In this document: positions 1 to 64,000 of the stretch, piece after piece | Position numbering within the stretch: the stretch's first letter is position 1 | Layout of the letters: each line of letters opens with the position of its first letter | Assembly (NCBI GenBank): GCA_023227985.1 | Contig: JALOCB010000006.1 | Span: 2,631-66,630, forward strand | From: Candidatus Omnitrophota bacterium | GTDB lineage: Bacteria; Omnitrophota; Gorgyraeia; Gygaellales; Profunditerraquicolaceae | Direction of reading: 5' to 3' | DNA: 64,000 nt | Program-made: the position numbers and the translations under genes | Notes under the pieces: model-generated | What the model saw: the letters and a program-made list of their open reading frames with translations, nothing else | Told to the model about the DNA's origin: nothing | The model's database searches: none

Positions 1-144
1 CTTGTTCTTGCCGGTAAAAAACGGGTGGCACTTCGAACAGATCTCTACGCGGATGTTCGGTTTGGTCGAGCGGGTATGAATGGTCTCCCCGCAGGCGCAA
101 ACTATGGTACAGTCTTTATAACCAGGATGGATCTTGTCTTTCAT
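1..144 (-). CDS. rpmE: 50S ribosomal protein L31, N-terminal part; the gene runs off the left edge of the window
   Basis: Not in the ORF track because it is truncated. The reverse complement of 1..144 reads [48 protein letters not shown]. This matches the L31 signature (CxC...[10 protein letters not shown] zinc ribbon). The start ATG is complementary to 142..144, with an AAGGAG SD 8 nt upstream. Confidence 0.85.
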
Positions 145-240
145 TTCAGTTCTCCTTAATGAGCGGATTGCTTATGGAGCACTAGCCTATATTCTCTGCG
201 ACATAAGCAATAGGCCCTTGGCCGTCCGCGAATTAACCCC
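145..240 (-). promoter_or_regulatory. Conserved structured 5' leader, copy A, upstream of rpmE
   Basis: It shares sequence blocks with the glgA leader at 3525..3615: ctccttaatgagc, cttatggagc, gcgacataag and gcgaattaa(c/t)cccc. The spacing to the ATG is identical (motif begins 8 nt after the start codon on the plus strand). Stem arms ttgcttatg (168..176) and cataagcaa (202..210) enclose a 25-nt loop. Confidence 0.6.
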
Positions 241-293
241 GGAGCATTGATTTGCCCGCTGACTTTGCGGACAAGCCTGCCGGGGGCACAACT

Positions 294-1565
294 TTATTTC
301 TGGTTCATCGATCCCAAGAAATCCTCATTGGTTTTGGTTTTTACCAGTTTTTCGATCAGAAGCTCCATGGCTTCCACATTATTCAACTCGTTCAAGACCT
401 TGCGCAGTATCCATACCTTGGTCAACTCGTCGGGCTTCAAAAGCAGCTCTTCATGGCGGGTATTCGAGCGCTTGATGTCGATGGCCGGATATATCCTGCG
501 CTGAAAGAGGTTTCTATCCAGTTGCAGTTCCATATTTCCGGTGCCCTTGAACTCTTCGAAGATAACCTCGTCCATACGGCTGCCGGTATCAACCAGCGCC
601 GTGGCGATAATAGTCAGGCTTCCGCCCTCTTCTATGGCCCTGGCTGCCCCGAAGAAACGCTTGGGTTTTTGCAGCGCGTTGGAATCAATACCCCCGGAGA
701 GAACCTTGCCGCTGTGCGGGACTACCGAGTTGTACGCGCGGGCGAGCCTGGTGATACTGTCCAGGAGCACGACCACGTCCCTTTTATGCTCGACCAGCCT
801 TTTCGCCTTTTCCAGGACGATCTCAGCCACCTGGATATGTCTTTCCGGCGGCTCGTCGAAAGTTGAGGATATGACCTCGCCTTTTACGTGGCGCTGCATA
901 TCCGTGACTTCCTCAGGGCGCTCGTCGATCAACAGGACGATCAATATAATATCCGGATTATTCGCGGTTATGGCATTGGCGATCTTCTGCAAAAGCACTG
1001 TCTTTCCGCTGTACGGCTGGGCGACGATCAAGCCGCGCTGGCCCTTGCCCAACGGGGTAAGCAGCCCCATGATCCTGGTAGATACCTCGTTCGGGGTAGT
1101 CTCCATGTTAAAACGCTCCCTGGGATAAACCGGGGTAAGGTTATCAAAATTAACCTTTTCCTTGGCATCCTCGGGATTCTCGAAATTAACCGCCTCAACC
1201 TTCAAAAGCGCGAAATATTTCTCGCCTTCCTTGGGGGGGCGGATCTGTCCGGAAACCGTGTCGCCTGTCCTCAGATCGAATTTGCGGATCTGCGAAGGCG
1301 AGATATAAATATCGTCCGGACATGGAAGATAATTATAATTCGGCGACCTGAGGAACCCGAACCCTTCGGGAAGGATCTCAAGGACCCCCTCGCCGAACAT
1401 CAAGCCCTCTTTCTCGGCCTGCGCCTGTAAAACCTTGAAGATCAAATCCTGCTTTTTCAAACCGCTGAAGCCGCTGACGTTCAGTTCCTTAGCCAGTTTG
1501 TTCAGCTCGGTGATCTTCATTTCTTTTAGATTACTAATGTCTAACTTCTCCACAACAACCTCCAT
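294..1565 (-). CDS. rho: Transcription termination factor Rho
   Basis: The N-terminal domain ([13 protein letters not shown]...LIFKVLQAQ) is followed by an OB/RNA-binding domain. The ATPase core has a Walker A (AQPYSGKT) and the C-terminal motif [19 protein letters not shown]. The true start is probably the MKITEL methionine at about 1520, which would remove the overlap with coaE. Confidence 0.93.
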
Positions 1566-2155
1566 ATTAGCGCTACTTGTTTTCTGGTTTTCTCAATTGT
1601 GCCGCTGTTATCTATTACAAAATCCGCTAAACGGACCTTAGACTTTAAGGACAATTGCGCGCCTATCCTTTTTAAGATCTCTGGTCTAGACAGGGATGTT
1701 TTTTGGGCAAGCCTTTTCAATTGCCTGCCGCGGGAAAGAGCTACCACGATGATCTTATCAACAAGCTTATCCAGTCCTGCTTCGATAAGCAAAGGTGCGT
1801 CCACCACAACAACGTCGTTCTTGGCTGACTTGACCCTCCTTTTAACTTCGCGGATGACCGCAGGATGGGTTATCCCGCACAACCGCTTCAGCGCTTTCGG
1901 ATCGGAGAAAACGATACCGCCTAATTTTCCCCGGTCGATCGCGCCGTTGTTATTCTTCAAGATATCCCTGCCAAAGGCCTTCAAGATCTTTTTATATACC
2001 AACGTGCCTGGCGCGATAAGGCTATGGTTTATCTTATCCGCGTCAATGACGCCGGCGCCGTAACCGGCAAGGATCCCGGCTACAGTGCTTTTACCCGTGC
2101 CGAAACCGCCGGTCAACCCCAGAACGATCTTCTTATTTTCCTTTGGCTCTCTCAT
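1541..2155 (-). CDS. coaE: Dephospho-CoA kinase
   Basis: 204 aa. P-loop [12 protein letters not shown] at the N-terminus. Typical CoaE length and fold motifs. Confidence 0.85.
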
Positions 2156-3548
2156 ACAACTGCACGTATTTCTTGGCAGACTCGTTCCAGGAAAAATTGC
2201 ATTTCATCCCGCTGGCTACCAGTTCCTGCCAGGACTTCTTTGCCTTAAAGGCCTTGACCGCTTTTTTAACGGTGCTGATCAGGTCATCCTTGCTGTACTT
2301 ATCAAAGACAAAACCGTTCTTCGGCGTCACCGTATCCGCCAATCCTCCGGTCTTGAAAACCAACGGTACTGTCCCGTATTTCAGGCTGATCATCTGTCCC
2401 AAGCCGCATGGCTCGTATTTCGAAGGCATCAGGAATATATCCGATCCGGCGTATATCCGGTGAGCGAGACAATCGTCGAATTTCAAAAACAGCGATATAA
2501 CCTTAGGGTATTTCTTAACCATCGCTTCCATAACCTGGTGGTATTTCAGGTCGCCGGTCCCCAGAATGGCCATCTGCAGGTCCATCTTGCAGATCGTGTC
2601 GATCCCTGCAGCAAGGATATCAAAGCCTTTCTGCTGGGCCAGCCGCGAGACAATCCCGAATAAAGGGACATTCTGTTTAACCGGCAGCTTGCACATCTTC
2701 TGCAGGGCCTCTTTATTCTCGGCCTTGCCTTCCATATCCTTGAGCGAAAACCCTTTTACCAGGTTCTTATCGGTTGCCGGGTCCCAGATGGAATAATCCA
2801 GGCCGTTGATTATCCCGAAAAGCGAATTCCTGCGCTGGTTAAGGATGCCCTCCATCCCGAAACCGAATTCTTTGGTCTGTATCTCCTTGCTGTAGGTGTC
2901 GCTTACGGTATTTACGATATCCGAGAATACGATCCCGCCTTTAAGGACATTGACCTTATCGTAGTACTCCAGCTTATTCATGGTAAAGACATCCCAATCA
3001 AGCCCGAGCTTGGGAAATTCTTCCTTGGCGAACAAGCCCTGGTATCCGATATTATGGATGGTAAATATTGTTCTGGTCTTTTTATAAAAGTCGTCTTCGG
3101 CGTAAAGTGTTCTTAAATACACCGGGATCAAGGCTGACTGCCAGTCATGGCAATGAATGATATCCGCATTGAATTTCAGCTCCTTCAATAACTCCAGGGT
3201 CCTGCGGCTGTAATAAGCGAACCTGTCCAGATTGTCCTTATAATCTCCCGACTTATCGCCGTAAAGCTCCTGCCTGTCGAAATACTTATCGCTATCTATG
3301 AAATATACCTTTATGCCTTTACCGATCCGGGAACAGGAGATCCCTTCTTTTAATGTTTTTATTGCCGGGGCTTTCAGATCATGCACTTTTTTATACCCGG
3401 GCATGACTATGATCACTTCCTGGCCAAGTTTTTCCAGGGCTAAAGGCAACGCGCCGCCGACATCGGCCAACCCTCCGGTCTTGGCGAACGGTACTACCTC
3501 ACTTGCGCATATCGCTATCTTCATCCTGACCCTCCTTAATGAGCACAT
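2133..3548 (-). CDS. glgA: Glycogen synthase (GT5, ADP-glucose type)
   Basis: MKIAICASEVVPFAKTGGLADVGGALP is the KTGGL motif. GT-B fold with C-terminal GLGQM/FKTGGLADTV motifs. The likely true start is the MKIAI methionine at 3524. Confidence 0.9.
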   Translation of the reverse strand: MCSLRRVRMKIAICASEVVPFAKTGGLADVGGALPLALEKLGQEVIIVMPGYKKVHDLKAPAIKTLKEGISCSRIGKGIKVYFIDSDKYFDRQELYGDKSGDYKDNLDRFAYYSRRTLELLKELKFNADIIHCHDWQSALIPVYLRTLYAEDDFYKKTRTIFTIHNIGYQGLFAKEEFPKLGLDWDVFTMNKLEYYDKVNVLKGGIVFSDIVNTVSDTYSKEIQTKEFGFGMEGILNQRRNSLFGIINGLDYSIWDPATDKNLVKGFSLKDMEGKAENKEALQKMCKLPVKQNVPLFGIVSRLAQQKGFDILAAGIDTICKMDLQMAILGTGDLKYHQVMEAMVKKYPKVISLFLKFDDCLAHRIYAGSDIFLMPSKYEPCGLGQMISLKYGTVPLVFKTGGLADTVTPKNGFVFDKYSKDDLISTVKKAVKAFKAKKSWQELVASGMKCNFSWNESAKKYVQLYERAKGK

Positions 3549-3615
3549 AACTTATGGAGCTATTAATCACTTGTTACAGCGACATAAGTTATAGGTGCGA
3601 ATTAATCCCCTACGC
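3525..3615 (-). promoter_or_regulatory. Conserved structured 5' leader, copy B, upstream of glgA
   Basis: Paralogous to 145..240. Stem arms taacttatg (3548..3556) and cataagtta (3583..3591) enclose a 26-nt loop. The two arm differences relative to copy A are compensatory (t:a->a:t and g:c->a:t). An AAGGAG SD lies 8 nt before the ATG, as in copy A. Confidence 0.6.
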
Positions 3616-3670
3616 CTTATTTTGCCGTCCAGACCCATGGATTATTCAGGCAAAACAGTACGGGATAAAT

Positions 3671-6220
3671 TCAATTGATCTCCTCCATCTCCAACCAGTT
3701 CTTCCCCTGTTTGATGCTGACCCTTACCGGAACATCCAGCTCAAGGACATGCTCCATCCTCTCCCTGACCAGCCTTACGAATTCATTTATCTCGGCCTTG
3801 CCGACGTCGAAGACCAGCTCGTCGTGGATCTGCAGGATCATCCGGCCTTCCAGCTTTCTATTTTTGATCTCATTATGAATATCCACCATCGCCAGCTTGA
3901 TCAAGTCGCTGGCAGAGCCCTGTATCGGGGTGTTCACCGCCTGGCGCTGGGCAAGCATGCGGATATTCTGGTTCTTATTATTTATCTCCGGCAGATAACG
4001 GCGCCTTCCCAGTATCGTAGTCACAAAACCGTCCTCTTCCGCCTGTTTTATCTCTTTGTCGATAAGATCCTTTACTTTAGGGTATCGGGCGAAATACGCG
4101 TCGATAAAACCCTGAGCCTGGTCAGGAGGTATATTCAGGTCGCGGCTTAACCCGTAAGCGCTAAGTCCGTAAATGATCCCGAAATTTACCCGTTTGGCCG
4201 TATCGCGCATTTCATCGCTGATCGAATCCTCGGGCATGTCATAGATCAAAGACGCTGTTTTCCTATGGATATCGTCGCCCTTCCTGAACGCCTCCAGCAA
4301 AACCTCATCCTTGGACATATGCGCCAGGATCCGTAATTCTATCTGGGAATAATCAAAGGCCAGCAAAACGCTGTCTTCTGAGAAAGCGATCACCGCGGCC
4401 CGGATCTTCCTGCCCAGGTCGGTCTTAACCGGTATGTTCTGAAGATTAGGATTGCTGGAACTCAACCTTCCGGTCTCGGTGCCGGTCTGATTAAATGTGG
4501 TGTGCACCCTGCCGGTCTTATCGTCGACCAATTCCGGCAGCGCGTCAATATAAGTATTTTTAAGCTTGGTCAACTGCCGGTATTCCAAAAGCGCGGCCGG
4601 GAGCTTATGCTTACCGGCAAGCCGGTTCAAAACCTCTTCATCTGTGGACGGCCCGGTCTTGGTTTTTTTCACCACCGGCAATTTGAGCTTCTCAAAAAGG
4701 ACCTCGCGCAGCTGCTTGGGGGAATTTATATTGAACTGGCATCCGCTTATCTCATAAATGTCCGCGATAAGCTCAGCCAGCCTCTTCTCTAACTCCGAGG
4801 AAAGGTCTTTTAAAAGCTTAAGATCGAGTTTTATCCCGGTAAGCTCCATCTGCGCCAAAACCTCGACCAGGGGCATTTCCGTGCCGGTAAAAAGCTTTTC
4901 CAGTGATTTTTCTTTCAGTTGGGACTCTAATTCCGGCTTTAGCTTCTTGATAAGCTCCAACCCCGCTGCCGGCGTTATTGATCCCGGTTTTATCGACCTT
5001 TCGAAATAATCCCAGGCCAGTTCATTCAGGCCGTAATCGGATTTGGACGGGTTGGCCAGATACGCGGCGATCATTGTGTCAAAGAACAAGCCTTCTAATT
5101 CTATACCATCCCGGGCTAAGGCCAGCTTTATCTTCTTAAGGTCATGCCCGGTCTTCTTGATCGAGCTATCGGCCAATGCCGCTTTAAGGTTCGGCCCGAT
5201 ATTCTCCACCTTGAAGAACAGGCTTTTGCAGCCAAAAGCCAGATCCGACTGATCGTTGCCATAGAGAAAAAGCTCGTCCCCGGGCTTTATCAATCCTTTT
5301 ACAACCTTGTCATCAATGACCTCTATTCCTGTACCATCACCAGGCGTTTCCTGGCTGTCGCTGACAGGAAGATTTTTCAGAAGACCTTTGAATTCCAGGC
5401 GTTTAAAAAGCTTGAACAATTCCTGATAATCAGGCTCCGCGGCCTTGACCATACCCAGGTTGAAATCAAGATGCATATTATTATCCAGGCACGCCAACTC
5501 TTTATTCAGCCTGATCTGGTCGATATTAGCCATTACCGCGTCCTTGAGCTTATCCGGCTTTATATCCTCTGCCCTGGCTATCAATTCTTCGACAGAGCCG
5601 AATTCAATCAATAATCCGACGGCCTTTTTCTCGCTGACCCCTGGGATCTTGGGGATATTATCTATAGCATCGCCGCTAAGGGCGATAAGGTCCGGTATCT
5701 GGCGCGGGGCAAGCCCGAATTTCTCTCGGACCTTTTCCGTGTCATAAGTGACGCTTTCTTCTTTCTGGGGATTAAAAACCTCGACCGTTTCTTCCACCAA
5801 TTGCAGAAGGTCCTTATCGGAGCTGACCACTGTGGAATACAAGCCTTCTTCCTTAGCCTTACGGGCTAAGGTCGCGATAATATCATCCGCCTCAAAACCT
5901 TCCTGCTCGAACACCGGGATACGGTAAGCCGCCATGATCTCTTTGATGATCGGGATCTGACTGCTCAGCCCGTCGGGCATGGCCTGGCGCTGCGCCTTAT
6001 ACTCCGCGAATTTTTCCGACCTGAAGGTCTTGCGGGAAACATCGAAACAAACTGCCAGATATTGCGGTTTTTTATCCTTGATGATCTTATTCAGTATGTT
6101 CAAAAATCCGTATATCGCGTTAGTCGGCTGGCCGTAAGAAGTGGAAAGCCCGCGCACGGCGTAAAATGCCCGGTAACAAAAAGCCGTGGCATCGATCAAA
6201 AACAATCTGGGTTTAAGCAT
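3671..6220 (-). CDS. polA: DNA polymerase I
   Basis: 849 aa. N-terminal 5'-3' exonuclease (LFLIDATAFCYRAFYA) and a C-terminal family A polymerase. Motif A is DYSQIELR, motif B is RRxxKxxNFGxxYG, motif C is HDE (QIHDELVF). Confidence 0.95.
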   Translation of the reverse strand: MLKPRLFLIDATAFCYRAFYAVRGLSTSYGQPTNAIYGFLNILNKIIKDKKPQYLAVCFDVSRKTFRSEKFAEYKAQRQAMPDGLSSQIPIIKEIMAAYRIPVFEQEGFEADDIIATLARKAKEEGLYSTVVSSDKDLLQLVEETVEVFNPQKEESVTYDTEKVREKFGLAPRQIPDLIALSGDAIDNIPKIPGVSEKKAVGLLIEFGSVEELIARAEDIKPDKLKDAVMANIDQIRLNKELACLDNNMHLDFNLGMVKAAEPDYQELFKLFKRLEFKGLLKNLPVSDSQETPGDGTGIEVIDDKVVKGLIKPGDELFLYGNDQSDLAFGCKSLFFKVENIGPNLKAALADSSIKKTGHDLKKIKLALARDGIELEGLFFDTMIAAYLANPSKSDYGLNELAWDYFERSIKPGSITPAAGLELIKKLKPELESQLKEKSLEKLFTGTEMPLVEVLAQMELTGIKLDLKLLKDLSSELEKRLAELIADIYEISGCQFNINSPKQLREVLFEKLKLPVVKKTKTGPSTDEEVLNRLAGKHKLPAALLEYRQLTKLKNTYIDALPELVDDKTGRVHTTFNQTGTETGRLSSSNPNLQNIPVKTDLGRKIRAAVIAFSEDSVLLAFDYSQIELRILAHMSKDEVLLEAFRKGDDIHRKTASLIYDMPEDSISDEMRDTAKRVNFGIIYGLSAYGLSRDLNIPPDQAQGFIDAYFARYPKVKDLIDKEIKQAEEDGFVTTILGRRRYLPEINNKNQNIRMLAQRQAVNTPIQGSASDLIKLAMVDIHNEIKNRKLEGRMILQIHDELVFDVGKAEINEFVRLVRERMEHVLELDVPVRVSIKQGKNWLEMEEIN

Positions 6221-6396
6221 TATTCAAGAGGCTTATCATGGGAATAAACAGGAAGCGACGAGGGAATAGAACCACTCACTTTTTAAATTATTTTAAGGTG
6301 TCATTTCAGGTGAATCTTGAAGTAATGGCAGGTTATATCCTATGTAGATAATACCTAATTAGCGCATAGCTGTCAAGCAAAATAATTTCTCCCAAT

Positions 6397-6411
6397 AGGG
6401 GACGGTTCCTC
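6397..6411. repeat. Left arm of a 15-bp perfect inverted repeat (aggggacggttcctc)
   Basis: It is the exact reverse complement of 6577..6591. The pair brackets an AT-rich segment of about 165 bp between the giant-gene stop and polA. Confidence 0.7.
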
Positions 6412-6576
6412 TGCTTCTAACTATCGTATTCACAGTAAGATAACCACACCCTCATTGCCATTAAACAGCTGGAAACTAAATAATATTAACAATATTTTTT
6501 ATTCCGTTGGGGACACCAAACAACAACTTGACAAACAGGTCGTCGTAAATCATTTGCCGACAATAAGTAGTAAACC

Positions 6577-6591
6577 GAGGAACCGTCCCCT
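6577..6591. repeat. Right arm of the 15-bp inverted repeat (gaggaaccgtcccct); overlaps the stop codon of the giant gene
   Basis: Perfect reverse complement of 6397..6411. The TAG stop of the 6590..14779 ORF lies inside the arm. Confidence 0.7.
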
Positions 6592-9500
6592 AGCCGAGTT
6601 GAATAAGGATCTCTTTCAACTGGCCGCAGGTCGGCAAAGCGTCTTCTTCTTCCGCCTTAAGGATATCCGCCACGCAATTAGTAACCGCCTGGATCTGTTT
6701 AGAGCTATCCGGCCTGGCATTGCAGCAGGCGACATATTCCTGGATCTTTAAATACGGCATTGGCCCCTGAACCATTGATGCGCGGATCTCCATCCACTGT
6801 TTATCCAACTCTTCCAGCGCGACCGCTCCGGTAAGATTCGGCATGACCGGTATCCTCACCCCGCCTATTGCCGGCTGGCTAACTATCGGCATTCCGCGGA
6901 AATCAATACCGCCAAGTGGAGCCTGTGTTTTATCCCCACCGTCAAAAACATTATCGCCGTTATTTGTTTCTCCGCTGGGACTGCTTTTGTATTCCCGCAC
7001 ATCCCCGGTGTGTTTATCATTACTATCCCGCTTAACCTTACCCTCAGTATCCCACGCATTAAAACGTTCACCCGTAGGCATTTTGCTGCCGCCGTCCGTA
7101 TTGCTTACCGGTAACCCACTCGGCACAACCACTTGCTTATCAATTCCAACCACTACGATATCATTATTTAATTCATTTATCTTTATTTGTATCGGGAAAA
7201 CGTGATTAACCAGAACGCTTTTCTCACTTTGTTCGACCGAAGGGATAGATAATATTGTAATAGTATCAGAAGGCGTCTCTTTATACCCTATTGTTATCGG
7301 TCCATCAACGGATACATCCCCGATCACAGTCAACCTGCCGACGAAATACGCGGAGAGTTCGCCCCGGCCGATGCGTTTAGCCAGGATCATAGCCAGATCC
7401 CGGGCTTTCTTGTAATCATAAGAACCGATATTTTTGAGATTGTTTTTCAGGCCTTGAGTCGAATATATACCCGTCCCGCCGTCAGAGAGCGGGCCATTCA
7501 ACAAAACCATCATTACGCCGCTTTCGCGATACAGGACTTCTTTATTCTTCAAAATAAAATCCTTACCCGCAGGCAGGGCTATAAGCAGCCGCGCCGCTTT
7601 CAATTGCGCCTCAAAAGAAACTGTATCGTCGGTTAAAATGTCCAGCAAAGGCTTAATCTCCGGAGAATACAACGCCGCCTTCGCGTACAATTCTTGAAGT
7701 TCCGCCGATCCCCCGTCTTTTTTCTGTTTCGCAATATCCATAAGAGCAGTCAGCGCTTCTTCACGGATCGCCGCTTTTATAGTCTGATCTGTGGTAACAA
7801 ACATCAACGGGGTAAACGCAGCCGTACCTATTGCTACCAATGCCCGGCATATCGCGTAACGGTTATTAGGCATAGTTTCCGTTTTTAACGCCGCGATCAA
7901 CGGAGCAACCGACCTTTTATCTTTCCTTTGGGCCAAATCCCTGGCCGCGCTGCCGCGATTCGCTGAATTAGTATCCTTTAATTGATTATGTAAATACGCT
8001 ATGTCTGTTATACTCCCGCCGTCACGAATGTTCTTTTCCGCGAAACTCGCGTCGGTTTTAGCCAGATATCCAACCACAGCGGTAAAAAATCCGGCCATCT
8101 CAGTTTCCGATGCCTGCGCTGTAAGATCAGAAGTGAGCAACACGACCTTACGTTTGTTCTTAATCATTGATTGGACCGTCCCCAGGGTCTGAGCCTTGAT
8201 CATACTATCGGAAAAACCCCGAATATCTTTCAATAGACCGAACTCTGTGGGCTGGATCGCCTGCAAAGGAAGGAAATATGTGGAAAAGAACATATTCTTT
8301 CCATCTTCGATGTTCTGCTGATACGCGTGGTTCTTATCCGGGCCTACCCCCAATTTAGCGGGCATTTTTAGACCGCGGGTGAACACCTCGGCACGGACTT
8401 TTTCAAATATCTCTTTGAGATTATCAGTCATGTTGCCATATGAGGTGAATTCCCCAGCCTCGATCTTATGCTTAAGCAAAAGGATAATTGCCGCATAAAC
8501 AGCAGCAGGATCTTCCATTGTAGAACCGAATGCGCGCACTTGATCATTAATATCATTGATATTTACGGCCCCCATCTGGATCAACGGATCATAATAAAGA
8601 GTTAAAACACCTTTCTTGCTTGACGCCTGGTAGATATTATTAAGAACTTTTTTAACATTCCCTCCGGCGCTTATAATCTCCTTATCCATCAGCTTTGAAG
8701 CGATCTTGTATCCCTCTACCGCCGGCTGATTAACGAAACAGATATCCCACAGATACCCGAATGCTGCTACCGCTCTTTGCATACCGAGCATCAAACCGCC
8801 GATATCTTCAAGATCATTCAATGAGATTTCATACGTTGGGTATCCGTTATCCTCAAGATACTTCCAGAGATTTGCCTGAGGCTTTCTTATGCCCAGATTG
8901 ATACGCAGGAACACACGGTCATTCGAATCAACGGGGTTAAGGACAGAAACATCCAAGTTTTCTTCATCGTAGAACAACGTGATGCCTTTCCCGAACTTTC
9001 CCAAGGATTCCTCGATCAACTGTTCAGCCCACATCGGATATGATTTCAACGCCGCTGGGACAATGATCGTCAGCTTATCTTTATTAAGATCCTTAGCCAT
9101 ATGCAGCATGAAAGCGCCGAGACGGAGAAATGGATCATCTTTGATACTGTTCATCTCGATAGCGTTATCAATAATAGGGACGATCAACTCCGGAGCGACA
9201 ACAGCCATGGGAAGAAGGAACACATTGGTGCCCGGAGCGGTGAATCTTCCGCCGACATCTCCGCGGCCATTAAGCTGGATCTCCCTCTGGCGCATTGCCG
9301 GATTTTCCTGTGCTTCAACTCCCCATGGGGAAATAGTATCGGTAATGAACCAAAGATTCTTCTGCGTATCCAAACCCAAGGTATTATACACATCCTCGAA
9401 ATATTTACGGTGCGCGACAGTTTCGGGAGTTGTAGCCGATTTCGAGATCAGGACTATCGCTGTCTTATCCAAAGCCGCCTTTAAACTGCCTTCCTTTTCC

Positions 9501-12500
9501 GCTATTTCCTTCAACATGAGTGTTATGACCGTAGGGTCGGTAGTCCTCAAACTGTATATATTTTCAGCCGCTTCATTCTTGAACGTATCTTTGACGAACT
9601 GGACGCTCAAGCCCGACCCGCCCATGCCGCAGAAAATAACGTATTTATATTTTTCCTTGAGTTCTTTCCCGTCATTGATCACATCTTCAAGCGTCCTGCC
9701 GGCTGAACCGTCGCGGATCGCTTTAAGATTCGTTATGGTCCAACCCAGCCTGTTCACCCATTCGCCTTTAAGCAGCTCAAAACCAAGTTCGGATAATTTA
9801 CCATTACCGATCTTCTTTACGGCTTCATACGAAGCGCCGTTAGCCGCCCCTTCCAGCTGGCTGGTAAAATCATTAGCTTTAAGTTGATCAAGCAATTTAT
9901 TGACCTCAAAACCATATGCCTCCCCGCCGTCGCGAATGACCGGAGCGTTACGCCTGATATAAGCCAGATCTTCCTTTAACTGCGGCTCGACCCTGGCAAA
10001 GAACCGGTCATTTGTATCTTTGGTGAACGGCCTGTCGCCTATCCGCGCTAACAGCGCTTTTACAGCCGGATCCTTGCTCTTAAACCCGGCAAGAACAGCA
10101 TTGATCTCCGCGTCAGTAAGGAACATCTCGATCTCCGGCGGAAGCCCCTTGTACCTGTCGACAATAACCCTGAGCGCGGCTCTCGTACTGCCGCCATCAC
10201 GAGTTTCAGGAACAGCGGTTTTCAGATATTTTACCGCGTCTTCTGTAGCAGCGAATTTTTCGGCAGCGTTCTTTTCAATATCCTCTATGCCGGCTCCGCT
10301 GAAAAGATCGGATAACGCCTTGGTCTCCTGGGCTTCTATGCGGATGGATTTCGGGTTCAATCCGGGTTTTTCATTCCTTAATTTCAAGAACATCGATAAC
10401 ATCACCTCGGTCAATACCCGCAGGTCTTCGCGGCTGCGCGAATGAGCGCCAAAAGCGATCTTTTCCGAGGTATTCGACCAGCCCCAGTAAAATATCCCTA
10501 GCGGCGTCATAAAATAATAAACGCCCTCGATATCAACCAAAGTGAATGTTTCTTTCTGGCCTTCAAACTTTTCCCAATTTACGTATTCAAAATCTTTATC
10601 ACCGGAAAACGCCTTAGTCACAACATCCCGCCACTCGTTCATCAGGTGTTTCTTGTATTGTTCCTGCATTGAGGTTCTTTGTTCGCTGAGTGAATACCAC
10701 TGGCTGAACGCGCCTTTCTGCCGCAGGTCCTTCAAATAATCATCCAAAAGCCATTTAGGCTGCTGATGTTTTTCCCTGATGGCGGTAAAAGCCTCCAGCC
10801 AGCTGTACATAAAACGCATAGCGTCGTCGATACAAGCCCCGGTATCTATGGTAATGAACGGGTGCAAAGAATATTCCATCTGGTAGTTCTTATATCCTGT
10901 GGCCTTCACAAAATCCTCAACGGAAGCGAACCCTTTTTCTTTGGCGAGTTTCGTCATCAATATTTCTACGGTTTTCTTTTCCTTGGAATGCCCTTTGGTA
11001 TGGATTATCGCAGTACCCCCTAAATAATCCACCAATTCGGCTATAGAAGGTATCATCCGCGAATCATAATAGATTTTTTTATGGTCCTGTCCGTATTTAC
11101 CCAGGGCATACTCGATCACCGGATAAAACAGGATATCGCCTTTATAAAGCTTTCCGGCTATAACAATACCGCAGCGGTCAGTATCAAGGTCGAATGAAAA
11201 GACAACCACATCCGGATTCCTGGCAGACCAGGATAGGATACTCTCATCACCGGCGGATTTAGGATGACCCAGGCATTTGTCATCGTCCCGGGAAGGATCT
11301 GGCAGGCCTTTTGTGCAAGTTGGGTCGGACTGAGCCCTGAAAACATTCACCAGCTTGGAACCCAGGGTACCTTTAACATAATCCACATAGCTGGTCGCTG
11401 AGCCTCCGCCGAAATCCACGGCGATCTTGATATCCATATCCTTGAGTTTGTTAATAAGAGCTGTAAATTCAACGTTCAGCTTTTCCTTATATATATCGGT
11501 GATCTTGCCCTGCAACTCCTGGGTATTGATAAACGCGCCCATATCCTTAGCGTCCATGACCCTCAAACCGCTATCCGCGCTGTCCCCGGCGATCTGCTTG
11601 CCCAGGACCTGGATCATATCCCCGAAAAGCGTGGTCTTGCCGATGATCGGTTTAAACCCGTTTATACCGACCTCTACATGCGAACGAGTAACATAGAACC
11701 CGCCCTGTACACCCAAGCGGGAAACCGTGGTATACAATTGGCCGCTTATACAAGTATCCAGATCTATTACGTTGATCCCGGCAGCACGCAAACCCAAAGC
11801 CAGGTATTTGCGCATTTTCGGGGTTGTCGGTCCATTATCACCGGCTATTATAAAGGTATCGCCTGGTTTTAATCCTTCAGTGCCATGGTGCGAATCAAAC
11901 TTTGATGTTCCCAGGGCAATACCCAGTAAAACCAGCATTTCCGGGGTAAAATATTCGTCGTTGCCGCGGACATCATATTCTTTAAGGACTGAAGACAGTT
12001 TCTTCTTTATCTCCTGCAATCCCTCATAGGTCACGGTTATTGTTTCATCAGGGGTTGTGATAACCAAAGGTTTCTCCGGAGTAATCCTAAATAAACCCGG
12101 GGCCTGTCCGGGGTTTTTTATCTGCCCGTTGATGATCGATTTAGCCTGGCTGATCAATTCGTCGGCCTTTCCGCCGTCGAAATTGGCAGAGACTCCGCCT
12201 TTATCCAGCCTCTGATTGATCTTTGCGGACGCTTCTTCTATCGCTCTTTTCATGAGGATATCGTTGCCTTCCGGCTGGCTGGCGAATGCTTCCAATGTCC
12301 TGCGCTCGCCGGTTCTCTCTCCTAAGACCTTAACCGCATTAAGCCTGATCAACCTGTTATTACCGGTATCTTTAAAAGCTGCGATATATATCCGCTCTAT
12401 ATCCCGATTATTAAGCCCCAATTGTTTTAAAGACATCTCAGCCGCGGGATAAATGTCGTAATTATCACCCAGCACAGTCCAGACCAAATATTCTCTTAAA

Positions 12501-14779
12501 TACGGTATCGCTTTAGCATCTCCAAGCTTGCCCAGGATACGCGCAGCATCCTCTTTATTTCTACGCATAGTCCGCGGATCGCTAATTTCTTTAATATATT
12601 TATTCGCCTGCCACGGGATAACCGTACTTTTCCACAACGAAACGAACGTCCGGATGAAGATATTGGCCGGATCATACTTATTCTCGCGCAGCAATCCGTT
12701 GTCCGCAGCGCCGCCGTCAGGCGTTCCAGGCTCAACAGGTACGCCGAATTTCAGATCGCGCAGGGAAAAATCTCCCATAACGCGGTCAAGCCAAGGCAGA
12801 GCTCCCTTATGCAGAAAGTAACCGATTGCGCCCAAAGACAACCCCACAGATACGCATATCACCAATATTTTTACCGGTAACGGCATGAACATTGAAACAG
12901 CAATACCTATCAAGCCCGAACCCAAACCTGCCCCCATAAGCTTTCTGGTAGGATATTCCTTGCTGGACTGCTCTTTTACAAATGCCTTGAATTCATCGAA
13001 CTCCGCCCGGTTGTTAAAACTGCTCTCAAACTCAGCCTGTATGGAATCCAGATGATTTTCCCAGGTATAACCGGAAATAGCCGCATCAAAATCATCAATT
13101 CTTTCCAGCAGAGCTAAACCACCAAGTTTACGAAGCAATTTTCCCTTTCGTTCAAGAGAAAGAATCCCTGCCCCTTGTGCGCTTCCTCCATCACGATGGG
13201 AATTACCCAGTATTTTCCCGACTTCACTGTAATATTCGCTTGTAAGATCGCGCACAGGGATATCCCTGGCGATCAATTTATAGAAACTATACCCGCCGGC
13301 TATCCCTAACAATGCTGTCACCGCCGACCCCATGATCATCGGCAAAAACACTGGCCCGGTTATCAGTAACGCCCCAAGAGTTAATCCCCCGACAATCGCA
13401 AATGCACCAAGCATAAGCGCGGTGTTGGCTTTCCTGGCAAAAAACCAATCATCCAGGTCTTTTGTATTGATCGCCGCCAGCGCCGTATTAATCTCATTCT
13501 GCGTGTATTTATTATCCTGAATAAGGGTTTTAATCCGCGCCAGACGCCGGTCCACAAAGTCCCGGTCAGCCGAGCGCATCCAATTGATCTCTTGGATGGC
13601 GGAACTGAGTTCATCGGTCCTGGAACGCTTTGGGGCAAAAACGCCGCCGTCACGGGTTTGTTGATCCTTATGTACCGGTTGGTAATTCTTACCCTCAACC
13701 GCCAGAACATCAGCGGGCACGATCGAAGTTTTCTGAGGGATTACCGCGATTTCAGTGACAGTATCAGGTATAAGCATAATACCGCCGCTAAAATATCTGC
13801 GCACGGTTATCCCGTTCAGGCTGTTCACGGTTTCCCGGGTATTATATTCACCGTCAACAAAAGATTTCCGATAGGCATTAAAATAATTATCTTTAGACCA
13901 GGCGCTGCGCGAGGAAAGTCCGGCAAGGTCCTCCTTGTTTATCCGGCGGCTGTATTCCGCAGGCATATTTATGGCATTCTTCTTGAACCATTGGGCCAGG
14001 ACTATGGAATAATATACCTGCCTCAAGGGCGCGTACTCCTTGGCGCTGTTAATTTTTTTGGTTAATTTAGGGAGGATTGCCTCGCGGATCAAACCGGAAG
14101 AATATTCATTCAACTCCTTAAGGCGCGGATCGTCAAATCCATAAGTAGCGGAATTCTTCAGGTGATCCTGCTCCAGCATAACCTTTAAGGTCGCTTTATA
14201 CACATACGCGCTGTCAGCCGACTGCTTGACGATTATCTCGCCCGGAACTATCCAGGGGCGGGTCAAGGTGGGGATATTGATCTTTTGGTTTCCTAAAAGG
14301 CTTTCAGCCTTTTCGTACAGCCTCTTCCAATAGATCTTTCCTTCCCTGGTCTTGGGAGAAGTGGCCATAGCCATATCTTTTTTCAACTGAAGGTCTGCTT
14401 CCAGGAGTATCTTCCCGATATCAGTATTCTCCAATGCCGGGTCAATGATATCACTCTTGCCGTCCGGACGCAGATTAACCCAGAAAGTATTATTAGGCAA
14501 AGTCACGCCGATCTGAAAATATTCCATCAGTTTGGCTATAGACCCCTTAAGCTGCGCCGGCTTAACATTCTTATTGTCGCCTTTATCAAGCAAAAGGGTG
14601 AAATCATCCTTGATCCGGTCATAAACCAGGGACCTCAAATGCAAGGGGCGGAATTTATTGATCGAAGACACGCTGGAGAATGATCCGGAAAGATCAATTA
14701 CGTTCGCAACCTGGGCAAACCCAATTTGCTCGAATAAGAAAACAAAACTTATCAAAAACGCGATTATCTTTTTAAACAT
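6590..14779 (-). CDS. Giant (2,729 aa) secreted/membrane multidomain protein with PGM-like and PGI-like domains, HEAT-type repeats and four predicted TM helices
   Basis: Single uninterrupted ORF. N-terminal signal peptide (MFKKIIAFLISFVFLFEQIGFAQ). Hydrophobic helix pairs at aa ~452-500 and ~614-658. The alpha-D-phosphohexomutase-like region (aa ~935-1320) has DVRG, a TASHNP-like FYVTRSHVEVGINGFK and an FDGDxDR-like FSFDLDTDRCGIV. The PGI/SIS-like region (aa ~1700-2030) has GMGGSG, ISKSATTPET, GGRFT and VNQPAVEGYK, which resembles PGI signature 2. HEAT/PBS-lyase-like repeats lie at aa ~735-850 and ~2260-2410. DGG occurs 11 times. Confidence 0.8.
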   Translation of the reverse strand: MFKKIIAFLISFVFLFEQIGFAQVANVIDLSGSFSSVSSINKFRPLHLRSLVYDRIKDDFTLLLDKGDNKNVKPAQLKGSIAKLMEYFQIGVTLPNNTFWVNLRPDGKSDIIDPALENTDIGKILLEADLQLKKDMAMATSPKTREGKIYWKRLYEKAESLLGNQKINIPTLTRPWIVPGEIIVKQSADSAYVYKATLKVMLEQDHLKNSATYGFDDPRLKELNEYSSGLIREAILPKLTKKINSAKEYAPLRQVYYSIVLAQWFKKNAINMPAEYSRRINKEDLAGLSSRSAWSKDNYFNAYRKSFVDGEYNTRETVNSLNGITVRRYFSGGIMLIPDTVTEIAVIPQKTSIVPADVLAVEGKNYQPVHKDQQTRDGGVFAPKRSRTDELSSAIQEINWMRSADRDFVDRRLARIKTLIQDNKYTQNEINTALAAINTKDLDDWFFARKANTALMLGAFAIVGGLTLGALLITGPVFLPMIMGSAVTALLGIAGGYSFYKLIARDIPVRDLTSEYYSEVGKILGNSHRDGGSAQGAGILSLERKGKLLRKLGGLALLERIDDFDAAISGYTWENHLDSIQAEFESSFNNRAEFDEFKAFVKEQSSKEYPTRKLMGAGLGSGLIGIAVSMFMPLPVKILVICVSVGLSLGAIGYFLHKGALPWLDRVMGDFSLRDLKFGVPVEPGTPDGGAADNGLLRENKYDPANIFIRTFVSLWKSTVIPWQANKYIKEISDPRTMRRNKEDAARILGKLGDAKAIPYLREYLVWTVLGDNYDIYPAAEMSLKQLGLNNRDIERIYIAAFKDTGNNRLIRLNAVKVLGERTGERRTLEAFASQPEGNDILMKRAIEEASAKINQRLDKGGVSANFDGGKADELISQAKSIINGQIKNPGQAPGLFRITPEKPLVITTPDETITVTYEGLQEIKKKLSSVLKEYDVRGNDEYFTPEMLVLLGIALGTSKFDSHHGTEGLKPGDTFIIAGDNGPTTPKMRKYLALGLRAAGINVIDLDTCISGQLYTTVSRLGVQGGFYVTRSHVEVGINGFKPIIGKTTLFGDMIQVLGKQIAGDSADSGLRVMDAKDMGAFINTQELQGKITDIYKEKLNVEFTALINKLKDMDIKIAVDFGGGSATSYVDYVKGTLGSKLVNVFRAQSDPTCTKGLPDPSRDDDKCLGHPKSAGDESILSWSARNPDVVVFSFDLDTDRCGIVIAGKLYKGDILFYPVIEYALGKYGQDHKKIYYDSRMIPSIAELVDYLGGTAIIHTKGHSKEKKTVEILMTKLAKEKGFASVEDFVKATGYKNYQMEYSLHPFITIDTGACIDDAMRFMYSWLEAFTAIREKHQQPKWLLDDYLKDLRQKGAFSQWYSLSEQRTSMQEQYKKHLMNEWRDVVTKAFSGDKDFEYVNWEKFEGQKETFTLVDIEGVYYFMTPLGIFYWGWSNTSEKIAFGAHSRSREDLRVLTEVMLSMFLKLRNEKPGLNPKSIRIEAQETKALSDLFSGAGIEDIEKNAAEKFAATEDAVKYLKTAVPETRDGGSTRAALRVIVDRYKGLPPEIEMFLTDAEINAVLAGFKSKDPAVKALLARIGDRPFTKDTNDRFFARVEPQLKEDLAYIRRNAPVIRDGGEAYGFEVNKLLDQLKANDFTSQLEGAANGASYEAVKKIGNGKLSELGFELLKGEWVNRLGWTITNLKAIRDGSAGRTLEDVINDGKELKEKYKYVIFCGMGGSGLSVQFVKDTFKNEAAENIYSLRTTDPTVITLMLKEIAEKEGSLKAALDKTAIVLISKSATTPETVAHRKYFEDVYNTLGLDTQKNLWFITDTISPWGVEAQENPAMRQREIQLNGRGDVGGRFTAPGTNVFLLPMAVVAPELIVPIIDNAIEMNSIKDDPFLRLGAFMLHMAKDLNKDKLTIIVPAALKSYPMWAEQLIEESLGKFGKGITLFYDEENLDVSVLNPVDSNDRVFLRINLGIRKPQANLWKYLEDNGYPTYEISLNDLEDIGGLMLGMQRAVAAFGYLWDICFVNQPAVEGYKIASKLMDKEIISAGGNVKKVLNNIYQASSKKGVLTLYYDPLIQMGAVNINDINDQVRAFGSTMEDPAAVYAAIILLLKHKIEAGEFTSYGNMTDNLKEIFEKVRAEVFTRGLKMPAKLGVGPDKNHAYQQNIEDGKNMFFSTYFLPLQAIQPTEFGLLKDIRGFSDSMIKAQTLGTVQSMIKNKRKVVLLTSDLTAQASETEMAGFFTAVVGYLAKTDASFAEKNIRDGGSITDIAYLHNQLKDTNSANRGSAARDLAQRKDKRSVAPLIAALKTETMPNNRYAICRALVAIGTAAFTPLMFVTTDQTIKAAIREEALTALMDIAKQKKDGGSAELQELYAKAALYSPEIKPLLDILTDDTVSFEAQLKAARLLIALPAGKDFILKNKEVLYRESGVMMVLLNGPLSDGGTGIYSTQGLKNNLKNIGSYDYKKARDLAMILAKRIGRGELSAYFVGRLTVIGDVSVDGPITIGYKETPSDTITILSIPSVEQSEKSVLVNHVFPIQIKINELNNDIVVVGIDKQVVVPSGLPVSNTDGGSKMPTGERFNAWDTEGKVKRDSNDKHTGDVREYKSSPSGETNNGDNVFDGGDKTQAPLGGIDFRGMPIVSQPAIGGVRIPVMPNLTGAVALEELDKQWMEIRASMVQGPMPYLKIQEYVACCNARPDSSKQIQAVTNCVADILKAEEEDALPTCGQLKEILIQLG

Positions 14780-14828
14780 CCGGCCCCCTGGTTATTAAGT
14801 ACTTTTATAAACATAATTATGATTGGTT

Positions 14829-14873
14829 AAAAAAAACACGGCTTCTGATCATTATCCTTGATCAGAGTCCGTG
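14829..14873 (-). terminator. Rho-independent terminator downstream of the lipoprotein gene
   Basis: On the minus strand, CACGGACTCTGATCA-aggataa-TGATCAGAAGCCGTG forms a 15-bp stem with two mismatches, followed by TTTTTTTT. Confidence 0.65.
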
Positions 14874-15022
14874 GCTTGGATATCTATTTAGGAATTATAT
14901 TATTATACTGCGATACTATAAAATAAATATAACCTATGAAAACTGCTTTGTCAAGTTGCGGCCAAAATTTATTCTATCAGTAAACTACTATATACCAAGT
15001 AGTTACAATACTATACGCTGTT

Positions 15023-15517
15023 TTATTGCCCTTCTTCCAGATATTTTCCCAAAATAGCCCAGGTTTCACTGCCCACAACCCCGTCCGCGTTCAACTGGTT
15101 AGCTCTTTGGAACTCCCGGATCGCGTCTTTTGTCCTGGGGCCTATCTTTCCGTCAACATCCCCATTATAAAATTTCGCGTTCTTTAAGGCTGTCTGGATA
15201 TGTCCGGCATTCGGGACTTTTATGACGGTTTTTTCTTCACGCTGTTTCCGGACCTGGCTATTTATCTTATTCTGCGCGTCTTCTAATTTTGCCTGATTCG
15301 CTTTAAGCGCGGCCTCGGTCTTTTCCTGATCTTCCTGGACCTTAATTTCTAAACTCTGCTGCCTCTTGCTCAAGCTCTTGACCTCGGCGTCCTGGCGCTG
15401 GAATTGGCTCTCCAGCGAGATGATCCGCAATTGAGTCGCCTCCATATCCTGCACGCCCGCACAACCGGATAATAAAACAACGGAAAGGCCAACAAAGGAA
15501 ATAATAGCCAGTTTCAT
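15023..15517 (-). CDS. Lipoprotein with a coiled-coil region and a C-terminal peptidoglycan-binding domain
   Basis: Lipobox LLSGC after the signal peptide. Q/E/K-rich coiled coil. The C-terminal part (LKNAKFYNGDVDGKIGPRTKDAIREFQRANQLNADGVVGSETWAIL) matches a PG_binding_1-like repeat. Confidence 0.7.
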   Translation of the reverse strand: MKLAIISFVGLSVVLLSGCAGVQDMEATQLRIISLESQFQRQDAEVKSLSKRQQSLEIKVQEDQEKTEAALKANQAKLEDAQNKINSQVRKQREEKTVIKVPNAGHIQTALKNAKFYNGDVDGKIGPRTKDAIREFQRANQLNADGVVGSETWAILGKYLEEGQ

Positions 15518-15587
15518 CTCTTTCTCCTTTTTGTCGTTATCCTTCTTAATCTTATTTTATACCTTTGCCGGCCGGTTGTAAATATAC

Positions 15588-17801
15588 TTATATGAGCGGC
15601 TCCATATTCAGGACCGGATGCTTTACCTTTTCCAGGTAAGCTACCAGCTCCTCGGCTGTGGTAACATTGGTCTCATCGGCTATCTGGTCAACCAGGCCGG
15701 GCATACCCAGTTCCCGGCAGCGCGTCTTCAGCTTATCGCCCAGAGCCTCTTTCAATTCCTTTGGCATCCAGACCAGCCGCGGCAGTCCGCCTTCAGCGGA
15801 AAGGAATTTCTTGCTGGCCACATAAAGCTTGCCGATACCCAGGAAACCCGGGGTCTGCACCCCTCCGCCAACCGAGCCGGCCAGCGTGGTAAAAGTCATG
15901 CCCACCGGGGTCATCCCGGGAAAATCGCGGTGCACGATCATTACGCCGTTGGCCTCAGGGACCACAGCCACAATGCATTCAAAACAGCCGCAGGACGACT
16001 GCGGGCTGTCCATCAACGAATACATACTCATCTTCTCTATCGTTTTGTTGGATTTCTCATAAACATAATCGTTTATATTCTTCCACTGCCCCAGTTTTTG
16101 ATCGAGCAATTGGCCTTTTTCCACCGGCTGATTAGGGCCGGTAGGGTTGATCTCATGCGAAGCCTTGCCGTCCAGCCAGGAATAAGCCCCGCACAGGCCG
16201 AGCCTTTCCGCGGAGATCATACACACATGGTTGGGCGCGAAACTCTGGCAAAGCGTGCAGGAATAAAAAGAGTCCACGCTTTCATCGGTCATACCCAGGA
16301 TCCTCTCATCGCGCTGATCGTAGACTTTCTTAGCCTGGGGCAAAAGCTTATCCACATCAGCCTGGCTGGTATAGATTTTTACCTGGATCTTATCCACGAT
16401 AGCGCTGTATTCCTGATGAAGCATAGCGTGCAGGATAACCCCGATATGCTTAAGGCGGAAGCCCTTATTGAACGCCTCCTGAGAAACTCTGATCCAGTTC
16501 ATATCGCGCTGGCCGATATGCATTATACCCTGGGCGTAATTGACGAACCTGTGGATCTGGCGCTCAAGTATAGGCTCGAAATCTTTTTGCATCTTCCGGC
16601 CGGCGACTTCAACCATGATCGCCAAAGGCAGAGATTTCACGCCCTTTCCCATATTATCTATATCCGGTCCGATCACCTCTACCTTCCCGTCCTCAATATC
16701 CTCTATATTCCCGCTGGTAAGGAACTCGAACGAGGCGGAAGCCTTACCGCCGAATTCAGCGAACAATTGTTCCTTGCGCACCCTTTCACCCTCAAAAGCC
16801 GCGGCGTAAGCCACCGGGACATTGATCTGGGCGACCTTAACTTTGATCCCCCTGGTAAGCAGGCATTTGGAAACCAGTTTTTTGTAGTCTTTTTCAGTAA
16901 CCAGGGCCTCATATAAAGTCGTATCGATCTTGGGCAACTGCGGCACATCCAGGTCGGTGATAATGGGCACGCCGAAGGCCAGCGCCCCCAGCCCCGCCGC
17001 CACGATGATCTCATCCACGTGGCTCAAAAGCACGATGAAAGCCGGAACCCTTTTCTGCACATAATCCGCGATACCCTGCCACTGCCCGGGTTTGAAACCG
17101 CCGTAGATGAGCGGCGCTCGGATGGCGAAGTTCACCGCGTAGATTGCCGAGAGATAATCGTCGCCGAGCGGCACAATATAGTTATCCAAGCCGATCTGCA
17201 CTCCTTTTTCTTCGAGCTGTTGGGCGAAGGTTTTGCCGTTGGCGCTGTCCCCGGCTTTATCGGAAGCGCCGGGACTCGCCGGTGCGCTGCCGCAGAGCAG
17301 GCAAACGATGCTGTTAGTCTGGAAATCGCGCACCAGCTTTTCCGCGGAATCCGCGTCCTTTGCCGGGCCGAGAATGACGGCGACGCCCGCGATGCGGCCG
17401 TCTACCAGCTGAATGCCCAACTGCCTCAGTATCTTGTCCGGGATGAAGCCGATTCCTCCCTTGGGATGCTGTTTGGTCGCGGTCAACAGCGCCGTAAGCA
17501 TTTCGATCGCCACCAGCGTGGCGCAGCCCTTGTTCAGCACCGGACCAAGCGCTCCGGGGATAGAAAAGCCGTTTGCGGGCTTGATATTCTTGTTCAGCCC
17601 CTCGGCAGCCGCCAGGATCGGCATACAGTCCCCTACAGTCTTGACCTCGGCGTTGAACAGCCCGTAGATGATGGGCAGGAAATAGTTGGTCTCGGGAAAG
17701 CCGACCGCGGTATCCTTGCCGGCCTTTTCCAGCGTTTGCCTGGTCAATGCCAATACCGCGTCCGCGCCTTTTGTTCCCATTTGAACTAATACCTCAGACA
17801 T
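15588..17801 (-). CDS. acsB: Acetyl-CoA synthase catalytic subunit (CODH/ACS subunit AcsB/CdhC type)
   Basis: 737 aa. Full-length resemblance to AcsB, including the A-cluster region SCGCFECIVAV (Cys-Gly-Cys) and an upstream Cys. Start overlaps the upstream oxidoreductase gene by 8 nt. Confidence 0.85.
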   Translation of the reverse strand: MSEVLVQMGTKGADAVLALTRQTLEKAGKDTAVGFPETNYFLPIIYGLFNAEVKTVGDCMPILAAAEGLNKNIKPANGFSIPGALGPVLNKGCATLVAIEMLTALLTATKQHPKGGIGFIPDKILRQLGIQLVDGRIAGVAVILGPAKDADSAEKLVRDFQTNSIVCLLCGSAPASPGASDKAGDSANGKTFAQQLEEKGVQIGLDNYIVPLGDDYLSAIYAVNFAIRAPLIYGGFKPGQWQGIADYVQKRVPAFIVLLSHVDEIIVAAGLGALAFGVPIITDLDVPQLPKIDTTLYEALVTEKDYKKLVSKCLLTRGIKVKVAQINVPVAYAAAFEGERVRKEQLFAEFGGKASASFEFLTSGNIEDIEDGKVEVIGPDIDNMGKGVKSLPLAIMVEVAGRKMQKDFEPILERQIHRFVNYAQGIMHIGQRDMNWIRVSQEAFNKGFRLKHIGVILHAMLHQEYSAIVDKIQVKIYTSQADVDKLLPQAKKVYDQRDERILGMTDESVDSFYSCTLCQSFAPNHVCMISAERLGLCGAYSWLDGKASHEINPTGPNQPVEKGQLLDQKLGQWKNINDYVYEKSNKTIEKMSMYSLMDSPQSSCGCFECIVAVVPEANGVMIVHRDFPGMTPVGMTFTTLAGSVGGGVQTPGFLGIGKLYVASKKFLSAEGGLPRLVWMPKELKEALGDKLKTRCRELGMPGLVDQIADETNVTTAEELVAYLEKVKHPVLNMEPLI

Positions 17802-18699
17802 TTAAACCTCCTATTGCTTGGCTTATATTATCCGCTAAGCGGACGCTTTCATTTAAAACATCATCCCAATTCTTTGTTTTATCCGGCAAGCCTTGGGCCC
17901 CGGCTGCCGCTCCGCAGGCAAAAACATTTTTCAGGTTAGTACGCAAGTTGGCATCCACGCATACGCCGCCCCCGGATAATTCAATATCCGTGTCTTTTAG
18001 GAAATCTACGGCCGGTTTGGCCGGGCTGTCGAATACAACCACCAAAGAGGCGCCGATGATCTTGCCCTCTTTAAGCTTTATCGCCTGGACCCCGGACTCG
18101 CCGATTATATCAGTCACCTTGCTGTTAATAAACTCCAAATGCTGCATCTGCGCCGGGCCTTCGACAGGCTGTTCGGTCACCGCCTTAACCTCTTTCTGCT
18201 GGCCGGTGATCGCTTTGGCGATCTCTTGCGCCCAGGGATTCCACCCCAGGAAACACACTGTATCCGAAGATAAGAGATATTTGCGCGCCTGTTTAAAATC
18301 GTTTAATGAATCCAACCGGATCACGCCCTCTTTATTTATGCCGGGTATATCCGGCAGCGTTGTTTTAACCCCGGAGCAGATGACCAAAAAGTCATATTCG
18401 GCGTTTCCCCGGGTTTCCTCGTGTTTAAAGTAAACCAGGCGGCGGTTGGTATTAATGCCGTAAACTTTTCTCTCTTTCAGGAATTTTATGTTCTGGCCGG
18501 CGTAATGATCGGCGTTAACAAGGTAAAGCTCTTTTTCTTTGGTCCCGCCTGCCAGATACGCGGGCAGCTTGCGTTTGTCATAACAAGGGGACGGTTCATC
18601 GGTGATCAGGGTTATTTCGCAATCCTTGTTCTTTTGCCGCAAAGAAATAGCCGCTGTATGTCCGGCGATCGACGAACCGATAATAATTATTTTAGGCAT
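17794..18699 (-). CDS. Short FAD-dependent pyridine nucleotide-disulfide oxidoreductase (Nox/CoADR-like, single Cys)
   Basis: N-terminal IIIIGSSIAGHTAA (FAD Rossmann fold). SPCYDKRKLPAY is an SxxxC...LPY-like single redox Cys. A second dinucleotide site is VCFLGWNPWAQEIA. A C-terminal FACGAAAG is present. At 301 aa it lacks the usual dimerisation domain. Confidence 0.6.
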   Translation of the reverse strand: MPKIIIIGSSIAGHTAAISLRQKNKDCEITLITDEPSPCYDKRKLPAYLAGGTKEKELYLVNADHYAGQNIKFLKERKVYGINTNRRLVYFKHEETRGNAEYDFLVICSGVKTTLPDIPGINKEGVIRLDSLNDFKQARKYLLSSDTVCFLGWNPWAQEIAKAITGQQKEVKAVTEQPVEGPAQMQHLEFINSKVTDIIGESGVQAIKLKEGKIIGASLVVVFDSPAKPAVDFLKDTDIELSGGGVCVDANLRTNLKNVFACGAAAGAQGLPDKTKNWDDVLNESVRLADNISQAIGGLNV

Positions 18700-18704
18700 G
18701 TTTA

Positions 18705-19583
18705 TTATAAACCCGCGGCATCCAACACCAGGGGGACTTTTTTATCCCAGCCGATCGGCATTATATGTATCCCCTGGCACATCGGCCGCAATTGTTTGAT
18801 CAGGCGGCTGGCGATAGCCACGGACTGGCTGACTTTATCCTTAGTCTCTTCCATTTCCTTGATCAATTCATCGGGGACAGAGACCCCGGCGACATTCTTG
18901 TTCATAAACCTGGCCATGCCCGCGGACTTCAACAGGACAATGCCCGCCAGGATCGGGACTTTCAGGTGTTTGGTCTTGGAAAGGAAATTCTCAAAGATAC
19001 CCGCATCATATATAGCCTGGGTCTGAAAGAATTCCGCGCCTGCTTCGATCTTTTTTTCCATCTTGATGATCTGCGGCTCGATCGGGTCAGCCCCGGGATT
19101 GACTACCGCGCCTACGCAAAATTCAGGGGCGCTCCCTTCAAGCTTATTGCCGTTCATATCCGCGCCTGCCTGCAACTGTCTGACTACCTGCAAAAGCTGG
19201 ACCGAATCCAGGTCAAATACCGGCTTGGCCTGCGGATGGTCGCCTAATGTCGGATAATCTCCGGTCAGGATCAACAAGTTCTCTATCCCCAATGCAGCGG
19301 CGGAAAGGATATCCGATTGCAAGGCCAAGCGGTTGCGGTCGCGGCAGGTAACCTGGAATACCGGGTCAAATCCTTTTTGCTTGAGCAGGCTGGAAACAGC
19401 CAACGACCCCAGGCGCATTACCGAACTCTGCAGATCAGTCACATTTATCGCGTCAACCCGGGTGCGGATCAACTCCGCGTCTTCCAGCAATTTAACGGTT
19501 TCTATCCCTTTAGGCGGGCCGATCTCGGAAGTAAGAACAAAACTCCCCTGTCTTATCTTTTCTTTAAAGGTCATAAGAAACAC
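18705..19583 (-). CDS. metF: 5,10-methylenetetrahydrofolate reductase
   Basis: 292 aa TIM-barrel MTHFR. Motifs VTCRDRNR, LILTGDYP and the FAD-binding region. Confidence 0.85.
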   Translation of the reverse strand: MFLMTFKEKIRQGSFVLTSEIGPPKGIETVKLLEDAELIRTRVDAINVTDLQSSVMRLGSLAVSSLLKQKGFDPVFQVTCRDRNRLALQSDILSAAALGIENLLILTGDYPTLGDHPQAKPVFDLDSVQLLQVVRQLQAGADMNGNKLEGSAPEFCVGAVVNPGADPIEPQIIKMEKKIEAGAEFFQTQAIYDAGIFENFLSKTKHLKVPILAGIVLLKSAGMARFMNKNVAGVSVPDELIKEMEETKDKVSQSVAIASRLIKQLRPMCQGIHIMPIGWDKKVPLVLDAAGL

Positions 19584-19671
19584 CCCTGTTTATGTTACGG
19601 CTGGTTTCCCGTTCACGCGGGATATTGATTAAGGACTTTATTTTAACCGTAATACGCGTTTTTGTCAAAAA

Positions 19672-20838
19672 TTATTCCTTCAGCCTTAAGCCGGCCACCA
19701 CCTCGAAATGCCCGGTATGCGGGAACATATCCACCGGGATAACCCGCTCCAGCGAATAAGAGCCGCACAAAAGTTTAAGATCTTCCCGCAAAGACATCGG
19801 ATTGCAGGATATATATATGATCCGTTTCAGCCGGATATCCAGAAGGCTCTTCTTGAACTTTTTGCTTAAACCCACGCGCGGAGGGTCAATAACCGCAACC
19901 TGGGCATCTTCAATATAATCGCTTTCCTTAAGTCCGGCGAGGAACGTGTCGGCGTCCAGGCAGGCGAATTCGACATTATCAATTTTATTCAACCTGAGAT
20001 TTTTCTCGGCGTTGGCGATATTGAACGCCGAATTATCGACCCCGATTACCCTGGAAGAATTTCCGGCGAGCTGTAAGGTTATCCCTGCGCTTCCGCAAAA
20101 AATATCCAGGGCCGTGCCCGGCGCGTCTTTTACTTCATCCCGGACCACAGCGTATAACTTTTGGCAGCAATAAGGATTAGTCTGAAAAAAGGTCTTTGGC
20201 CCGATCAGATAATCGATCCCGTTGATGTTTTCCCGGATGTCATCATCTCCGGACAGATGCATCAATTCATCGGTGAGGGCTTTATCCGATAATAATTTAT
20301 TGAAGCAAAGATAGACCGACCGGACATCCGCCGCGGACATTAAGCGTTCGGCCAGAGCAAAGAATTTATTTTTTTCTTTGTCAAAATCCTCCCTGGTCAG
20401 GGCAACGGTTATTACCGCCATTATTGAGCCGTAAGCTTTCGAATGCCGCAAGGAAATATACCTTAACTCACCCGAAGATGTGCGCAGGTCATAAGGAATA
20501 ACTCGGAAGTCTTTTATCCACAGCTTACAGGCATCGAATATCCGGTCAAGCCCCTCTATAAATACACGGCATTCTTTCAGGTCGATGATCTGGGAGAATT
20601 TGGCTTTCTCTCTCTGCCCTATTATCGCTCCGGAGCTGTCCCGGGAGAATACGAATTCCATCTTATTGCGGAAATACCAGATCGGCTGCGAAGGGATTAT
20701 CTCTTTTATTTCGCCGGGGTTAAAACAGGCGAGGAGATTACGGCAATATTTTTCCTTGAATTGGAGCTGTTTCTCATAATCCTGATCCTGCGAATCGCAG
20801 CCTCCGCAGGAATTAAAATGCCGGCAGATATCTCGCAT
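19672..20838 (-). CDS. 23S rRNA (uracil-5-)-methyltransferase, RlmC/RumA family (no TRAM domain)
   Basis: The N-terminal 4Fe-4S cysteines are CRHFNSCGGC. The SAM-MTase core has DIFCGSAGITL, with the catalytic region (ISCNP) near the C-terminus. Confidence 0.75.
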   Translation of the reverse strand: MRDICRHFNSCGGCDSQDQDYEKQLQFKEKYCRNLLACFNPGEIKEIIPSQPIWYFRNKMEFVFSRDSSGAIIGQREKAKFSQIIDLKECRVFIEGLDRIFDACKLWIKDFRVIPYDLRTSSGELRYISLRHSKAYGSIMAVITVALTREDFDKEKNKFFALAERLMSAADVRSVYLCFNKLLSDKALTDELMHLSGDDDIRENINGIDYLIGPKTFFQTNPYCCQKLYAVVRDEVKDAPGTALDIFCGSAGITLQLAGNSSRVIGVDNSAFNIANAEKNLRLNKIDNVEFACLDADTFLAGLKESDYIEDAQVAVIDPPRVGLSKKFKKSLLDIRLKRIIYISCNPMSLREDLKLLCGSYSLERVIPVDMFPHTGHFEVVAGLRLKE

Positions 20839-21007
20839 AAAACTGACCTTACCATTTTTTAAAGATAACGGGAACCTCCAGGGGGATCACATCCTGGATG
20901 GTTTTAACTGCGTGGCGGATAACTGGCAGGAACCGATACGGTTAGCCGGGGCATAGGAGCAGTATTCAGCCAGCGCTATCATACATCTGGCCATTATAGC
21001 AGTATAC

Positions 21008-21844
21008 TTAAAGTTTTGCCGCTTCCACCAGGTTGCGCATAAGCATGGTAACGGTCAAAGGCCCTACCCCTCCCGGCACAGGAGTGATCCAGGAAGCGCG
21101 TTTCTGGGCCTCATCGAACTCCACGTCTCCGACGATCTTATCCCCGACCCGGTTTATGCCGACATCTATGACCACCGCGCCCTCTTTTATCCATTCGCCC
21201 TTGATCAATCCGGCCTTGCCCACCGCGACAATAAGGACCTCGGCGCTCTTGACATGCTCCTCTAATTTACCGGCCTTGGCCGTGCCGATATGGCAGACCG
21301 TTACCGTGGCCAGCTTTTCCAGCAGCAGCAGGCTTAAAGGCTTGCCGACTATCTCGCTGTGCCCGACAATAACAACTTCCTTCCCGGCGAGATCCAGGCC
21401 GGTGGCGCTCAATAATTCCATAACCGCGTTGGCGGTGCAAGGCACTATCCTGGCTTTGCCGAATACGATCTTGCCCATGTTCGCCGGATGCATCCCTTCC
21501 ACGTCTTTATCCGCAGAGATGAAGCCGCTGATCTTCTTATAATCCATATGCAAAGGCAGAGGCATCTGCACGATTATGCCGTTCACCGCCGGATCATTAT
21601 TAAGATTTCCTATATACTCAATGAGTTTTCCTTCGGTAGCCTGGCTATCCAGTTTGTGCAGCTGGTAATCGACGCCTAAAAGCTCGGCGTTCTTCTTCTG
21701 CGACTTTATATATGATTCCGCGGCCGGATTCTCCCCTACCTGCACGCTGGCCAGCTGAGCCTTTTTTCCCGAGCCCAGGATCTTCTGTTTGATACTCTCT
21801 TTTATTTTTTCCGCGATCGGCTTACCCTCTAATAATTTTGCCAA
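21008..21844 (-). CDS. folD: Bifunctional methylene-THF dehydrogenase / methenyl-THF cyclohydrolase
   Basis: 278 aa. Motifs GIIVQMPLP, the HIGTAK/VIVGHSEIVGKP NAD(P) site, and PVPGGVGPLT. Confidence 0.9.
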   Translation of the reverse strand: MAKLLEGKPIAEKIKESIKQKILGSGKKAQLASVQVGENPAAESYIKSQKKNAELLGVDYQLHKLDSQATEGKLIEYIGNLNNDPAVNGIIVQMPLPLHMDYKKISGFISADKDVEGMHPANMGKIVFGKARIVPCTANAVMELLSATGLDLAGKEVVIVGHSEIVGKPLSLLLLEKLATVTVCHIGTAKAGKLEEHVKSAEVLIVAVGKAGLIKGEWIKEGAVVIDVGINRVGDKIVGDVEFDEAQKRASWITPVPGGVGPLTVTMLMRNLVEAAKL

Positions 21845-22379
21845 CTTTAACCTCCATCTGCTGTCTGATTTTTCTCACAACCTTACCCTTTTCGTCCAGC
21901 TCTTTCCTGATCCCCTTTGCCAGTTCCGGGTCGTTAAGATATTTAAGGTTTATATCCACATTGACATACGCGCTGAAAAAAGCCGACTCCAGCAATACCG
22001 CTGCCACCGCCACGTCGCTGATCAGGTTCTGATTGCTCTTTCCCAATATAAGCGGGCAGATATCTATCGCCTCAAAACAAAGCCGGCAGACCATAAGCGG
22101 CACATCCATGGATTTCCGCAGATCCTTGCTGCTATAGGCGGTAACATCCAGATCGACAAGATGCAGGAATTCCAAACGCAGTTTTTCGGATTTATCCAGG
22201 CACTTCTTAAGCTGGCTTTCATATTCGGCGTATTTCGGCTTGCCCACGGTGAAATTAAGCACCATGCTGATCAAAGCTGATCCTAAAGCCGCGCTCATCG
22301 CTGCGGCGGATCCGCCTCCGGGAGCGGGTAATTTCCCAGCCAGATCATCCAGGTATTTTTTAAGGTGATTTCCGTACAT
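21822..22379 (-). CDS. fchA: Cyclodeaminase/cyclohydrolase family protein (FtcD C-terminal-like; methenyl-THF cyclohydrolase FchA-like)
   Basis: 185 aa, all-helical. PAPGGGSAAAMSAALGSAL is the typical motif of the formimidoyl-THF cyclodeaminase family. Lies immediately upstream of folD and overlaps it. Confidence 0.7.
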   Translation of the reverse strand: MYGNHLKKYLDDLAGKLPAPGGGSAAAMSAALGSALISMVLNFTVGKPKYAEYESQLKKCLDKSEKLRLEFLHLVDLDVTAYSSKDLRKSMDVPLMVCRLCFEAIDICPLILGKSNQNLISDVAVAAVLLESAFFSAYVNVDINLKYLNDPELAKGIRKELDEKGKVVRKIRQQMEVKVGKIIRG

Positions 22380-22389
22380 TAGGCTCTCC

Positions 22390-22761
22390 TTATATCTCTT
22401 GGATCTCGAACGCGTTCTTGAGCAGCTCTGTTTTCCAGGAGCCTTGGAACGGGCTTACTGAAACGACATCGAACCTGGCCCCGGCATCTAAAAGTCCTTT
22501 TTCTTTCAGGAAAAGCGTCGCGGCCCGGTATATCTTGCCTTGCTTGCGCCTGTCTATAGCCTCTGCCGGCTCTCCAAACCAGCCGGATAAGCGGGTCTTT
22601 ACCTCAACAAAACAAAACGTATCCTTATCCCGGGCGATAATATCGATCTCGGCGGACATGGTCCGGTAATTCCTGGCCAGGATCTTGTAGCCTTTACGCT
22701 TCAGGAACCTGACCGCCTCATCTTCGCCCTGACGGCCTAAGAGGATATTTTCTTTAGACAC
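22390..22761 (-). CDS. yraN: YraN/UPF0102 family endonuclease
   Basis: 123 aa. Motif GEIDIIA...FVEVK. Confidence 0.7.
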   Translation of the reverse strand: MSKENILLGRQGEDEAVRFLKRKGYKILARNYRTMSAEIDIIARDKDTFCFVEVKTRLSGWFGEPAEAIDRRKQGKIYRAATLFLKEKGLLDAGARFDVVSVSPFQGSWKTELLKNAFEIQEI

Positions 22762-23380
22762 CGGAAAAAGTAGCTCTGTGAATTACGGACTTACCGTATT
22801 TCTTTAATGCGTTCCTGTGGGCCTGCGTAGGATAACCCTTGTGCCGTGAAAACCCGTATTGCGGGAAGGTTTTATCGTATATCCTCATGATCCTGTCCCG
22901 GGTAACTTTTGCCAGGATCGACGCGCTGGCTATGCTCAGGGATTTGGAGTCCCCTTTGATTATGTCGGTGAAAGGAAATCCTATCTTCAATTTGACTAAC
23001 CCATCCACCAGGATATGCACGCGGCCGGGCTCAACCCCGGGCATTTTAGCAAACAGCCCATTAATAGCCTGTTCCATGGCCAAACGGGTGGCTTCCAGGA
23101 TATTGACCCGGTCAATGACCTTTTCGTTCATTATACCGATACCGGATACGGATTTTTCAATGATCTCGGGAAAAGCCTTTTCGCGCTGCAGGCAGGTCAA
23201 TTTCTTGGAATCGTCAATGCGGTTATTGAAAGATGAGGTCTTTAGAAAAACCGCCGCCGCGACTACCGGGCCGGCCAGAGGGCCCCTTCCCGCCTCATCC
23301 ACCCCGATAACCAGGTCCCTGCCTTGTCCCTTAAACTTGCGTTCGTAATAAAGCATATGGCCGGCAGCGCATAAACACAC
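22754..23380 (-). CDS. rnhB: Ribonuclease HII
   Basis: The metal-site motif is GVDEAGRGPLAGPVV. The likely true start is the internal Met at about 23356. Confidence 0.88.
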   Translation of the reverse strand: MCLCAAGHMLYYERKFKGQGRDLVIGVDEAGRGPLAGPVVAAAVFLKTSSFNNRIDDSKKLTCLQREKAFPEIIEKSVSGIGIMNEKVIDRVNILEATRLAMEQAINGLFAKMPGVEPGRVHILVDGLVKLKIGFPFTDIIKGDSKSLSIASASILAKVTRDRIMRIYDKTFPQYGFSRHKGYPTQAHRNALKKYGKSVIHRATFSGV

Positions 23381-23425
23381 ACAAAGATATCCCCACAGCT
23401 TGGATGTAGCGCAGAAAGCGCGGGA

Positions 23426-23785
23426 TTATTTAGCCTTAACTTCCACTGATTTTATCTTCGAGGCGCGTTTTCCAACTTTATTCCTCAGGTAATAAAGCTT
23501 GGCCCGCTTTATCTTTCCTTTTCTTAAGAGCTCGATGCGTTCGATCACCGCGGAATGCAGGAAAAATTTAAGCTCTACGCCTTCTCCCACAGAAACCTTC
23601 CTTACGGTAAAACTGCTCTTGGTCCCGTTGCCTTTCTTGGCGATGACTATGCCCTCAAAAGGATGCAGCCTGATCTTATCACCTTCCGGGATCCGGGTCA
23701 TGATCTTGATCGTATCCCCGACGTTAAAATCCGGGTGTTTCTTTTTGCTCAAATAAGCCTGTTCGACAAGTTTGATCTTATCCAT
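23426..23785 (-). CDS. rplS: 50S ribosomal protein L19
   Basis: 119 aa. [11 protein letters not shown]...[15 protein letters not shown] is conserved L19 sequence. Confidence 0.92.
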
Positions 23786-24500
23786 TTTTAAGGTTCCTTT
23801 CCGTTTTATTGGTTTTTATTTTTTTTAACAAATCCGGCCTGCGTTTTTTCGTTTTCTTGAGCGCCTCGAGCTTGCGCCACTCGGCGATCTTCTTATGGTC
23901 TCCTGACAAAAGCAGCGCAGGGACCTTCATCCCCCGGAAATCAGCCGGCCTGGTATACTGGGGATACTCTAATAGATTACCTTCAAATGACTCAAAATTC
24001 AAGGAATTTTTATCACCCAGGACCCCGGGGACCAGCCGCACCACCGAATCCACCAGGACCATAGCCGGAAGTTCTCCTCCGGTAAGGACATAATCCCCGA
24101 TAGATATCTCTTCATCGGCCAGATCGGTCTTGACCCGCTCATCCACCCCTTCATAATGCCCGCAAATCAGGATAAGATGGCCGCAGGCCGATAATTCCCT
24201 GGCTTTAGGCTGGTCAAAAGTCCGCCCCTGCGGGCACAATAGGATCACTTTTGCCTTCTTATTCCGGCTTACCGCTCTTATCTTGCGAACTGCCGCGAAT
24301 ATCGGCTCAGGGCCCATAACCATACCGGAGCCGCCGCCAAAAGGCCGGTCATCCACCTTGGAATGCTTATCCGCGGAATAATCCCGCAGGTCGTGGATAT
24401 GGATCTTTACCCTGCCTTTTTCCTGGGCCCGTTTGACCATAGACTCGTTCAGGACAGGCGCAAACATGCCCGGAAATATAGTGATGATATCGATCCTCAT
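23778..24500 (-). CDS. trmD: tRNA (guanine37-N1)-methyltransferase
   Basis: [13 protein letters not shown] start. SPOUT knot with [10 protein letters not shown]. The conserved trmD-rplS order is kept. Confidence 0.92.
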
Positions 24501-24518
24501 CTTCTCAGTCCGCTTATC

Positions 24519-25652
<1,134 letters not shown>

Positions 25653-25683
25653 CTAATTAAAGGATATATGTTAACATAAAATC

Positions 25684-26724
25684 ATGTTAAACAAAATAAA
25701 AAATACTGTGGAAGAAGCGCTGAAAAAGCATGTAAGCGATATGGACGGCATTTACCCTTTCAAACGGCTCTCTCCTCTGCTTGGCGAAAGCATAAAAGAA
25801 TACATCGCCAGACCCGGAAAAAGGGTCAGGCCGATGCTTTTTGTCCTGGGATACCTTGCCTTTGCCAAAAAACCCGCTTCCGGGCTGTACCAAAGCGCCC
25901 TCTCGATCGAACTGCTTCACGACTTTATGCTCATCCACGATGATATAATCGATAAATCCGATTCCCGCAGAGGCAGGCCTTCAATGCATAAAATGCTGAA
26001 TAACCGGTTAAGGCTGGATAAAAGCGTTAAATTCAACGGCCAGGACCTGGCGATCGTCGTGGGGGATATCATTTACGCTATGGCCATAAAGAGCTTTTTA
26101 TCCATCAAAGAAAACCCGGTAAGGAAAGAAAAGGCCCTGAATAAACTGTTGGACGCCGTTCTTTATACCGGCGCAGGCCAGTTCATCGAGATAATTTACG
26201 GGATAAAACGGATAGATAAAATAAACAAAAACGACATTTACCGCATATATGACCTGAAGACCGCGTATTATACCTTTGCCTATCCCCTGTCCATAGGCGC
26301 CACCCTGGCCGGAGCTCCGGAAAAACAGATCAAAAAAATATTTGATTACGGTCTTATCCTGGGGCGGGCCTTCCAGATAAAAGACGATATACTGGGGATC
26401 TTCGGCAATGAAGAAGAAACCGGCAAATCATCGCTGACCGACCTGCAGGAAGCCAAAAGGACGCTGCTTATATGGTACGCTTACAATAATTCCCCCAAAA
26501 AAGACAGGTCGCAGATAAGCGCAGTATTTTCCAAGAAAAAAGTGGGCCGGACGGATTTAAGCAGGATGCGACAGATAATACACGGGTCCGGGGCGCTGGC
26601 TTACGCGAAGGGGCAAATATCGACCGCAGCGAAAAAGGCGGATAAGATAATCTCTTCCCTGGGCACCGGGGCGAATATCAAAAAACTGCTATCGGAATTC
26701 TACCGCAACATCCTAAGCCTTTAA
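25684..26724 (+). CDS. Polyprenyl diphosphate synthase (trans-IPPS, FPP/GGPP synthase family)
   Basis: This is the only convincing plus-strand gene. The first Asp-rich motif is LIHDDIIDKSD and the second is FQIKDDILG. Confidence 0.85.
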   Translation: MLNKIKNTVEEALKKHVSDMDGIYPFKRLSPLLGESIKEYIARPGKRVRPMLFVLGYLAFAKKPASGLYQSALSIELLHDFMLIHDDIIDKSDSRRGRPSMHKMLNNRLRLDKSVKFNGQDLAIVVGDIIYAMAIKSFLSIKENPVRKEKALNKLLDAVLYTGAGQFIEIIYGIKRIDKINKNDIYRIYDLKTAYYTFAYPLSIGATLAGAPEKQIKKIFDYGLILGRAFQIKDDILGIFGNEEETGKSSLTDLQEAKRTLLIWYAYNNSPKKDRSQISAVFSKKKVGRTDLSRMRQIIHGSGALAYAKGQISTAAKKADKIISSLGTGANIKKLLSEFYRNILSL

Positions 26725-26730
26725 GCCGGA

Positions 26731-27108
26731 TCAAACGAGGGTATTCTGTTCTATGCAATAAATAAGCTTATCCACGGGAACCGGCTTTGCCAGAAACGGC
26801 CTTCCGGAGATGATCCCATTTTGATCCCTTACTTCTCTTTCCGTAACGATAGCGGTCAAGAATACGATGGGTATGTTCTTCAGATCCTCATCCGATCTGA
26901 GCTTCTGGGATATTTCGCCGCCATCAACATTCGGCATAACGATATCCAAAAGGATCAGGTCAGGCTTGAATTCCTTTACCGTGCGGATGGCATTGACGCT
27001 TTGGCTTTCAGCCCTGACCTCGTATTTGCCGGTTTCCTCCAGGTTCAATTTCACCATCCTGCAAAAACTCTCTTCATCGTCGATTATGAGGATCTTTTTT
27101 CTCGGCAT
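26731..27108 (-). CDS. Single-domain response regulator (receiver only)
   Basis: 125 aa. ILIIDDEE, the phospho-acceptor DLILLDIVMP, and the K in LAKP. Confidence 0.85.
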   Translation of the reverse strand: MPRKKILIIDDEESFCRMVKLNLEETGKYEVRAESQSVNAIRTVKEFKPDLILLDIVMPNVDGGEISQKLRSDEDLKNIPIVFLTAIVTEREVRDQNGIISGRPFLAKPVPVDKLIYCIEQNTLV

Positions 27109-27142
27109 TTTCAGCCTCCCTTTCTCTTAAAGATGCCAAACG

Positions 27143-28408
27143 TTAACCCTGCATACGGAACATAAGCATCGCCTTTATCCCGCCCTCTTTTTTATTCGTT
27201 ATGTCGATCCTTCCCCGGTGCATCTCCATTATATTTTTGACGATAGACAACCCCAGGCCGGTCCCGCCTTTGCCGCGCTTGGTGGTGAAGAACGGGTCAA
27301 AAACTTTGTCAATGATCTCTTGAGGTATCCCTATCCCGGTATCTTCGACCTCGACCAAGACAATTTTTTCTCCCGGCTTAAAGATATCCTCTTTTCTGCG
27401 CCCGGCGCCTCCGGTCATTGCCGGGGCCTTTTCGATGCGCATGCTTATGGTCAGCGTCCCGCCTGAAGGCATAGCGTCCGCCGAGTTCATAAAAAGGTTC
27501 AAAAAAACCTGTTCGATCCTGTTCTTATCGATGTTTATCGGCGGGATGCCCTGCGCAATATCCTCGTTCAACTGGATATGGTTCTTTACAAACTGGTGCT
27601 TTACCAGCAAAAGGGAATTTCCCAGCACTGTTCTCAGGTCATGCGGCGAAACATCCAGTTTGGATAAACTGGCGAAATCCAACAAGCCGGTGATAATATC
27701 ATTGGCCCGCATTACCGCGTCGGTCATGGACTTTAAAGCAAAAGAAATATTCTCGTCATCCAGAGGGACCTTCTTAGTCAGGTATTCAACCCCCTGGCTT
27801 ATTATTGCCAGCGGGTTTTTCACTTCGTGGGCCACGCCGCTGGCCAGGCCGCCAACCACCTGCATCTTAGCCGCCTGGATAAAACGCGACTGGGTTTCCT
27901 GGAGCTCAGAGTAGGCCTGCAACAATTTGGCGTTAGCGCTGGTCAGGTCCGAGGTGCGCAAAGCAACCTGCACTTCCATCTCGGACAAGGCCTTTTTCAA
28001 AGCCTCTTGTATGTGTTTGCGCTCAATAGCGTAACGGATGGCGCGGATAAAATGAAAGACATCCTCCCTGCCCTTGACCAGATAATCCTGCGCGCCGGCC
28101 TGCATCGCCTTGATCGCCGTGGATTCGTCATCAAGCCCGGTAAGCACCAGGACGGGGATCCCGGAAGAACGCGCCTGGACTTTGACCAGCGTGTCAATAC
28201 CTTCGCTGTCAGGAAGAAACAGGTCCAGCAAGACAACATCGATATCGTTTTTTACGAGGCGGTCAAGGGCGGGGGCCAGGCGTTCAAACCATTCTGTTTT
28301 ACAGTCGATCTCGCTTACTTTCGCGAGCATATCCTGTATCAGCCTGGCGACCAAACGGTCATCCTCGATCAAAAGGACCTTAATGCTTATATTCTCTTTA
28401 TCGGCCAT
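27143..28408 (-). CDS. Hybrid REC-histidine kinase (N-terminal receiver, then HisKA and HATPase_c)
   Basis: The receiver domain has VLLIEDD...VLLDLFLPD. The H-box is AHEVKNPL. The G1/G2 boxes are DTGIGIP and GGTGLGLSIV. Confidence 0.88.
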   Translation of the reverse strand: MADKENISIKVLLIEDDRLVARLIQDMLAKVSEIDCKTEWFERLAPALDRLVKNDIDVVLLDLFLPDSEGIDTLVKVQARSSGIPVLVLTGLDDESTAIKAMQAGAQDYLVKGREDVFHFIRAIRYAIERKHIQEALKKALSEMEVQVALRTSDLTSANAKLLQAYSELQETQSRFIQAAKMQVVGGLASGVAHEVKNPLAIISQGVEYLTKKVPLDDENISFALKSMTDAVMRANDIITGLLDFASLSKLDVSPHDLRTVLGNSLLLVKHQFVKNHIQLNEDIAQGIPPINIDKNRIEQVFLNLFMNSADAMPSGGTLTISMRIEKAPAMTGGAGRRKEDIFKPGEKIVLVEVEDTGIGIPQEIIDKVFDPFFTTKRGKGGTGLGLSIVKNIMEMHRGRIDITNKKEGGIKAMLMFRMQG

Positions 28409-28435
28409 AACGACGGGTGCTGCTGAAGGGAGTTA

Positions 28436-29188
28436 TCATTCCAGAAGCGCGGAAACCAGGCATATCCTGACCAGCGCGCAGGTCTCAAGATAATCCAGGT
28501 CAAAAGGCTTAACGATATACTCGCATACCCCGAATTTTTTTGCCTCTTCGAACACGGACTCATCCATTATGCCGGTGATCATGATAACGCCCACTTTGTC
28601 ATCCATCTCCCGGATCCGTTTAAGGGTAAGGAGTCCGTCTATCCCGGGCAATTTCACGTCCAGCAATACCAGGATCGGCTTTTCCGCCTTGAATTTCTCC
28701 AGGCCTTCCTCCCCGCTGGCGGCGGTCACCACGCTAAACCCTTTTTTAGACAAAAAATCGCGGATCAACGAAGATATATTCGGGTCATCATCCACAACCA
28801 GTATCTTTTCCTGGCCGTAGCGTTTATTAGGCTGCAATATCTCGTTAATGGCCTTTACAATGACATCTATGCCCAATGCCTTGCGCAGAAAACCGCTCGC
28901 CCCGGCCAGGCGGGCCCGGCGCTCCAACTCGTCGTCGGCAAAACCGGTCACCATCAACACCTTGGTCTTATGGTCGAAATAACGCAGTTTCTCCAGCAGC
29001 TCGACACCGTCCATATCCGGCATCTTGAAATCCAAAAGCATCAATTCGGGGTTGTGCGTCCGCGCCAATTCCAGGGCCTCTTTGCCGCTATGGGTTGTTA
29101 TCACCTTATAGCCGACTTTGGTCAACGCGTCATAAAGAAGTTCGCGGATCTGAGAATCGTTATCCACCACCAGGATTTTGGATTCCAT
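28436..29188 (-). CDS. Tandem-receiver response regulator (REC-REC)
   Basis: Two complete CheY-like domains: ILVVDND...MLLDFKMPD and ILVVDDD...VLLDVKLPG. Confidence 0.85.
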   Translation of the reverse strand: MESKILVVDNDSQIRELLYDALTKVGYKVITTHSGKEALELARTHNPELMLLDFKMPDMDGVELLEKLRYFDHKTKVLMVTGFADDELERRARLAGASGFLRKALGIDVIVKAINEILQPNKRYGQEKILVVDDDPNISSLIRDFLSKKGFSVVTAASGEEGLEKFKAEKPILVLLDVKLPGIDGLLTLKRIREMDDKVGVIMITGIMDESVFEEAKKFGVCEYIVKPFDLDYLETCALVRICLVSALLE

Positions 29189-29203
29189 ATGCCTTTACGC
29201 TCC

Positions 29204-30040
29204 TTATTTATTGACCGCCGTCACAAAAAGGGAAGTAATGATCTCGTCCAGTTTCTGCAGGTCGCAAGGCTTGAGCAGATAATCGCAGGCGCCTTCCTTA
29301 GCCGCCTCTTCCATAACATGCTCGTCCTGGACCGAAGTAAGCATGATCACTTTTATCGATCCATTGATCTTTTTTATCTGGTTCAACACCATTAATCCGT
29401 CCATCCCGGGCATGCGCATATCCAGGAGCACTACCTGAGGAGCCTCTGTCCTTACCGACATAAGCGCATCCATACCGGAAGAGGAGACATCAACCTTATA
29501 GCCTTTTTTGCCCAAAAAATCCTGCAGGACATTGCGTATCTCCAGATTATCATCCACCACAAGTATGCGTCTGCCGGCATTGGACGCATCCGCCGCCAAG
29601 TGAATGCCGCCTTCTTCAGAGCGCAATACCCCCAATATCGTCTTCACCATAAAATGGGTGGAAAAATCCTTCTTCACCACAGCCGAGACCCTGAGGGCCA
29701 GGACTTTAGCCTGGGCTTCATCAGACTGGCTATCAACGGCAAAAATTATTATATGCGCCTGTTTATCGAATCCCCTGATCTTCCGGGCAGTATCCCACCC
29801 GCTTAATCCGGGCATAGCCTCATTCAGGATTATCAGATCGAACCTCTCCTCGGAAAGGCGGGCCAGGGCTTCTTCCCCCGTAGGGACGCAGGTAACCTCA
29901 TAATTCAAAGAAAACAATATCTCGTATAAAAGGTTTCGCGCATCCAGATCATTATCAGCTATCAGTATTTTTTCCTTCCACATAGCTTTATTTATCCTCG
30001 TTCTCCCCCAATTTTTCCTTAACCTTAGCCAATATCTCAA
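29204..30040 (-). CDS. Tandem-receiver response regulator (REC-REC)
   Basis: Two receiver domains: ILIADND...IILNEAMPG and ILVVDDN...VLLDMRMPG. The probable true start is MWKEK at about 29983, which removes the overlap with the next gene. Confidence 0.8.
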   Translation of the reverse strand: MRYWLRLRKNWGRTRINKAMWKEKILIADNDLDARNLLYEILFSLNYEVTCVPTGEEALARLSEERFDLIILNEAMPGLSGWDTARKIRGFDKQAHIIIFAVDSQSDEAQAKVLALRVSAVVKKDFSTHFMVKTILGVLRSEEGGIHLAADASNAGRRILVVDDNLEIRNVLQDFLGKKGYKVDVSSSGMDALMSVRTEAPQVVLLDMRMPGMDGLMVLNQIKKINGSIKVIMLTSVQDEHVMEEAAKEGACDYLLKPCDLQKLDEIITSLFVTAVNK

Positions 30041-30371
30041 AGAGGTCTATGGGTTTATACATTACGTCTTTTTCATTATAACCCAATCCCAACAACTCAT
30101 CAATATCTTTCTGGAGACCTATTGACCCGCTTAAGATTATGACCGGCAGCTTTATCCCCGCGTCATTCAATCCCCTCAAAACATCCATGCCGGTCATTTT
30201 AGGCATGCGCATATCTATGATCAACAGGTCCATCTTGTCGCCGGACTTTAATATATTCAGCGCCTTGTCGCCTTCCAGGTTTTTAAAAACTTCAAACCCT
30301 TTCTTGCGCAAAAAGACGTCGATTATATTCACTATCTCCTGCTCGTCATCTACTACCATTATTTTAGGCAT
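29988..30371 (-). CDS. Single-domain response regulator
   Basis: 127 aa. IMVVDDEQE...LLIIDMRMPKMTG. Confidence 0.85.
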   Translation of the reverse strand: MPKIMVVDDEQEIVNIIDVFLRKKGFEVFKNLEGDKALNILKSGDKMDLLIIDMRMPKMTGMDVLRGLNDAGIKLPVIILSGSIGLQKDIDELLGLGYNEKDVMYKPIDLFEILAKVKEKLGENEDK

Positions 30372-31107
30372 TGCTACCTCCTTCTGGCATTGCCGGCAGT
30401 GTTATGCTGGCTGCCGTCCCTTTCCCCGGAGAGCTTTTCAGATCCAACTCTCCTCCGTGCGCCTTGACTATGCTATAACTTACCGAAAGGCCCAAACCAA
30501 CGCGTTTTTCTTTAGTGGTAAAAAAAGGCTCGAACAACCTGGCCATAACTTCGGCGGACATTCCCGGCCCTGTATCTTCAAAGGTTATCTTCACATTTTC
30601 CCCGGACCGGCAGGTAGACACCTTTATCTGCCCCCCCTTAAACATAGCATCCCGGCTGTTATTCAACAAATTGATAAACACATCCTGCATATGTTTTTCG
30701 TCTATATTAACCTCCGGTAAGCCTACGCCGTAATTTTTCATTATTTTGACATTATCCATAGAAAACTGGGGTTCAATAAGGCTGATCAGCCCTTCCAGGC
30801 TTTTATTTATATCCGCGCGAACTGTCCGGTCCTTCGAAGGCCGGACAAAACCAAGAATTCTTTGTATTATATCTTTTGCCCTTTGGCTTTCCTGGAAGAT
30901 CGCCTGAAGGTTCTTCTTTAATTCCTCGTTATCGATCTTTTCCATCAATGACAACTGAGCCCTGCCCGAAATAACCATTAAAGGGTTGTTCACATCATGG
31001 GCCATAACCTCCACAAATTTACCAAACTGGGCGAACCTCTGCGAATTCTCGCGCTTTTTACGCCGGGCTATATCCCGGTTAATAGAAATAAAATCAAATA
31101 ATCCCAT
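30364..31107 (-). CDS. Cytoplasmic histidine kinase core (HisKA and HATPase_c only, no sensor or TM)
   Basis: The H-box is MAHDVNNPL. The N, G1 and G2 boxes are NLLNNSRDAM, DTGPGM and GLGLS. Confidence 0.85.
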   Translation of the reverse strand: MGLFDFISINRDIARRKKRENSQRFAQFGKFVEVMAHDVNNPLMVISGRAQLSLMEKIDNEELKKNLQAIFQESQRAKDIIQRILGFVRPSKDRTVRADINKSLEGLISLIEPQFSMDNVKIMKNYGVGLPEVNIDEKHMQDVFINLLNNSRDAMFKGGQIKVSTCRSGENVKITFEDTGPGMSAEVMARLFEPFFTTKEKRVGLGLSVSYSIVKAHGGELDLKSSPGKGTAASITLPAMPEGGSNA

Positions 31108-31108
31108 A

Positions 31109-31471
31109 TCACCCCAGAAATTTAACGATTTTTGCCGCCATCTCAGCGGAATCGAACGGTTTCAACATATAATCGTCCGCCTTGCAAAGTTTAACCTTCT
31201 CCACAACGCAATCGGAACTGGCAGTAACCAGGATAACAGGTATCCCCCTAAGACCCTCGTCAGCCTTCATCTGAATGCATACCTCTGTTCCTTCCATAAC
31301 AGGAAGGCGCAGGTCCAACAATACCAAGTCGGGTTTCTTCTCTCTGATCAGCTCTAAGCCTTCTTTGCCGTTTACCGCCACATAAACCTCATAGCCCATC
31401 TTTTTCAGCCTGAAAACCTCAACCTTCAACACATCAGGCTCATCATCCACAACCACGATTTTTTTCGCCAT
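31109..31471 (-). CDS. Single-domain response regulator
   Basis: 120 aa. IVVVDDEPD...VLLDLRLPVMEG. Confidence 0.85.
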   Translation of the reverse strand: MAKKIVVVDDEPDVLKVEVFRLKKMGYEVYVAVNGKEGLELIREKKPDLVLLDLRLPVMEGTEVCIQMKADEGLRGIPVILVTASSDCVVEKVKLCKADDYMLKPFDSAEMAAKIVKFLG

Positions 31472-31482
31472 TGTTCCCTTCT

Positions 31483-31497
31483 CAAGACCCGGTCTTG
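31483..31497. repeat. 15-bp palindrome CAAGACCCGGTCTTG, copy 1
   Basis: Perfect palindrome around a central C. Lies in the 27-bp gap between the hybrid HK stop and the REC start. Confidence 0.7.
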
Positions 31498-31498
31498 A

Positions 31499-34288
31499 TC
31501 ACAAAAGATAATTCAGCCACTTTTCCAACAGCTTTATATCAAAAGGCTTGCCGATCATCGGCAAGGCTTCCTTTTTAATATACTCTTTTATACGGTCGAT
31601 TTTTACCTCGTATCCGGAGATTATCAAAAGCGGGATATCCTTGGTCCTTACACTGCCTTTAAGCCTGCCGATCACCTCGTAACCGCTCATCCTGGGCATC
31701 TTAATATCGAGTATTATCAGGTCCGGCGGCTGGGCTTCTATCAGGGCCAAAGCCTCTTCGCCTCCGGCAGCCTCGGTGATATTGCTATAACCGAACTTCT
31801 CCAGTATCTTGCGCAATGTGCTCAAAACCTCGGGTTCATCATCCACCAGCATTATCCTGCTTCTTGATCTTTCCTCCTGCGTATTAACCACGGATCTATA
31901 CGCCTTATCCAGCAACTCCTCCACGGTTTTAGCCTCATCCGGAAAAACAACGTAGCTGCTGGAAAATTGCGCCTTTAACTCTTCATCTATCTTAAAAATA
32001 GTTTCTTTAACTGCCGCGCGCAGCCTTAACTTAAGCCCCTGGGCTTCCAGCCTGGGAATAAGGCTGGACACAAACAGTTCATTCTCTACCCTGCGGATCA
32101 CCAGATCAGAAACGCCTATCTGGCCTTTTAAAGATTCCTGGATCTCCCGGCAAATAGCCTCTGTTTTATCCGAACCTGCCCGGATTTTGATCTGCCCGTA
32201 ATTATCCCACCGCAAAACGAATAAACCGAAAACAAAATACGCTTTTTCTATCGCGTCTTTGCCCTGCTTTATGCTCTCCTCCAATATCTTTTCTATGCCG
32301 TACCTGGGGAGCGTAAAAATAAATTTGGTTCCGGCGCCGACCGCGCTTTCAACATAAATGGCCCCGCCATGCTTTTCAATGATCTCCTTGGATATAGCCA
32401 AACCCAGCCCTGTGCCGCCTTTCCTTTCTTTAACATCTCCCAACTGCTCGAAGCTCTGAAAAAGCCGGGGAATATCTTCCTGCTTAACCCCGGGCCCGGT
32501 ATCTTCCACTGTAACGCATACGGCGTTCCCTTTCTTTGTGGTAGCCAAAATGATGCTTCCTTTTTCAGTGAATTTAATGGCGTTATTCACCAGGTTGGTT
32601 ATGACCTGGATGATCTTGTCGCGGTCAAACCTGAATACAGGCAGGTTCTCGTCAAGTTTGATCACCAGGTCCAGCCCCTTGGCTTTTATCAGGGCGGTCA
32701 TTGTCCTCTCGATCTCCAGGGCCACTTCATTGATATCGTTGTCCTGGAAATTGAACTGGGCCTTGCCTGCATCCAGCTTCTGGAAATCAAGGACATCGTT
32801 TATCAGGCGGGCCAAACGGTCCACATTCCTCTTAGCCGTATCCAGAAAATCTTTTTGCTCAAGGTTAAGCTCTCCGGCCGATCCGTCCAGTACAATATTT
32901 ATGCCCTCCTTGATCGCGGTCAGCGGGGTCCTTAACTCGTGGGAAACGATAGAGGTGAATTTTGATTTTGTTTCCATTGCCTCTTTAAGCCTTGCCTCCG
33001 CTTTCTTGCGCCCGGTAATATCCCGGATGGATTCAATAGCGCCGATAAAATGCCCCATATCGTCAAAAAGAGGAGCGGCCACTACCCAGAGATATGCGCC
33101 TTTTCCCTGGTAAAAGCCGGGGATGAACGTTTCCGCAAACAGATTATTCCCTTTTTTCTCTATAAAATCGTATTTCTTGCTTAATTTCGAATTATGCTGG
33201 AAGACAAAATCGATCATTACCGGCCGCGCCTGCCCGTAAAAAGGCACGGCATAGGCGTAATCGCCTTTGCCGATCATATCCTTCTTGGATACCCCGGTCA
33301 TATCCTCTAAAGCCCGGTTCCAGGCAATCACCTTTTTTTCCTGGTCTATAACAAAGGTGGCGTCAGGCAGGAATTCGATTATATCCAGGAGCTTGCGGTT
33401 GCTCGACTGAAGCCCTTCTTCGGCCCTTTTACGGCTGGTTATCTCCTGGAGCAAAACGCGGTTAAGCCTGCCCAGTTCCGCGGTCTTCTGTTGTTCTATA
33501 GCCACTAATTTCTGCTCTTTTTCTATGGCCAATCTCAGATCATCGCTCATCTTGTTGAACAGCCCGATCAACCTGCCGATCTCATCCTCCTTCTTGGGAA
33601 TTATCTTATGGCTGAAATCACCGTGGGCTACCAGGTTCATCCCTTTTCCCAGGTCTTTGATCGGCCGGATTATTGCCTGCAGCAGAAAGAAAAAAGTCAG
33701 GATTATGATGACCATTAGCCCGAACAGGGAAAGATAGATATTGCGTTTCCAGGTAGCCTTTTCCTCTGCGAGCTTATCCTTCCAATCCAGGACTATTCTC
33801 AAGACCCCGAGAACTTTTTTATCCCGGCCATGGCAGCCAAAACAGTTTTTTTCATTAAAAATCGGTATGCTCTTGGCAAAGACGCTCTCTCCTGTTTTCT
33901 TGCGTATCTCCACTCCCTGGATCTCTTCGCCCCTTAAAAGCCTGTCCAGATACTTAACCTGGGGCTTTTCGCCGATCCGGCTCTTATCCGTGCTTCTTTT
34001 AATGACCCCCAGATAATCCGTCAAATGGATGTCATTGACCTCTTTTAAATTACGGTAATTGTCGAATTGCAGTTGGATTATATCCTGGTCGCCGCCCAGC
34101 ATAGGATGGCGCATCGCGGTCAGAATAACGTTCGAGAAGGTGCTTCCTTCGTTGACGCTGTGCGTCAGCATTATCCTGTTCTGGTTACTTATGTTCATCA
34201 CGGTCATTATGCCCAGTATAGAGAATAATATGAAAAAGAGCATTATTATGCTGCGGGCGCTCAAGGAGTTATTTATATTTTTTATCAC
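31499..34288 (-). CDS. Hybrid sensor histidine kinase: TM, periplasmic CxxCH domain, TM, HAMP, PAS, HisKA, HATPase_c, unknown module, C-terminal REC
   Basis: 929 aa. Two TM helices flank a periplasmic region of about 140 aa that contains NCFGCHG, a c-type heme-binding motif. HAMP is followed by a PAS-like region (FVIDQEKKVIAWNRALEDMTG). The H-box is SHELRTPL. G-boxes are DTGPGV and GGTGLGLAIS. The C-terminal receiver is IMLVDDEPE...IILDIKMPRMSG. Confidence 0.85.
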   Translation of the reverse strand: MIKNINNSLSARSIIMLFFILFSILGIMTVMNISNQNRIMLTHSVNEGSTFSNVILTAMRHPMLGGDQDIIQLQFDNYRNLKEVNDIHLTDYLGVIKRSTDKSRIGEKPQVKYLDRLLRGEEIQGVEIRKKTGESVFAKSIPIFNEKNCFGCHGRDKKVLGVLRIVLDWKDKLAEEKATWKRNIYLSLFGLMVIIILTFFFLLQAIIRPIKDLGKGMNLVAHGDFSHKIIPKKEDEIGRLIGLFNKMSDDLRLAIEKEQKLVAIEQQKTAELGRLNRVLLQEITSRKRAEEGLQSSNRKLLDIIEFLPDATFVIDQEKKVIAWNRALEDMTGVSKKDMIGKGDYAYAVPFYGQARPVMIDFVFQHNSKLSKKYDFIEKKGNNLFAETFIPGFYQGKGAYLWVVAAPLFDDMGHFIGAIESIRDITGRKKAEARLKEAMETKSKFTSIVSHELRTPLTAIKEGINIVLDGSAGELNLEQKDFLDTAKRNVDRLARLINDVLDFQKLDAGKAQFNFQDNDINEVALEIERTMTALIKAKGLDLVIKLDENLPVFRFDRDKIIQVITNLVNNAIKFTEKGSIILATTKKGNAVCVTVEDTGPGVKQEDIPRLFQSFEQLGDVKERKGGTGLGLAISKEIIEKHGGAIYVESAVGAGTKFIFTLPRYGIEKILEESIKQGKDAIEKAYFVFGLFVLRWDNYGQIKIRAGSDKTEAICREIQESLKGQIGVSDLVIRRVENELFVSSLIPRLEAQGLKLRLRAAVKETIFKIDEELKAQFSSSYVVFPDEAKTVEELLDKAYRSVVNTQEERSRSRIMLVDDEPEVLSTLRKILEKFGYSNITEAAGGEEALALIEAQPPDLIILDIKMPRMSGYEVIGRLKGSVRTKDIPLLIISGYEVKIDRIKEYIKKEALPMIGKPFDIKLLEKWLNYLL

Positions 34289-36390
34289 TGCTTCCTCCTT
34301 AAGAGCATTTTTACCCGCGCCAGCAGCTTATCGCTGTCAAAAGGTTTGGTCAGGTAATCGTCCGCCCCGGCGTCAAGGCCCTGCAGCTCGCTTTCCTTAT
34401 CCTCCCTGGCGGTCAAAAGGATGACCGGGATCACCGCGGTCTCCAGTTTCGACCGTAAAGCCTTAACCTCTTCAAACCCGTTCATTTTGGGCATAGTAAC
34501 GTCGCTAATGACCAGATCCGGCTTTTCCTTATTACAGAACGCCACTGCCTCCTGACCATCCCTGGCCTTGACCACCCGATAGCCCGCGTCGGTGAGCCTT
34601 TTTTCCAGGATCTTCAGTATATCTTCCTCATCGTCTACAATAAGTATCTTTATATCCTTGCCGGCCTGCGCCGACCTAAGGACAGCTTCTTCCTCCGAGG
34701 CGGCGCCGACTATGTTGAAGATCTCTTCCAGAGTAGTGATCCCCGCGGATACTTTCTCCAGGCCTGCTCTGGCCAAAGTCTTCAGGCCGCTCTTCTTTGC
34801 CTCCGACAGAATCTCGTCTTCCGCGAACCTCTGGGCGATCATCCCCCGTATCTTTTCGCTGATCCTGAATATCTCAAAAATCGCGGTCCTGCCCAGAAAA
34901 CCGGTGAATCCGCAATAGCTGCAGCCCGAACCATGATAGAACTCCTTTATACCAAGCTGGTCTATATGGCTTTTAAATAGGCTTAACAAGTGCCCATCCG
35001 GTTGATATTTCTCTTTGCAATGCGGGCAGATCATCTTGACCAGCCTCTGGGCCACGACAAGGATCAACGCAGAAGATATCAGATACGGCTCCAGACCTAT
35101 ATCCACCAAACGGGTTATTGAGGCAACCGCGTTATTCGTATGCAGCGTGGATAATACCAGGTGCCCGGTCAAAGAAGCCTGGAAAGCCATTTCTGCTGTC
35201 TCCTTGTCCCTTATCTCGCCTATCAGGATAACATTCGGGTCCTGCCGCAGAATGCTCTTTAAGGCGTTGGCAAAAGTAAGATCCTTGACCGGATTTACCT
35301 GCATCTGGTTCAAGCCATCGATCAGATATTCTATGGGGTCTTCTATAGTAATTATATTATTTTTCTCTGTTTTAACGACATTAAGAGTGGCATAAAGAGT
35401 GGAAGTCTTGCCCGACCCTGTGGGCCCGGTGACCAGGATCAACCCTTGAGCGGCAGTGATCGCCTGTTTATAGATATCCAGATCCGGGCCTTGAAAACCC
35501 ATACTTTCCAGCCCGGTTTTTGCCGCCTGAATATCCAACAACCTCATCTCGATCTTTTCCCCGTAAAAAGTAGGTATAGTCGAGACCCGCAGATCGACCT
35601 TCCTGCCGTTGACCGATATCTTAATCCTTCCATCCTGGGGCTTGCGGTTCTCCGCGGTATCCAACTGCGCCAGGACCTTCAAACGCGCGGCCAGCGAAGA
35701 ATGCAGGCTGACCGGAAGGTCCATAATATTGCGCAGGTCGCCGTCTATCCTGTACCTGACCTTGACCGTCTTCTCCTGAGACTCGATATGGATATCGCTG
35801 GCCCTTTGTTTTACCGCGTCGCTCAAAATAAGGTTGCAAATCTTTACTGCCGGGACATCTTCGGATCTTTGCGCCCGCTCATCCAAAAAGAATTCAGACG
35901 CGTCTTCGGTAACGATCTCGACCTTATCCGCTCCCATGACATTCTTCAGGATGTCATAAATATTATCCTCCGCCTGATAATATTTCTTAATGTGATTGTT
36001 TATCTCGCTCTTGGCGGCCAGTAGCGGCTTTACGCTCATTCCCGTGTTCAACCTTATATCATCCAGGGCCATAATATCCTGGGGATCGCTCATCGCCAAT
36101 ACCAGCGCGTCACCCTCCTTGCGCAAGGGCAATATCCCGTAACGCATAGCCAGTTCATACGGGACCAGCCTGACAGCAGAAGGGTCTATTGTTTCCTTGC
36201 TCAACTGCGTAACAGGCATATTGAATATCTTGGATGAAGCGCTGACCAGCTGCTCCTCCGCGATAAAACCCATCTCCACTAATAATTCCTGAAGCGGCTT
36301 CTTAGCGCCGATGCGCTTGATCCTGGCGTCGTTAAGCTGTTCCGCCGTTATGAGCCCTTCCCTGATAAGCTCGTCGATCAAAACAGTCAT
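34285..36390 (-). CDS. GspE/PilB-family secretion ATPase fused to a C-terminal receiver (REC) domain
   Basis: 701 aa. T2SE N-terminal domain. Walker A is GPTGSGKT. Asp and His boxes are ILIGEIRD and LVLSTLHTN. A tetracysteine motif is CPHC...GSGCSYC. The C-terminal receiver (aa ~583-701) is ILIVDDEED...LVISDVTMPKMNG...YLTKP. Confidence 0.85.
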   Translation of the reverse strand: MTVLIDELIREGLITAEQLNDARIKRIGAKKPLQELLVEMGFIAEEQLVSASSKIFNMPVTQLSKETIDPSAVRLVPYELAMRYGILPLRKEGDALVLAMSDPQDIMALDDIRLNTGMSVKPLLAAKSEINNHIKKYYQAEDNIYDILKNVMGADKVEIVTEDASEFFLDERAQRSEDVPAVKICNLILSDAVKQRASDIHIESQEKTVKVRYRIDGDLRNIMDLPVSLHSSLAARLKVLAQLDTAENRKPQDGRIKISVNGRKVDLRVSTIPTFYGEKIEMRLLDIQAAKTGLESMGFQGPDLDIYKQAITAAQGLILVTGPTGSGKTSTLYATLNVVKTEKNNIITIEDPIEYLIDGLNQMQVNPVKDLTFANALKSILRQDPNVILIGEIRDKETAEMAFQASLTGHLVLSTLHTNNAVASITRLVDIGLEPYLISSALILVVAQRLVKMICPHCKEKYQPDGHLLSLFKSHIDQLGIKEFYHGSGCSYCGFTGFLGRTAIFEIFRISEKIRGMIAQRFAEDEILSEAKKSGLKTLARAGLEKVSAGITTLEEIFNIVGAASEEEAVLRSAQAGKDIKILIVDDEEDILKILEKRLTDAGYRVVKARDGQEAVAFCNKEKPDLVISDVTMPKMNGFEEVKALRSKLETAVIPVILLTAREDKESELQGLDAGADDYLTKPFDSDKLLARVKMLLRRKQ

Positions 36391-36394
36391 ATTG

Positions 36395-36769
36395 TTAGGT
36401 CCTTGGTTTATCCAACAGCGCCTTAATGGCAGCCATCAGGGCTTGGGGGTCATAAGGTTTTTCGATATAGGCATCAGCCCCGTCGCTAAGGACCTTCTTC
36501 TTGTATTCCGGGTCCGTCACTCCGGTAAGCACAATGACCGGGATGTATCTGACCTGATTGGATAATCTAATGTTCTTTAAGACCGCCTGTCCACCGCCCG
36601 CGGGCAGCATCAGATCCAGGATGATCAAATCAGGCGGGGTTTTATGGATCATTGCTATACCCTGATAAGCGTCCTGAGCCGCCATTACCTCAAAGCCCTC
36701 CTGGGCCAACCTTTTATGCAATACCTTCACAACATCCAGGTCGTCCTCAATGATCATTATATTGCGCAT
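36395..36769 (-). CDS. Single-domain response regulator
   Basis: 124 aa. IMIIEDD...IILDLMLPAGGG. Confidence 0.85.
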   Translation of the reverse strand: MRNIMIIEDDLDVVKVLHKRLAQEGFEVMAAQDAYQGIAMIHKTPPDLIILDLMLPAGGGQAVLKNIRLSNQVRYIPVIVLTGVTDPEYKKKVLSDGADAYIEKPYDPQALMAAIKALLDKPRT

Positions 36770-36795
36770 CTCTATTTGATCCTTTTTTTAAAAGC

Positions 36796-36836
36796 AAACA
36801 AAAAGGGAACGGATCGTTTAAAAGCGTTCCGTTCCC
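36796..36836 (-). terminator. Rho-independent terminator downstream of glgP
   Basis: On the minus strand, the stem GGGAACGGA...TCCGTTCCC is followed by a T-rich tail (TTTTTGTTTGC). Confidence 0.6.
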
Positions 36837-36878
36837 TCAAAAATCCCGCGTTTCTCATAAATACCACCGTGGCTTGCG

Positions 36879-39362
36879 CTATTTTTCGCAGGGTATATTG
36901 ACCGGCACATTCCAGATATCCCTGGCGTATTCCTGTATCGTCCGGTCGCTGGAGAACCTGCCGCACTTGGCGACGTTGAAGATCGACTTCTCCAGCCACA
37001 GCCGTTTATTGCGGTAAAGCTCGCTGACCTTGTCCTGCGCCTGGCAATACGGATCGAAATCGGCGCAGAGGAAATAACGGTCGTAATAAAGCAGGCTTTC
37101 CACTATCGGGACGAACAACCCGTAATTGACGTGCGAAAAAAAGTTGCTCTGGATAAGACGGATGATCTCTTTAAGCACGGGCGAACGGTCGATATATTCC
37201 TGCGGATTGTACCCCCTGGCCTGCAGTTTGCCGACCTCTTCCACGTTAAGTCCGAAGGTGAATATATTATCCTCGCCCACTGCCTCGGCTATCTCGATAT
37301 TCGCCCCGTCCAGCGTGCCGATGGTCAACGCCCCATTCATCATAAATTTCATACAGCCGGTCCCCGACGCCTCTGTCCCGGCGGTGGATATCTGTTCGGA
37401 AAGATCGGATGCCGGGAATATTTTCTCAGCCAGGGATACCCGGTAATTCTCCAGAAAGACCACTTTTATCCGGTCATTGACGGTCTTGTCCTGATTGATC
37501 ACCTCGGCCACGCTGCTGATGAATTTAATGATCATCTTCGCCATATAATAACCGGGGGCTGCCTTGCCTCCCAGGATGAATGTCCTGGGCACGATATCCG
37601 CGTTAGGATCGTTCTTTATCTTAAGGTACTGCGAGATAATAAACAAGGCGAAAAGAAGCTGGCGTTTATATTCATGGATCCTTTTCACCTGGACATCGAA
37701 CATAGATTCGGTATTTACCGCTATTCCGGTGGTCTTGTGGATATAATCCGCCAGGAAATGCTTGTTCTCCAGCTTGACCTCGTCCCACTTGTTCCGAAAG
37801 GCCTGTTCCATCTTGAAAGGAAGGAGCTTCTCAAGTTGGCACAGGTCCACTGTCCATTTCTCGCCGATAACCTCCGAGATCAGCGAAGAAAGACTGGGAT
37901 TGGCCTTCTGCAGCCATCTCCTCTGGGTGACGCCGTTGGTCTTGTTATTGAATTTTTCCGGGGATATCTCGTAGAAATCCTTAAAAAGATGCTCTTTCAA
38001 AAGTGTGGAATGCAGGCTGGAGACGCCGTTGACCGAATGCGACCCGATCAACGACAAATAGGCCATGCGGATCTTCTTGGGATCGCCTTCCTCGATTATC
38101 GACATCCTGCGCAGCCGGTCGGTATCCCCGGGGAATTTTATCGCCACATCCCGAAGAAAACGCATATTTATCTCATAGATCAACTGCATGTGCCGGGGGA
38201 GCAGTTCCTCGAACATCGGCACGCGCCAACTCTCCAGCGCCTCAGGCATAACCGTATGATTGGTATAAGCGAAAGTCTTTACGGTGATATCCCAGGCGGT
38301 TTCCCATTCCATGTTCTCCTCATCGAGCAGTATGCGCATCAGCTCGACGATGGCCAGCGAAGGATGGGTGTCGTTCAACTGGATGCACACTTTATCCGGC
38401 AAATGAACGAGGTCTTTATTTTCCGTCTTGAACCTGCGGATTATATCCGCGATCGACGCGGCGGTGAAAAAATATTCCTGTTTTAAACGCAGCTTCCTGC
38501 CCTGGCTTACCGCGTCATTGGGGTAAAGGACCTTGGAGATGTTCTCCGAGAGCATTTTATTGTAAACCGCGTGCTCATAATCGCCGTCGTTGAAATATTT
38601 AAGGTCGAATTCCTCGGTGCTGCGCGCCGACCACAGCCTTAAGGTGTTGACGATATCGGTCTTATAACCCGGGACAGGGATATCATAAGGCATAGCCAGG
38701 ACGTCCTCGGTATCCGCCCATTTTGCCCTCAACCTTCCCTTGGAGTCGGTGAACATATAGGTATGGCCGTAAAAGCGGATCTTAACCATGTATTCGGGGC
38801 GGGCAAACTCCCAGGGATTACCCCTGTTCAACCACTCGTCGGGAAATTCCACCTGATGGCCGTTGATTATCCTCTGATTGAATATCCCGTATTCATATCT
38901 TATGCCGTAACCGTGCGCCGGTATGCCCAGCGTCGCCATAGAATCCAGGAAACAGGCGGCAAGCCTTCCCAGACCGCCGTTGCCCAGTCCGGCGTCGCTC
39001 TCGCAGTCGCGGATATCCTCGATATCAAATCCCAGGGCCTCCATGCATTCCTTAACCTGATCGATGATCCCGAGGTTCAGCATGTTATTGCCTAAAAGCC
39101 TGCCGATCAGGAATTCCATTGATAAATAATAAACCCGTTTCACGTTCTCGGTATGATAGCGCTGCTGGGTATTGATCCAGCGCTCGATCAGCCTGTCGCG
39201 TATGGCTATGGCCAGGGCGGTGAAATTGTCGTTCAGGGTGGCGTTGTATTTATCCTTGCCCAGGGAATACTCGCGCTTGGAAAAAAAAGAACGCTCGATC
39301 CCCGCCTTAGTCATGTCTTTATGGACGTTCACCCATTTCGGTTCGATCTTTTTCGCGGCCAT
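36879..39362 (-). CDS. glgP: Glycogen/alpha-glucan phosphorylase (GT35)
   Basis: 827 aa. The PLP-binding region EASGTGCMKFMMNGALTIGTLDGANIEI is present, with full-length GT35 resemblance. Confidence 0.93.
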   Translation of the reverse strand: MAAKKIEPKWVNVHKDMTKAGIERSFFSKREYSLGKDKYNATLNDNFTALAIAIRDRLIERWINTQQRYHTENVKRVYYLSMEFLIGRLLGNNMLNLGIIDQVKECMEALGFDIEDIRDCESDAGLGNGGLGRLAACFLDSMATLGIPAHGYGIRYEYGIFNQRIINGHQVEFPDEWLNRGNPWEFARPEYMVKIRFYGHTYMFTDSKGRLRAKWADTEDVLAMPYDIPVPGYKTDIVNTLRLWSARSTEEFDLKYFNDGDYEHAVYNKMLSENISKVLYPNDAVSQGRKLRLKQEYFFTAASIADIIRRFKTENKDLVHLPDKVCIQLNDTHPSLAIVELMRILLDEENMEWETAWDITVKTFAYTNHTVMPEALESWRVPMFEELLPRHMQLIYEINMRFLRDVAIKFPGDTDRLRRMSIIEEGDPKKIRMAYLSLIGSHSVNGVSSLHSTLLKEHLFKDFYEISPEKFNNKTNGVTQRRWLQKANPSLSSLISEVIGEKWTVDLCQLEKLLPFKMEQAFRNKWDEVKLENKHFLADYIHKTTGIAVNTESMFDVQVKRIHEYKRQLLFALFIISQYLKIKNDPNADIVPRTFILGGKAAPGYYMAKMIIKFISSVAEVINQDKTVNDRIKVVFLENYRVSLAEKIFPASDLSEQISTAGTEASGTGCMKFMMNGALTIGTLDGANIEIAEAVGEDNIFTFGLNVEEVGKLQARGYNPQEYIDRSPVLKEIIRLIQSNFFSHVNYGLFVPIVESLLYYDRYFLCADFDPYCQAQDKVSELYRNKRLWLEKSIFNVAKCGRFSSDRTIQEYARDIWNVPVNIPCEK

Positions 39363-39382
39363 ACTATCCTTTCATCAGATAT

Positions 39383-40375
39383 TTACAGGATCAACATCGC
39401 GTCGCCGTAACTGTAGAACCGGAATTTATCCTCGACGGCTTTCCGGTACGCCCTCTTGGCCAGCTCTTCTCCGGCGAACGCGCAAACCAGCATAAAGAGC
39501 GTGGTTTTGGGAAGATGAAAATTGGTCAATAACCGGTCGACCATCCGGAACTTATACCCCGGATAAATAAACAGGCTGGTATCGCCCTGCGCCATCCCCT
39601 GCCCGGCGTAAGTCTCCAGGGCGCGGCAGCTGGTAGTCCCCACAGCGCAGATACGCCCGTTATTCTTCCGGCACTTGTCCAAAAGGACAAGAGTCTCATC
39701 CGGAATGCTGAAATGCTCCGTGGACATCGGATGTTGCGTGATATCCTCGCATTTCACGGGTTTAAAAGTTGCGTGCCCGACGTGCAGGGTAACGTATCCC
39801 AGTTCAACCCCTCCCGCCTTGATCTTATCCAGAAGCCCTTCGGTGAAATGCAGCCCCGCCGTAGGCGAAGCGACCGATCCTTTTTTGCTGGCGTAAACAG
39901 TCTGATAATAAAGCTTATCCAGCTCTTCCGGCTCCCGTTTAATATACGGAGGCAGAGGTATAACACCTAAATTATATACCTGTTCTTCATCGCAATCAAG
40001 GAATGTCACTTCATTCCTGCCGCTTATCGAACAGAAGATATCCTTATTCTTGAATACTATCTTTTCCCCAAGCTTCAGCCTGCCGGGCTTGAGCAACGCC
40101 TCAAATGTAAGCCCGGATTTACGGCTTAAAAGGAACACCTCAACCTTGCCGCCGCTGAGCCTGTGGCCTTTCAAACGGCAGGTAAGGACTTTGGTATTGT
40201 TCAGCGCCAGCAGGTCGTTCTTAGCCAGAAAATCCGCTATCCTGGAGAATCTGAATTCCCGGATACTTTCGTCTGCACGGTCAACGACCATTAACCGGCA
40301 GCTTGCCCGGTCTTCCAAAGGATACTGGGCAATAAGCTCCTTCGGCAGTTCATAATCAAAATCCGCCAATTTCAT
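39383..40375 (-). CDS. queA: S-adenosylmethionine:tRNA ribosyltransferase-isomerase
   Basis: 330 aa. MKLADFDYELPKELIAQYP is the canonical QueA N-terminus. Confidence 0.9.
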   Translation of the reverse strand: MKLADFDYELPKELIAQYPLEDRASCRLMVVDRADESIREFRFSRIADFLAKNDLLALNNTKVLTCRLKGHRLSGGKVEVFLLSRKSGLTFEALLKPGRLKLGEKIVFKNKDIFCSISGRNEVTFLDCDEEQVYNLGVIPLPPYIKREPEELDKLYYQTVYASKKGSVASPTAGLHFTEGLLDKIKAGGVELGYVTLHVGHATFKPVKCEDITQHPMSTEHFSIPDETLVLLDKCRKNNGRICAVGTTSCRALETYAGQGMAQGDTSLFIYPGYKFRMVDRLLTNFHLPKTTLFMLVCAFAGEELAKRAYRKAVEDKFRFYSYGDAMLIL

Positions 40376-40437
40376 TTAAATAAGCGCCTTTGCTGTAATA
40401 ACATTATACCACAACACTTTGCTTCAATTTAACTAAA

Positions 40438-41610
40438 TTACCCCGGGCTCAAGCTGGTCAACGATACAATTTCGGAATCCGGATAATAAAACCCCAGTAT
40501 ATCGCGGTAAAGCCCGCCAAGCTTTGCCTGAAAATACGCCCCCCACTGGCACAAACCGACCCCATGGCCCCAGCCCAGGCCTGAGAATTCCAAACCGCCA
40601 AAGCCCGGCTTCACCGTAAAATTGGCGCTGCGGATAATATCCGGCCCGATAATATTGCGGAAATCCTTCGCTTGCATCTTGATCCCTGCGGCATCGGTAT
40701 CAACCTGCAGGTCAATAGCCCGGTTCGAACGGTCCCGCTGCAGGACGCGGATGGATTTCACCCGGTTTATTTTATATCCTGCCTTGACCAGGCTATCTCT
40801 GATGCCGGCCTTATTCAAACCCGCGCGCCAGCTAAAATGCGGGGAATCCCCGCAATAATAACAGGCTACGCCTTTTAATGGCGGGATATTTATATCCCAT
40901 AAAAGAGAAGCGTCCTCTGTGTGCCCGGCGCAGGTAGAATGATAAAATGCCGGAAATATCTTCCCTTTGTAAACCAGCACCTCGTTCTTGGTCTGGTCTA
41001 CCGCGTCATTTATGCGGTAGCGCTCAGCTTGCTTCCCGCCGTAGACCTGAGAATAGACATCGCTGGTCACATCAAAATCCTTGTTCTTATTCTGTTCGAT
41101 CTGATAAAGGGCGAATGTCCTGAAAACAATCGCCTGCGCCTTTAATGCCTCCGCCGGCCAGTAATGCGACACCTCCCTGACCGCTATGCCTTTGACATAA
41201 TCCTCCAAACCCAGATAATTAACGGCGCTGAGCCCTAAACTGCTCTTGCGGATTATCCGGACCCCCCCTCGGTATCTCCGGTTATTTATCAAGATCTCAG
41301 CGCTGCCCCCGGGTTTTATAAATACGGAATCCGTGTTGATATTTTCACCCGGCCAGACAAGCCCGGATTTTCCGGCGAACACCGCGGCATCAAGGTCCTG
41401 TCCGGCGAACAATCTTTTACCGCTGTTGACGTCAAAAACCTCATATCCGCCAACGGCCTTTATCTTCAACTCCGGGGCGCTGCTAACAATCCGCACCCGT
41501 ATCTCATTAGAAGATTGGCACCGCGCGCAGGATGGAGCGGCGAATTGCCAGGCCAGAATCGCGGCTGTAATAATTTGTGCTAATAATAGGCGTTTTACCG
41601 GCGGGGCCAT
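40438..41610 (-). CDS. SpoIID/LytB-domain protein (amidase enhancer family)
   Basis: Signal peptide. Motifs YHSTCAGHTE and GHGVGLCQWGA are typical of SpoIID/LytB. Confidence 0.8.
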   Translation of the reverse strand: MAPPVKRLLLAQIITAAILAWQFAAPSCARCQSSNEIRVRIVSSAPELKIKAVGGYEVFDVNSGKRLFAGQDLDAAVFAGKSGLVWPGENINTDSVFIKPGGSAEILINNRRYRGGVRIIRKSSLGLSAVNYLGLEDYVKGIAVREVSHYWPAEALKAQAIVFRTFALYQIEQNKNKDFDVTSDVYSQVYGGKQAERYRINDAVDQTKNEVLVYKGKIFPAFYHSTCAGHTEDASLLWDINIPPLKGVACYYCGDSPHFSWRAGLNKAGIRDSLVKAGYKINRVKSIRVLQRDRSNRAIDLQVDTDAAGIKMQAKDFRNIIGPDIIRSANFTVKPGFGGLEFSGLGWGHGVGLCQWGAYFQAKLGGLYRDILGFYYPDSEIVSLTSLSPG

Positions 41611-41855
41611 AACCAGAAGATTATTGAGACTATAACGCTGATCAATATTGAGGTGGAAAGCGGGAAATAAAGAGTAAAATTCTTTTTCTGGACCAGTATA
41701 TCTCCGGGAAGTTTGCCTAAAAACGGGATGCGCTGCATAAAAGCAAGCGACACCCCCAAGCCAACCAGGATGATCCCGAAAATTATTAAAACCTTGCCCA
41801 ATCCCTGCATCTCATTCCCCCGCTTAACGCTCCAAGACCCGGTCTTGCATCTCAT
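41595..41855 (-). CDS. Small membrane protein (DUF2905-like)
   Basis: Two TM helices. The likely true start is MQGLGKV at about 41810. Confidence 0.5.
   Translation of the reverse strand: MRCKTGSWSVKRGNEMQGLGKVLIIFGIILVGLGVSLAFMQRIPFLGKLPGDILVQKKNFTLYFPLSTSILISVIVSIIFWLWPRR
41833..41847. repeat. 15-bp palindrome CAAGACCCGGTCTTG, copy 2
   Basis: Identical to copy 1. Lies in the ruvB / small-membrane-protein intergenic gap. Confidence 0.7.
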
Positions 41856-41872
41856 TGACCAGCAGCGTGTTG

Positions 41873-41887
41873 CAAGACCGGGTCTTA
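41873..41887. repeat. Near-palindrome CAAGACCGGGTCTTA, copy 3 (degenerate)
   Basis: Preceded by GTTG, as is the copy at 48279. It lies 25 bp from copy 2. Confidence 0.55.
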
Positions 41888-42985
41888 AAACAGTTCCTCT
41901 TGTTTTTCTTTAGTATAAGTTATTCCGAGATGTTCGTAGGCGAGTTTGGTGGCCAGCCTTCCCCGGGCAGTGCGCTTCAAATACCCTGCCTTGAGCAGAT
42001 AAGGCTCGACCGTGTCGGCGATAGTATCCACTTCTTCGTTCAATGAGGCAGCCAGAGACTCTATGCCCACCGGGCCTCCGTCAAAAGAACTGATCACAAG
42101 CTTAAGCACCTTGCGGTCCATATCGTCAAGGCCGGATCTGTCTATTCTCAAATCATCCAGGCTTTTGGCGGCTATCGCCTGATCGATCTTGTCTTTATTC
42201 GCCACCTGGACGTAATCGCGCACCCGGCGTAAAAGCCGGTTAGCCACACGGGGAGTGCCGCGCGCCCTGCGGCTTATCTCCAGGGCGGCTTCCTGGTCGA
42301 TCCTGATATTCAACAGCTTGGCCGAACGGCTGACGATCTCAGCCAGGTCCACCACATCGTAGAAATCAAGGTGATGAAAGATCCCGAACCTGCTCCTTAA
42401 AGGGGAGGATAAAAGCCCTGACCGGGTCGTCGCTCCCACCAGGGTAAAAGGCTTGAGATGGAATTTTATGGTCTTGGCGTACGGGCCTTTATCGATGATG
42501 AAATCTATCTCTGAGTTCTCCATCGCCGGATAAAGGAATTCCTCCACCACCTTGGAAAGCCGGTGTATTTCGTCGATGAACAGGATATCCCCTTTTTCCA
42601 GATTGGTCAGGATGCCGATCAGGTCTCCCGCTCTTTCTATAGCCGGGCCGCTGGTGGCGGTGATCTTGGAATGCATCTCGTGGGCGATGATATGCGAAAG
42701 GCAGGTCTTTCCCAGGCCCGGAGGACCGGATAAAAGCACATGCTCAAGCGGCTCTTTCCTTTGTTTGGCCGCGGCCAGGCAGACCTTGAGGTTATCGACG
42801 ATCTCTTTCTGGCCGATGAACTCGCCCAGCTTTGTGGGGCGCAGAGATATAATTAAAACAGTATCCTCTTCCGTCTCCTGGTTCTCGCGCAAAAGGAACG
42901 CCGGGACAGCCTCAGGATCAGGCCCCAGATAATTGAACTTGGCGCTGTCCGGCCTAATTGCTCTGGCTTTCGGTTCTCTGGTCAT
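41885..42985 (-). CDS. ruvB: Holliday junction branch migration helicase RuvB
   Basis: AAA+ domain with Walker A GPPGLGKT, Walker B ILFIDEIHRL and the sensor region. A winged-helix domain lies at the C-terminus. Confidence 0.93.
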   Translation of the reverse strand: MTREPKARAIRPDSAKFNYLGPDPEAVPAFLLRENQETEEDTVLIISLRPTKLGEFIGQKEIVDNLKVCLAAAKQRKEPLEHVLLSGPPGLGKTCLSHIIAHEMHSKITATSGPAIERAGDLIGILTNLEKGDILFIDEIHRLSKVVEEFLYPAMENSEIDFIIDKGPYAKTIKFHLKPFTLVGATTRSGLLSSPLRSRFGIFHHLDFYDVVDLAEIVSRSAKLLNIRIDQEAALEISRRARGTPRVANRLLRRVRDYVQVANKDKIDQAIAAKSLDDLRIDRSGLDDMDRKVLKLVISSFDGGPVGIESLAASLNEEVDTIADTVEPYLLKAGYLKRTARGRLATKLAYEHLGITYTKEKQEELF

Positions 42986-43712
42986 AAGGTATGATATTGT
43001 TCTGGTTCCGGGCTATCTCTATTTCGCCGAAGGCCTCGCACTGCAGGGCGCGGATCTCCCTGAGCTTGACCAATTCCAGTATGGATAGGAATGTGACGAT
43101 TATCTCTATCTTTGTCTTGGCCTGGGTGAATAATTCCGAAAGCTTCACGGAGTTCTTCAATAACAGCAGATGAAGTATCTGATGGATCTTGTCTTCAATG
43201 CTGTATTCGTCCTTGATCACGTTGTAAAAAATATCTTTAGGAGTTTCTTCAAGAGCCTGGGAAAACGCGGTGATCAAATCAAAAATGCTTGCTTCGAAAT
43301 ACACCGGCGCGGTCTCCGGCAGGTCTTTCTCCTGAAGTTTCGGCCTTTTGAATATATCCTGCTGTTTTATCTCGCGCTGCCTTAATTCCTGGGCGATCTC
43401 TTTGAAACGCTCGTATTCCAACAGCTGTTTGACCAGCTCATCCCGAGGATCGACCGCATCATCCTGCGCCTCTTCGGATTCAACCGCCGGCAAAAGCATT
43501 TTGGACTTAATCTGCATAAGCGTGGCGGCCATAACCAGAAATTCGCCGGCGATGTTCAGGTCCAGGCACTTCATCAGCTCAAGGTAAGACAAATACTGCT
43601 CGGTGACCTTGGCGATCGGGATATCATAGATATTCAAATGGTCGCGCTTGACCAGGTACAAAAGAAGGTCAAGCGGGCCTTCAAAGAGCTCCAGTTTTAT
43701 TTTATAGTTCAT
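42954..43712 (-). CDS. scpA: Segregation and condensation protein A
   Basis: 252 aa. LELFEGPLDLLLYLVKRDHLNIYDIPIAKVTEQYL is the canonical ScpA N-terminus. Confidence 0.85.
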   Translation of the reverse strand: MNYKIKLELFEGPLDLLLYLVKRDHLNIYDIPIAKVTEQYLSYLELMKCLDLNIAGEFLVMAATLMQIKSKMLLPAVESEEAQDDAVDPRDELVKQLLEYERFKEIAQELRQREIKQQDIFKRPKLQEKDLPETAPVYFEASIFDLITAFSQALEETPKDIFYNVIKDEYSIEDKIHQILHLLLLKNSVKLSELFTQAKTKIEIIVTFLSILELVKLREIRALQCEAFGEIEIARNQNNIIPYDQRTESQSN

Positions 43713-44698
43713 ATGCCTAAAGCCGTCCTTACCTGGCGCATTGTTTCCTCGGCGGTCTTTGCCGCACGCCTGTTCCCGTCGGCCAGTATATCGGTTAATT
43801 TCGTTTTATCGCGCAGCAATTCCTGCCGTTTGGCGTAAAAAGGCGCCAGGTATTCCGTCAACTTTGACGCCAGGTTCTTTTTGCAATCCGTGCAGCCCTT
43901 TGACGCGTTAACGCACCAATCTTTCACCTCATCCATGGCCCCCGGAAAAAATGTGGAATAATACGAGAAGACATTGCAGATATCCGGATGGCCTTTATCC
44001 GAAAGCTTTATCCTTTTCGGATCGGTGATCATAGTCTGGACCTTTTTCTTTATGGTCTCCTGCGTATCCGAAAGGTTTATCGTATTGTTATAGCTTTTGC
44101 TCATCTTCCTTCCATCCAGACCCAACAGCCTGGGTGTTTGGGTAAGTATGGCGTCGGGATAAGGCAATACCTCTTTGTGATAAAGGCCGTTGAACCGGCG
44201 GCTGATCTCCCGGGTAAGCTCCAAATGCGGGAGCTGATCCTCTCCGACCGGGACTTTATCCGCTTTATATACCAGGATATCCGCGGCCTGGAGCACCGGA
44301 TACCCAAGGAAACCGTAAGTATGCAGGTCGCGGGTCTGGATCTGGCGCAGTTGCTCTTTATAGGTCGGGCATCTTTCCAGCCAGCCCAAAGGCGTAAAGC
44401 AGGAAAATATCATAAAAAGGTCCAGATGCTGGTGGACCTGGGATTGGACAAAAATGGTGGATTTTTCCGGGGAGATGCCGAAGCTCAGCCAATCGACGAG
44501 ATTATCCAGGGTATACTCGGATAAAACTTTCGGATCCTCATATTCGCCCATCAGCGCGTGCCAATCGGCAACCATAAAGAAACAATCGTATTCCTGCTGC
44601 AGCTTTATCCAGTTTTCCAGGGTGCCGACCAAATGGCCCAAATGAAGTTTGCCGGTGGGACGCATCCCGCTGAGGATTCTTTTTTTCTGATGCGACAT
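43709..44698 (-). CDS. trpS: Tryptophanyl-tRNA synthetase
   Basis: Class I aminoacyl-tRNA synthetase. The HIGH motif appears as GKLHLGHLVG. KMSKS is present (GRKMSKS). Confidence 0.93.
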   Translation of the reverse strand: MSHQKKRILSGMRPTGKLHLGHLVGTLENWIKLQQEYDCFFMVADWHALMGEYEDPKVLSEYTLDNLVDWLSFGISPEKSTIFVQSQVHQHLDLFMIFSCFTPLGWLERCPTYKEQLRQIQTRDLHTYGFLGYPVLQAADILVYKADKVPVGEDQLPHLELTREISRRFNGLYHKEVLPYPDAILTQTPRLLGLDGRKMSKSYNNTINLSDTQETIKKKVQTMITDPKRIKLSDKGHPDICNVFSYYSTFFPGAMDEVKDWCVNASKGCTDCKKNLASKLTEYLAPFYAKRQELLRDKTKLTDILADGNRRAAKTAEETMRQVRTALGI

Positions 44699-44707
44699 AT
44701 TTCGGTA

Positions 44708-46957
44708 TTATTCCAGTGTCCGGGCGATCTTCTGTATCTGATAGGCCTCGATCATATCGCCAACCATCACGTCGGGATAACCCTTGATCGCCAGCCCGCA
44801 CTCAAAACCCTCTTCGACTTCCTTGACATCGTCTTTGAAACGCTTTAAGGAAGCCAACTCCGCGTTATCCAGGACAACCGCGCCGTTGCGGTTAAGGGTT
44901 ATCGCCGCGTTACGCGGGATCTTGCCTTTTTGGACAAAACAACCGGCGATGGTCCCGGAAGTGGAAAGCTTGAATACCTTGCGCACCTCGACCTTGCCCA
45001 GGAATATCCTTTTCAATTTCGGGGCAAGCATCCCCTCGAGGGCGGCCTTTATATCATTAACCAACTCATATATGACATTGTAAACCCGGACATCCTGGCC
45101 TTCTTTGTCTATCAGGGACTTGGCCAGATCATCCGGGGTAACGTTAAAGCCCAGGATCAAAGCGCCGGAAGCCAGAGCCAGGATCACGTCCGACGAGTTG
45201 ATGCTGCCGGCTCCGTCATGTATTATATTAAGCTTTACCTCCGGAGAATTTATCTTGTTCAGGGCTTCTTTTATAGCCTCTACCGACCCCTGGGCGTCAG
45301 CCTTGATGATAATATTCAATTCTTTGATCTTGCCTTCTTTGATCTGGGAATACAGGTCTTCCAACCCCAGCCTTTTCACCGGGGTCATCTGCCTTTGTTT
45401 TTCCTTTTCCTGGCGTTTAAGCGCCAGTTCCTTGGCGGTTTTCTCGTCTTCGATCACAAAGAACTGTTCGCCGGCCTCGGGGATGCCGGTAATGCCTAAA
45501 ACCTCCACCGGCGTGGACGGGCCAGCCTGGGTCAAAGGCCGGCCGTGATCGTCGAACATCGCCCGGATCTTTCCGTAAAAACCGCCTACGATTATATTCT
45601 CATTAAGATGGACTGTGCCTGCCTGGATCAAAAGCGTGGCTACCGGTCCTTTGCTTTTTACCATCTTCGCTTCCAGAACAACGCCTTTACCCTGCCGGTG
45701 GGGGTTCGCCTTTAACTCCAGCATCTCCGCCTCCAGGATAATCATTTCCAGCAGCGTATCTATCCCCTGGCCGGTCTTGGCCGATACCGGGACGGTTATG
45801 GTCTTGCCGCCCCAGTCTTCCGCCATAAGCCCTACTGCCGATAATTGTTTTTTCACCTTATCCGGATCAGCCTGCGGCTTATCGATCTTGTTCAAAGCCA
45901 CAATTATCGAAACTCCGGCTGCCTTGGCATGATCGATGGCCTCCTGGGTCTGGGGCATTATCCCGTCGTCCGCGGCGACCACCAGGACCACGATATCAGT
46001 GACCTTTGCTCCCCTGGCGCGCATAGCGGTGAACGCCTCATGCCCCGGGGTATCCAGAAAAGTTATATTGCCTTTCGGCAGGCTGACCTTGTACGCCCCG
46101 ATATGCTGGGTAATCCCTCCGTGCTCGGATTCAGCCACCTTACTGTTGCGGATGGCGTCGAGTATAGACGTCTTTCCGTGGTCAACATGCCCCATTATGG
46201 TTACTATAGCGCAGCGGTGCTTAAGGGTTTCGGGCAGGTCAGGCTTGTTATGGCCGATCAACGCGGTCTCTTCCTGGCCCAACGCCTCTTTGATCTTAAA
46301 TCCGTATTTTTCGCAGACTTTCTCCACTACTTCTTTAGCCAGGTTCTGATTGATCCCGGCCATTACCCGCATACCCATAAGCGTCTTTATCAATACCGAA
46401 GGCTTTTCCTGAAGTTTAACGCTGAGGTCCTTTACCGATATAGGCAGTTCCATTTCCAGGTCTTTAAGAACAGGCTGTATTGCCTGAGGCTGCGCGGGGA
46501 TCTCCGGCTTAGCTTCGACGACCGGCGCCGCCGGCTTACTTACTTCTTCTTTATGATGCGCTGCCGGATGTGCGGCGGTATGCTCTGCCTTATGATGCGC
46601 ATGAACAGGCGCGGACTCGGATCTCGGCTGAGGCTTGGCCTCTGCCGGATGATGCGCTTTTGGATGCTCCGCATGATGGGCGACATGCGCTTTTAATTCA
46701 TGCGTATCATGCGTTTTTTTCTCCGGCTCAACAGTGGCAGCCTTAGCCGCGTGCTTAATAGGTTCTTTTTTCTTGCTAACCGCGGGTTTGTGCAACGGCT
46801 TAAGCGTTTCTTTGGCCTTTTCCGGAGCATGCCCTGCGGCCTTTACCGCAGGTCTGGCCTTGGCCGGCTTGTGCTCTACTTTTGCCGCAGGCTTGGCTTT
46901 AATCTCTTTGGCCTTTTTGACCGTTGTCTTGGCTTTTTCTTTTTTTAATTTATCCAT
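44708..46957 (-). CDS. infB: Translation initiation factor IF-2
   Basis: GTPase domain with G1 [17 protein letters not shown] and NKID. C-terminal beta-barrel domains. The N-terminal region of about 190 aa is K/A/P-rich with a His-rich segment ([13 protein letters not shown]...HAHHKAEH). Confidence 0.95.
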
Positions 46958-46989
46958 TTATCCGCTTTCTAAAATAAACAGCTGGTCTA

Positions 46990-48219
46990 TTATTTAAGAA
47001 GCTTCTTGGCTTCCTTGATCATCTTCTCGGCTTTTTTCTCGCCTATTCCTTTTACCTGGGTAAGGTCTTTTACTTCAGCCTTGGCGATATCTGCCAGGGA
47101 CTTGAAACCCGCCTCTTTAAGCAACTCCCGGGTCTTTTCTCCCACGCCGGATAATTCCTCTAAAGAAGGGGCTTTATCCGTTCCCTTTTCTTCCTTGTCT
47201 GACTCAGCCTTGACTGCAACGGCCTCCGCTGCGGCCGCTTCTTTATTCCTGGCGTCTTGCGCCGCTGCCGCTGCCTCCAAAGAAGCTTTAGTCCGCACAT
47301 CCAGCTCCCAACCCACCAGTTTCGAGGCGAGCCGGACATTCTGCCCGTGTTTTCCGATAGCCAGAGAAAGCTGATCGTCAGCCACGGTTATTTCGACGCG
47401 CTTGGTCTCTTTATCCAGCTTCATCTCGCCCACTTCAGCGGGCAAAAGAGCGGCCTTGATATATTCCCGGATGTCTTCGCTGTAACGGACAATATCGATC
47501 TTCTCGCCGGAAAGCTCGTTGACTATATTCTTGACCCGGCCTCCGCGCATACCCACGCAGGCGCCGACCGAATCCACCTTATCGTCCTTGGACCAGACAG
47601 CTATCTTGGTCCTTTCCCCTGCCTGGCGCGAGATAGCTTTGATCTCGACGATCCCCTCGTATATCTCCGGGACCTCCAGCTCAAAAAGCTTTTTCACGAA
47701 ATTCGGGTGTTTGCGCGATAATATTATCTGCGGGCCGCGGTTCTCTTTCTTGACCTCCGCGACAAAAGCGCGGATACGCTGTCCCTGCTTGAATTCCTCT
47801 TTCGGCGACTGCTCGCTCTTTAAGAGAAGGCCTTCGGCCTTGCCTAAAAGGTCGATCACGATATTGCCTTTCTCAAAACGGTAAACCGTGCCGCTGATGA
47901 TCTCCCCGACCTTGCCCTGGAATTCCCCATAGACAACGTCCTTCTCCGCTTCGCGGATCTTCTGAATGATCACCTGGCGCGCCGCGCTCGCGGCAATCCT
48001 TCCGAAATCCTTAAGGGTGATCTCTTCGGTATTCTTGAACACGCGGATCTCCCCGGAAACAGGTTCCAGGACCACCTTAAGCTCTTCATTAAGCTTCACG
48101 TCTACATTACGGCGCACCGCACTCAAAAGGGCCGTTTCCACAGCCACGATCAAAACTTCTTTTTTTATCCCTTTTTCACGTTCAATCTGCTCTATTATAG
48201 CGATCAATTCTTTACTCAT
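46990..48219 (-). CDS. nusA: Transcription termination/antitermination factor NusA
   Basis: N-terminal domain, S1 domain and two KH domains. An acidic C-terminal region carries helix-hairpin-helix motifs. Confidence 0.93.
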   Translation of the reverse strand: MSKELIAIIEQIEREKGIKKEVLIVAVETALLSAVRRNVDVKLNEELKVVLEPVSGEIRVFKNTEEITLKDFGRIAASAARQVIIQKIREAEKDVVYGEFQGKVGEIISGTVYRFEKGNIVIDLLGKAEGLLLKSEQSPKEEFKQGQRIRAFVAEVKKENRGPQIILSRKHPNFVKKLFELEVPEIYEGIVEIKAISRQAGERTKIAVWSKDDKVDSVGACVGMRGGRVKNIVNELSGEKIDIVRYSEDIREYIKAALLPAEVGEMKLDKETKRVEITVADDQLSLAIGKHGQNVRLASKLVGWELDVRTKASLEAAAAAQDARNKEAAAAEAVAVKAESDKEEKGTDKAPSLEELSGVGEKTRELLKEAGFKSLADIAKAEVKDLTQVKGIGEKKAEKMIKEAKKLLK

Positions 48220-48278
48220 TTAATTTCCTCATCTCTTGCAAATCCGGGCCTTAGAACTCCTTGTCCGTAAACAAGTTG

Positions 48279-48293
48279 CAAGACCCGGTCTCG
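48279..48293. repeat. Palindrome-like CAAGACCCGGTCTCG, copy 4 (one mismatch)
   Basis: Lies in the rimP-nusA intergenic gap. It shares the GTTGCAAGACC 5' context with copy 3. Confidence 0.55.
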
Positions 48294-48295
48294 GT

Positions 48296-48760
48296 TTATT
48301 CAAGGATACGCCTGGCTTTGTTAATTTTAGCCAGGGGTATCCGGACAGCCTCTTCTTTTACCGTCAGGATATCCACTGCTTCAGGATCAGCCTGGCGCAC
48401 AACCCCATCGTGCTCTATTTTACCATTAACCGGCTCAGATAGAAAGAACTTTACTTTTTTATTTACAACCCGGCAAAAATCCGCTGTTGTACGCAAAACC
48501 CGGTCCAAACCCGGAGAACTCACCTCCAGGACAAAGCTCTCTTTTATCAGATCGCCCTCTTCCAGGATCCTTCCTAACGCCCGGTTGGCCTCGGCGCATT
48601 CATCCATATTTATCCCGCCTTCAGGCTTATCCGCGAAGACGCGCAAAGCCAGTTTCGGGCCTTCATAGCGGCAGATCAATTCCACCAGATCAAATCCAAG
48701 GGACTCCAGCCTTTCCCGGATAATTTTTTCCAGATCAGCCGCTATCTCAAGCTTGCCCAA
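48296..48760 (-). CDS. rimP: Ribosome maturation factor RimP
   Basis: 154 aa. The conserved rimP-nusA-infB gene order is kept. N-terminal RimP fold motifs are present. Confidence 0.8.
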   Translation of the reverse strand: MGKLEIAADLEKIIRERLESLGFDLVELICRYEGPKLALRVFADKPEGGINMDECAEANRALGRILEEGDLIKESFVLEVSSPGLDRVLRTTADFCRVVNKKVKFFLSEPVNGKIEHDGVVRQADPEAVDILTVKEEAVRIPLAKINKARRILE

Positions 48761-50002
48761 TTATTCCACCCCAAAAAGCTTGAGGATGTTTTCCGGTGTA
48801 TCGATAATCTTATCCTGGCCCCTGCGGTCCTTCAATTCGACCATCCCTTTTTTCACGAATTCTTTTCCGACAATGATCTGCTTCGGTATGCCCACCAGGT
48901 CAGCGTCCTTGAATTTCACGCCTGCCCGCTCATCGCGGTCATCCAGGAGCACGCTTTTTCCCTTGCTGCCCAGCGCATCGTAAAGCTTGCGGGCCTGGTT
49001 CAGTATATTCTCGTCGGTAACATCCAAAGGCGCCACTATGATATCATACGGGGTTACTTCATCCGGCCAGATGATCCCGTTCTGATCATGATTCTGCTCG
49101 ATTATCGTGGAGATCAGCCGCGAAACGCCGATCCCGTAGCAGCCCATGATCAAAGGATTAAGGCTGCCCTTGGCGTCCAGAAAATTCGCGCCCAATGCCG
49201 CGCTGTATTTGGTCCCTAATTTAAAAATATGGCCGACCTCGATAGTATTCACTCTTTCGGATTTCGCTTTGCATTTCGGGCAGGCGTCCGCTGCGCCTTC
49301 TTTATAAGGGAACGCGGTTTTACAATCCGGGCAGACAAAGACCAGGTCCTCGCCGCAGGATGCCGGAACCATGAACTCATGCGAGACATTGCCTCCCATC
49401 ACCCCGGAATCCGCTTCCACCGCCAGGCAATCAAGCCCGCAGCTTTTGAAAATATTCTTGTAAGCGCTAAACATCGCCTGATAACTTTTTTCCAGGCCAT
49501 CCTCGTCCTGGTCAAAGCTGTACGCGTCTTTCATAATGAACTCGCAGGCCCTAACCAGGCCGAATCGCGGCCGCAGCTCATCCCGGAACTTTGTCTGTAT
49601 CTGATAAAGCGTGAGCGGCAATTGCTTATAGCTGGAGATATGGTTCTTAGCCAGGTCGGTAATGATCTCCTCGTGCGTGGGGCCAAGGCAGACATTCCGT
49701 CCCCTGCGGTCGGTAAACCGGATCATTACCTCGCCTATAGTCTTATCCCTTCCTGTCTTGACCCACAGGTCCAACGGCTGAAGCGCGGGCAAAAGCAATT
49801 CATTAGCGCCGGCGGCGTTCATTTCCCGGCGGATTATCCCCTCTATATTCTTAAGCACCTTAAGCCCCAGGGGAAGATAAGAATATGCCCCGGCCATAAG
49901 CATGCGGGCAAGCCCGGCCCTTAGCATCAACTGATGGCTGACTGATTCCGCTTCCTGCGGCGCCTCTTTTAATGTCGGGATGAACGATCTTGACCAGTAC
50001 AT
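48761..50002 (-). CDS. proS: Prolyl-tRNA synthetase, short bacterial form lacking the INS editing domain and carrying a zinc-ribbon-like insertion
   Basis: Class II motifs are present. The anticodon-binding domain lies at the C-terminus. At 413 aa there is no room for the INS domain. The insertion CPDC...(13 aa)...CPKC lies at aa 224-244. Confidence 0.8.
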   Translation of the reverse strand: MYWSRSFIPTLKEAPQEAESVSHQLMLRAGLARMLMAGAYSYLPLGLKVLKNIEGIIRREMNAAGANELLLPALQPLDLWVKTGRDKTIGEVMIRFTDRRGRNVCLGPTHEEIITDLAKNHISSYKQLPLTLYQIQTKFRDELRPRFGLVRACEFIMKDAYSFDQDEDGLEKSYQAMFSAYKNIFKSCGLDCLAVEADSGVMGGNVSHEFMVPASCGEDLVFVCPDCKTAFPYKEGAADACPKCKAKSERVNTIEVGHIFKLGTKYSAALGANFLDAKGSLNPLIMGCYGIGVSRLISTIIEQNHDQNGIIWPDEVTPYDIIVAPLDVTDENILNQARKLYDALGSKGKSVLLDDRDERAGVKFKDADLVGIPKQIIVGKEFVKKGMVELKDRRGQDKIIDTPENILKLFGVE

Positions 50003-50017
50003 TATGATTACTCCCTG

Positions 50018-51103
50018 TTAAAATTTATTTATCTCGTCGAGCAGCGCGTCCACGCATTTTTTCGCCGGGATCTTGCGCATCGGCTTGCCCTTTTTAAAGA
50101 ACAATCCGTCTTTCCTGCCGAAGGCGATGCCCAAGTCGGCGTGCTTCGCTTCTCCCGGCCCGTTGACCACGCAGCCCATCACCGCGACTGTAATTGGTTT
50201 GGCCGGAAGTTGCGGCGCAGAAGCGCGCACTTGGCCATCCAATCGGCAAAGGTGACCGCCGTATGCGAAAAGTTTCCGTTCCAGTTCCTTGACCATCCTT
50301 ACCAGGTCCACCTCGCACCTGCCGCAGGTAGGACAGCTGATCACTTCCGGGCCGAACCTTCTCAAACCCAAAGACTCCAGCAACAACCTGGCTGACTTTA
50401 CCTCTTCCTCGGGTTTATCGGTGAGGGATATCCTTATTGTATCACCGATCCCCTCCAATAGCAAAGCCCCGATAGCCACAGCCGACTTCAACAACCCCTT
50501 AGCGGCCAGACCGGTGGCAGTCACGCCCAGATGCAAAGGATAACCGCAGGCAGCAGATATCAAGCGATACGCCTTTATGGTATCAGCGGGGTTCTGGGCC
50601 TTTGCCGAGACGACGATATCCCGAAAACCGAACCCTTCCAACATGCCCAGATATTCCCTGGCGTATTTGGCCATCCTGGACGCCTGATCGCCAGAGCCGC
50701 CCACTGACCCGGAATTCAACCCCACGCGGATGGGGATGCCGGCTGACTTTGCCGCGCTGGCCACTGCCTTGATCTGTTCTTTCTTTCGGATATTGCCGGG
50801 ATTAAGCCGTATCTTGTCCGCGCCGCTGTCTATCGCCGATAACGCCAGGCGCCAGTCAAAATGTATATCCGCCACCAAAGGTATATGTATATTTTTCTTT
50901 ATCCGGCTGATCGCCAAGGCGTCATACCGGTCTTTTACCGCTACCCGGATAATCTCGCATCCCGCTTTTTCCAACCTTAGTATCTGCCTCACTGTGGCAG
51001 GGACATCGGCAGTCCTGGTTTTAGCCATAGACTGTATGGCCACCGGATTATTCCCGCCGATCCTGACATTGCCTATTTTTATTTCCCGGGTCTTTCTGCG
51101 CAT
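50018..51103 (-). CDS. ispG: 4-hydroxy-3-methylbut-2-en-1-yl diphosphate synthase
   Basis: TIM-barrel. C-terminal 4Fe-4S cysteines are CPTCGRC...GCVVNGPGE. Confidence 0.92.
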   Translation of the reverse strand: MRRKTREIKIGNVRIGGNNPVAIQSMAKTRTADVPATVRQILRLEKAGCEIIRVAVKDRYDALAISRIKKNIHIPLVADIHFDWRLALSAIDSGADKIRLNPGNIRKKEQIKAVASAAKSAGIPIRVGLNSGSVGGSGDQASRMAKYAREYLGMLEGFGFRDIVVSAKAQNPADTIKAYRLISAACGYPLHLGVTATGLAAKGLLKSAVAIGALLLEGIGDTIRISLTDKPEEEVKSARLLLESLGLRRFGPEVISCPTCGRCEVDLVRMVKELERKLFAYGGHLCRLDGQVRASAPQLPAKPITVAVMGCVVNGPGEAKHADLGIAFGRKDGLFFKKGKPMRKIPAKKCVDALLDEINKF

Positions 51104-51114
51104 CGCTTAGTATC

Positions 51115-52203
51115 CTATCTTATAAAGAATTTAGCCGCTTTATCGATAAAACCGAATTTTACCAGATCATTCACAAAGACCAAAGCCGCCAGCAGGATAA
51201 TAAAGCTGAAACCCACCTGATTAAATATATTTTCGGATCTTTTGCTCAGGTATCTCCCGCGGGCCTTTTCCAATCCCAGCAACACCAGATGTCCGCCGTC
51301 CAAAGCCGGCAAAGGCAAAAGGTTGAATATCCCCAAGCTTATGCTCAATAACGCCATAAAATTCATCACCGCGACCACTCCCAGCTTAGCCACCTCCGAG
51401 GTCACAAAGAACATCCCCAAAGGCCCGGTCACCGAGTCTTTCATCGATATCTTCTGGGTGAGCATCAGCCAGAACGCCTTATAAGTCAATACGGTAAGCT
51501 CCCCGGTCTTCTCAACAGCCTTCGGCAAAGAGCGGAATAAGCCGTATCTTACCTTTATACTCTCGTCCATCTTGGGCTTTATGCCGATCAGGCCGACACT
51601 GCGTTTCTGGCCGAGGATATCGGAGAGCTCATTATTCTGTATCTTCACCTGGAACTTATACTCCTTGTCCTGCCGCAATACAGTCACCTCTATCGATTCC
51701 TGGGATTTCTGGGCCTGGATGCTCTTTTGCAGCTCTTCCCAGAGAGTGACCTTCGTACCTTCGACAGCGATGATCTTATCGCCTATTTGTATGCCTGCCT
51801 GCTGCGCGCCCATACCATCCAAAAGCCCTCCCACCTTGGCGGTAAGGCTGGGATATCCGGCTGCAAATATAACCCAGAAAAATAAGATGCCCAAAAGGTA
51901 GTTAAGCGCCGGCCCGGCGAATATTATCCAGAACCTGCGCGATACCGGCTTAGAAAGGTATTCATCGGCCTTGCCTTTATATTCGTCGAGATTATCCCCG
52001 GCCAGTTTGACGTATCCTCCCAAAGGTACGGCGCAGACCATATATTCGGTTTGTTTGCCTTTGTAAGACGCCAGCTTCGGCCCGAATCCCAGGGAAAAAG
52101 TCTCCACCCTCACCCCTGCCTTGCGGGCGGCTATAAAATGGCCGAACTCATGGACCATTACCAGGACACTCAATATCGCTATGAAAAGCATCAATGAAAA
52201 CAT
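51115..52203 (-). CDS. rseP: RIP site-2 zinc metalloprotease RseP
   Basis: HEFGH lies in the first TM helix. A PDZ domain is present. The C-terminal TM carries LDGGH. Confidence 0.9.
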   Translation of the reverse strand: MFSLMLFIAILSVLVMVHEFGHFIAARKAGVRVETFSLGFGPKLASYKGKQTEYMVCAVPLGGYVKLAGDNLDEYKGKADEYLSKPVSRRFWIIFAGPALNYLLGILFFWVIFAAGYPSLTAKVGGLLDGMGAQQAGIQIGDKIIAVEGTKVTLWEELQKSIQAQKSQESIEVTVLRQDKEYKFQVKIQNNELSDILGQKRSVGLIGIKPKMDESIKVRYGLFRSLPKAVEKTGELTVLTYKAFWLMLTQKISMKDSVTGPLGMFFVTSEVAKLGVVAVMNFMALLSISLGIFNLLPLPALDGGHLVLLGLEKARGRYLSKRSENIFNQVGFSFIILLAALVFVNDLVKFGFIDKAAKFFIR

Positions 52204-52204
52204 A

Positions 52205-53368
52205 CTATCCGGCCTTCCTTAATTTACCGGCTATCTCCAGGCTTATCCTCCTGGCCCAGTCCGAGCTATCCAGGATATCTTCAATACCGGGATCGCTTAT
52301 GCCTTTATGCCGGGTAAGAACACGCCCCACAACCTCCGGAATAGAAATAAAATCCATCTTCCCTTTAAGAAACTCCTCCACCGCCGCCTCATTCGCCGCG
52401 TTCAATACGCAGGGATATGTCCCGGACTTGCGGGCCGCCTGATACGCCATCCTTAAACAAGGGAATCCCCGCGTATCCGGCTCGCTAAAATTCAAGCTCC
52501 CGGTCTTTATCAGGTCCAGTCCGGGCAGGCCGCTATTCAGCCTGTCGGGATATGAAAGCGCGTATTGGATAGGGATACGCATATCCGTTATCGACAACTG
52601 GGCCATGACCACGCCGTCAACGAACTCCACCATCGAATGGATTATCGATTCAGGATGAATTACTACTTTTATCTTATCCGCGCCAACCCCGAATAAAGCC
52701 ATCGCCTCCAGGACCTCCAGTCCTTTATTCATCAGCGTCGCGGAGTCCACGGTTATCTTCCTGCCCATCTTCCACCGCGGATGGCTCAATGCCTGCTTCA
52801 GAGTGATCTTTTTCATCCGGCTGCGGTCAAACCCCAAAAACGGCCCGCCGGAAGCGGTCAGGTATATCCGCCGCAATTTGGCAATATCCCCGCCTTCCAG
52901 GCACTGCCATATCGCCGACTGCTCGCTGTCGATCGGGATGATCCGCACCCCGTACTTTTCCGCCCTTTTACGGACGATCCCCCCGGCCATAACCAGGGCT
53001 TCTTTATTGGCTGTAGCCACTTCTTTTTTATTGTCGATCGCCGACAATAACGGGCGCAGCGCAGCGGAACCGCTGATCGCCAAGACCACCATATCCACGT
53101 CCCGGGACTTACAGATATGCTCAACGCCCTGCGGGCCGCATAGAACTTTTACCCTGGTTCCAGCGACTTTACGCAGTTGGGCGGCCTTGCCGGGGTCATT
53201 AACGCAGACCTGTTGCGGCCGGAACTCCTTTATCTGGCGGACAAGGTCCGCGGTATTATTATTCACGCTTAAGGCCGCGGCCGAGAACTTATCCGGAAAA
53301 GCCCGGATAATATTCAAGGTATTGCGGCCTATGGAGCCGGTCGAGCCTAATACAGCTATCCTTTTCAT
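52205..53368 (-). CDS. dxr: 1-deoxy-D-xylulose-5-phosphate reductoisomerase
   Basis: LGSTGSIG is the NADPH-binding motif. Full-length Dxr resemblance. Confidence 0.93.
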   Translation of the reverse strand: MKRIAVLGSTGSIGRNTLNIIRAFPDKFSAAALSVNNNTADLVRQIKEFRPQQVCVNDPGKAAQLRKVAGTRVKVLCGPQGVEHICKSRDVDMVVLAISGSAALRPLLSAIDNKKEVATANKEALVMAGGIVRKRAEKYGVRIIPIDSEQSAIWQCLEGGDIAKLRRIYLTASGGPFLGFDRSRMKKITLKQALSHPRWKMGRKITVDSATLMNKGLEVLEAMALFGVGADKIKVVIHPESIIHSMVEFVDGVVMAQLSITDMRIPIQYALSYPDRLNSGLPGLDLIKTGSLNFSEPDTRGFPCLRMAYQAARKSGTYPCVLNAANEAAVEEFLKGKMDFISIPEVVGRVLTRHKGISDPGIEDILDSSDWARRISLEIAGKLRKAG

Positions 53369-53372
53369 CCGT

Positions 53373-54173
53373 CTAAAAATGTTTTAATACGATATTTATA
53401 TAGAAGTAAAACACCGGGGCGGTAAAAAGCAGGCTGTCGATCAGATCCAGGACACCTCCCATTCCCGGGATCGTGCCCGCGGAATCCTTGACCTGGCAAT
53501 CCCTTTTCATCAGCGACTCGGAAAGGTCTCCCAACTGTCCCAATATATTCAGGAACACCCCGATCAACAGCATATCCCAGTATGAAAAAGGCAGCATCGA
53601 CTTACAGACCAACGCGCCCAGTATGCTGAAAACCATACCGCCGACCGCCCCTTCAACCGATTTCTTGGGGCTGATCCTGGGCATCAACGGCGTCCTGCCG
53701 AAACGAGAACCGACCAGGTATGCCCCGATATCCCCCAGCTTCGTTACCGCCAGGACAGTGACAAGCAGGCCTATGCCGTCGGGCAAAAGGCGGATCTTGA
53801 TCAAAAAGCTCAAGAACCATGAAACATAAAGTATCCCGAAAAGAGTGGTGGAGATCCCCACTACCGCCCCGGAATTCTGGCGGCGCTTTAACTGCATTAT
53901 GATCAGGAACAACAAAGCCAGGACAATGAACGACAACTCCCATTTCCTGGTAAGCTCGAAACGAAAGATGATCGAGAAAGGGATGATCGCGCCCATGCCG
54001 ATACCGAAATACTTGTATATGCTTATACCCTTGTTCTCCAGCATGGTATAAAACTCATACAGGCCCAGGACAGTAAGGGTTATGATCACCGCGGTCAACA
54101 TCCATTGGTTGAATATGGCCGCGGCTACCAGGCCCGCGAGAACTATGGAACTTATTATCCTCTTGATCAACAT
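53373..54173 (-). CDS. cdsA: Phosphatidate cytidylyltransferase
   Basis: Polytopic membrane protein with the C-terminal CTP-transferase signature region. Confidence 0.85.
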   Translation of the reverse strand: MLIKRIISSIVLAGLVAAAIFNQWMLTAVIITLTVLGLYEFYTMLENKGISIYKYFGIGMGAIIPFSIIFRFELTRKWELSFIVLALLFLIIMQLKRRQNSGAVVGISTTLFGILYVSWFLSFLIKIRLLPDGIGLLVTVLAVTKLGDIGAYLVGSRFGRTPLMPRISPKKSVEGAVGGMVFSILGALVCKSMLPFSYWDMLLIGVFLNILGQLGDLSESLMKRDCQVKDSAGTIPGMGGVLDLIDSLLFTAPVFYFYINIVLKHF

Positions 54174-54203
54174 ACAAACCCCGATCTTGGCTTGATCATC
54201 CGG

Positions 54204-54914
54204 TCATACAGAACCGAACTTCCTCTGCCGCTTGCGGTATTCCTCTATCGCCGCCTCCAGGTCCTTCCTGCGGAAATCCGGCCAGGATTTTTTGGTAAAA
54301 TACATCTCCGCGTATGACAATTGCCACAGCAGGAAATTACTCAACCGGATCTCGCCGCTGGTGCGGACCAACAGGTCCGGATCCGGGATACCGCAGGTAT
54401 AAAGATACTCCCCGAAATTATTCTCGTCGATATCTCCCAGCTCCGCCTTGCCCTTTTTAAAAGCCTCCGCGAATTTCTTTACCCCGTCCACGATCTCCTG
54501 CCGGGAACCGTAATTCAAGGCCAGGACCAGGGTCAGCCCGGTATTATCCCGGGTCTTCTCGGCCGCCTTAGCCATCTGGTCCAGGACCTTCTGCGGCAGC
54601 GGCTTTTGCTTTCCGATGACCTTGAACCGGATATTATCCTTATGCATCCGGTTCATCTCCTTGCTCAGGAAACTCTCGAAATAACGCATAAGCATGTCCA
54701 CTTCGGGCTTTGGGCGCGACCAGTTCTCAGTGGAAAACGCGTACAGGGTCAGAAATCCCACGCCCAGGTCATTGCAGGCATTAACGATATCCTTGACCCG
54801 AAACGCCCCTTCGCGATGGCCAAGGACCCTGGGCAGCTTCCTGGCCTGCGCCCAGCGGCCATTGCCGTCCATTATGATCGCGATATGCCGCGGGATATCT
54901 CTTTCTTTAGTCAT
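54204..54914 (-). CDS. uppS: Undecaprenyl diphosphate synthase (cis-IPPS)
   Basis: HIAIIMDGNGRWA and ENWSRP motifs. Confidence 0.93.
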   Translation of the reverse strand: MTKERDIPRHIAIIMDGNGRWAQARKLPRVLGHREGAFRVKDIVNACNDLGVGFLTLYAFSTENWSRPKPEVDMLMRYFESFLSKEMNRMHKDNIRFKVIGKQKPLPQKVLDQMAKAAEKTRDNTGLTLVLALNYGSRQEIVDGVKKFAEAFKKGKAELGDIDENNFGEYLYTCGIPDPDLLVRTSGEIRLSNFLLWQLSYAEMYFTKKSWPDFRRKDLEAAIEEYRKRQRKFGSV

Positions 54915-54949
54915 AGCAAAGTCTGATCCGGGCTGAACGTCCGTGATCG

Positions 54950-56530
54950 TTATTTATGCACCCGGTAATCTATATCGGGGAAAATGTTGTCGCTGTATTC
55001 TATTTCGCCGAGCCATTCCTCGTCTATAGAGTTGGATCTTATATCCTCATATAGGCGCGTGAACCGCAGCAGATGCTCTTTCGTCCTTTTGACCGCGTAG
55101 CTTATATGCGTGCCTGTGCCCAGGATAAAAGCCCAATCCGAGCTCTGAGCCAGAAGCAATTCCCGCAAGGCCTGGTTCAAAGCCCTCCGGGTCAGCCCGT
55201 TTTTGTCCGGGTAACTCCTTACCAGTTCGGTCATCCTGTCCGAGGCTGTATGCAGATGCCGGTAGACCCAATCGTTAGTCCCCTGCAGCCACATCTCGCT
55301 GTAACCCTTATAACCCCAGCTCGACATAGACGGGACGATCACCTGGTTTCGCGGGTTCTCCGCGAGATACTCCGAAGGGGTGATCAAGCGTATGGTATCC
55401 TGGTCGCAGGCGATCTTCCTGATCAGAAAATCGATCCACTGCGGGCCTTCATACCACCAATGGCCGTATAACTCCGCGTCATAAGGAGAAACTATGATCG
55501 GCTTCTTACCCATAAGGTCGTAAAGATATTCAACCTGTTTCTGCCGGTTGAACATAAAATTACCGGCGTGGCTTGCCGCCGTATCCCTGGCCCAATCCGG
55601 CATATAAGGCTGTTTTTCGTTGCCCGGTCCGGTGATCCGGTAATATTTTATCCCGGTATTTATCCTTACCCCGTCAGGGTGGATATACGGCTTGATATAA
55701 TCGAACTCCAGGTCAAAACCTATGTCCCGGTAGAATTCGCGGTAATTGTAATCGCCGGGATAGCCCTCTATAGACGACCATACCTGTTTGGAAGACTCCA
55801 GGTCCCTGCCGAAACAGGCTACGCCTGTGCCCTTACAATAGACCGGGGCAAAAACCCCGTATTTCGGCCTGGGCGTGCCGTGCAATACCCCGTGCGAATC
55901 GGAAAAGAAATATTTTATCCCCGCGTTCTTGAGAAACTCGTCATGGCCCGGCATATATCCGCATTCCGGCAGCCATATGCCACGGGGTTTCCTGCCGAAT
56001 ACGCCCTCATAATGGCTCACCGCCACCCGCAGCTGCGCACGCACAGATTCCTTGCAGACATCCATAAGCGGAAAATACCCGTGGGTCGCCCCGCAGGTAA
56101 TGATCTCCAGCTTTCCCATATCCTGCAGGTTCTTAAAAGCCAGGACCAGGTTCTTCCGGTATTTCTCAAAGGTATCCCGGCTGCGGCAAAAATGGTTCAG
56201 GTACATTGTCGCCAGCGACTGGAACTGCGGCTGCCAGGCGGTCCTTTCAATCTCTTTATGCGACAATTCGATCAGCCTGTTTATATGCTTTGAATAGCGC
56301 TCCTGAAGGAGCGGGTCGGATAGCATCGAGATCAATGTCGGGGTCATGGATATAGTTATCCGGAAGTCGATCTTATCCTCGACCAGCTTCTCAAAAACCC
56401 AGAGCAAAGGTATATATGTTTCGGTCATTGCCTCATAGAGCCAGTCTTCCTCCAGAAAATCCTCATGCTCCGGATGCCTGACAAAAGGAAGATGGCTGTG
56501 CAGGACCAGACAAAGGTAACCTTTATTCAC
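54950..56530 (-). CDS. GH57-family 1,4-alpha-glucan branching enzyme
   Basis: 526 aa. N-terminal GH57 motifs (LVLHSHLPFV...WLPECGY) and a helical C-terminal domain typical of GH57 GlgB-type enzymes. Confidence 0.8.
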   Translation of the reverse strand: MNKGYLCLVLHSHLPFVRHPEHEDFLEEDWLYEAMTETYIPLLWVFEKLVEDKIDFRITISMTPTLISMLSDPLLQERYSKHINRLIELSHKEIERTAWQPQFQSLATMYLNHFCRSRDTFEKYRKNLVLAFKNLQDMGKLEIITCGATHGYFPLMDVCKESVRAQLRVAVSHYEGVFGRKPRGIWLPECGYMPGHDEFLKNAGIKYFFSDSHGVLHGTPRPKYGVFAPVYCKGTGVACFGRDLESSKQVWSSIEGYPGDYNYREFYRDIGFDLEFDYIKPYIHPDGVRINTGIKYYRITGPGNEKQPYMPDWARDTAASHAGNFMFNRQKQVEYLYDLMGKKPIIVSPYDAELYGHWWYEGPQWIDFLIRKIACDQDTIRLITPSEYLAENPRNQVIVPSMSSWGYKGYSEMWLQGTNDWVYRHLHTASDRMTELVRSYPDKNGLTRRALNQALRELLLAQSSDWAFILGTGTHISYAVKRTKEHLLRFTRLYEDIRSNSIDEEWLGEIEYSDNIFPDIDYRVHK

Positions 56531-57593
56531 GAGCGAACTCCTTTACCAGGTTGCTTGCCCTGGTTTCCCTGGAGACTATCGGTGTGATCGTGCGCTCCTC
56601 TATCTTATCGTTGGAGACCGCCTTTACCGGTATGGCCTGCTTGCCGTCGGGCAAGGCGTAACGCATAGTGAACGTCCCGTCCGGCCTCAGCTTTATGGGC
56701 TTGCCCTGGATAGTCACCGCCGCGTCCGGCTCGGTAGCGCCATAGACGATAAGCTCGCAGTCCACGGTCAGCCGGAACTTCCTGTCCTTCGATTTCTTCA
56801 TCACCGGGCTTCCGGAAGAAGTCATCCCCGGAGAAGATAATATCCCGGAAAAAAGCGCGCGTTTGAACCTTTCCTGCCAGGCCTTGCCTATAGGAGAGCT
56901 GTGGCCCAGGCCGAAACCCATGCCGTAAAGCCTGCCGAACATCTCCTCGGGTATCATCCATTCCTCATCGGTAATCCAGGACGGGCCGTCTAACGGGGTA
57001 GACACTGTATTTGAACGCAGGATGGTAATGAAGTCGCCGTTGGCCAGCTTCAAGCCGTAATCGACGCACCAGGACCTTCCGGGCCCGCCGGTATCGATAT
57101 ACCAGCTGGTGGACTCGTGATGCACCTCGATATCGAAGAATTTGTGGCTGTTCTTTCCGTTAAAATTTATCTGGCTGACATCGTAGACCCGCAGGACTTT
57201 TTTAGCGCTGTTAAAAAGGTCCTTCAGCCGCTCGCGCAGGCTGCTCCAGGTATTCGCGGCCACTTCCCAGTAGCAGTGCAGCCACCAGGGGTCGCGCACC
57301 TGCAAAGCCATCATATCCTTATTGTATTGCCCGGGCAGCTCCGCCGGTAACGAGCGCCTAAATTTCTTGACCTGAGGATGGGAGAATTTGCTCTTTTCCA
57401 CAGCCATCTCCTGCACGCCTAAAAGCTCCTTGCGCATCTCTAACGGGAATGCCTGCACCGATGCCACCACCGGCGGCTTTGCCTTTTTTTTGCGCGAGAC
57501 CGTCTTTTTGGTTTTGGCCGAAACGGAAACTTTCTTTTTCAGCACCGCTTTCTTTATCTTGTCTTTGATCCTGCGAAGCACTGCCATACCCAC
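56523..57593 (-). CDS. DUF4912-like protein with a basic N-terminal tail; recurrent neighbour of GH57 genes
   Basis: Lys-rich N-terminus followed by a conserved W-rich domain (DPWWLHCYWEV). Its stop overlaps the GH57 gene start by 8 nt. Confidence 0.55.
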   Translation of the reverse strand: MGMAVLRRIKDKIKKAVLKKKVSVSAKTKKTVSRKKKAKPPVVASVQAFPLEMRKELLGVQEMAVEKSKFSHPQVKKFRRSLPAELPGQYNKDMMALQVRDPWWLHCYWEVAANTWSSLRERLKDLFNSAKKVLRVYDVSQINFNGKNSHKFFDIEVHHESTSWYIDTGGPGRSWCVDYGLKLANGDFITILRSNTVSTPLDGPSWITDEEWMIPEEMFGRLYGMGFGLGHSSPIGKAWQERFKRALFSGILSSPGMTSSGSPVMKKSKDRKFRLTVDCELIVYGATEPDAAVTIQGKPIKLRPDGTFTMRYALPDGKQAIPVKAVSNDKIEERTITPIVSRETRASNLVKEFARE

Positions 57594-57659
57594 CTCCTTT
57601 TAAAAGAAAGGAAACCCCTCTCTTTCAATCAAACAGTCACAAGTTGTCGAACGCTGACG

Positions 57660-58037
57660 CTACTTTTTCGGTTGCCGCCCTGCCTTAACGGCGGTTGCGT
57701 CCTTCAATTGTTCTTCCAGCGAATCTTTGAGCCCGGTAAGCTTTTCTATCCCGGCCCTGAGATCCTGGTTGATCTTACGCTCCTGTTCCAGCGACTTCTG
57801 GACGGAATCAAAACCGGTCTTTGCCGATTTAAGGGCATCTTCGGCTTTTTTAAGTTTATTCTCCAAAGCGCTGTTTTCCTTTTGAAGGCTGTATGCCTTT
57901 TCCTGGGCATCGAACCGGATGAACATTTCCTTATCCCGCGCTATCTTAGTCCGCCGGGATTTTGAGTAAGAATGGACCATGCCGGCCAGGAATAATACGT
58001 TTACTGCGATCAAAACGAAAACGATCCGGTTTTTCAT
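57660..58037 (-). CDS. Membrane-anchored coiled-coil protein
   Basis: N-terminal TM helix followed by an E/K/Q-rich coiled coil. No enzyme motifs. Confidence 0.5.
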   Translation of the reverse strand: MKNRIVFVLIAVNVLFLAGMVHSYSKSRRTKIARDKEMFIRFDAQEKAYSLQKENSALENKLKKAEDALKSAKTGFDSVQKSLEQERKINQDLRAGIEKLTGLKDSLEEQLKDATAVKAGRQPKK

Positions 58038-58081
58038 ATCTTCTCCCGCATCCCCTCTTGGACTGCGTTTATTTATTATCC

Positions 58082-59371
<1,290 letters not shown>

Positions 59372-59377
59372 TTATTT

Positions 59378-60619
59378 TTATGCCTGCATCGTGAATATCC
59401 TACGGGCGATATCCGGATATTTGGCTATGAACTTCAATTCATCGTCTACCAGAGGCCTCTGGTTATGGACATTGGCGTACCGCGCCAGCTCCAGTATATC
59501 AGCGGCTTCTTTGTTATCCTTAAAAACAAGCTCCAGCTTGTCGTAAACGTTCCTGAAACCCTTGATCCCGGAATATTCCCCTACGGTTATCTTGCGCCCG
59601 GTCTCGATTATCTCCGGATCGCCGCGGCCCAGCTCTTCATATTCATAAAGCTCGTAGTTACGCCTGTCTTTGAGCGCCCCGTCCGCGTGTATCCCGGATT
59701 CATGGGCAAAGGCATTGGAGCCCACGCCGGGCTGATTTATGGGTATGGGTATACCAAAGGCGTATGACGCGTATTTACAGATCTTCCAGGCCACCTTAAG
59801 GTTGATCTTCTCATCGAGCATATACTTGTCGCGCATCTGGCTGCCATATTTGATCGCCAGTATCACCGCCACCAGATCGGCGTTGCCGGCGCGCTCGCCC
59901 ATTCCGTTCACGCAGGTATTTATATACGCGTCCTGGCCGGCGTCATTAGCCGCCATAGCCCCGCAAACTGAATTAGCCACGACCATACCCAGGTCATTAT
60001 GACAATGCACCTCGATAGGCAGGCAAACCTCTTCAGCCAGCTTCTTGATCCGTTCATAGATGCTGAACGGCGAATCAAACCCCAGGGTATCGCAGTATCT
60101 TACCCTGTCGGCTCCGGCTTTCTTGGCGGCTTTTGAAAATTCCACCAGGTATTCGATCCGGGTGCGCGAGGCGTCCTCGGCATTGACCCCGATGGATTCA
60201 GCCCCAAGCTTCCTTGCCGTGGCCACCGCGTCTTCCATCTCCTTGATCACCGACGAGTGGTCTAATTTGCCTTTGAACTTGTGCACGATCATCTGGTCGG
60301 AAGTCGATATCGAAAGGTTCAAATGCCTGAGCCCGGGGACCAGTTTGAACGCCTGCTTGACATCTTCCGAAGTAGCCCTCAGCCATCCGCTCAGGCGGAT
60401 ATTGGAAAAAACCTTACGCCGGGCCAGCTCCAGGTTGGCGTTAAGATAATTCGTCTCGTGGCGGGTAAGGGGGAACCCGAACTCCGACTGGAAGAAACCC
60501 ATTTCATCAAGATATAAATTGAGCATGGTCTTCTGCAGTTTGGAAAGGCAGATCCGGGAAGTCTGCACGCCGTCACGATTAGTTACATCGATCAAATAGA
60601 TCTTGGGTTTAGCGGTCAT
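59378..60619 (-). CDS. HMGL-like acyltransferase of the homocitrate / 2-isopropylmalate / citramalate synthase family (short form without a C-terminal regulatory domain)
   Basis: DVTNRDGVQ near the N-terminus, plus VHCHNDLG and HESGIH motifs of the DRE-TIM metallolyase family. 413 aa. Confidence 0.75.
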   Translation of the reverse strand: MTAKPKIYLIDVTNRDGVQTSRICLSKLQKTMLNLYLDEMGFFQSEFGFPLTRHETNYLNANLELARRKVFSNIRLSGWLRATSEDVKQAFKLVPGLRHLNLSISTSDQMIVHKFKGKLDHSSVIKEMEDAVATARKLGAESIGVNAEDASRTRIEYLVEFSKAAKKAGADRVRYCDTLGFDSPFSIYERIKKLAEEVCLPIEVHCHNDLGMVVANSVCGAMAANDAGQDAYINTCVNGMGERAGNADLVAVILAIKYGSQMRDKYMLDEKINLKVAWKICKYASYAFGIPIPINQPGVGSNAFAHESGIHADGALKDRRNYELYEYEELGRGDPEIIETGRKITVGEYSGIKGFRNVYDKLELVFKDNKEAADILELARYANVHNQRPLVDDELKFIAKYPDIARRIFTMQA

Positions 60620-60631
60620 TTCAACACCTCT

Positions 60632-62377
60632 TTATTTAGCCGTTATTATTTTGCGCAACTCCTCTTTCGAGGGGACATTCACCGAGCTGAATACCTCCTG
60701 GTTATCCAGAAGGTACGCCGGACCATGCATTATCTTCAGCTCTTTAGTGAGCGCGGTATTCTCCAGAAGCAGCGCCCTTCCTTCTTCGCCCCGGGCGCAT
60801 TTTTTTACCGCCGCGCTGTCCAGGATGCCCAGGCAGTCATCCCACCAGGAGCTTTCTATATCCTTCTGGCGGCAGGATAAATAATCCCAGGCGTAACCGG
60901 GATAATATTTCTGCACGCAGACCGTCCTTAAGCACTCCTCTATCTCAGACTGGCCCTGGGGGGCGGTCAATTTACCATCCTTGGATTCGCCGGCCAGCAA
61001 ATGTATCCGCGGATTGAACTCCTTGATATTTTCCAGCAATTTCCCGGTGTTCGGGTCATATAAACTTATAAAGACATCCAGATTGTCAGCCGCCTTTTCG
61101 CGGTTCAGGAAATACCCCACCCCGGCAGCCTGGGGCTTTATCATATAATAGCCGCCGTTCTCCTCAAGGTTAACTTTAAGTTTATCGAAATCCTTCTCTT
61201 TTTCGGCCGACCTGTCCAGCAAATAAGCCGGCAAGGTCTCCAGCTTCAGGCCGCGGATCAGCTCAGCCGCCTTTTCGCCGGGATAATATTCATAGGACAC
61301 CTCCAGCCCGGGCATTTGGTTTTTAAGCATCTTGATCACCCGCTGCGTATCGCAGGTCCGGCAAACAGCCGGGGTAACGATCAAAAGCCCGACCTTGTTC
61401 GGTTCGATAAACTGGCAGGAGGCATTGATCGCGCCGGGGTCCCGGCATATACCAAGCATCCCCGCTTTGCGGCAATTATCGTCTTTAAAACACCGCGGCA
61501 GAATATCCTGGATTTGCTTATCATCAGCCACCTTATCCGAAAGCCGCAGTTCATCCACCCGGGAATCCGTTATCTTTTCGCCTTGCAGGACCAACGTGGC
61601 TTTTACCAGTTTTCTCCCCTGCCAGACCGGCCTTAATAACAAAGTAGAATCGACCATGGTCGCGGGCTCTTTTTGTTGGCGGTTAGCGCCCACGACAAGG
61701 ATATCGATCATTCCGGGAAGCTCTTTAAGCAACGCCTTATCTTCTTTTTCGCCCAAATTGCTTAAAACGACGATAATATCAGTTTTTTTCTGTTTTAATT
61801 CCAGGACGGTCCGCTTAAGCGCGTCCAGCGCCGGGTCGATCTTAAGCCCTCCGGCTTTCGCCGCGCTGAAAGGAGAAATCAAACCGGTTATCCCGATCTG
61901 CCTTTTCCCGACCCTCTTTAATACATACGGCGCCACTTTTTCCGACACCAGGTTGCAGGAAACCAACGGTATCTTTACCCGGTCAAGCTCTTCTTCCATA
62001 ACCTGCCTGCCGAAGCTGAACTCGCTGTCCCCGATGCCGACAGCGTCGTAACCGATAATATCCATAGCCTTCAGATTTATCCCGTTGCGCCTGCGGTCCA
62101 ACTCGGGATTCTGGGCATATTCATCCAGGATCCCCCCGGCAAAAAAATTCCCGCTGTCCAAAACCAGGATATTCGGGTCTTTAGACCTTAGCTCCTTGAT
62201 CAAACCCGCCCTGCGGCTTACTCCGCCGTCAGGCTCTTTAGGGCAGCTACAGGTATAGATCATAGAATGGGTCTGTCCGGTCAAAAGCAGGGTTATTTCT
62301 TCGGCCAAGGCGTTGCCGCGGCCGAAGATCGCGATCAATGCTCCGCACAACGGTAACACAAGCCAGGACTTTTTCAT
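60632..62377 (-). CDS. Secreted 5'-nucleotidase/metallophosphatase-like protein with a degenerate metal site, fused to two thioredoxin/DsbA-like modules
   Basis: Signal peptide. The N-terminal half matches the 5'-NT domain layout but the usual metal ligands are substituted (TGQTHS, DSGN, GDSEFS). The C-terminal half has CRTC (CxxC) and the paired cis-Pro-like loops LPAYLLD and GPAYLLD. Confidence 0.5.
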   Translation of the reverse strand: MKKSWLVLPLCGALIAIFGRGNALAEEITLLLTGQTHSMIYTCSCPKEPDGGVSRRAGLIKELRSKDPNILVLDSGNFFAGGILDEYAQNPELDRRRNGINLKAMDIIGYDAVGIGDSEFSFGRQVMEEELDRVKIPLVSCNLVSEKVAPYVLKRVGKRQIGITGLISPFSAAKAGGLKIDPALDALKRTVLELKQKKTDIIVVLSNLGEKEDKALLKELPGMIDILVVGANRQQKEPATMVDSTLLLRPVWQGRKLVKATLVLQGEKITDSRVDELRLSDKVADDKQIQDILPRCFKDDNCRKAGMLGICRDPGAINASCQFIEPNKVGLLIVTPAVCRTCDTQRVIKMLKNQMPGLEVSYEYYPGEKAAELIRGLKLETLPAYLLDRSAEKEKDFDKLKVNLEENGGYYMIKPQAAGVGYFLNREKAADNLDVFISLYDPNTGKLLENIKEFNPRIHLLAGESKDGKLTAPQGQSEIEECLRTVCVQKYYPGYAWDYLSCRQKDIESSWWDDCLGILDSAAVKKCARGEEGRALLLENTALTKELKIMHGPAYLLDNQEVFSSVNVPSKEELRKIITAK

Positions 62378-62400
62378 ATGACCGACCTCTTTTAAAACGC

Positions 62401-63987
62401 TTATAATTTTACCAATTTTACCGCCAGGATATTCTCCATAGCCTTGATCTTTTCCAGCAGTTCCGCCGATATCGGGCTATCCACGTTGAAGATGCTCACC
62501 GCTTCCCCGCCCGGAGTGTTCCTGCCGAAGATCATTGCCGCGATATTTATGTTATGCTTGCCCAGCAACATACCCACGTTCCCGATGATCCCGGGCCTGT
62601 CCATATTCTTCATCACGATCATATAACCGGACGGCGTGGCTTCAACGTAAAAATCATCTATCTTCACGATCCGCGGCTCCCGTTTGGGGGAAAGCGTGGC
62701 CGCTACAACGCGCGACTCCTCATCGGTCTTGACCACCAGCGAGACCAGGTTCACAAAACCCTGGTCAACGGAGGTCTTTGTCTGCCTTACCTGGATCCCC
62801 CGGCTGCGGGCCAAAGGTATGGCGTTTATGAAATTGACCGTTTCTTTCAACACCGGGCTGAGCATCCCCTTCATTATCGCCATAGATAAAGAAGCGGTGT
62901 CGTATTTGGTTATCTCCCCGCTGTACTGGATCTCTACTTCGCTGATCCGGCCCTTGATGATCTGGCTGGAAAAATTACCGAGCTTTTCCGCCATCAGGAT
63001 ATACGGCTGAAGGACTTTGTAAAGCTCCGCGTCTATATTGGGATAATTGGCCGCGTTGCGGATGCCTTTTCCCAGAAGAAAATCGCTGACGCATTCGGCG
63101 ATCTCTATGGCCACGTTCACCTGGGCCTCTTCCGTGGAAGCGCCCAAATGGCAGGAAACGATAACATTATCCAGCTTAAGCAATTCGGAATCAGCGGCCG
63201 GAGGTTCGGACTCAAAAACATCCAGGGCTGCGCCGGCTATCTTGCCTTCTTTGATCGCCTTGACCAGCGCCTGTTCATCGATGATCCCGCCGCGGGCGCA
63301 GTTCAACACCCTGGCCCCTTTTTTCATCATCCCGAACTGCTTATCCGAAATAAGATGCCTGGTATCCTCGGTCAAAGGCACATGCACGGTGATAAAATCC
63401 GATGCGGCCATAAGCTGGTCCAGGTCGACCACCTCTATCCCCAAATCCTCAGCCACCTCGCGGGAAAGATAAGGATCGTAAGCTTTTATCTTCATACCGA
63501 AGGATTGGGCCCTGCGGCTGACTTCCCGGCCGATCCTGCCCAAACCTACGATGCCCAGGGTCTTCTTGTAAAGCTCAATGCCCATGAATTTAGAGCGCTT
63601 CCATTCGCCTTTTTTAGTCGAGGCGTTGGACTGGGGTATGCTGCGGGCCAAAGCCAGAAGCATGCTCATCGTATGCTCGCAGGTGGATATCGTGTTGCCT
63701 GCCGGGGCGTTCATAACCACTATGCCCCTTTCAGTGGCTGCGGGCAGATCCACGTTATCCAGCCCTACTCCGGCCCTGCCGATCACCTTTAACTTAGCGG
63801 CAGCCTGGATTATTTCTTTATTCGCCTTGGTGGCACTGCGCACAATAAGGGCGTCGTAATCTTTGATAACTTCTTTTAACTCTTCGGGTTTCATTCCAGT
63901 TTTAACATCCACCTGGAAATCCTTGATGCCCTTTAAAATAGATAAACCTTCTTCCGACAACGAATCGCTTACTAAGATTTTAAACAT
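62401..63987 (-). CDS. serA: D-3-phosphoglycerate dehydrogenase with C-terminal ASB and ACT domains
   Basis: The NAD site is GIVGLGRIG. The catalytic R/E/H region is present. The C-terminal ACT domain has IAAMIFGRNTPGGEAV. Confidence 0.92.
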   Translation of the reverse strand: MFKILVSDSLSEEGLSILKGIKDFQVDVKTGMKPEELKEVIKDYDALIVRSATKANKEIIQAAAKLKVIGRAGVGLDNVDLPAATERGIVVMNAPAGNTISTCEHTMSMLLALARSIPQSNASTKKGEWKRSKFMGIELYKKTLGIVGLGRIGREVSRRAQSFGMKIKAYDPYLSREVAEDLGIEVVDLDQLMAASDFITVHVPLTEDTRHLISDKQFGMMKKGARVLNCARGGIIDEQALVKAIKEGKIAGAALDVFESEPPAADSELLKLDNVIVSCHLGASTEEAQVNVAIEIAECVSDFLLGKGIRNAANYPNIDAELYKVLQPYILMAEKLGNFSSQIIKGRISEVEIQYSGEITKYDTASLSMAIMKGMLSPVLKETVNFINAIPLARSRGIQVRQTKTSVDQGFVNLVSLVVKTDEESRVVAATLSPKREPRIVKIDDFYVEATPSGYMIVMKNMDRPGIIGNVGMLLGKHNINIAAMIFGRNTPGGEAVSIFNVDSPISAELLEKIKAMENILAVKLVKL

Positions 63988-64000
63988 GTCAAATTCTCCT

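What the first reader, a model, noticed from the sequence alone, without database searches (positions are those of the whole stretch)
26731..36769. Ten-gene phosphorelay supercluster with six stand-alone receivers, two REC-REC proteins, three kinases and a receiver-fused secretion ATPase
Ten consecutive co-oriented genes have minimal or overlapping junctions (34285/34288, 30364/30371). In transcription order they encode:
- REC
- GspE/PilB-ATPase-REC
- a large hybrid sensor HK with a periplasmic CxxCH domain and PAS
- REC
- a sensorless HK core
- REC
- REC-REC
- REC-REC
- REC-HK
- REC

No protein in the cluster has a DNA-binding output domain. The only non-phosphorelay output is the secretion/pilus-type ATPase. 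This looks like a chemotaxis-style multi-step phosphorelay, with phosphate sinks and a branched His-Asp relay. It would control a motor ATPase directly rather than transcription. No Che proteins (CheA/CheW/MCP) and no pilin, GspF/PilC or secretin genes are in the window.
Basis: partly seen in the sequence, partly recalled or inferred. Interest (0 to 1): 0.82.

Follow-up and report, generated by a model that had tools for sequence, protein, structure and literature searches.

The report
Phosphorylation-gated pilus ATPase signalling cluster

Summary
There is no DNA-binding domain, Che protein, Hpt, pilin, PilC/GspF or secretin in the window. Ten of the 11 receivers keep the Asp/Thr(Ser)/Lys phospho-acceptor set.

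The organism is a Candidatus Omnitrophota MAG. In 11 distinct relatives' loci, whose neighbourhoods differ except in the closest relative, the ATPase-REC gene is always directly preceded by a g1-type single receiver. Where downstream sequence exists, it sits with a g3-type sensor kinase and further receivers. The conserved unit is four genes (g1-g4). Genes g5-g10 have clear orthologues only in the 87%-identical relative.

The fused ATPase clade (199/200 bootstraps) is separate from the phylum's canonical PilB. In the one long contig examined, canonical PilB lies among PilC, secretin, pilin and PilM genes. Canonical PilB keeps the c-di-GMP motif core (117/120); the fused clade never does (0/120).

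Best reading: a PilB paralogue gated by His-Asp phosphorylation, with the stand-alone receivers acting as sinks or modulators. "Chemotaxis-style multi-step phosphorelay" is not supported. PilB-REC fusions are common in databases, but I found no paper describing them. This is a new variant of a known kind, of moderate interest.

The parts
36395..36769 (-). g1: single-domain receiver (124 aa), conserved core component. It is always encoded immediately upstream of the ATPase-REC gene.
   Evidence: Pfam Response_reg 1.4e-25. E/D/D/T/K acceptor set. An orthologue at 42-84% identity lies directly upstream of the ATPase in all seven loci compared by BLAST. Pfam-annotated receivers occupy the same position in L170, L171 and L172. 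The gap to g2 is 4 nt.
34285..36390 (-). g2: PilB/GspE-family hexameric ATPase with a C-terminal receiver (701 aa). The conserved output of the module.
   Evidence: Pfam MshEN 1.4e-22, T2SSE 5e-131, Response_reg 9e-32. Closest solved structures are Geobacter PilB 5zfr/5tsg, E about 1e-140. At least 120 cluster representatives at 53-100% identity share the architecture. Monophyletic clade, 199/200.
35965..36390 (-). [quoted passage not shown]
   Evidence: The RLG triplets of both 24-residue motifs read VLI and PLQ. 0 of 120 fused-family members carry [RK][LIVM]GxxLLxxG, against 117 of 120 canonical Omnitrophota PilB. G11I abolishes binding in V. cholerae MshE (PMC5013675).
34717..35865 (-). g2 ATPase core (aa 176-558): Walker A GPTGSGKT, Walker B/Asp box, His box and tetracysteine Zn site
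   Evidence: These residues are invariant in 16 family members: G322-T329, G391/E392/R394/D395, T408-H410, H417, C455/C458/C490/C493.
34309..34647 (-). g2 receiver domain (aa 582-694), joined to the ATPase by a linker of variable length
   Evidence: D586, D587, D630, T660 and K682 are invariant in 16 sequences. The linker columns are gapped and vary in length. The best NCBIfam matches are PleD/RpaB/PhoB-type receivers.
31499..34288 (-). g3: membrane hybrid sensor kinase (929 aa): TM, periplasmic CxxCH domain, TM, HAMP, PAS, HisKA, HATPase, degenerate GGDEF-like insert, REC. Conserved core kinase.
   Evidence: Pfam. The kinase core is 44-62% identical to the kinase in the modules of L002, L003, L005 and L085-L088, and 89% to that of L001. 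The start codon overlaps the g2 stop (GTGA).
33830..33844 (-). CFGCH (aa 149-153): candidate haem-c attachment site in the periplasmic domain of g3
   Evidence: Read directly from the sequence and conserved in the L001 orthologue. Similarity of the domain to the Geobacter haem-c PAS-like MCP sensor is weak: Pfam PF21563 E 1.4e-4, below its cut-off, and PDB 3b47 E 0.19.
31109..31471 (-). g4: single-domain receiver (120 aa), conserved core component, encoded after the sensor kinase
   Evidence: Pfam 5.6e-24. Full acceptor set. Orthologues at 42-82% identity in all seven loci compared.
30364..31107 (-). g5: kinase core without a sensor (247 aa). Differs from its orthologue by the absence of two PAS domains, most simply an in-frame deletion.
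   Evidence: Pfam HisKA+HATPase. It aligns to aa 240-483 of the 484-aa PAS-PAS kinase in L001 at 73% identity, and the DNA alignment shows the missing block starting just after the start codon.
29988..30371 (-). g6: single-domain receiver (127 aa), lineage-specific
   Evidence: Pfam 5.3e-19. D/D/D/S/K. A clear orthologue only in L001.
29204..29983 (-). g7: pseudo-receiver plus receiver (259 aa from the ATG at 29983), lineage-specific
   Evidence: Two Response_reg stretches. The first has N at the phospho-Asp position, the second is canonical. The layout matches Xanthomonas DrdR (PMC13507683). The revised start lies 4 nt after the g6 stop.
28436..29188 (-). g8: REC-REC protein (250 aa), lineage-specific
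   Evidence: Two Response_reg stretches, 1.9e-56. Both keep the phospho-Asp; the first has D13N.
27143..28408 (-). g9: REC-HisKA-HATPase kinase (421 aa), lineage-specific
   Evidence: Pfam. H-box AHEVKNPL is present. An orthologue only in L001.
26731..27108 (-). g10: single-domain receiver (125 aa), the last gene. It ends 6 nt from the convergent polyprenyl synthase gene.
   Evidence: Pfam 6.9e-19. Full acceptor set. 92% orthologue in L001, and only weak matches (42-46%) in L088.

Best explanation
The region is an operon-like two-component signalling cluster of an Omnitrophota bacterium. It is built around a phylum-wide four-gene core:
- a stand-alone receiver (g1);
- a PilB-type hexameric pilus/secretion ATPase carrying its own C-terminal receiver (g2);
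- a membrane sensor kinase (g3);
- a second stand-alone receiver (g4).

In this lineage six more signalling genes (g5-g10) have been added.

Shown:
- The domain content and intact catalytic and phospho-acceptor residues.
- Conservation of the core in relatives whose surrounding genes differ.

Inferred:
- The sensor kinase responds to a periplasmic (possibly haem-c/redox) signal and a cytoplasmic PAS signal, and phosphorylates the receiver on the ATPase.
- Phosphorylation switches ATPase activity, hexamer state or docking to the PilC/PilM platform of type IV pilus machinery encoded elsewhere. Pilus extension, which Omnitrophota are thought to use to attach to surfaces or host cells, would then be gated by His-Asp signalling instead of c-di-GMP.
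- g1 and g4 compete for phosphoryl groups or bind the ATPase, as PilG/PilH, PixG/PixH and DrdR do in trans.
- g5-g10 add further inputs and buffering.
For: Domains and order.

Receivers: 10 of 11 have the acceptor set. The ATPase receiver residues D586/D587/D630/T660/K682, and Walker A/B, the His box and the Zn cysteines, are invariant in 16 homologues.

Organism and family: the best 120 listed cluster representatives (53-100% identity) all have the architecture. Those that carry a source name are almost all labelled Omnitrophica/Omnitrophota.

Synteny:
- A receiver lies immediately upstream of the ATPase in 11 of 11 distinct loci.
- A sensor kinase and further receivers lie in the same module in all 10 loci with enough downstream sequence.
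- The surrounding genes differ among the distant relatives: V-ATPase, Fe-S oxidoreductases, CPSase, glycogen genes, Feo/CorA.

Orthology of g1, g2-REC, the g3 core and g4 across loci.

Control: 74 unfused PilB loci average 0.45 REC and 0.47 HK genes.

Paralogy: the fused clade has 199/200 bootstraps, the canonical Omnitrophota PilB clade 200/200, and they are never sisters.

Canonical PilB lies among two T2SSF genes, a secretin, N_methyl pilins and PilM_2 in L089 and next to a pilin in L031. No fused locus has such genes.

c-di-GMP motif: 117/120 canonical against 0/120 fused. G11I abolishes binding in MshE (PMC5013675).

Precedent for receivers acting directly on PilB: phospho-PixG binds PilB1 and PilC, and PixH antagonises it (PMC11181946). 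The tandem pseudo-REC/REC protein DrdR binds PilB/PilT and raises their ATPase activity 3.5- to 4.8-fold (PMC13507683).

Type IVa pili are reported in most Omnitrophota genomes (PMC10066038).
Against: - No pilin, PilC/GspF, PilM or secretin gene lies beside the fused ATPase in any locus examined, so its partner machine is unknown.
- I could not show that the window's own genome, or any single genome, holds both the fused and the canonical ATPase plus a pilus gene set.
- The ATPase scores below NCBI's equivalog cut-offs for both PilB (605.8 vs 675.65) and GspE (574.9 vs 630.25).
- No phosphotransfer, ATPase or expression data exist.
- Which kinase serves which receiver is unknown.
- The hybrid form of g3 is not conserved, and no Hpt is present.
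- Loss of c-di-GMP binding is inferred from motif residues only.
- Co-transcription is not shown. The promoter and terminator scans were uninformative.
Confidence: 0.6

Rival explanations
1. The fused ATPase powers a machine other than the type IVa pilus. Candidates are a type II-like secretion system exporting the large surface or effector proteins typical of Omnitrophota, a DNA-uptake pilus, or a still unrecognised platform. The two-component module gates secretion rather than pilus extension.
For: - The ATPase scores almost as well on the GspE model as on PilB, and below both cut-offs.
- Canonical Omnitrophota loci already hold two ATPases and two T2SSF genes, so several related machines exist.
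- Secretion and pilus genes flank giant-protein genes in this phylum (bioRxiv 10.64898/2026.06.07.730766).
- The window itself has a 2729-aa ORF.
Against: - The best structural and family matches are PilB.
- No secretion component is adjacent in any of 11 loci.
- The giant ORF is 12 kb away, with housekeeping genes in between.
Confidence: 0.2
2. The ATPase-REC protein is mainly a regulator rather than a motor. It might form mixed or competing hexamers with canonical PilB, titrate the PilC platform, or serve as a phosphate sink whose ATPase domain senses cellular energy state.
For: - The orphan location away from any machine genes.
- Co-existence of canonical PilB in the phylum.
- The many receivers suggest phosphate buffering.
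Against: All catalytic motifs, including Walker A/B, the His box and the Zn site, are invariant across the family. This argues for selection on real ATP turnover. Conservation at 53-100% identity across the family is typical of an enzyme with a mechanical role.
Confidence: 0.12
3. One reading: a chemotaxis-style, branched, multi-step His-Asp-His-Asp phosphorelay in which all ten proteins form one pathway ending on the ATPase.
For: - A hybrid kinase (g3) and a REC-kinase (g9) are present.
- One relative has an Hpt gene directly after the ATPase (L088).
- There are multiple stand-alone receivers.
Against: - There is no Hpt, CheA, CheW or MCP in the window.
- g5-g10 have clear orthologues only in the closest relative.
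- The hybrid receiver on the core kinase is absent from most relatives' core kinases.
Confidence: 0.06
4. The clustering is coincidental: unrelated two-component genes accumulated next to an ATPase in a compact, strand-biased genome.
For: 49 of 50 ORFs in the window are co-oriented, and 24 of 38 gaps outside the cluster are also 34 nt or less.
Against: The same core is found in 11 of 11 relatives' loci, in different neighbourhoods among the distant ones. Unfused PilB loci average under 0.5 REC genes.
Confidence: 0.02

Closest known systems
Type IVa pilus extension ATPase PilB (e.g. Geobacter PilB, PDB 5zfr/5tsg/6olj; Myxococcus PilB 3jc8)
   Same: MshEN-type N-terminal domain plus a T2SSE ATPase core with Walker A/B, His box and tetracysteine Zn site. 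Alignment over aa 7-561 with E about 1e-140. PilB is the best NCBIfam model.
   Different: - An extra C-terminal receiver domain.
- Below the PilB equivalog cut-off.
- Not encoded with pilC, pilT, pilM or pilins.
- A separate clade from the phylum's own canonical PilB.
- Lacks the c-di-GMP motif.
MshE / PA14_29490-type c-di-GMP-activated ATPases (Wang et al. 2016, PMC5013675)
   Same: The same MshEN-ATPase architecture. The regulatory input is delivered to a domain fused to the motor.
   Different: The two RLGxxLLxxG... motifs are degenerate here: Gly11 is Ile and Gly40 is Gln, and the Arg residues are lost. The input would instead come through a receiver at the other end of the protein.
Receiver proteins that act on PilB in trans: Synechocystis PixG/PixH (Tax1), P. 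aeruginosa PilG/PilH (Pil-Chp), Xanthomonas DrdR
   Same: Phospho-receivers directly control the pilus extension motor, and paired receivers have opposing roles (PMC11181946). DrdR has a pseudo-REC+REC layout like g7 and stimulates PilB/PilT ATPase activity (PMC13507683).
   Different: - Those systems use CheA-type kinases with MCPs, or an orphan regulator.
- Their receiver is a separate protein, with a PATAN output in PixG.
- Here the receiver is fused in cis, the kinases are classical HisKA sensor kinases, and no Che components exist.
- Sequence homology of g7 to DrdR was not tested.
Multi-component His-Asp networks with dual-receiver proteins and REC-kinases (Myxococcus RedCDEF, Leptospira LvrA/LvrB). 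These are recalled from my own knowledge, apart from the NCBIfam LvrB hit.
   Same: REC-REC proteins, REC-HisKA-HATPase kinases and stand-alone receivers are encoded together. g9 and g5 give partial matches to the LvrB model.
   Different: Scores are far below the family cut-offs (125 and 113 vs 500), so no membership. The outputs of those systems are developmental or transcriptional, not an ATPase.
PilB-REC fusions in other phyla (Actinomycetota L012/L054/L065, Deltaproteobacteria L006, N-terminal REC in L051)
   Same: A PilB-family ATPase fused to a receiver. The Actinomycetota ones are also orphans, lying next to Mrp/ApbC and MgtE. 82 of the top 150 representatives at 50% identity have a C-terminal REC and 8 an N-terminal REC.
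   Different: They form separate clades at 37-45% identity. The contigs examined, which are short, show no g1-type receiver upstream and no kinase/receiver module. This suggests independent or anciently diverged fusions.

Membership tests
PilB/GspE secretion-ATPase superfamily (Pfam T2SSE PF00437) | T2SSE domain above the gathering score, with Walker A, Walker B/Asp box, His box and tetracysteine Zn motif | tested here: met
   437 bits vs cut-off 24.9. The motif residues are invariant in 16 family members.
Type IV-A pilus assembly ATPase PilB (NCBIfam TIGR02538 equivalog) | Score at or above the curated equivalog cut-off | tested here: not met
   605.8 bits vs 675.65. The canonical Omnitrophota PilB also falls just short at 656-657 bits.
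Type IV-A pilus assembly ATPase PilB | Encoded with, or shown to act on, PilC platform, PilM/N/O and pilin genes | tested here: not met
   None of these genes is in the window or next to the fused gene in 11 loci. Action on a distant machine cannot be tested with these tools.
Type II secretion ATPase GspE (NCBIfam TIGR02533 equivalog) | Score at or above the curated cut-off | tested here: not met
   574.9 bits vs 630.25.
MshEN c-di-GMP receptor domain | Two tandem 24-residue motifs RLGxx(L/V/I)(L/V/I)xxG(L/V/I)(L/V/I)xxxxLxxxLxxQ | tested here: not met
   The Pfam MshEN fold is present, but the motif core is absent in 0/120 fused proteins against 117/120 canonical ones. The Gly11 and Gly40 equivalents are Ile and Gln. 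Actual binding was not tested.
Two-component receiver (REC) domains | Acidic pocket, phospho-acceptor Asp, conserved Thr/Ser and Lys (CheY D12/D13/D57/T87/K109) | tested here: met
   10 of 11 domains meet it; g7a has N at position 57 and g8a has D13N.
HisKA-type histidine kinases | HisKA with an H-box His, plus the HATPase_c catalytic domain | tested here: met
   g3, g5 and g9 are all above the gathering scores. The H-boxes SHELRTP, AHDVNNP and AHEVKNP are visible.
Chemosensory (Che / Pil-Chp / Tax-like) system | CheA-type kinase (Hpt, CheW-like domains), CheW adaptor, MCP receptor | tested here: not met
   No such Pfam family in any of the 50 ORFs of the window, nor in the gene tables of the relatives' modules.
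Multi-step His-Asp-His-Asp phosphorelay | Hybrid kinase plus an Hpt domain or protein plus a terminal receiver | tested here: not met
   The hybrid kinase g3 and the receivers are present, but there is no Hpt in the window. An Hpt gene follows the ATPase only in L088. A divergent Hpt missed by Pfam cannot be excluded.
Haem-c PAS-like periplasmic sensor (Geobacter GSU0582/GSU0935 type, Pfam PF21563) | A CxxCH haem-attachment motif within a domain that matches the family model | tested here: inconclusive
   CFGCH is present and conserved in the L001 orthologue. The Pfam score is 22.5 bits, below the cut-off of 27, and the PDB 3b47 match has E 0.19. Haem binding cannot be tested here.
GGDEF diguanylate cyclase | GG(D/E)EF active-site motif and a score above gathering | tested here: not met
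   g3 aa 669-802 scores 22.6 bits against 23.8, and the motif position reads VENELF.
DrdR-like tandem-receiver regulators of PilB/PilT | An N-terminal pseudo-receiver plus a functional C-terminal receiver, with physical binding to PilB/PilT | tested here: inconclusive
   g7 has the pseudo-REC+REC layout. Homology to DrdR was not tested because no sequence was at hand, and binding cannot be tested here.

The most novel reading that the evidence does not exclude
Omnitrophota run pilus or secretion machinery with interchangeable motors that differ in regulatory input. The canonical PilB would be gated by c-di-GMP. A phylum-wide paralogue would have traded c-di-GMP binding for a fused phospho-receiver and be driven by a dedicated sensor kinase with two auxiliary receivers. 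A hexameric motor ATPase would then be a bona fide response-regulator output domain. In these ultra-small, putatively host-attached bacteria, this module would decide when to extend pili toward a host or surface.
Probability: 0.3. Interest if true: 0.7.

Novelty: new variant of a known kind. Interest (0 to 1): 0.55.

Why it matters
Control of type IV pilus motors by receiver proteins is known only in trans (PilG/PilH, PixG/PixH, DrdR), and how those proteins change PilB activity is still unclear. A natural cis fusion, conserved with its kinase and two partner receivers, offers a minimal system that could be rebuilt from purified parts to ask how phosphorylation gates a PilB hexamer.

The contrast with the c-di-GMP-motif-bearing canonical paralogue in the same phylum suggests that regulatory inputs on these motors are modular and can be swapped.

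For Omnitrophota, pili are thought to mediate attachment to hosts or prey. The genome papers I read do not mention two-component signalling, so this module is a concrete candidate for the switch that controls that behaviour.

The value is limited because every functional step is still inferred, and because PilB-REC fusions are already present, unremarked, in public databases.

Tried and rejected
1. Genome-contig scan with the full-length ATPase alignment. Only one fused Omnitrophota locus (L005) came back. The scan was still useful as a control set and for finding fusions in other phyla.

2. Metagenome-contig scan with the receiver part of g2. It returned only generic receiver matches at 37-52% identity, and I did not examine their context. 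It added nothing to the synteny survey.

3. Matching 'longest contig' lengths between the fused and canonical PilB hit lists, to show both in one genome. There was no convincing match, so co-occurrence in one genome remains unproven.

4. Promoter and terminator scans. Counts did not differ clearly from shuffles, so they say nothing about operon structure.

5. Rfam and tRNA scans of the window found nothing, so there is no riboswitch upstream of g1.

6. Literature searches for a described PilB/GspE-REC fusion. None was found. The MshEN paper mentions MshEN-REC combinations only in general terms.

7. Structure prediction of g2 was considered and not run. The tool returns no inter-domain contact or PAE data, and a monomer model would not show how the receiver affects a hexamer.

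8. Rejected: GGDEF activity for the g3 insert, because the motif is degenerate.

9. Rejected: membership of g5 and g9 in NCBIfam T2SS_HK or LvrB, because the scores are far below the cut-offs.

Full report
**1. What is there**

The window is strongly strand-biased. 49 of the 50 ORFs I annotated lie on the minus strand, and GC skew is negative throughout.

Ten consecutive minus-strand ORFs lie between glycogen phosphorylase (36879-39362) and a convergent polyprenyl synthase (25684-26724, plus strand). Pfam gives their domains in transcription order:

| Gene | Coordinates | Domains |
|---|---|---|
| g1 | 36395-36769 | REC |
| g2 | 34285-36390 | MshEN-T2SSE-REC |
| g3 | 31499-34288 | TM, periplasmic domain, TM, HAMP, PAS, HisKA, HATPase, weak GGDEF-like stretch, REC |
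| g4 | 31109-31471 | REC |
| g5 | 30364-31107 | HisKA-HATPase only |
| g6 | 29988-30371 | REC |
| g7 | 29204-29983 | REC-REC |
| g8 | 28436-29188 | REC-REC |
| g9 | 27143-28408 | REC-HisKA-HATPase |
| g10 | 26731-27108 | REC |

- Gaps between the genes are 4, -4, 27, 1, -8, 4, 15, 27 and 34 nt, once g7 is started at its ATG (29983) rather than the overlapping TTG.
- The rest of the window is housekeeping: rho, coaE, polA, Wood-Ljungdahl genes, trmD, L19, tgt, queA, ruvB, IF-2, nusA, isoprenoid and glycogen genes.
- No Che protein, Hpt, DNA-binding response regulator, T2SSF, secretin or pilin is present. No pilin N-methylation motif occurs in any frame.

- The title double-counts receivers. There are four single-REC and two REC-REC proteins.
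- The ATPase also has an MshEN domain.
- g3 has a degenerate GGDEF-like insert.

**2. Are the parts functional?**

I aligned the 11 receiver domains to E. coli CheY, typing the reference from memory. Ten keep the phospho-acceptor Asp, the Thr/Ser and the Lys. The first receiver of g7 has Asn at the acceptor position and is a pseudo-receiver. g8a has D13N.

All three kinases show an H-box histidine.

In an alignment of 16 g2 homologues, Walker A, Walker B/Asp box, His box and the four Zn-site cysteines are invariant. So are the receiver residues D586, D587, D630, T660 and K682. The linker between ATPase and receiver varies in length.

**3. How much is more than chance?**

Co-orientation means nothing in this window. 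Tight spacing is only modest evidence. The median gap is 4 nt inside the cluster and 19 nt outside, and 24 of 38 outside gaps are also 34 nt or less.

The strong evidence is comparative.
- g2 is 100% identical to a protein of a Candidatus Omnitrophica MAG. The best 120 cluster representatives (53-100% identity) all have the MshEN-T2SSE-REC architecture, and those that carry a source name are almost all labelled Omnitrophica/Omnitrophota. One is named Ca. Ancaeobacter aquaticus, which PMC9324843 places in Auribacterota.
- I fetched the genomic context of ten such homologues and one more locus from a genome scan (L005).
- In 11 of 11 distinct loci a small receiver gene sits 1-24 nt upstream of the ATPase-REC gene.
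- In all ten loci with enough downstream sequence, a PAS/dCache sensor kinase and one to several further receivers belong to the same gene run.
- In the distant relatives the genes around the module differ from locus to locus: V-type ATPase, Fe-S oxidoreductases, carbamoyl-phosphate synthase, glycogen enzymes, Feo/CorA.
- As a control, 74 unfused PilB loci from many phyla, pulled by the same scan, carry on average 0.45 REC and 0.47 HK genes within about 10 kb on each side.

The second refutation condition, genes dispersed in relatives, is also not met.

**4. What is conserved**

BLAST of individual domains separates orthologues cleanly:
- the upstream receiver always matches g1 best (42-84% identity);
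- the fused receiver matches g2-REC (45-91%);
- one kinase per locus matches the g3 core (44-89%);
- the receiver after the kinase matches g4 (42-82%).

Genes g5-g10 have clear orthologues only in L001, the 87%-identical relative that is syntenic with the window including its flanks.

The ten-gene cluster is therefore a four-gene phylum-wide core plus a six-gene lineage-specific extension.

Details vary between lineages:
- The core kinase is a hybrid (with REC) in the window, L170, L171 and L088, but not in L002, L085, L086 or L087.
- L088 has an Hpt gene directly after the ATPase and a sigma-54 activator.
- L170 has a REC-HTH_8 protein.
The DNA alignment shows the missing block, about 237 codons, starting just after the start codon. 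The remaining core is less conserved (73%) than its neighbours (82-92%).

**5. What kind of ATPase**

- The closest solved structures are Geobacter PilB (E about 1e-140 over aa 7-561).
- PilB is the best NCBIfam model (605.8 bits) and GspE the second (574.9). Both are below their equivalog cut-offs.
- Omnitrophota also have a large family of unfused, roughly 557-aa PilB proteins, about 41% identical to g2.
- In the one long contig examined (L089), this canonical PilB lies among a second ATPase, two T2SSF genes, a secretin, N_methyl pilins and PilM_2. L031 has a pilin next to it.
- A neighbour-joining tree of 102 ATPase cores (384 columns, 200 bootstraps) gives the fused Omnitrophota clade 199/200 and the canonical clade 200/200. 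The two are never sisters.
- Fusions in Actinomycetota (L012, L054, L065), a deltaproteobacterial MAG (L006) and an N-terminal REC version (L051) fall elsewhere. The Actinomycetota ones are also orphans.
- In the library clustered at 50% identity, the Omnitrophota family collapses to one representative. Even so, 82 of the best 150 representatives carry a C-terminal REC and 8 an N-terminal REC. PilB-REC fusion as such is widespread in public data.

**6. The regulatory contrast**

The MshEN domain of V. cholerae MshE binds c-di-GMP through two tandem RLGxxLLxxGLI...LxxxLxxQ motifs, and G11I abolishes binding (PMC5013675).

The canonical Omnitrophota PilB keeps the motif core in 117 of 120 sequences, for example KKIGEILIEQGF...KVGEILVKKGV in P0151. 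The fused family has it in 0 of 120. In g2 the two RLG triplets read VLI and PLQ.

The fused paralogue thus lacks the sequence signature of c-di-GMP control and carries a receiver instead. That it truly fails to bind c-di-GMP is an inference.

**7. Sensor input**

The periplasmic domain of g3 (about aa 35-183) carries CFGCH at aa 149-153, conserved in the L001 orthologue.

It resembles the haem-c PAS-like sensor of Geobacter chemoreceptors only weakly. Pfam PF21563 gives E 1.4e-4, below its cut-off, and PDB 3b47 gives E 0.19.

In most relatives the core kinase has a dCache domain instead, so the sensed signal differs between lineages.

**8. Mechanism**

Shown: a conserved gene module in which a classical sensor kinase, two stand-alone receivers and a receiver-fused, catalytically intact PilB paralogue travel together.

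Inferred: the kinase phosphorylates the fused receiver. This changes ATPase activity, hexamer state or docking to a PilC/PilM platform encoded elsewhere. g1 and g4 act as competing acceptors or as ATPase-binding modulators. g5-g10 add inputs and buffering.

Precedents for receivers acting directly on PilB:
- Phosphorylated PixG binds PilB1 and PilC, while PixH antagonises it (PMC11181946).
- The pseudo-REC+REC protein DrdR binds PilB and PilT and raises their ATPase activity 3.5- to 4.8-fold (PMC13507683). g7 has the same layout.
- The g2 receiver is most similar to PleD/PhoB/RpaB-type receivers. From general knowledge, those dimerise on phosphorylation, so pairing of neighbouring subunits in the hexamer is one conceivable switch. 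This is speculation.

Type IVa pili are reported in most Omnitrophota genomes and are proposed to mediate attachment to hosts (PMC10066038). Neither that paper nor a 2026 complete-genome preprint mentions two-component systems or response regulators.

**9. Weak points**

- The partner machine is unknown.
- No single genome was shown to hold both ATPase types.
- No expression or biochemical data exist.
- Kinase-receiver pairing is unknown.
- Promoter, terminator and Rfam scans gave nothing.
- Two collection scans were swamped by generic motifs.

**10. Verdict**

"Chemotaxis-style multi-step phosphorelay" fails its defining features (no CheA/CheW/MCP, no Hpt), and only four of the ten genes are broadly conserved.

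This is a new variant of a known kind, namely receiver control of a type IV pilus-family motor, here fused in cis and paired with loss of the c-di-GMP motif. Interest is moderate.

Noticed in passing
window 6590-14779 (-): A very long ORF (2729 aa) with HEAT repeats and a phosphoglucomutase-like domain I, otherwise unannotated. Long ORFs are a known trait of Omnitrophota.
   Followed up: no
window 36879-39362, 2133-3548, 54950-57593; L087 3050-9548; L170 1-7508: Glycogen/alpha-glucan genes lie beside the REC/ATPase-REC module in three independent neighbourhoods: glgP immediately upstream in the window and L001, GH77/GH57/amylase in L087, and GH57/GlgC/DUF4912 in L170. This could be chance or a functional link to carbon storage.
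   Followed up: partly
window 30364-31107 vs L001 15324-16778: g5 lacks about 237 codons (two PAS domains) present in its orthologue in the 87%-identical relative. The missing block starts just after the start codon, and the remaining kinase core is less conserved (73%) than neighbouring genes (82-92%).
   Followed up: yes
window 31883-32284 (g3 aa 669-802): A degenerate GGDEF-like insert lies between the kinase ATPase domain and the receiver of g3. The motif reads VENELF, and the insert is conserved in the L001 orthologue. Its function is unknown.
   Followed up: partly
window 15588-21844 (-): A run of Wood-Ljungdahl and C1 genes (ACS/CODH beta subunit, a pyridine-nucleotide oxidoreductase, MTHFR, FolD, FTCD_C cyclodeaminase) suggests an acetogenic-type metabolism for this organism.
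   Followed up: no
whole window: Extreme gene-strand bias: 49 of 50 annotated ORFs are on the minus strand, with uniformly negative GC skew. The only plus-strand gene is the polyprenyl synthase (25684-26724), which abuts the end of the cluster.
   Followed up: partly
L088 12133-12438 and 15573-17012; L170 14732-15316: Relatives' modules can contain an Hpt protein directly after the ATPase, a sigma-54 activator response regulator, or a REC-HTH_8 protein. Some lineages therefore add a true phosphorelay step or transcriptional outputs.
   Followed up: partly
L172 906-3235: In the locus of the homologue named Ca. Ancaeobacter aquaticus (Auribacterota), an IS66-family transposase and a DruA-domain gene sit between receiver genes just upstream of the ATPase-REC gene. 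This hints at mobility or rearrangement of the module.
   Followed up: no
L054 3836-7295; L065 1-5457: Actinomycetota PilB-REC fusion genes are also orphans. They are consistently followed by an Mrp/ApbC-type Fe-S P-loop NTPase gene, with MgtE upstream in L065. This is a separate uncharacterised fused family.
   Followed up: partly
window 57660-58037 and 60632-62377 (-): Two ORFs have no Pfam match: a 125-aa coiled-coil-like protein with an N-terminal hydrophobic segment, and a 581-aa protein.
   Followed up: no
L089 890-4820: The canonical Omnitrophota pilus/secretion locus holds a second MshEN-T2SSE ATPase (602 aa, slightly better on the GspE model than on PilB), two T2SSF genes and a stand-alone 281-aa MshEN-domain protein. 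The phylum therefore has several paralogous motors.
   Followed up: partly

Follow-up and report, generated by a model that had tools for sequence, protein, structure and literature searches.

A 15-bp palindrome that recurs in short gaps between genes of a Candidatus Omnitrophota genome is the arm of a 55-bp inverted doublet. Together with a single-copy Y1 transposase gene that is itself flanked by the arms, palindrome and doublets most probably constitute a REP/REPIN-RAYT system (probability about 0.88). REP and REPIN sequences are already a well-known repeat class, and the family described here is a fresh example from an uncultured host. Among the candidate functions raised by the initial annotation, it is the REP-like element that finds support in inverted doublets, extragenic placement, an empty orthologous gap and a flanking RAYT-type Y1 transposase in seven assemblies.

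Architecture and abundance of the repeat

The window, that is the whole stretch of 64,000 nucleotides analysed, contains the palindrome at the four positions first reported. Exact copies of CAAGACCCGGTCTTG lie at 31483-31497 and 41833-41847, its reverse complement with one mismatch lies at 41873-41887 and a further copy with one mismatch at 48279-48293. The recurrence was rightly judged not to be chance: dinucleotide-shuffled versions of the window hold on average 0.09 matches with up to two mismatches, and none of 100 shuffles equals the observed count. The extended context GTTGCAAGACC common to copies is real as well, the gap lengths of 27, about 74 and 76 bp are correct and Pfam agrees with the proposed neighbours (hybrid histidine kinase/receiver, RuvB/DUF2905 and RimP/NusA). 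It is the unit that has to be revised. The copies at 41833 and 41873 had been read as separate sites of a repeated 15-mer; they are the two arms of one inverted doublet (15 + 25 + 15 bp), and this doublet is the real unit. The copy at 48279 is present as described and is also half of a doublet, the second arm of which (CAAATCCGGGCCTTA) has decayed. The window thus holds the following elements:

31483..31497, no strand assigned: solo REP arm, within the 27 bp that separate the hybrid histidine kinase gene from the receiver gene
41833..41887, no strand assigned: full 55-bp REPIN-type doublet with arms 41833-41847 and 41873-41887 and the 25-bp spacer 41848-41872
48239..48293, no strand assigned: decaying 55-bp doublet in the rimP-nusA gap, with arm 48279-48293 (one mismatch), spacer 48254-48278 and arm 48239-48253 (four mismatches)

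The solo arm is the bare palindrome with a 6-bp stem and a 3-nt loop, located 1 nt past the kinase stop codon (31499-31501) and 11 nt ahead of the receiver ATG (31469-31471). Spacer-like sequence was sought on both of its flanks and was not found. The statement that no copy lies inside a gene holds for extragenic placement, except that the arm 41873-41887 overlaps the ruvB stop codon (41885-41887), which is supplied by the final three bases of this right arm. The ruvB C-terminus and stop codon can be aligned with those of relatives up to the first base of the element, and the doublet stops 22 nt short of the likely ATG of the DUF2905 gene (41808-41810). The decaying doublet lies 2 nt past the rimP stop and 19 nt ahead of the nusA ATG.

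The genome (1.58 Mb, ~92% coding, median co-directional gap 15 nt) contains 27 exact 15-mers, compared to ~0.003 expected from its size, and 18 arms with one mismatch. The 13-bp core AAGACCCGGTCTT is its commonest 13-mer with 42 copies, and the dyad symmetry is perfect over 15 bp, or over 17 bp if the flanking T/A is counted. The family occupies ~32 loci. Full doublets are present at 17 of these, and in every one the arms are inverted, head to head and exactly 25 bp apart; the same arms occur in other MAGs, each at its own fixed spacing. The spacers share the consensus yAACnnnTTnnnnnnCAAnnnGTTr, with a tag GTT(R) on the inner side of the arm (G in 11-13 of 17, T in 14-16 of 17 and T in 17 of 17 copies). 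The canonical 5' GTAG at the foot of the hairpin is found in one odd copy only (C52:2924). As single-stranded DNA, a doublet with consensus arms has a predicted fold of -22.5 kcal/mol (z = -9.3), and the doublet 41833..41887 is predicted to form one long hairpin of -18.7 kcal/mol (z = -5.5); for the latter as RNA including flanks, -37.9 kcal/mol is predicted. Pairwise identity among copies is 91% for arms versus 55% for spacers, and no near-identical pairs were found among the doublets of this genome. Given this divergence, the copies may form an old population that is inactive at present. No Rfam family reaches its gathering score; a sub-threshold mir-999 match over the doublet (28.5 bits versus 58) is taken to be a generic hairpin artefact.

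Transposase genes and their flanking repeats

The genome encodes five PF01797 genes, two of which can be linked to repeats:

contig C16:13213-13806: candidate RAYT gene of the Y1/HUH family, single copy
6397..6591 of the window, no strand assigned: separate ~195-bp element outside the 15-mer family, its ends are inverted (AGGGGACGGTTCCTC...GAGGAACCGTCCCCT), and a full-length member of its family, located on a different contig, contains a second Y1 transposase gene

An exact arm lies 31 nt upstream of the first gene and an arm with one mismatch 13 nt downstream of it; spacer-like sequence adjoins the inner side of each. The second has its own terminal repeats, different from the 15-mer arms, and therefore the two families point to a one-enzyme, one-repeat pairing within the same genome.

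The protein encoded at C16:13213-13806 scores 53-54 bits against Pfam Y1_Tnp (PF01797, cut-off 23). Its only and best NCBIfam match is the REP_Tyr_transpos model; against the RAYT equivalog NF047646 it reaches 54.7 bits, below the cut-off of 80. The residues H60 and H62 of the HUH motif and the catalytic tyrosine Y120 are invariant in 35 homologues, several of which carry the JGI label 'REP element-mobilizing transposase RayT'. With the AlphaFold model (pLDDT 86) as query, Foldseek ranks 4ER8_A first (E = 1.7e-8, TM 0.61/0.72, 169 aligned columns), while the IS608 and ISDra2 transposases rank below it with query-normalised TM values of ~0.44-0.46. Sequence likeness to 4ER8 is marginal (profile E = 0.53, 15% identity). 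Judged from the model, the protein appears nearer in structure to TnpA-REP than to the IS200/IS605 transposases.

Six other Omnitrophota assemblies have orthologues of 54-63% identity, in each case with the same palindrome on the flanks of the gene. Those of G019 (57%) and G043 (54%) are accompanied by clusters of the repeat, which in G043 are tandem and BIME-like with two alternating REP variants. Three more (56-63%) on JGI and Logan metagenome contigs have the same 15-mer on both sides. Across the seven assemblies, the distance from arm to coding sequence is about 15-85 nt at a protein divergence of 37-46%; the centre-base orientation of the flanking arms in the genome under study differs from that in the metagenome orthologues. 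Each genome has one gene of this RAYT clade, and the system is without a tnpB partner. The gene order BNR-repeat protein > RAYT > thioredoxin > CbiA/DRTGG is constant in our genome, in G019 and in three metagenome lineages, and this constant slot fits vertical inheritance.

Insertion, placement and competing explanations

The rimP-nusA gap measures 76 nt, of which the element takes up 55 nt and leaves 21 nt, compared to ~19-28 nt in 10 relatives. As subtraction of 55 bp gives the gap length of the relatives, the element is an insertion. The gap is element-free also in G019 and G043, two genomes with this repeat family, and element positions in general are lineage-specific. Conservation in orthologous gaps, suggested earlier as a check on function, is thus absent at this site. 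Flanking direct repeats at k >= 3 that would indicate target-site duplications were found for 0 of 17 doublets, and the base at -1 is T at 28 of 34 element ends.

In the genome-wide comparison of genic and intergenic copies, also suggested earlier, none of the 45 arms with at most one mismatch lies in a gene interior versus 36 expected (P about 1e-32). Matches with three mismatches are distributed as chance would have it, 46 of 57 being inside genes. Loci between co-directional genes account for 29 of 32, those in divergent gaps for 3 of 32. Elements begin 1-8 nt past the upstream stop codon or supply that stop, and they end 7-24 nt ahead of the next start codon. Spacer orientation relative to the gene shows no significant bias (11:5). 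Intrinsic transcription terminators were considered and rejected: only one window arm fits, weakly, the total of 26 terminator-like sites is no excess over 20.2 +/- 4.8 in shuffles, and the sense strand after the arms is an A/G-rich ribosome-binding sequence rather than the T-run of an intrinsic terminator.

In the REPIN-RAYT reading, the replicating unit would be the gene-less doublet, whose single-stranded form could close into one long hairpin. The protein encoded on C16 probably moves the elements by a single-strand mechanism and would have spread the doublets from its own arm-flanked, single-copy gene. By analogy to E. coli TnpA-REP and IS200/IS605, it would recognise hairpin plus tag, for example GTTG-CAAGACCGGGTCTTG, in single-stranded DNA, with cleavage and rejoining that leave no target-site duplication. 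Copies would persist only where they are tolerated, and in a densely packed genome such places are limited to the handful of bases that separate a stop codon from the ribosome-binding site of the next gene. The role as RNase or attenuation site, considered by the initial annotation, is possible only as a secondary effect of the inserted DNA.

A stronger version, in which REP hairpins have been co-opted as intercistronic mRNA devices and the RAYT-REPIN pair is kept for installing them, seems rather unlikely to us. Hairpins would here be positioned 1-8 nt past a stop codon, or themselves supply the stop in whichever frame is read, and end just ahead of the next ribosome-binding site, so that a terminating ribosome would have to melt about -20 to -38 kcal/mol. 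If true, such melting could slow the translation of adjacent cistrons, uncouple it, or shield the message upstream. The RAYT slot would then be kept across genera of a reduced-genome phylum for host benefit, and strict arm conservation would reflect a host-level role in addition to transposase recognition.

That the hairpins are selected RNA elements from the outset (processing or stability sites, translation-termination brakes or cistron insulators) whose role and not mobility drives their spread is very improbable. Copies between co-directional genes would be transcribed, the tight spacing to stop and start codons and the highly stable RNA hairpin suit such a role, and arms outconserve spacers, the same arm being kept across genera whose RimP proteins share only ~50% identity. 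Transposase recognition, however, predicts arm conservation equally, and purifying selection alone would place surviving insertions between stop codon and ribosome-binding site, since the genome is ~92% coding with such short co-directional gaps. The lineage-specific positions, the empty rimP-nusA gap in all relatives examined including owners of the family, the unbiased spacer orientation and the arms around the transposase gene in seven assemblies argue against selection for an RNA function as the driving force.

More doubtful still is a MITE-like repeat moved by another enzyme, or a dead relic, with the Y1 gene as an incidental neighbour, for example as a preferred landing site. It would be compatible with the divergence among copies and with a genome that has four further Y1 genes and one or more further repeat families. 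In addition, the MAGs G042 and G044 contain doublets of the same arms and no close RAYT orthologue was detected in them, the best matches being 36-40% identical and without flanking arms; these bins could perhaps be incomplete. Against this explanation, the gene is bracketed by the arm in seven independent assemblies although the proteins have diverged, and repeat and RAYT clade occur only together across 41 genomes of the family and order: the 15-mer is abundant only in our genome (27 copies) and in G019 (33), and only these two have a close orthologue, other best matches being at most 42% identical. The lack of target-site duplications is contrary to mobilisation of MITEs by DDE-type enzymes, and the second Y1 gene is paired with different terminal repeats.

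An operator that a dimeric transcription factor binds as duplex DNA, and that defines a regulon, has almost no credibility: the perfect dyad recurs at many loci as an operator would, but the sites lie within operons away from promoters, with few in divergent gaps, they are unconserved in orthologous gaps, their fixed 55-bp doublets and tandem clusters are typical of REP/BIME repeats and untypical of operators, and the search for an HTH regulator gene carrying the site returned none, the sole gene flanked on both sides being the transposase gene.

Comparison with known systems

A close parallel to the REPIN-RAYT reading is provided by Pseudomonas fluorescens SBW25 and relatives (Bertels & Rainey 2011, PMC3116915; PMC3337134; PMC5581495). 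In both, two inverted REPs stand at a fixed distance and form a single long hairpin, extragenic copies number in the dozens, and singlets are doublets that have decayed. Both also have a Y1 transposase gene that is present once and bordered by its own REPs, and several transposase-repeat pairs within one genome. The constant chromosomal slot of the transposase is also alike and consistent with vertical inheritance, as described for RAYTs (PMC5581495). In contrast to SBW25, where the systems belong to Proteobacteria, the host here is an Omnitrophota bacterium, the arm is a much shorter 15-nt perfect hairpin, the tag is GTT(R) instead of GTAG, copy number is modest with ~32 loci and the protein scores under the NCBIfam equivalog cut-off.

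For E. coli REP/BIME, 4ER8 is the structure of TnpA-REP bound to the REP hairpin (Messing et al. 2012, PMC3479197), and it is this structure that matches best, with HUH motif and catalytic tyrosine present in the Omnitrophota protein. A hairpin with a conserved 5' tetranucleotide, repeats in transcribed intergenic gaps and the G043 clusters alternating two REP variants around the gene are further similarities. E. coli REPs, however, are imperfect, ~35 nt long and have a bulge essential for binding, whereas the Omnitrophota palindrome is perfect, GTT(R) stands in place of GTAG and the protein is only 15% identical to 4ER8.

IS200/IS605 elements (IS608, ISDra2) share the Y1 HUH transposase fold, sub-terminal hairpins with a tetranucleotide guide, the lack of target-site duplication and a preferred fixed 5' base, here the T at -1. 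Unlike in these elements, the Omnitrophota gene is single-copy and syntenic across genera instead of multi-copy, tnpB is missing and the part that has multiplied is the gene-less doublet and not the gene.

Di Nocera et al. (2013, PMC3733652) defined superfamilies of GTAG- and CGTC-tagged palindromic repeats with stems of 5-13 bp and loops of 2-20 nt, and reported GTAG repeats from the PVC superphylum. The stem-loop described here is within this range, head-to-head dimers predominate in both and repeats are tied to transposase genes ('REPtrons'). With a tag that is neither GTAG nor CGTC, the family is outside both superfamilies as defined; the hairpin is unusually short and GTTR replaces GTAG. 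The RAYT genes with long terminal inverted repeats in the same study resemble the second Omnitrophota family at 6397..6591.

Architecture of the palindrome family

We assign the palindromes, with a probability of about 0.88, to a REP/REPIN-RAYT system, a previously known kind of system in which repetitive extragenic palindromes (REPs) and their inverted doublets (REPINs) accompany a REP-associated tyrosine transposase (RAYT). This was the third candidate of the initial annotation, a REP-like element, and it is borne out by doublets, by extragenic insertions and by arms flanking a Y1 transposase gene.

In the window, the 15-bp palindrome, here called the arm, is found at all four positions reported initially: exact as CAAGACCCGGTCTTG at 31483-31497 and 41833-41847, in reverse-complement form with one mismatch at 41873-41887, and with one mismatch at 48279-48293. 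The claim that this recurrence is not chance holds, with dinucleotide-preserving shuffles of the window (n = 100) containing on average 0.09 matches at up to two mismatches and 0 of 100 equalling the observed count. Pfam likewise supports the neighbouring genes named there (hybrid histidine kinase and receiver, RuvB and DUF2905 membrane protein, RimP and NusA), the genes flanking all three gaps are on the minus strand, and gap lengths are 27, about 74 and 76 bp. Three points had to be revised. The arms at 41833 and 41873, counted as separate copies, are both arms of one 55-bp element, a doublet of arm, 25-bp spacer and inverted arm; and the second of them is not wholly outside coding sequence, its end being the ruvB stop codon. 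Likewise, the copy at 48279 lies within a 55-bp element, the partner arm of which has decayed to four mismatches.

Arms and elements in the window (flanking genes on the minus strand)
31483-31497: solo arm, exact CAAGACCCGGTCTTG, histidine kinase-receiver gap
41833-41847 and 41873-41887: arms of a 55-bp element (exact; one mismatch), ruvB-DUF2905 gap
48239-48253 and 48279-48293: arms of a 55-bp element (four mismatches; one mismatch), rimP-nusA gap

Across the host assembly (G000; 1.58 Mb, 63 contigs, 95.5% complete) we find 27 exact and 18 one-mismatch arms, and the 13-bp core, present in 42 copies, is the most frequent 13-mer of the genome. Seventeen doublets consist of CAAGACCCGGTCTTG, exactly 25 bp and CAAGACCGGGTCTTG; about a dozen arms are single, most of them with spacer-like sequence persisting on one side. 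Pairwise identity reaches 91% for the arms versus only 55% for the spacers. The spacer consensus, yAACnnnTTnnnnnnCAAnnnGTTr, therefore places a conserved GTT(R) inward of each arm, with the arms head to head. As single-stranded DNA, the consensus-arm copy at C7:55687 folds into one long hairpin (-22.5 kcal/mol, z = -9.3), and for the ruvB copy of the window the predicted folding energy is -18.7 kcal/mol for DNA and, with flanks included, -37.9 kcal/mol for RNA.

Placement of the copies and their origin by insertion

The restriction to gaps between genes, which the initial annotation had proposed to check genome-wide, is strict. With simple longest-ORF calls as gene set (about 92% coding) and interior defined as more than 60 nt inside a gene, 0 of 45 good arms are interior where 36 are expected (P about 1e-32), while three-mismatch matches are interior in 46 of 57 cases, exactly chance level. 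Co-directional genes flank 29 of 32 loci and divergent genes the other 3. Read in the direction of transcription, the element starts 1-8 nt past the upstream stop codon and ends 7-24 nt ahead of the next start codon, with just the ribosome-binding site left between. The reading frame of the upstream gene extends 3-48 nt into the element at about eight loci and stops there, its final residues and stop codon being encoded by the element; gene ends are thus altered by the elements. Arm and spacer supply a stop in every frame: TGA where the ...TTG arm end meets A, the TAA at the start of many spacers, or a stop deeper within the spacer.

Loci in G000 at which the upstream reading frame ends in the element
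C4:41344-41398
C48:6334-6388
C16:38168-38222
C18:3038-3092
C21:3974-4028
C30:658-672
C16:18540-18554

Gaps between co-directional genes have a median of 15 nt in this genome, so that purifying selection alone would leave surviving insertions at exactly these positions, and placement after stop codons is not taken as evidence of function. Spacer orientation relative to gene direction is 11:5, which is not significant and gives no evidence of strand-specific function. The hairpins may still have a role at the RNA level. REPs of E. coli stabilise upstream mRNA, and for those no further than about 15 nt from a stop codon, as most copies are here, Liang, Rudd and Deutscher (Mol Cell 2015) reported reduced translation of the gene upstream.

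Comparison with relatives shows the copies to be insertions. The rimP-nusA gap is 76 nt here, or 21 nt after subtraction of the 55-nt element, and about 19-28 nt in most of twelve related genomes; in G019 and G043 it is about 47 nt. Conservation in orthologous gaps, a further check proposed initially, is not found: the element is absent from this gap in 12 of 12 relatives, including G019 and G043, which own the same repeat family yet have no element between rimP and nusA. At ruvB, C-terminus and stop codon align with the relatives as far as the element's first base, the element beginning exactly at the conserved stop codon; downstream, where the following gene differs and is not syntenic, none of the relatives compared offers a clean empty site. 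Flanking direct repeats of at least 3 bp occur at 0 of 17 doublets, and the base immediately outside the arm is T at 28 of 34 ends. Such a lack of target-site duplications is as expected for single-strand Y1 transposition, but not for a MITE of the DDE type. In the relative G013, which is without the 15-mer, the rimP-nusA gap holds a different short repeat, GATTACGCAGATTAAAAATCAGATTACGCCGATAAAAATCACGTAATC (locus L139, about 1950-2030), a hint that sites of this kind are used by other repeat families elsewhere in the Omnitrophota.

The operator proposed in the initial annotation is very unlikely: the sites lie inside operons, no regulator gene carries one, the orthologous gaps are without the site, and the copies are arranged as doublets and clusters. 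No promoter pattern is tied to the arms in a promoter scan, and the Rfam scan of 30-50 kb of the window matched no family; a sub-threshold match of the doublet to mir-999 was dismissed as a hairpin artefact. The arms are not terminators, as the scan of terminators and promoters shows no enrichment. With the motif explained as a REP/REPIN family, the sites should be annotated neither as operators nor as a new RNA family.

The associated transposase and its orthologues

G000 encodes five Pfam Y1_Tnp genes. One of them (C16:13213-13806, 197 aa) lies between two arms, the first exact and 31 nt upstream of the ATG, the second with one mismatch and 13 nt past the stop codon. Inward of both arms comes spacer-like sequence, so that the doublet resembles this unit minus its gene. 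The protein scores 53 bits against Y1_Tnp (cut-off 23), and its only NCBIfam match is REP_Tyr_transpos at 54.7 bits, under the model cut-off of 80, so that, in contrast to textbook cases, it stays under the curated equivalog threshold. No variation is seen among 35 homologues at the HUH histidines H60 and H62 or at the tyrosine Y120 (motif YIHxNP). A single-sequence search against the PDB gave no match and a profile search against solved structures gave weak ones (ISDra2, 6e-4; 4ER8, 0.53), and it took a structural comparison to establish the relationship. The AlphaFold model (pLDDT 86, pTM 0.81) has as its top PDB match 4ER8, in which the REP-associated transposase of E. coli is complexed with a REP hairpin (E = 1.7e-8, TM 0.61/0.72), ranked above the IS608, ISDra2 and IS200 transposases. 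On single-stranded DNA, the E. coli enzyme recognises a hairpin together with the tetranucleotide GTAG at its 5' side (PMC3479197), and the GTT(R)-plus-hairpin unit is the structural analogue of this target; the GTT(R) tag puts the family outside both the GTAG and the CGTC superfamilies (PMC3733652).

Among 40 related genomes, the closest homologue of the C16 transposase (57% identity) is found in G019, where several repeat copies surround the gene. Of these relatives, only G019 is also rich in the 15-mer (33 copies); 37 of 40 are without it and one has 3. In a third MAG, G043, a 54% orthologue lies amid tandem doublet clusters. These flanks (locus L098, 1100-1450 and 2060-2210) form BIME-like tandem clusters with a unit of approximately 129 bp, in which two arm variants, AAGACCSGGTCTT and AAGACCWGGTCTT, alternate that differ at the loop centre, free variation being seen only at the palindrome's central base. 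Three more orthologues on JGI and Logan metagenome contigs (56-63% identity) each carry the same 15-mer on both sides. The order BNR-repeat protein, transposase, thioredoxin, CbiA/DRTGG protein is shared by G000, G019 and three metagenome lineages, and this constant slot matches the behaviour of RAYTs, which are single-copy, chromosomal and vertically inherited (PMC5581495). No close transposase orthologue was found in the doublet-bearing MAGs G042 and G044, possibly incomplete bins.

A pattern search with one genome per species detects same-arm doublets in about ten MAGs, most labelled Candidatus Omnitrophota; the few other labels are probably loose. The total length of the matched pattern is typical of each genome, at 38, 45, 48, 49-50 or 50-51 nt, and would be 53 nt in G000. 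In one of these MAGs, copies likewise lie between stop codon and ribosome-binding site.

The REP/REPIN-RAYT partnership is thereby extended to Candidatus Omnitrophota, whose members are uncultured and have small genomes, and our full-text literature search returned no paper mentioning Omnitrophota together with extragenic palindromes or REP/REPIN-RAYT. Besides its host phylum, the system differs from textbook examples in being unusually minimal, with a very short perfect hairpin of 15 nt and GTT(R) replacing GTAG. The arm is unchanged while the transposase diverges to 54-63% identity, and doublet spacing is fixed per genome, which makes this a clean comparative case for the joint persistence of a single-copy transposase and its repeat population by vertical descent. 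These repeats are probably a cause of contig breaks in Omnitrophota MAGs.

Other transposase genes and repeats in the genome

A further Y1 paralogue (C15:621-1853, 410 aa) has a long C-terminal extension including a hydrophobic segment (VFVTAGAVLVVIAAAGGIYLL), an architecture unusual for the family. Near one end of the 3.2-kb contig C52, three arms lie in 70 bp with irregular spacing (C52:2868-2938), among them the single GTAG-prefixed variant (GTAGACCCGGTCTTG); the opposite end holds a truncated Y1 transposase gene (C52:1-266).

A second repeat family, unrelated to the first, is bounded by the inverted ends AGGGGACGGTTCCTC...GAGGAACCGTCCCCT; it comprises 29 termini, with about 13 pairs 130-195 bp apart. 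One pair of ends encloses a second Y1 transposase gene (C2:9639-10226, 195 aa), which makes this a second transposase-repeat pairing in the genome, of long-inverted-repeat type. A third dispersed family has the common words AAAACATTTATTT, TACAACGTCTACA and CGTTGTAGCTAAC, at 9-19 copies per word.

Copies of the second and third families
6397-6591 of the window (C3:9027-9221): second family, just upstream of an 8.2-kb gene starting near 6590
C2:9596-10353: second family, full-length copy enclosing the second Y1 transposase gene
C4:25284-25376, C7:36317-36436, C10:3517-3560 and others: third family

From C54:15940-16290 onward, a regular array with a 66-bp period, the repeat of which contains CGTGGATTGAAAC, looks like a CRISPR array.

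Follow-up and report, generated by a model that had tools for sequence, protein, structure and literature searches.

Within a 64-kb stretch of Omnitrophota DNA (the window), a single gene encodes a PilB/GspE-class assembly ATPase with a receiver (REC) domain fused to its C-terminus, here termed PilB-REC. As judged from homologous sequences, this architecture is conserved across the Omnitrophota, and its translation is coupled to that of a REC gene upstream and a hybrid histidine kinase gene downstream. Domain content and gene neighborhood make direct switching of the motor by phosphorylation probable. More specifically, we favor, with moderate confidence, a reading in which PilB-REC is the ATPase that assembles type IV filaments, be they pili or pseudopili, the receiver would replace second-messenger input, and phosphorylation would gate the motor.

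Table 1. PilB-REC, its domains and the adjoining two-component genes in the window
Feature	Position (nt)	Strand	Residues	Remarks
Seven further two-component genes	26731..31471	-		Pfam
Sensor hybrid histidine kinase	31499..34288	-		Pfam; directly downstream of PilB-REC
PilB/GspE-class assembly ATPase with C-terminal receiver (PilB-REC)	34285..36390	-	701 aa	Pfam MshEN, T2SSE and Response_reg
N-terminal region (MshEN_N-like helical part and MshEN/N1)	35965..36390	-	aa 1-142	Pfam MshEN at aa 56-142 (79.9 bits); without c-di-GMP motif
T2SSE ATPase core	34717..35865	-	aa 176-558	Pfam, 437 bits; Walker A, Asp box, Walker B, His box, Cys4 zinc site
Flexible ATPase-REC linker	34648..34716	-	aa 559-581	Variable in sequence and length; pLDDT <50
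Receiver domain	34309..34647	-	aa 582-694	Pfam Response_reg, 110 bits (cut-off 30.2); phospho-acceptor D630 at nt 34501-34503
Single-domain response regulator	36395..36769	-	124 aa	Pfam REC; 4 nt upstream of PilB-REC

ATPase core and N-terminal domain

The three-domain layout first read from the bare sequence, comprising MshEN, a PilB/GspE-type ATPase and a C-terminal REC, is borne out by Pfam (Table 1). The junction between ATPase and receiver, placed earlier at about nt 34640-34660, in fact spans nt 34648-34716 (aa 559-581). A protein identical to that of the window (P0001) comes from an NCBI Candidatus Omnitrophica MAG.

Conservation was scored across an alignment of 44 PilB-REC homologues. 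The key residues of Walker A (GPTGSGKT, nt 35404-35427), the Asp box (IITIEDPIEY, with E350, D351, P352 and E354), Walker B (ILIGEIRD) and the His box (LSTLHTN) are invariant throughout the alignment, as is the tetracysteine motif C455/C458/C490/C493 (Cys4). Overall, every ATPase and REC motif residue quoted here is either invariant or at least 90% conserved in this set. All ATPase motifs named in the preliminary description are present, but its label of Asp box for ILIGEIRD was wrong, as this stretch is Walker B. A tetracysteine zinc site is typical of PilB and GspE and is absent from PilT.

In a Foldseek search, the ATPase core of PilB-REC matched PilF, PilB and GspE at 45-47% identity, with target TM-scores of about 0.9 and E-values of about 1e-48. 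On the basis of the predicted structure (AlphaFold monomer, pLDDT 79, pTM 0.53), the fold is nearest to those of extension and secretion ATPases. The scores against the NCBIfam equivalog models TIGR02538 for PilB (605.8, cut-off 675.65) and TIGR02533 for GspE (574.9, cut-off 630.25) both fall below the thresholds, and we accordingly place PilB-REC in the PilB/GspE class without treating it as a PilB or GspE orthologue.

The type IVa extension ATPases of Geobacter metallireducens (PilB, 5tsh) and Thermus thermophilus (PilF, 5oiu) are 45-46% identical in the core (TM-score about 0.9) and share with PilB-REC the Walker A, Asp box, Walker B, His box and Cys4 motifs as well as the N-terminal MshEN/N1 domain. 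In contrast, the C-terminal receiver of PilB-REC is found in no solved or characterized PilB, and the window gene does not adjoin pilC or pilT. GspE/EpsE of Vibrio cholerae (1p9r, 4ksr) is similarly close, with a core identity of 46-47% and an E-F-G gene order that recurs in one subclade of the PilB-REC family (see below), but PilB-REC has the added REC and lacks neighboring genes for GspL, GspM or a secretin.

The N-terminal domain was compared with the c-di-GMP-binding MshEN motif, which consists of two 24-residue motifs of the form RLGxxhhxxGhhxxxxLxxxLxxQ (Wang et al. 2016). A relaxed form, [RKPN]hGxxhhxx[GAS]hh....h...h..[QNKRYWST], was matched by none of the 44 PilB-REC members and by 7 of 16 canonical PilB positive controls, in keeping with the earlier observation that the R and G positions are missing. 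According to its authors, imperfect MshEN motifs may still bind c-di-GMP (Wang et al. 2016, PMC5013675). The family carries a conserved N-domain stretch of its own, GAKKPxQELLVEMGF. MshE of Vibrio cholerae (PMC5013675) belongs to the same N-domain fold family, and its motor likewise contains a regulatory input; PilB-REC, however, lacks the c-di-GMP motif in both halves and has a phospho-acceptor domain at the opposite end of the protein instead.

Two-component cluster and filament machine

In the window, PilB-REC is one of ten consecutive two-component genes, a cluster that also occurs in the orthologous loci L084 and L085. The GTG start codon of the hybrid kinase gene overlaps the TGA stop codon of PilB-REC (GTGA) and is accompanied by the Shine-Dalgarno sequence AGGAGG. 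The kinase is composed of a transmembrane segment, a periplasmic domain with CFGCH, HAMP, PAS, HisKA, HATPase, a weak GGDEF-like region and a REC; its periplasmic CXXCH motif is found only in the window lineage. The seven further genes encode, in order, a REC, a HisKA-HATPase kinase, a REC, two REC-REC proteins, a REC-kinase and a REC. Glycogen genes adjoin the module in the window, L084, L085 and L002; as a functional link they were rejected, since L001 and L003 differ and the association is not general.

This arrangement extends beyond the window. In 35 of the 45 assessable family loci, the gene immediately upstream of PilB-REC codes for a single REC, and this small REC has a conserved signature of its own, DLIILDLMLPAGGG...EKPYDP. 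The downstream neighbor is a kinase, Hpt or REC gene in 17 of 29 loci, with Hpt directly following PilB-REC in several. The case for direct His-Asp control of the ATPase, as put forward in the preliminary description, is stronger because of the coupling to REC and hybrid kinase genes and the conservation of this pairing.

A Pfam search of the whole 64-kb window revealed no PilC, pilin, PilM-Q or PilT genes, and in most family loci no filament genes lie within about 10 kb of PilB-REC. Among the best 120 PilC matches, none fell on the 1.87-Mb, 127-kb or 122-kb contigs of the window lineage; the first of these, Ga0209340_1000001, carries the 87% orthologue. Linkage to PilC and pilins was found in L092/L119, L098/L105, L107, L108, L115 and L165, with PilC and PilB-REC residing, for example, on one contig of 685,689 bp. 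In L108, L119 and L165, PilB-REC is followed by PilC, three N_methyl pilins and a PilX_N protein. In the tree, these linked loci fall together within the PilB-REC clade, as the sister group of the window's subclade. Because this nested sister subclade is operonic with PilC and pilins, the family can be linked to type IV filament machinery.

These observations also bear on what the ATPase does. One alternative, which we consider unlikely, is that PilB-REC no longer powers a filament and acts as a signaling ATPase, a node of the phosphorelay. It would then be either a modulator, driven by ATP or sensing it, with a REC that hands phosphate on to Hpt and other REC proteins, or a scaffold through which other outputs are regulated. 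Its position among ten two-component genes in 64 kb devoid of filament genes, and the Hpt gene that directly follows in several loci, would fit such a role. Moreover, canonical PilBs with their own complete T4aP clusters are present in Omnitrophota, so that PilB-REC may be an extra paralogue. Against this, the catalytic motifs, the Cys4 site and the platform-docking N1/MshEN domain are conserved as in working motors, and the nested subclade is operonic with PilC and pilins.

Improbable to a greater degree is a type II secretion-like (pseudopilus) ATPase under the same control, with protein secretion as its output and no surface pilus. The GspE model scores nearly as high as the PilB model (574.9 and 605.8 bits), Vibrio GspE/EpsE is structurally as close as PilB, and the linked operons have an E-F-G-like gene order, in which one pilin matches T2SSG. 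Nevertheless, the top family score is that of PilB, and no secretin, GspC, GspL or GspM genes were seen beside the linked operons.

Receiver domain and spread of the fusion

The receiver contains the acidic pair D586/D587, the phospho-acceptor D630, T660, the switch tyrosine Y679 and K682. The conservation of all these elements agrees with its initial classification as a canonical receiver; D587, D630, T660, Y679, K682 and P683 are invariant in the 44 homologues. The same holds for D677, D678 and R692 on the alpha4-beta5-alpha5 face, where R699 is at least 90% conserved. Its closest solved counterparts are PleD D1 and the PhoP/YycF/PhoB group. The preceding linker differs in sequence and length among the 44 homologues, with all indels in-frame, and has a pLDDT below 50 at aa 564-578. 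The AlphaFold monomer (pTM 0.53) gives no defined placement of the REC against the ATPase.

It is very improbable that this domain is a pseudo-receiver that serves dimerization or localization only and is never phosphorylated. Such domains are common, and the N-terminal REC of DrdR is one (PMC13507683), but the near or complete invariance of the phosphorylation residues and the co-transcription of kinases with PilB-REC speak for a functional phospho-acceptor. As for a merging of separate ATPase and REC genes through a sequencing or annotation error, the refutation that the preliminary description had itself envisaged, we reject it outright: we found no support for it, and the same ORF is present in more than 100 independent assemblies, with in-frame linker indels, gapless orthologues and purifying selection.

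The conservation data behind this verdict show a genuine single gene. At least 120 Omnitrophota MAG protein clusters (90% identity) share MshEN-T2SSE-REC in a single ORF, and the best 120, at 53-100% identity to PilB-REC, all contain PF05157, PF00437 and PF00072. Among complete homologous ORFs from independent metagenome contigs, 36 of 37 retain this layout; the sole split homologue (L103) breaks inside the ATPase, away from the domain junction. The orthologues in L084 and L085 are 701 aa long and align without gaps to the window protein, with the linker in frame. Their REC codons differ from those of the window gene by 22 synonymous-only and 7 amino-acid-changing substitutions in one case and by 27 and 10 in the other, and linker and REC are under purifying selection in these comparisons.

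The fusion is commoner than the preliminary description implied: among the 150 best cluster representatives (clustering at 50% identity), 82 carry a REC behind the ATPase, and ATPase-REC fusions also arose independently in other phyla. Of 552 relatives from a scan of GTDB genomes, the best 80 included three fusions with a C-terminal and one with an N-terminal REC, which is a rough frequency only, most of the main PilB-REC family being missing from the matches listed. Our literature search returned no description of a PilB/GspE-REC fusion or of pilus regulation in Omnitrophota. In the supplement text of Wang et al. 2016, only REC with MshEN_N (Bd2402) was identifiable, and no ATPase-REC protein was found.

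Proposed control of the motor

In our favored reading of PilB-REC as a phosphorylation-gated filament motor, the co-transcribed membrane sensor kinase would phosphorylate D630, either directly or via the other kinases and receivers of the cluster. The phosphorylated REC, by phosphorylation-induced dimerization of the PleD/OmpR-PhoB-like kind, would alter how the ATPase hexamer assembles or cycles between conformations, and the altered hexamer would gate filament extension. The small upstream REC may compete for phosphoryl groups or act on the motor itself, and could thereby be an antagonist or a sink. We infer the phosphotransfer to D630, the effect on ATPase activity together with its sign, and the filament machine served in the window organism.

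A more far-reaching version appears doubtful to us. Here, a dedicated, Omnitrophota-wide module of small REC and PilB-REC, with lineage-specific kinases, would allow sensors of the environment to switch filament extension post-translationally without c-di-GMP. In the window lineage, the kinase would be the one with the periplasmic, possibly heme-binding CXXCH sensor domain. In lineages like this one, the motor gene would have left the vicinity of pilC and joined a phosphorelay of ten genes, and the ATPase may have become a signaling integrator besides or instead of a motor.

Switching of pilus and type II secretion motors is mostly known to occur via c-di-GMP, PilZ/FimX-type adaptors and free response regulators. 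PilG and PilH, for instance, belong to the response regulators with an effect on PilB in trans. In Xanthomonas, PilB and PilT are bound by DrdR, which increases their ATPase activity (PMC13507683), and PatA-type regulators of Synechocystis (PixE/PixG) bind PilB1 and PilC (bioRxiv 10.1101/2021.06.11.447907). In these systems, too, a receiver protein modulates the extension motor, and the window cluster also has stand-alone REC and tandem REC-REC proteins; PilB-REC, by contrast, would combine motor and receiver through a covalent fusion, and there is no PATAN domain. In NtrC-type REC-AAA+ proteins, the receiver controls assembly or activity of a hexameric P-loop ATPase via phosphorylation-dependent REC contacts. 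This is a mechanistic analogy only, as these proteins belong to another ATPase superfamily clade, carry the REC at the N-terminus and have a transcriptional output.

The Omnitrophota are an uncultured phylum of ultra-small bacteria that are suspected predators or parasites. Their pili are thought to attach cells to hosts or prey (Seymour et al. 2023, PMC10066038), and PilB-REC marks a conserved, so far undiscussed regulatory module in this phylum. Being a Rosetta-stone fusion, it lends independent support to the direct contacts between REC proteins and PilB that were reported from Xanthomonas and Synechocystis. With one polypeptide, one aspartate and an adjacent kinase, a motor with a built-in receiver would provide the simplest experimental system for the effects of phosphorylation on a PilB hexamer.

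Domain architecture and integrity of the fused protein

PilB-REC, the ATPase with a C-terminal receiver (REC), is encoded by a 701-aa ORF on the minus strand, at the position given in the preliminary description. By NCBIfam the ATPase is intermediate between PilB and GspE, scoring 605.8 bits against TIGR02538 and 574.9 bits against TIGR02533 and reaching neither equivalog cut-off. All motifs quoted earlier are present (GPTGSGKT, LSTLHTN, CxxC...CxxC and the receiver residues). Two details required correction: ILIGEIRD, labeled as the Asp box, is Walker B, the Asp box being IITIEDPIEY, and the ATPase/REC junction, placed at about 34640-34660, lies at nt 34648-34716. Public annotations name the protein 'ATPase, T2SS/T4P/T4SS family', 'TadA' or 'response regulator'.

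In a 44-member alignment, the ATPase motifs, the four cysteines, D587, D630, T660, Y679, K682 and P683 are invariant, and the linker (about aa 560-580) is variable in sequence with in-frame indels. In the AlphaFold2 model (mean pLDDT 79), low-confidence linkers at aa 141-178 and 564-578 connect three well-folded parts; given a pTM of 0.53, the model does not fix the relative placement of the domains. The ATPase core is 45-47% identical to Thermus thermophilus PilF, Geobacter PilB and Vibrio GspE/EpsE, with target TM-scores of about 0.9 for the first two and lower values for the Vibrio chains. No solved chain among these structure matches carries a fused REC.

The possibility that a sequencing error merged two separate genes, raised in the preliminary description, was rejected since the fusion is conserved across clusters, loci and gapless orthologues. 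Among 5.8 billion protein clusters, at least 120 matches to PilB-REC are 53-100% identical and about 700 aa long. All 120 matches listed contain PF05157, PF00437 and PF00072, and their named sources are Candidatus Omnitrophota/Omnitrophica MAGs (Gygaella, Tantalella, Aceula, Ancaeobacter). One identical entry (P0001) comes from a contig of 127,864 bp. When metagenomes were scanned with an N-terminal profile specific to the family, 53 distinct family loci emerged, in which 36 of the 37 complete ORFs carry the C-terminal REC; the sole exception (L103) is broken within the ATPase, not at the junction. The close, independently assembled orthologues at loci L084 and L085 are 701 aa each and align without gaps. 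Their REC regions differ from that of PilB-REC by 22 and 27 synonymous-only codons versus 7 and 10 amino-acid-changing ones, respectively, and the ATPase region shows a similarly patterned synonymous excess. The single-ORF architecture is thus kept across independent assemblies.

The two-component cluster and its conserved core

PilB-REC is the second gene in a run of ten two-component genes on the minus strand. The stop codon of the small single-domain REC gene lies 4 nt ahead of the ATG of PilB-REC, and the GTG start of the hybrid kinase, preceded by AGGAGG, overlaps the TGA stop of PilB-REC; from this spacing, the three genes are almost certainly co-translated. The kinase is predicted to comprise a transmembrane segment, a periplasmic domain, HAMP, PAS, HisKA, HATPase, a weakly GGDEF-like region and REC. 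The adjacent REC-REC pair shares its domain architecture with Xanthomonas DrdR.

Coordinates and supporting matches of the features in the window and at selected related loci
Feature	Position	Strand	Basis or remark
Gene 1, small REC	36395-36769	-	Pfam
Gene 2, PilB-REC	34285..36390	-	Pfam
MshEN domain	aa 56-142		Pfam, 79.9 bits
T2SSE domain	aa 176-558		Pfam, 437 bits
Response_reg domain	aa 582-694		Pfam, 110 bits vs gathering score 30.2
Walker A GPTGSGKT	35404-35427		PilB-REC
REC phospho-acceptor D630	34501-34503		PilB-REC
Gene 3, hybrid sensor kinase	31499-34288	-	Pfam
CFGCH motif, hybrid kinase	33760-33800	-	aa 149-153
Gene 4, REC		-	Pfam
Gene 5, soluble kinase		-	Pfam
Gene 6, REC		-	Pfam
Genes 7 and 8, REC-REC and REC-REC	28436-30040	-	Pfam; adjacent, without output domains
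Gene 9, REC-kinase		-	Pfam
Gene 10, REC		-	Pfam
Glycogen/alpha-glucan genes, window	36879-39362, 54950-56530, 2133-3548
Glycogen/alpha-glucan genes, L002	3050-9548
Giant ORF	6590-14779	-	2729 aa
Wood-Ljungdahl/C1 genes	15588-22379
Polyprenyl synthetase	25684-26724	+
581-aa and 125-aa ORFs	60632-62377, 57660-58037	-	no Pfam match at E<=1e-3
L004, 2073-aa ORF and pilin-like (N_methyl) gene	49-6270 and 8700-9272		upstream of PilB-REC
L040	2914-5346		REC-MshEN-T2SSE-double zinc ribbon; 'Deltaproteobacteria' MAG
L043	3836-6133		MshEN-T2SSE-double zinc ribbon-REC; Frankiaceae MAG

In 35 of 45 assessable family loci, the gene immediately preceding PilB-REC encodes a single-domain REC. These RECs form a conserved family of their own (about 121-126 aa, signature DLIILDLMLPAGGG...EKPYDP) with the acceptor Asp intact. 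Downstream genes encode a kinase, Hpt protein or REC in 17/29 assessable loci, and the sensor domains depend on lineage: dCache, several PAS domains or, in the window lineage, a domain containing CFGCH. Given the conserved upstream REC and the varied sensors, the conserved core is the small REC plus PilB-REC, with input from lineage-specific sensors.

CXXCH is the signature for covalent c-type haem attachment. It occurs as CFGCH in the predicted periplasmic domain of the hybrid kinase, whose sensor domain weakly matches the MCP class-40H sensor domain and may be a redox or gas sensor. The motif recurs in the L084 and L085 orthologues; kinases adjoining other family members carry different sensors.

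Glycogen/alpha-glucan genes lie directly upstream of the module in several lineages: glycogen phosphorylase in the window, L084 and L085, and GH13, GH57 and GH77 at locus L002. At other positions, the window also contains genes for a GH57 branching enzyme and glycogen synthase. No glycogen genes were seen beside the module at loci L001 or L003, and the proximity may reflect coincidence or a regulatory link.

Relationship to filament assembly ATPases

PilC directly follows PilB-REC in seven loci (L092/L119, L098/L105, L107, L108, L115), plus L165. By Pfam and independent gene calls, the linked order is PilB-REC, T2SSF (PilC), three N_methyl pilins, one of which matches T2SSG, and a PilX_N protein. 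A neighbor-joining tree of the N-domain and ATPase only, without bootstrap support and thus indicative only, groups the Omnitrophota-type PilB-RECs as a single clade apart from canonical PilBs, with the PilC-linked members nested inside it as a subclade sister to that of the window. Canonical PilBs without REC also occur in Omnitrophota within full T4aP clusters; one (L039) encodes an MshEN-only protein, two PilBs, PilC, a pilin, PilM and PilN, in agreement with the reported commonness of such clusters in this phylum (PMC10066038). Together, the PilC-linked subclade, the tree and the canonical PilBs indicate that the family probably descends from, and in part remains, a filament assembly ATPase.

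No PilC, pilin, PilM-Q, PilT or secretin genes were found in the 64-kb window, the other genes being housekeeping (among others, glycogen phosphorylase, QueA, RuvB, IF2, NusA, TGT, TrmD, the beta subunit of acetyl-CoA synthase/CO dehydrogenase (ACS/CODH) and isoprenoid genes). In this lineage PilB-REC appears to have left the neighborhood of pilC and to have become part of a phosphorelay. The main rival interpretation applies to such settings, and holds that PilB-REC acts as a signaling ATPase where it lies outside a pilC operon.

The most divergent Omnitrophota PilB-REC (L004) is 962 aa long, has about 200 additional residues at its N-terminus, and is followed by a PAS kinase.

The fusion is less rare than the preliminary description implied. 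REC lies C-terminal to the ATPase in 82 of the best 150 of 20,118 representatives (E<=1e-30), a count rather than a frequency because the ranking favors REC carriers, and N-terminal in eight of these 150. The Omnitrophota family is one representative among 1.84 billion (50%-identity clusters), and one representative comes from an Elusimicrobia MAG. In many of those with a C-terminal REC, about 90-100 aa separate it from the ATPase; this spacer may be the same double zinc ribbon as in L043, and some representatives are extended further at the C-terminus. In GTDB species genomes, one N-terminal and three C-terminal fusions were seen in the best 80 of at least 552 PilB relatives. One of the three C-terminal fusions is a divergent protein from Omnitrophota, and the others come from a 'Deltaproteobacteria' MAG and a Frankiaceae MAG. 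In the tree, these two lie apart from the Omnitrophota clade, which argues that the fusion arose more than once.

All confidently assigned window genes except the polyprenyl synthetase lie on the minus strand, and GC skew is negative in all 2-kb bins (1-64000), as would fit a single long replichore arm whose genes are strongly co-oriented. The giant ORF combines HEAT repeats with phosphoglucomutase/phosphomannomutase domains I-II. The C1 genes encode ACS/CODH beta, a pyridine nucleotide-disulphide oxidoreductase, MTHFR, FolD and a protein with FTCD_C, the formiminotransferase-cyclodeaminase C-terminal domain. The giant ORF resembles the long 'sugar-metabolism module' proteins of Omnitrophota (bioRxiv 10.64898/2026.06.07.730766), and the C1 genes fit the acetogenic metabolism reported in some members (PMC10066038).

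Regulatory inputs and interpretation

The N-terminal domain of the family keeps the MshEN scaffold, and the reported loss of its R and G positions is borne out: the relaxed c-di-GMP motif of Wang et al. matches 0/44 family members, compared with 7/16 canonical PilBs from the fetched loci. The Gly at motif position 3 is absent from both halves; the Arg at position 1 is absent from the first and is replaced in the second by Pro, a residue permitted by the relaxed motif. As imperfect motifs may still bind (Wang et al. 2016, PMC5013675), we grade c-di-GMP input as unlikely.

The REC is nearest to the first receiver of PleD and to OmpR/PhoB-type receivers (PhoP, YycF, PhoB), which work via phosphorylation-induced dimerization. 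On its alpha4-beta5-alpha5 face, D677, D678, the switch residue Y679 and R692 are invariant in the 44 members and R699 is at least 90% conserved. Analogy with these relatives suggests that phosphorylated RECs could pair across neighboring subunits of the hexamer.

A literature search found no description of a PilB/GspE-REC fusion or of the Omnitrophota module. In the recoverable text of Wang et al. 2016 (PMC5013675), REC is among the domains co-occurring with MshEN, the example there being the REC-MshEN_N regulator Bd2402, without an ATPase. It is established that free response regulators control PilB: DrdR stimulates the ATPase activity of both PilB and PilT on binding them (PMC13507683), and PatA-type regulators bind PilB1 and PilC (bioRxiv 10.1101/2021.06.11.447907).

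The initial observation of a receiver-fused ATPase is correct and its interpretation sound. The description that fits PilB-REC best is that of a PilB/GspE-class ATPase, putatively for type IV filament assembly, with a receiver that would act in cis. Across Omnitrophota it is conserved alongside a small partner response regulator; in the window it appears to be connected to a large phosphorelay that has a CXXCH motif in its membrane sensor. We judge, with moderate confidence, that the most likely mechanism is one in which phosphorylation would gate the motor. PilB-REC is an uncharacterized form of a familiar type of system, not a categorically new one, and it offers an unusually clean system in which to study receiver control over a PilB-type hexamer.
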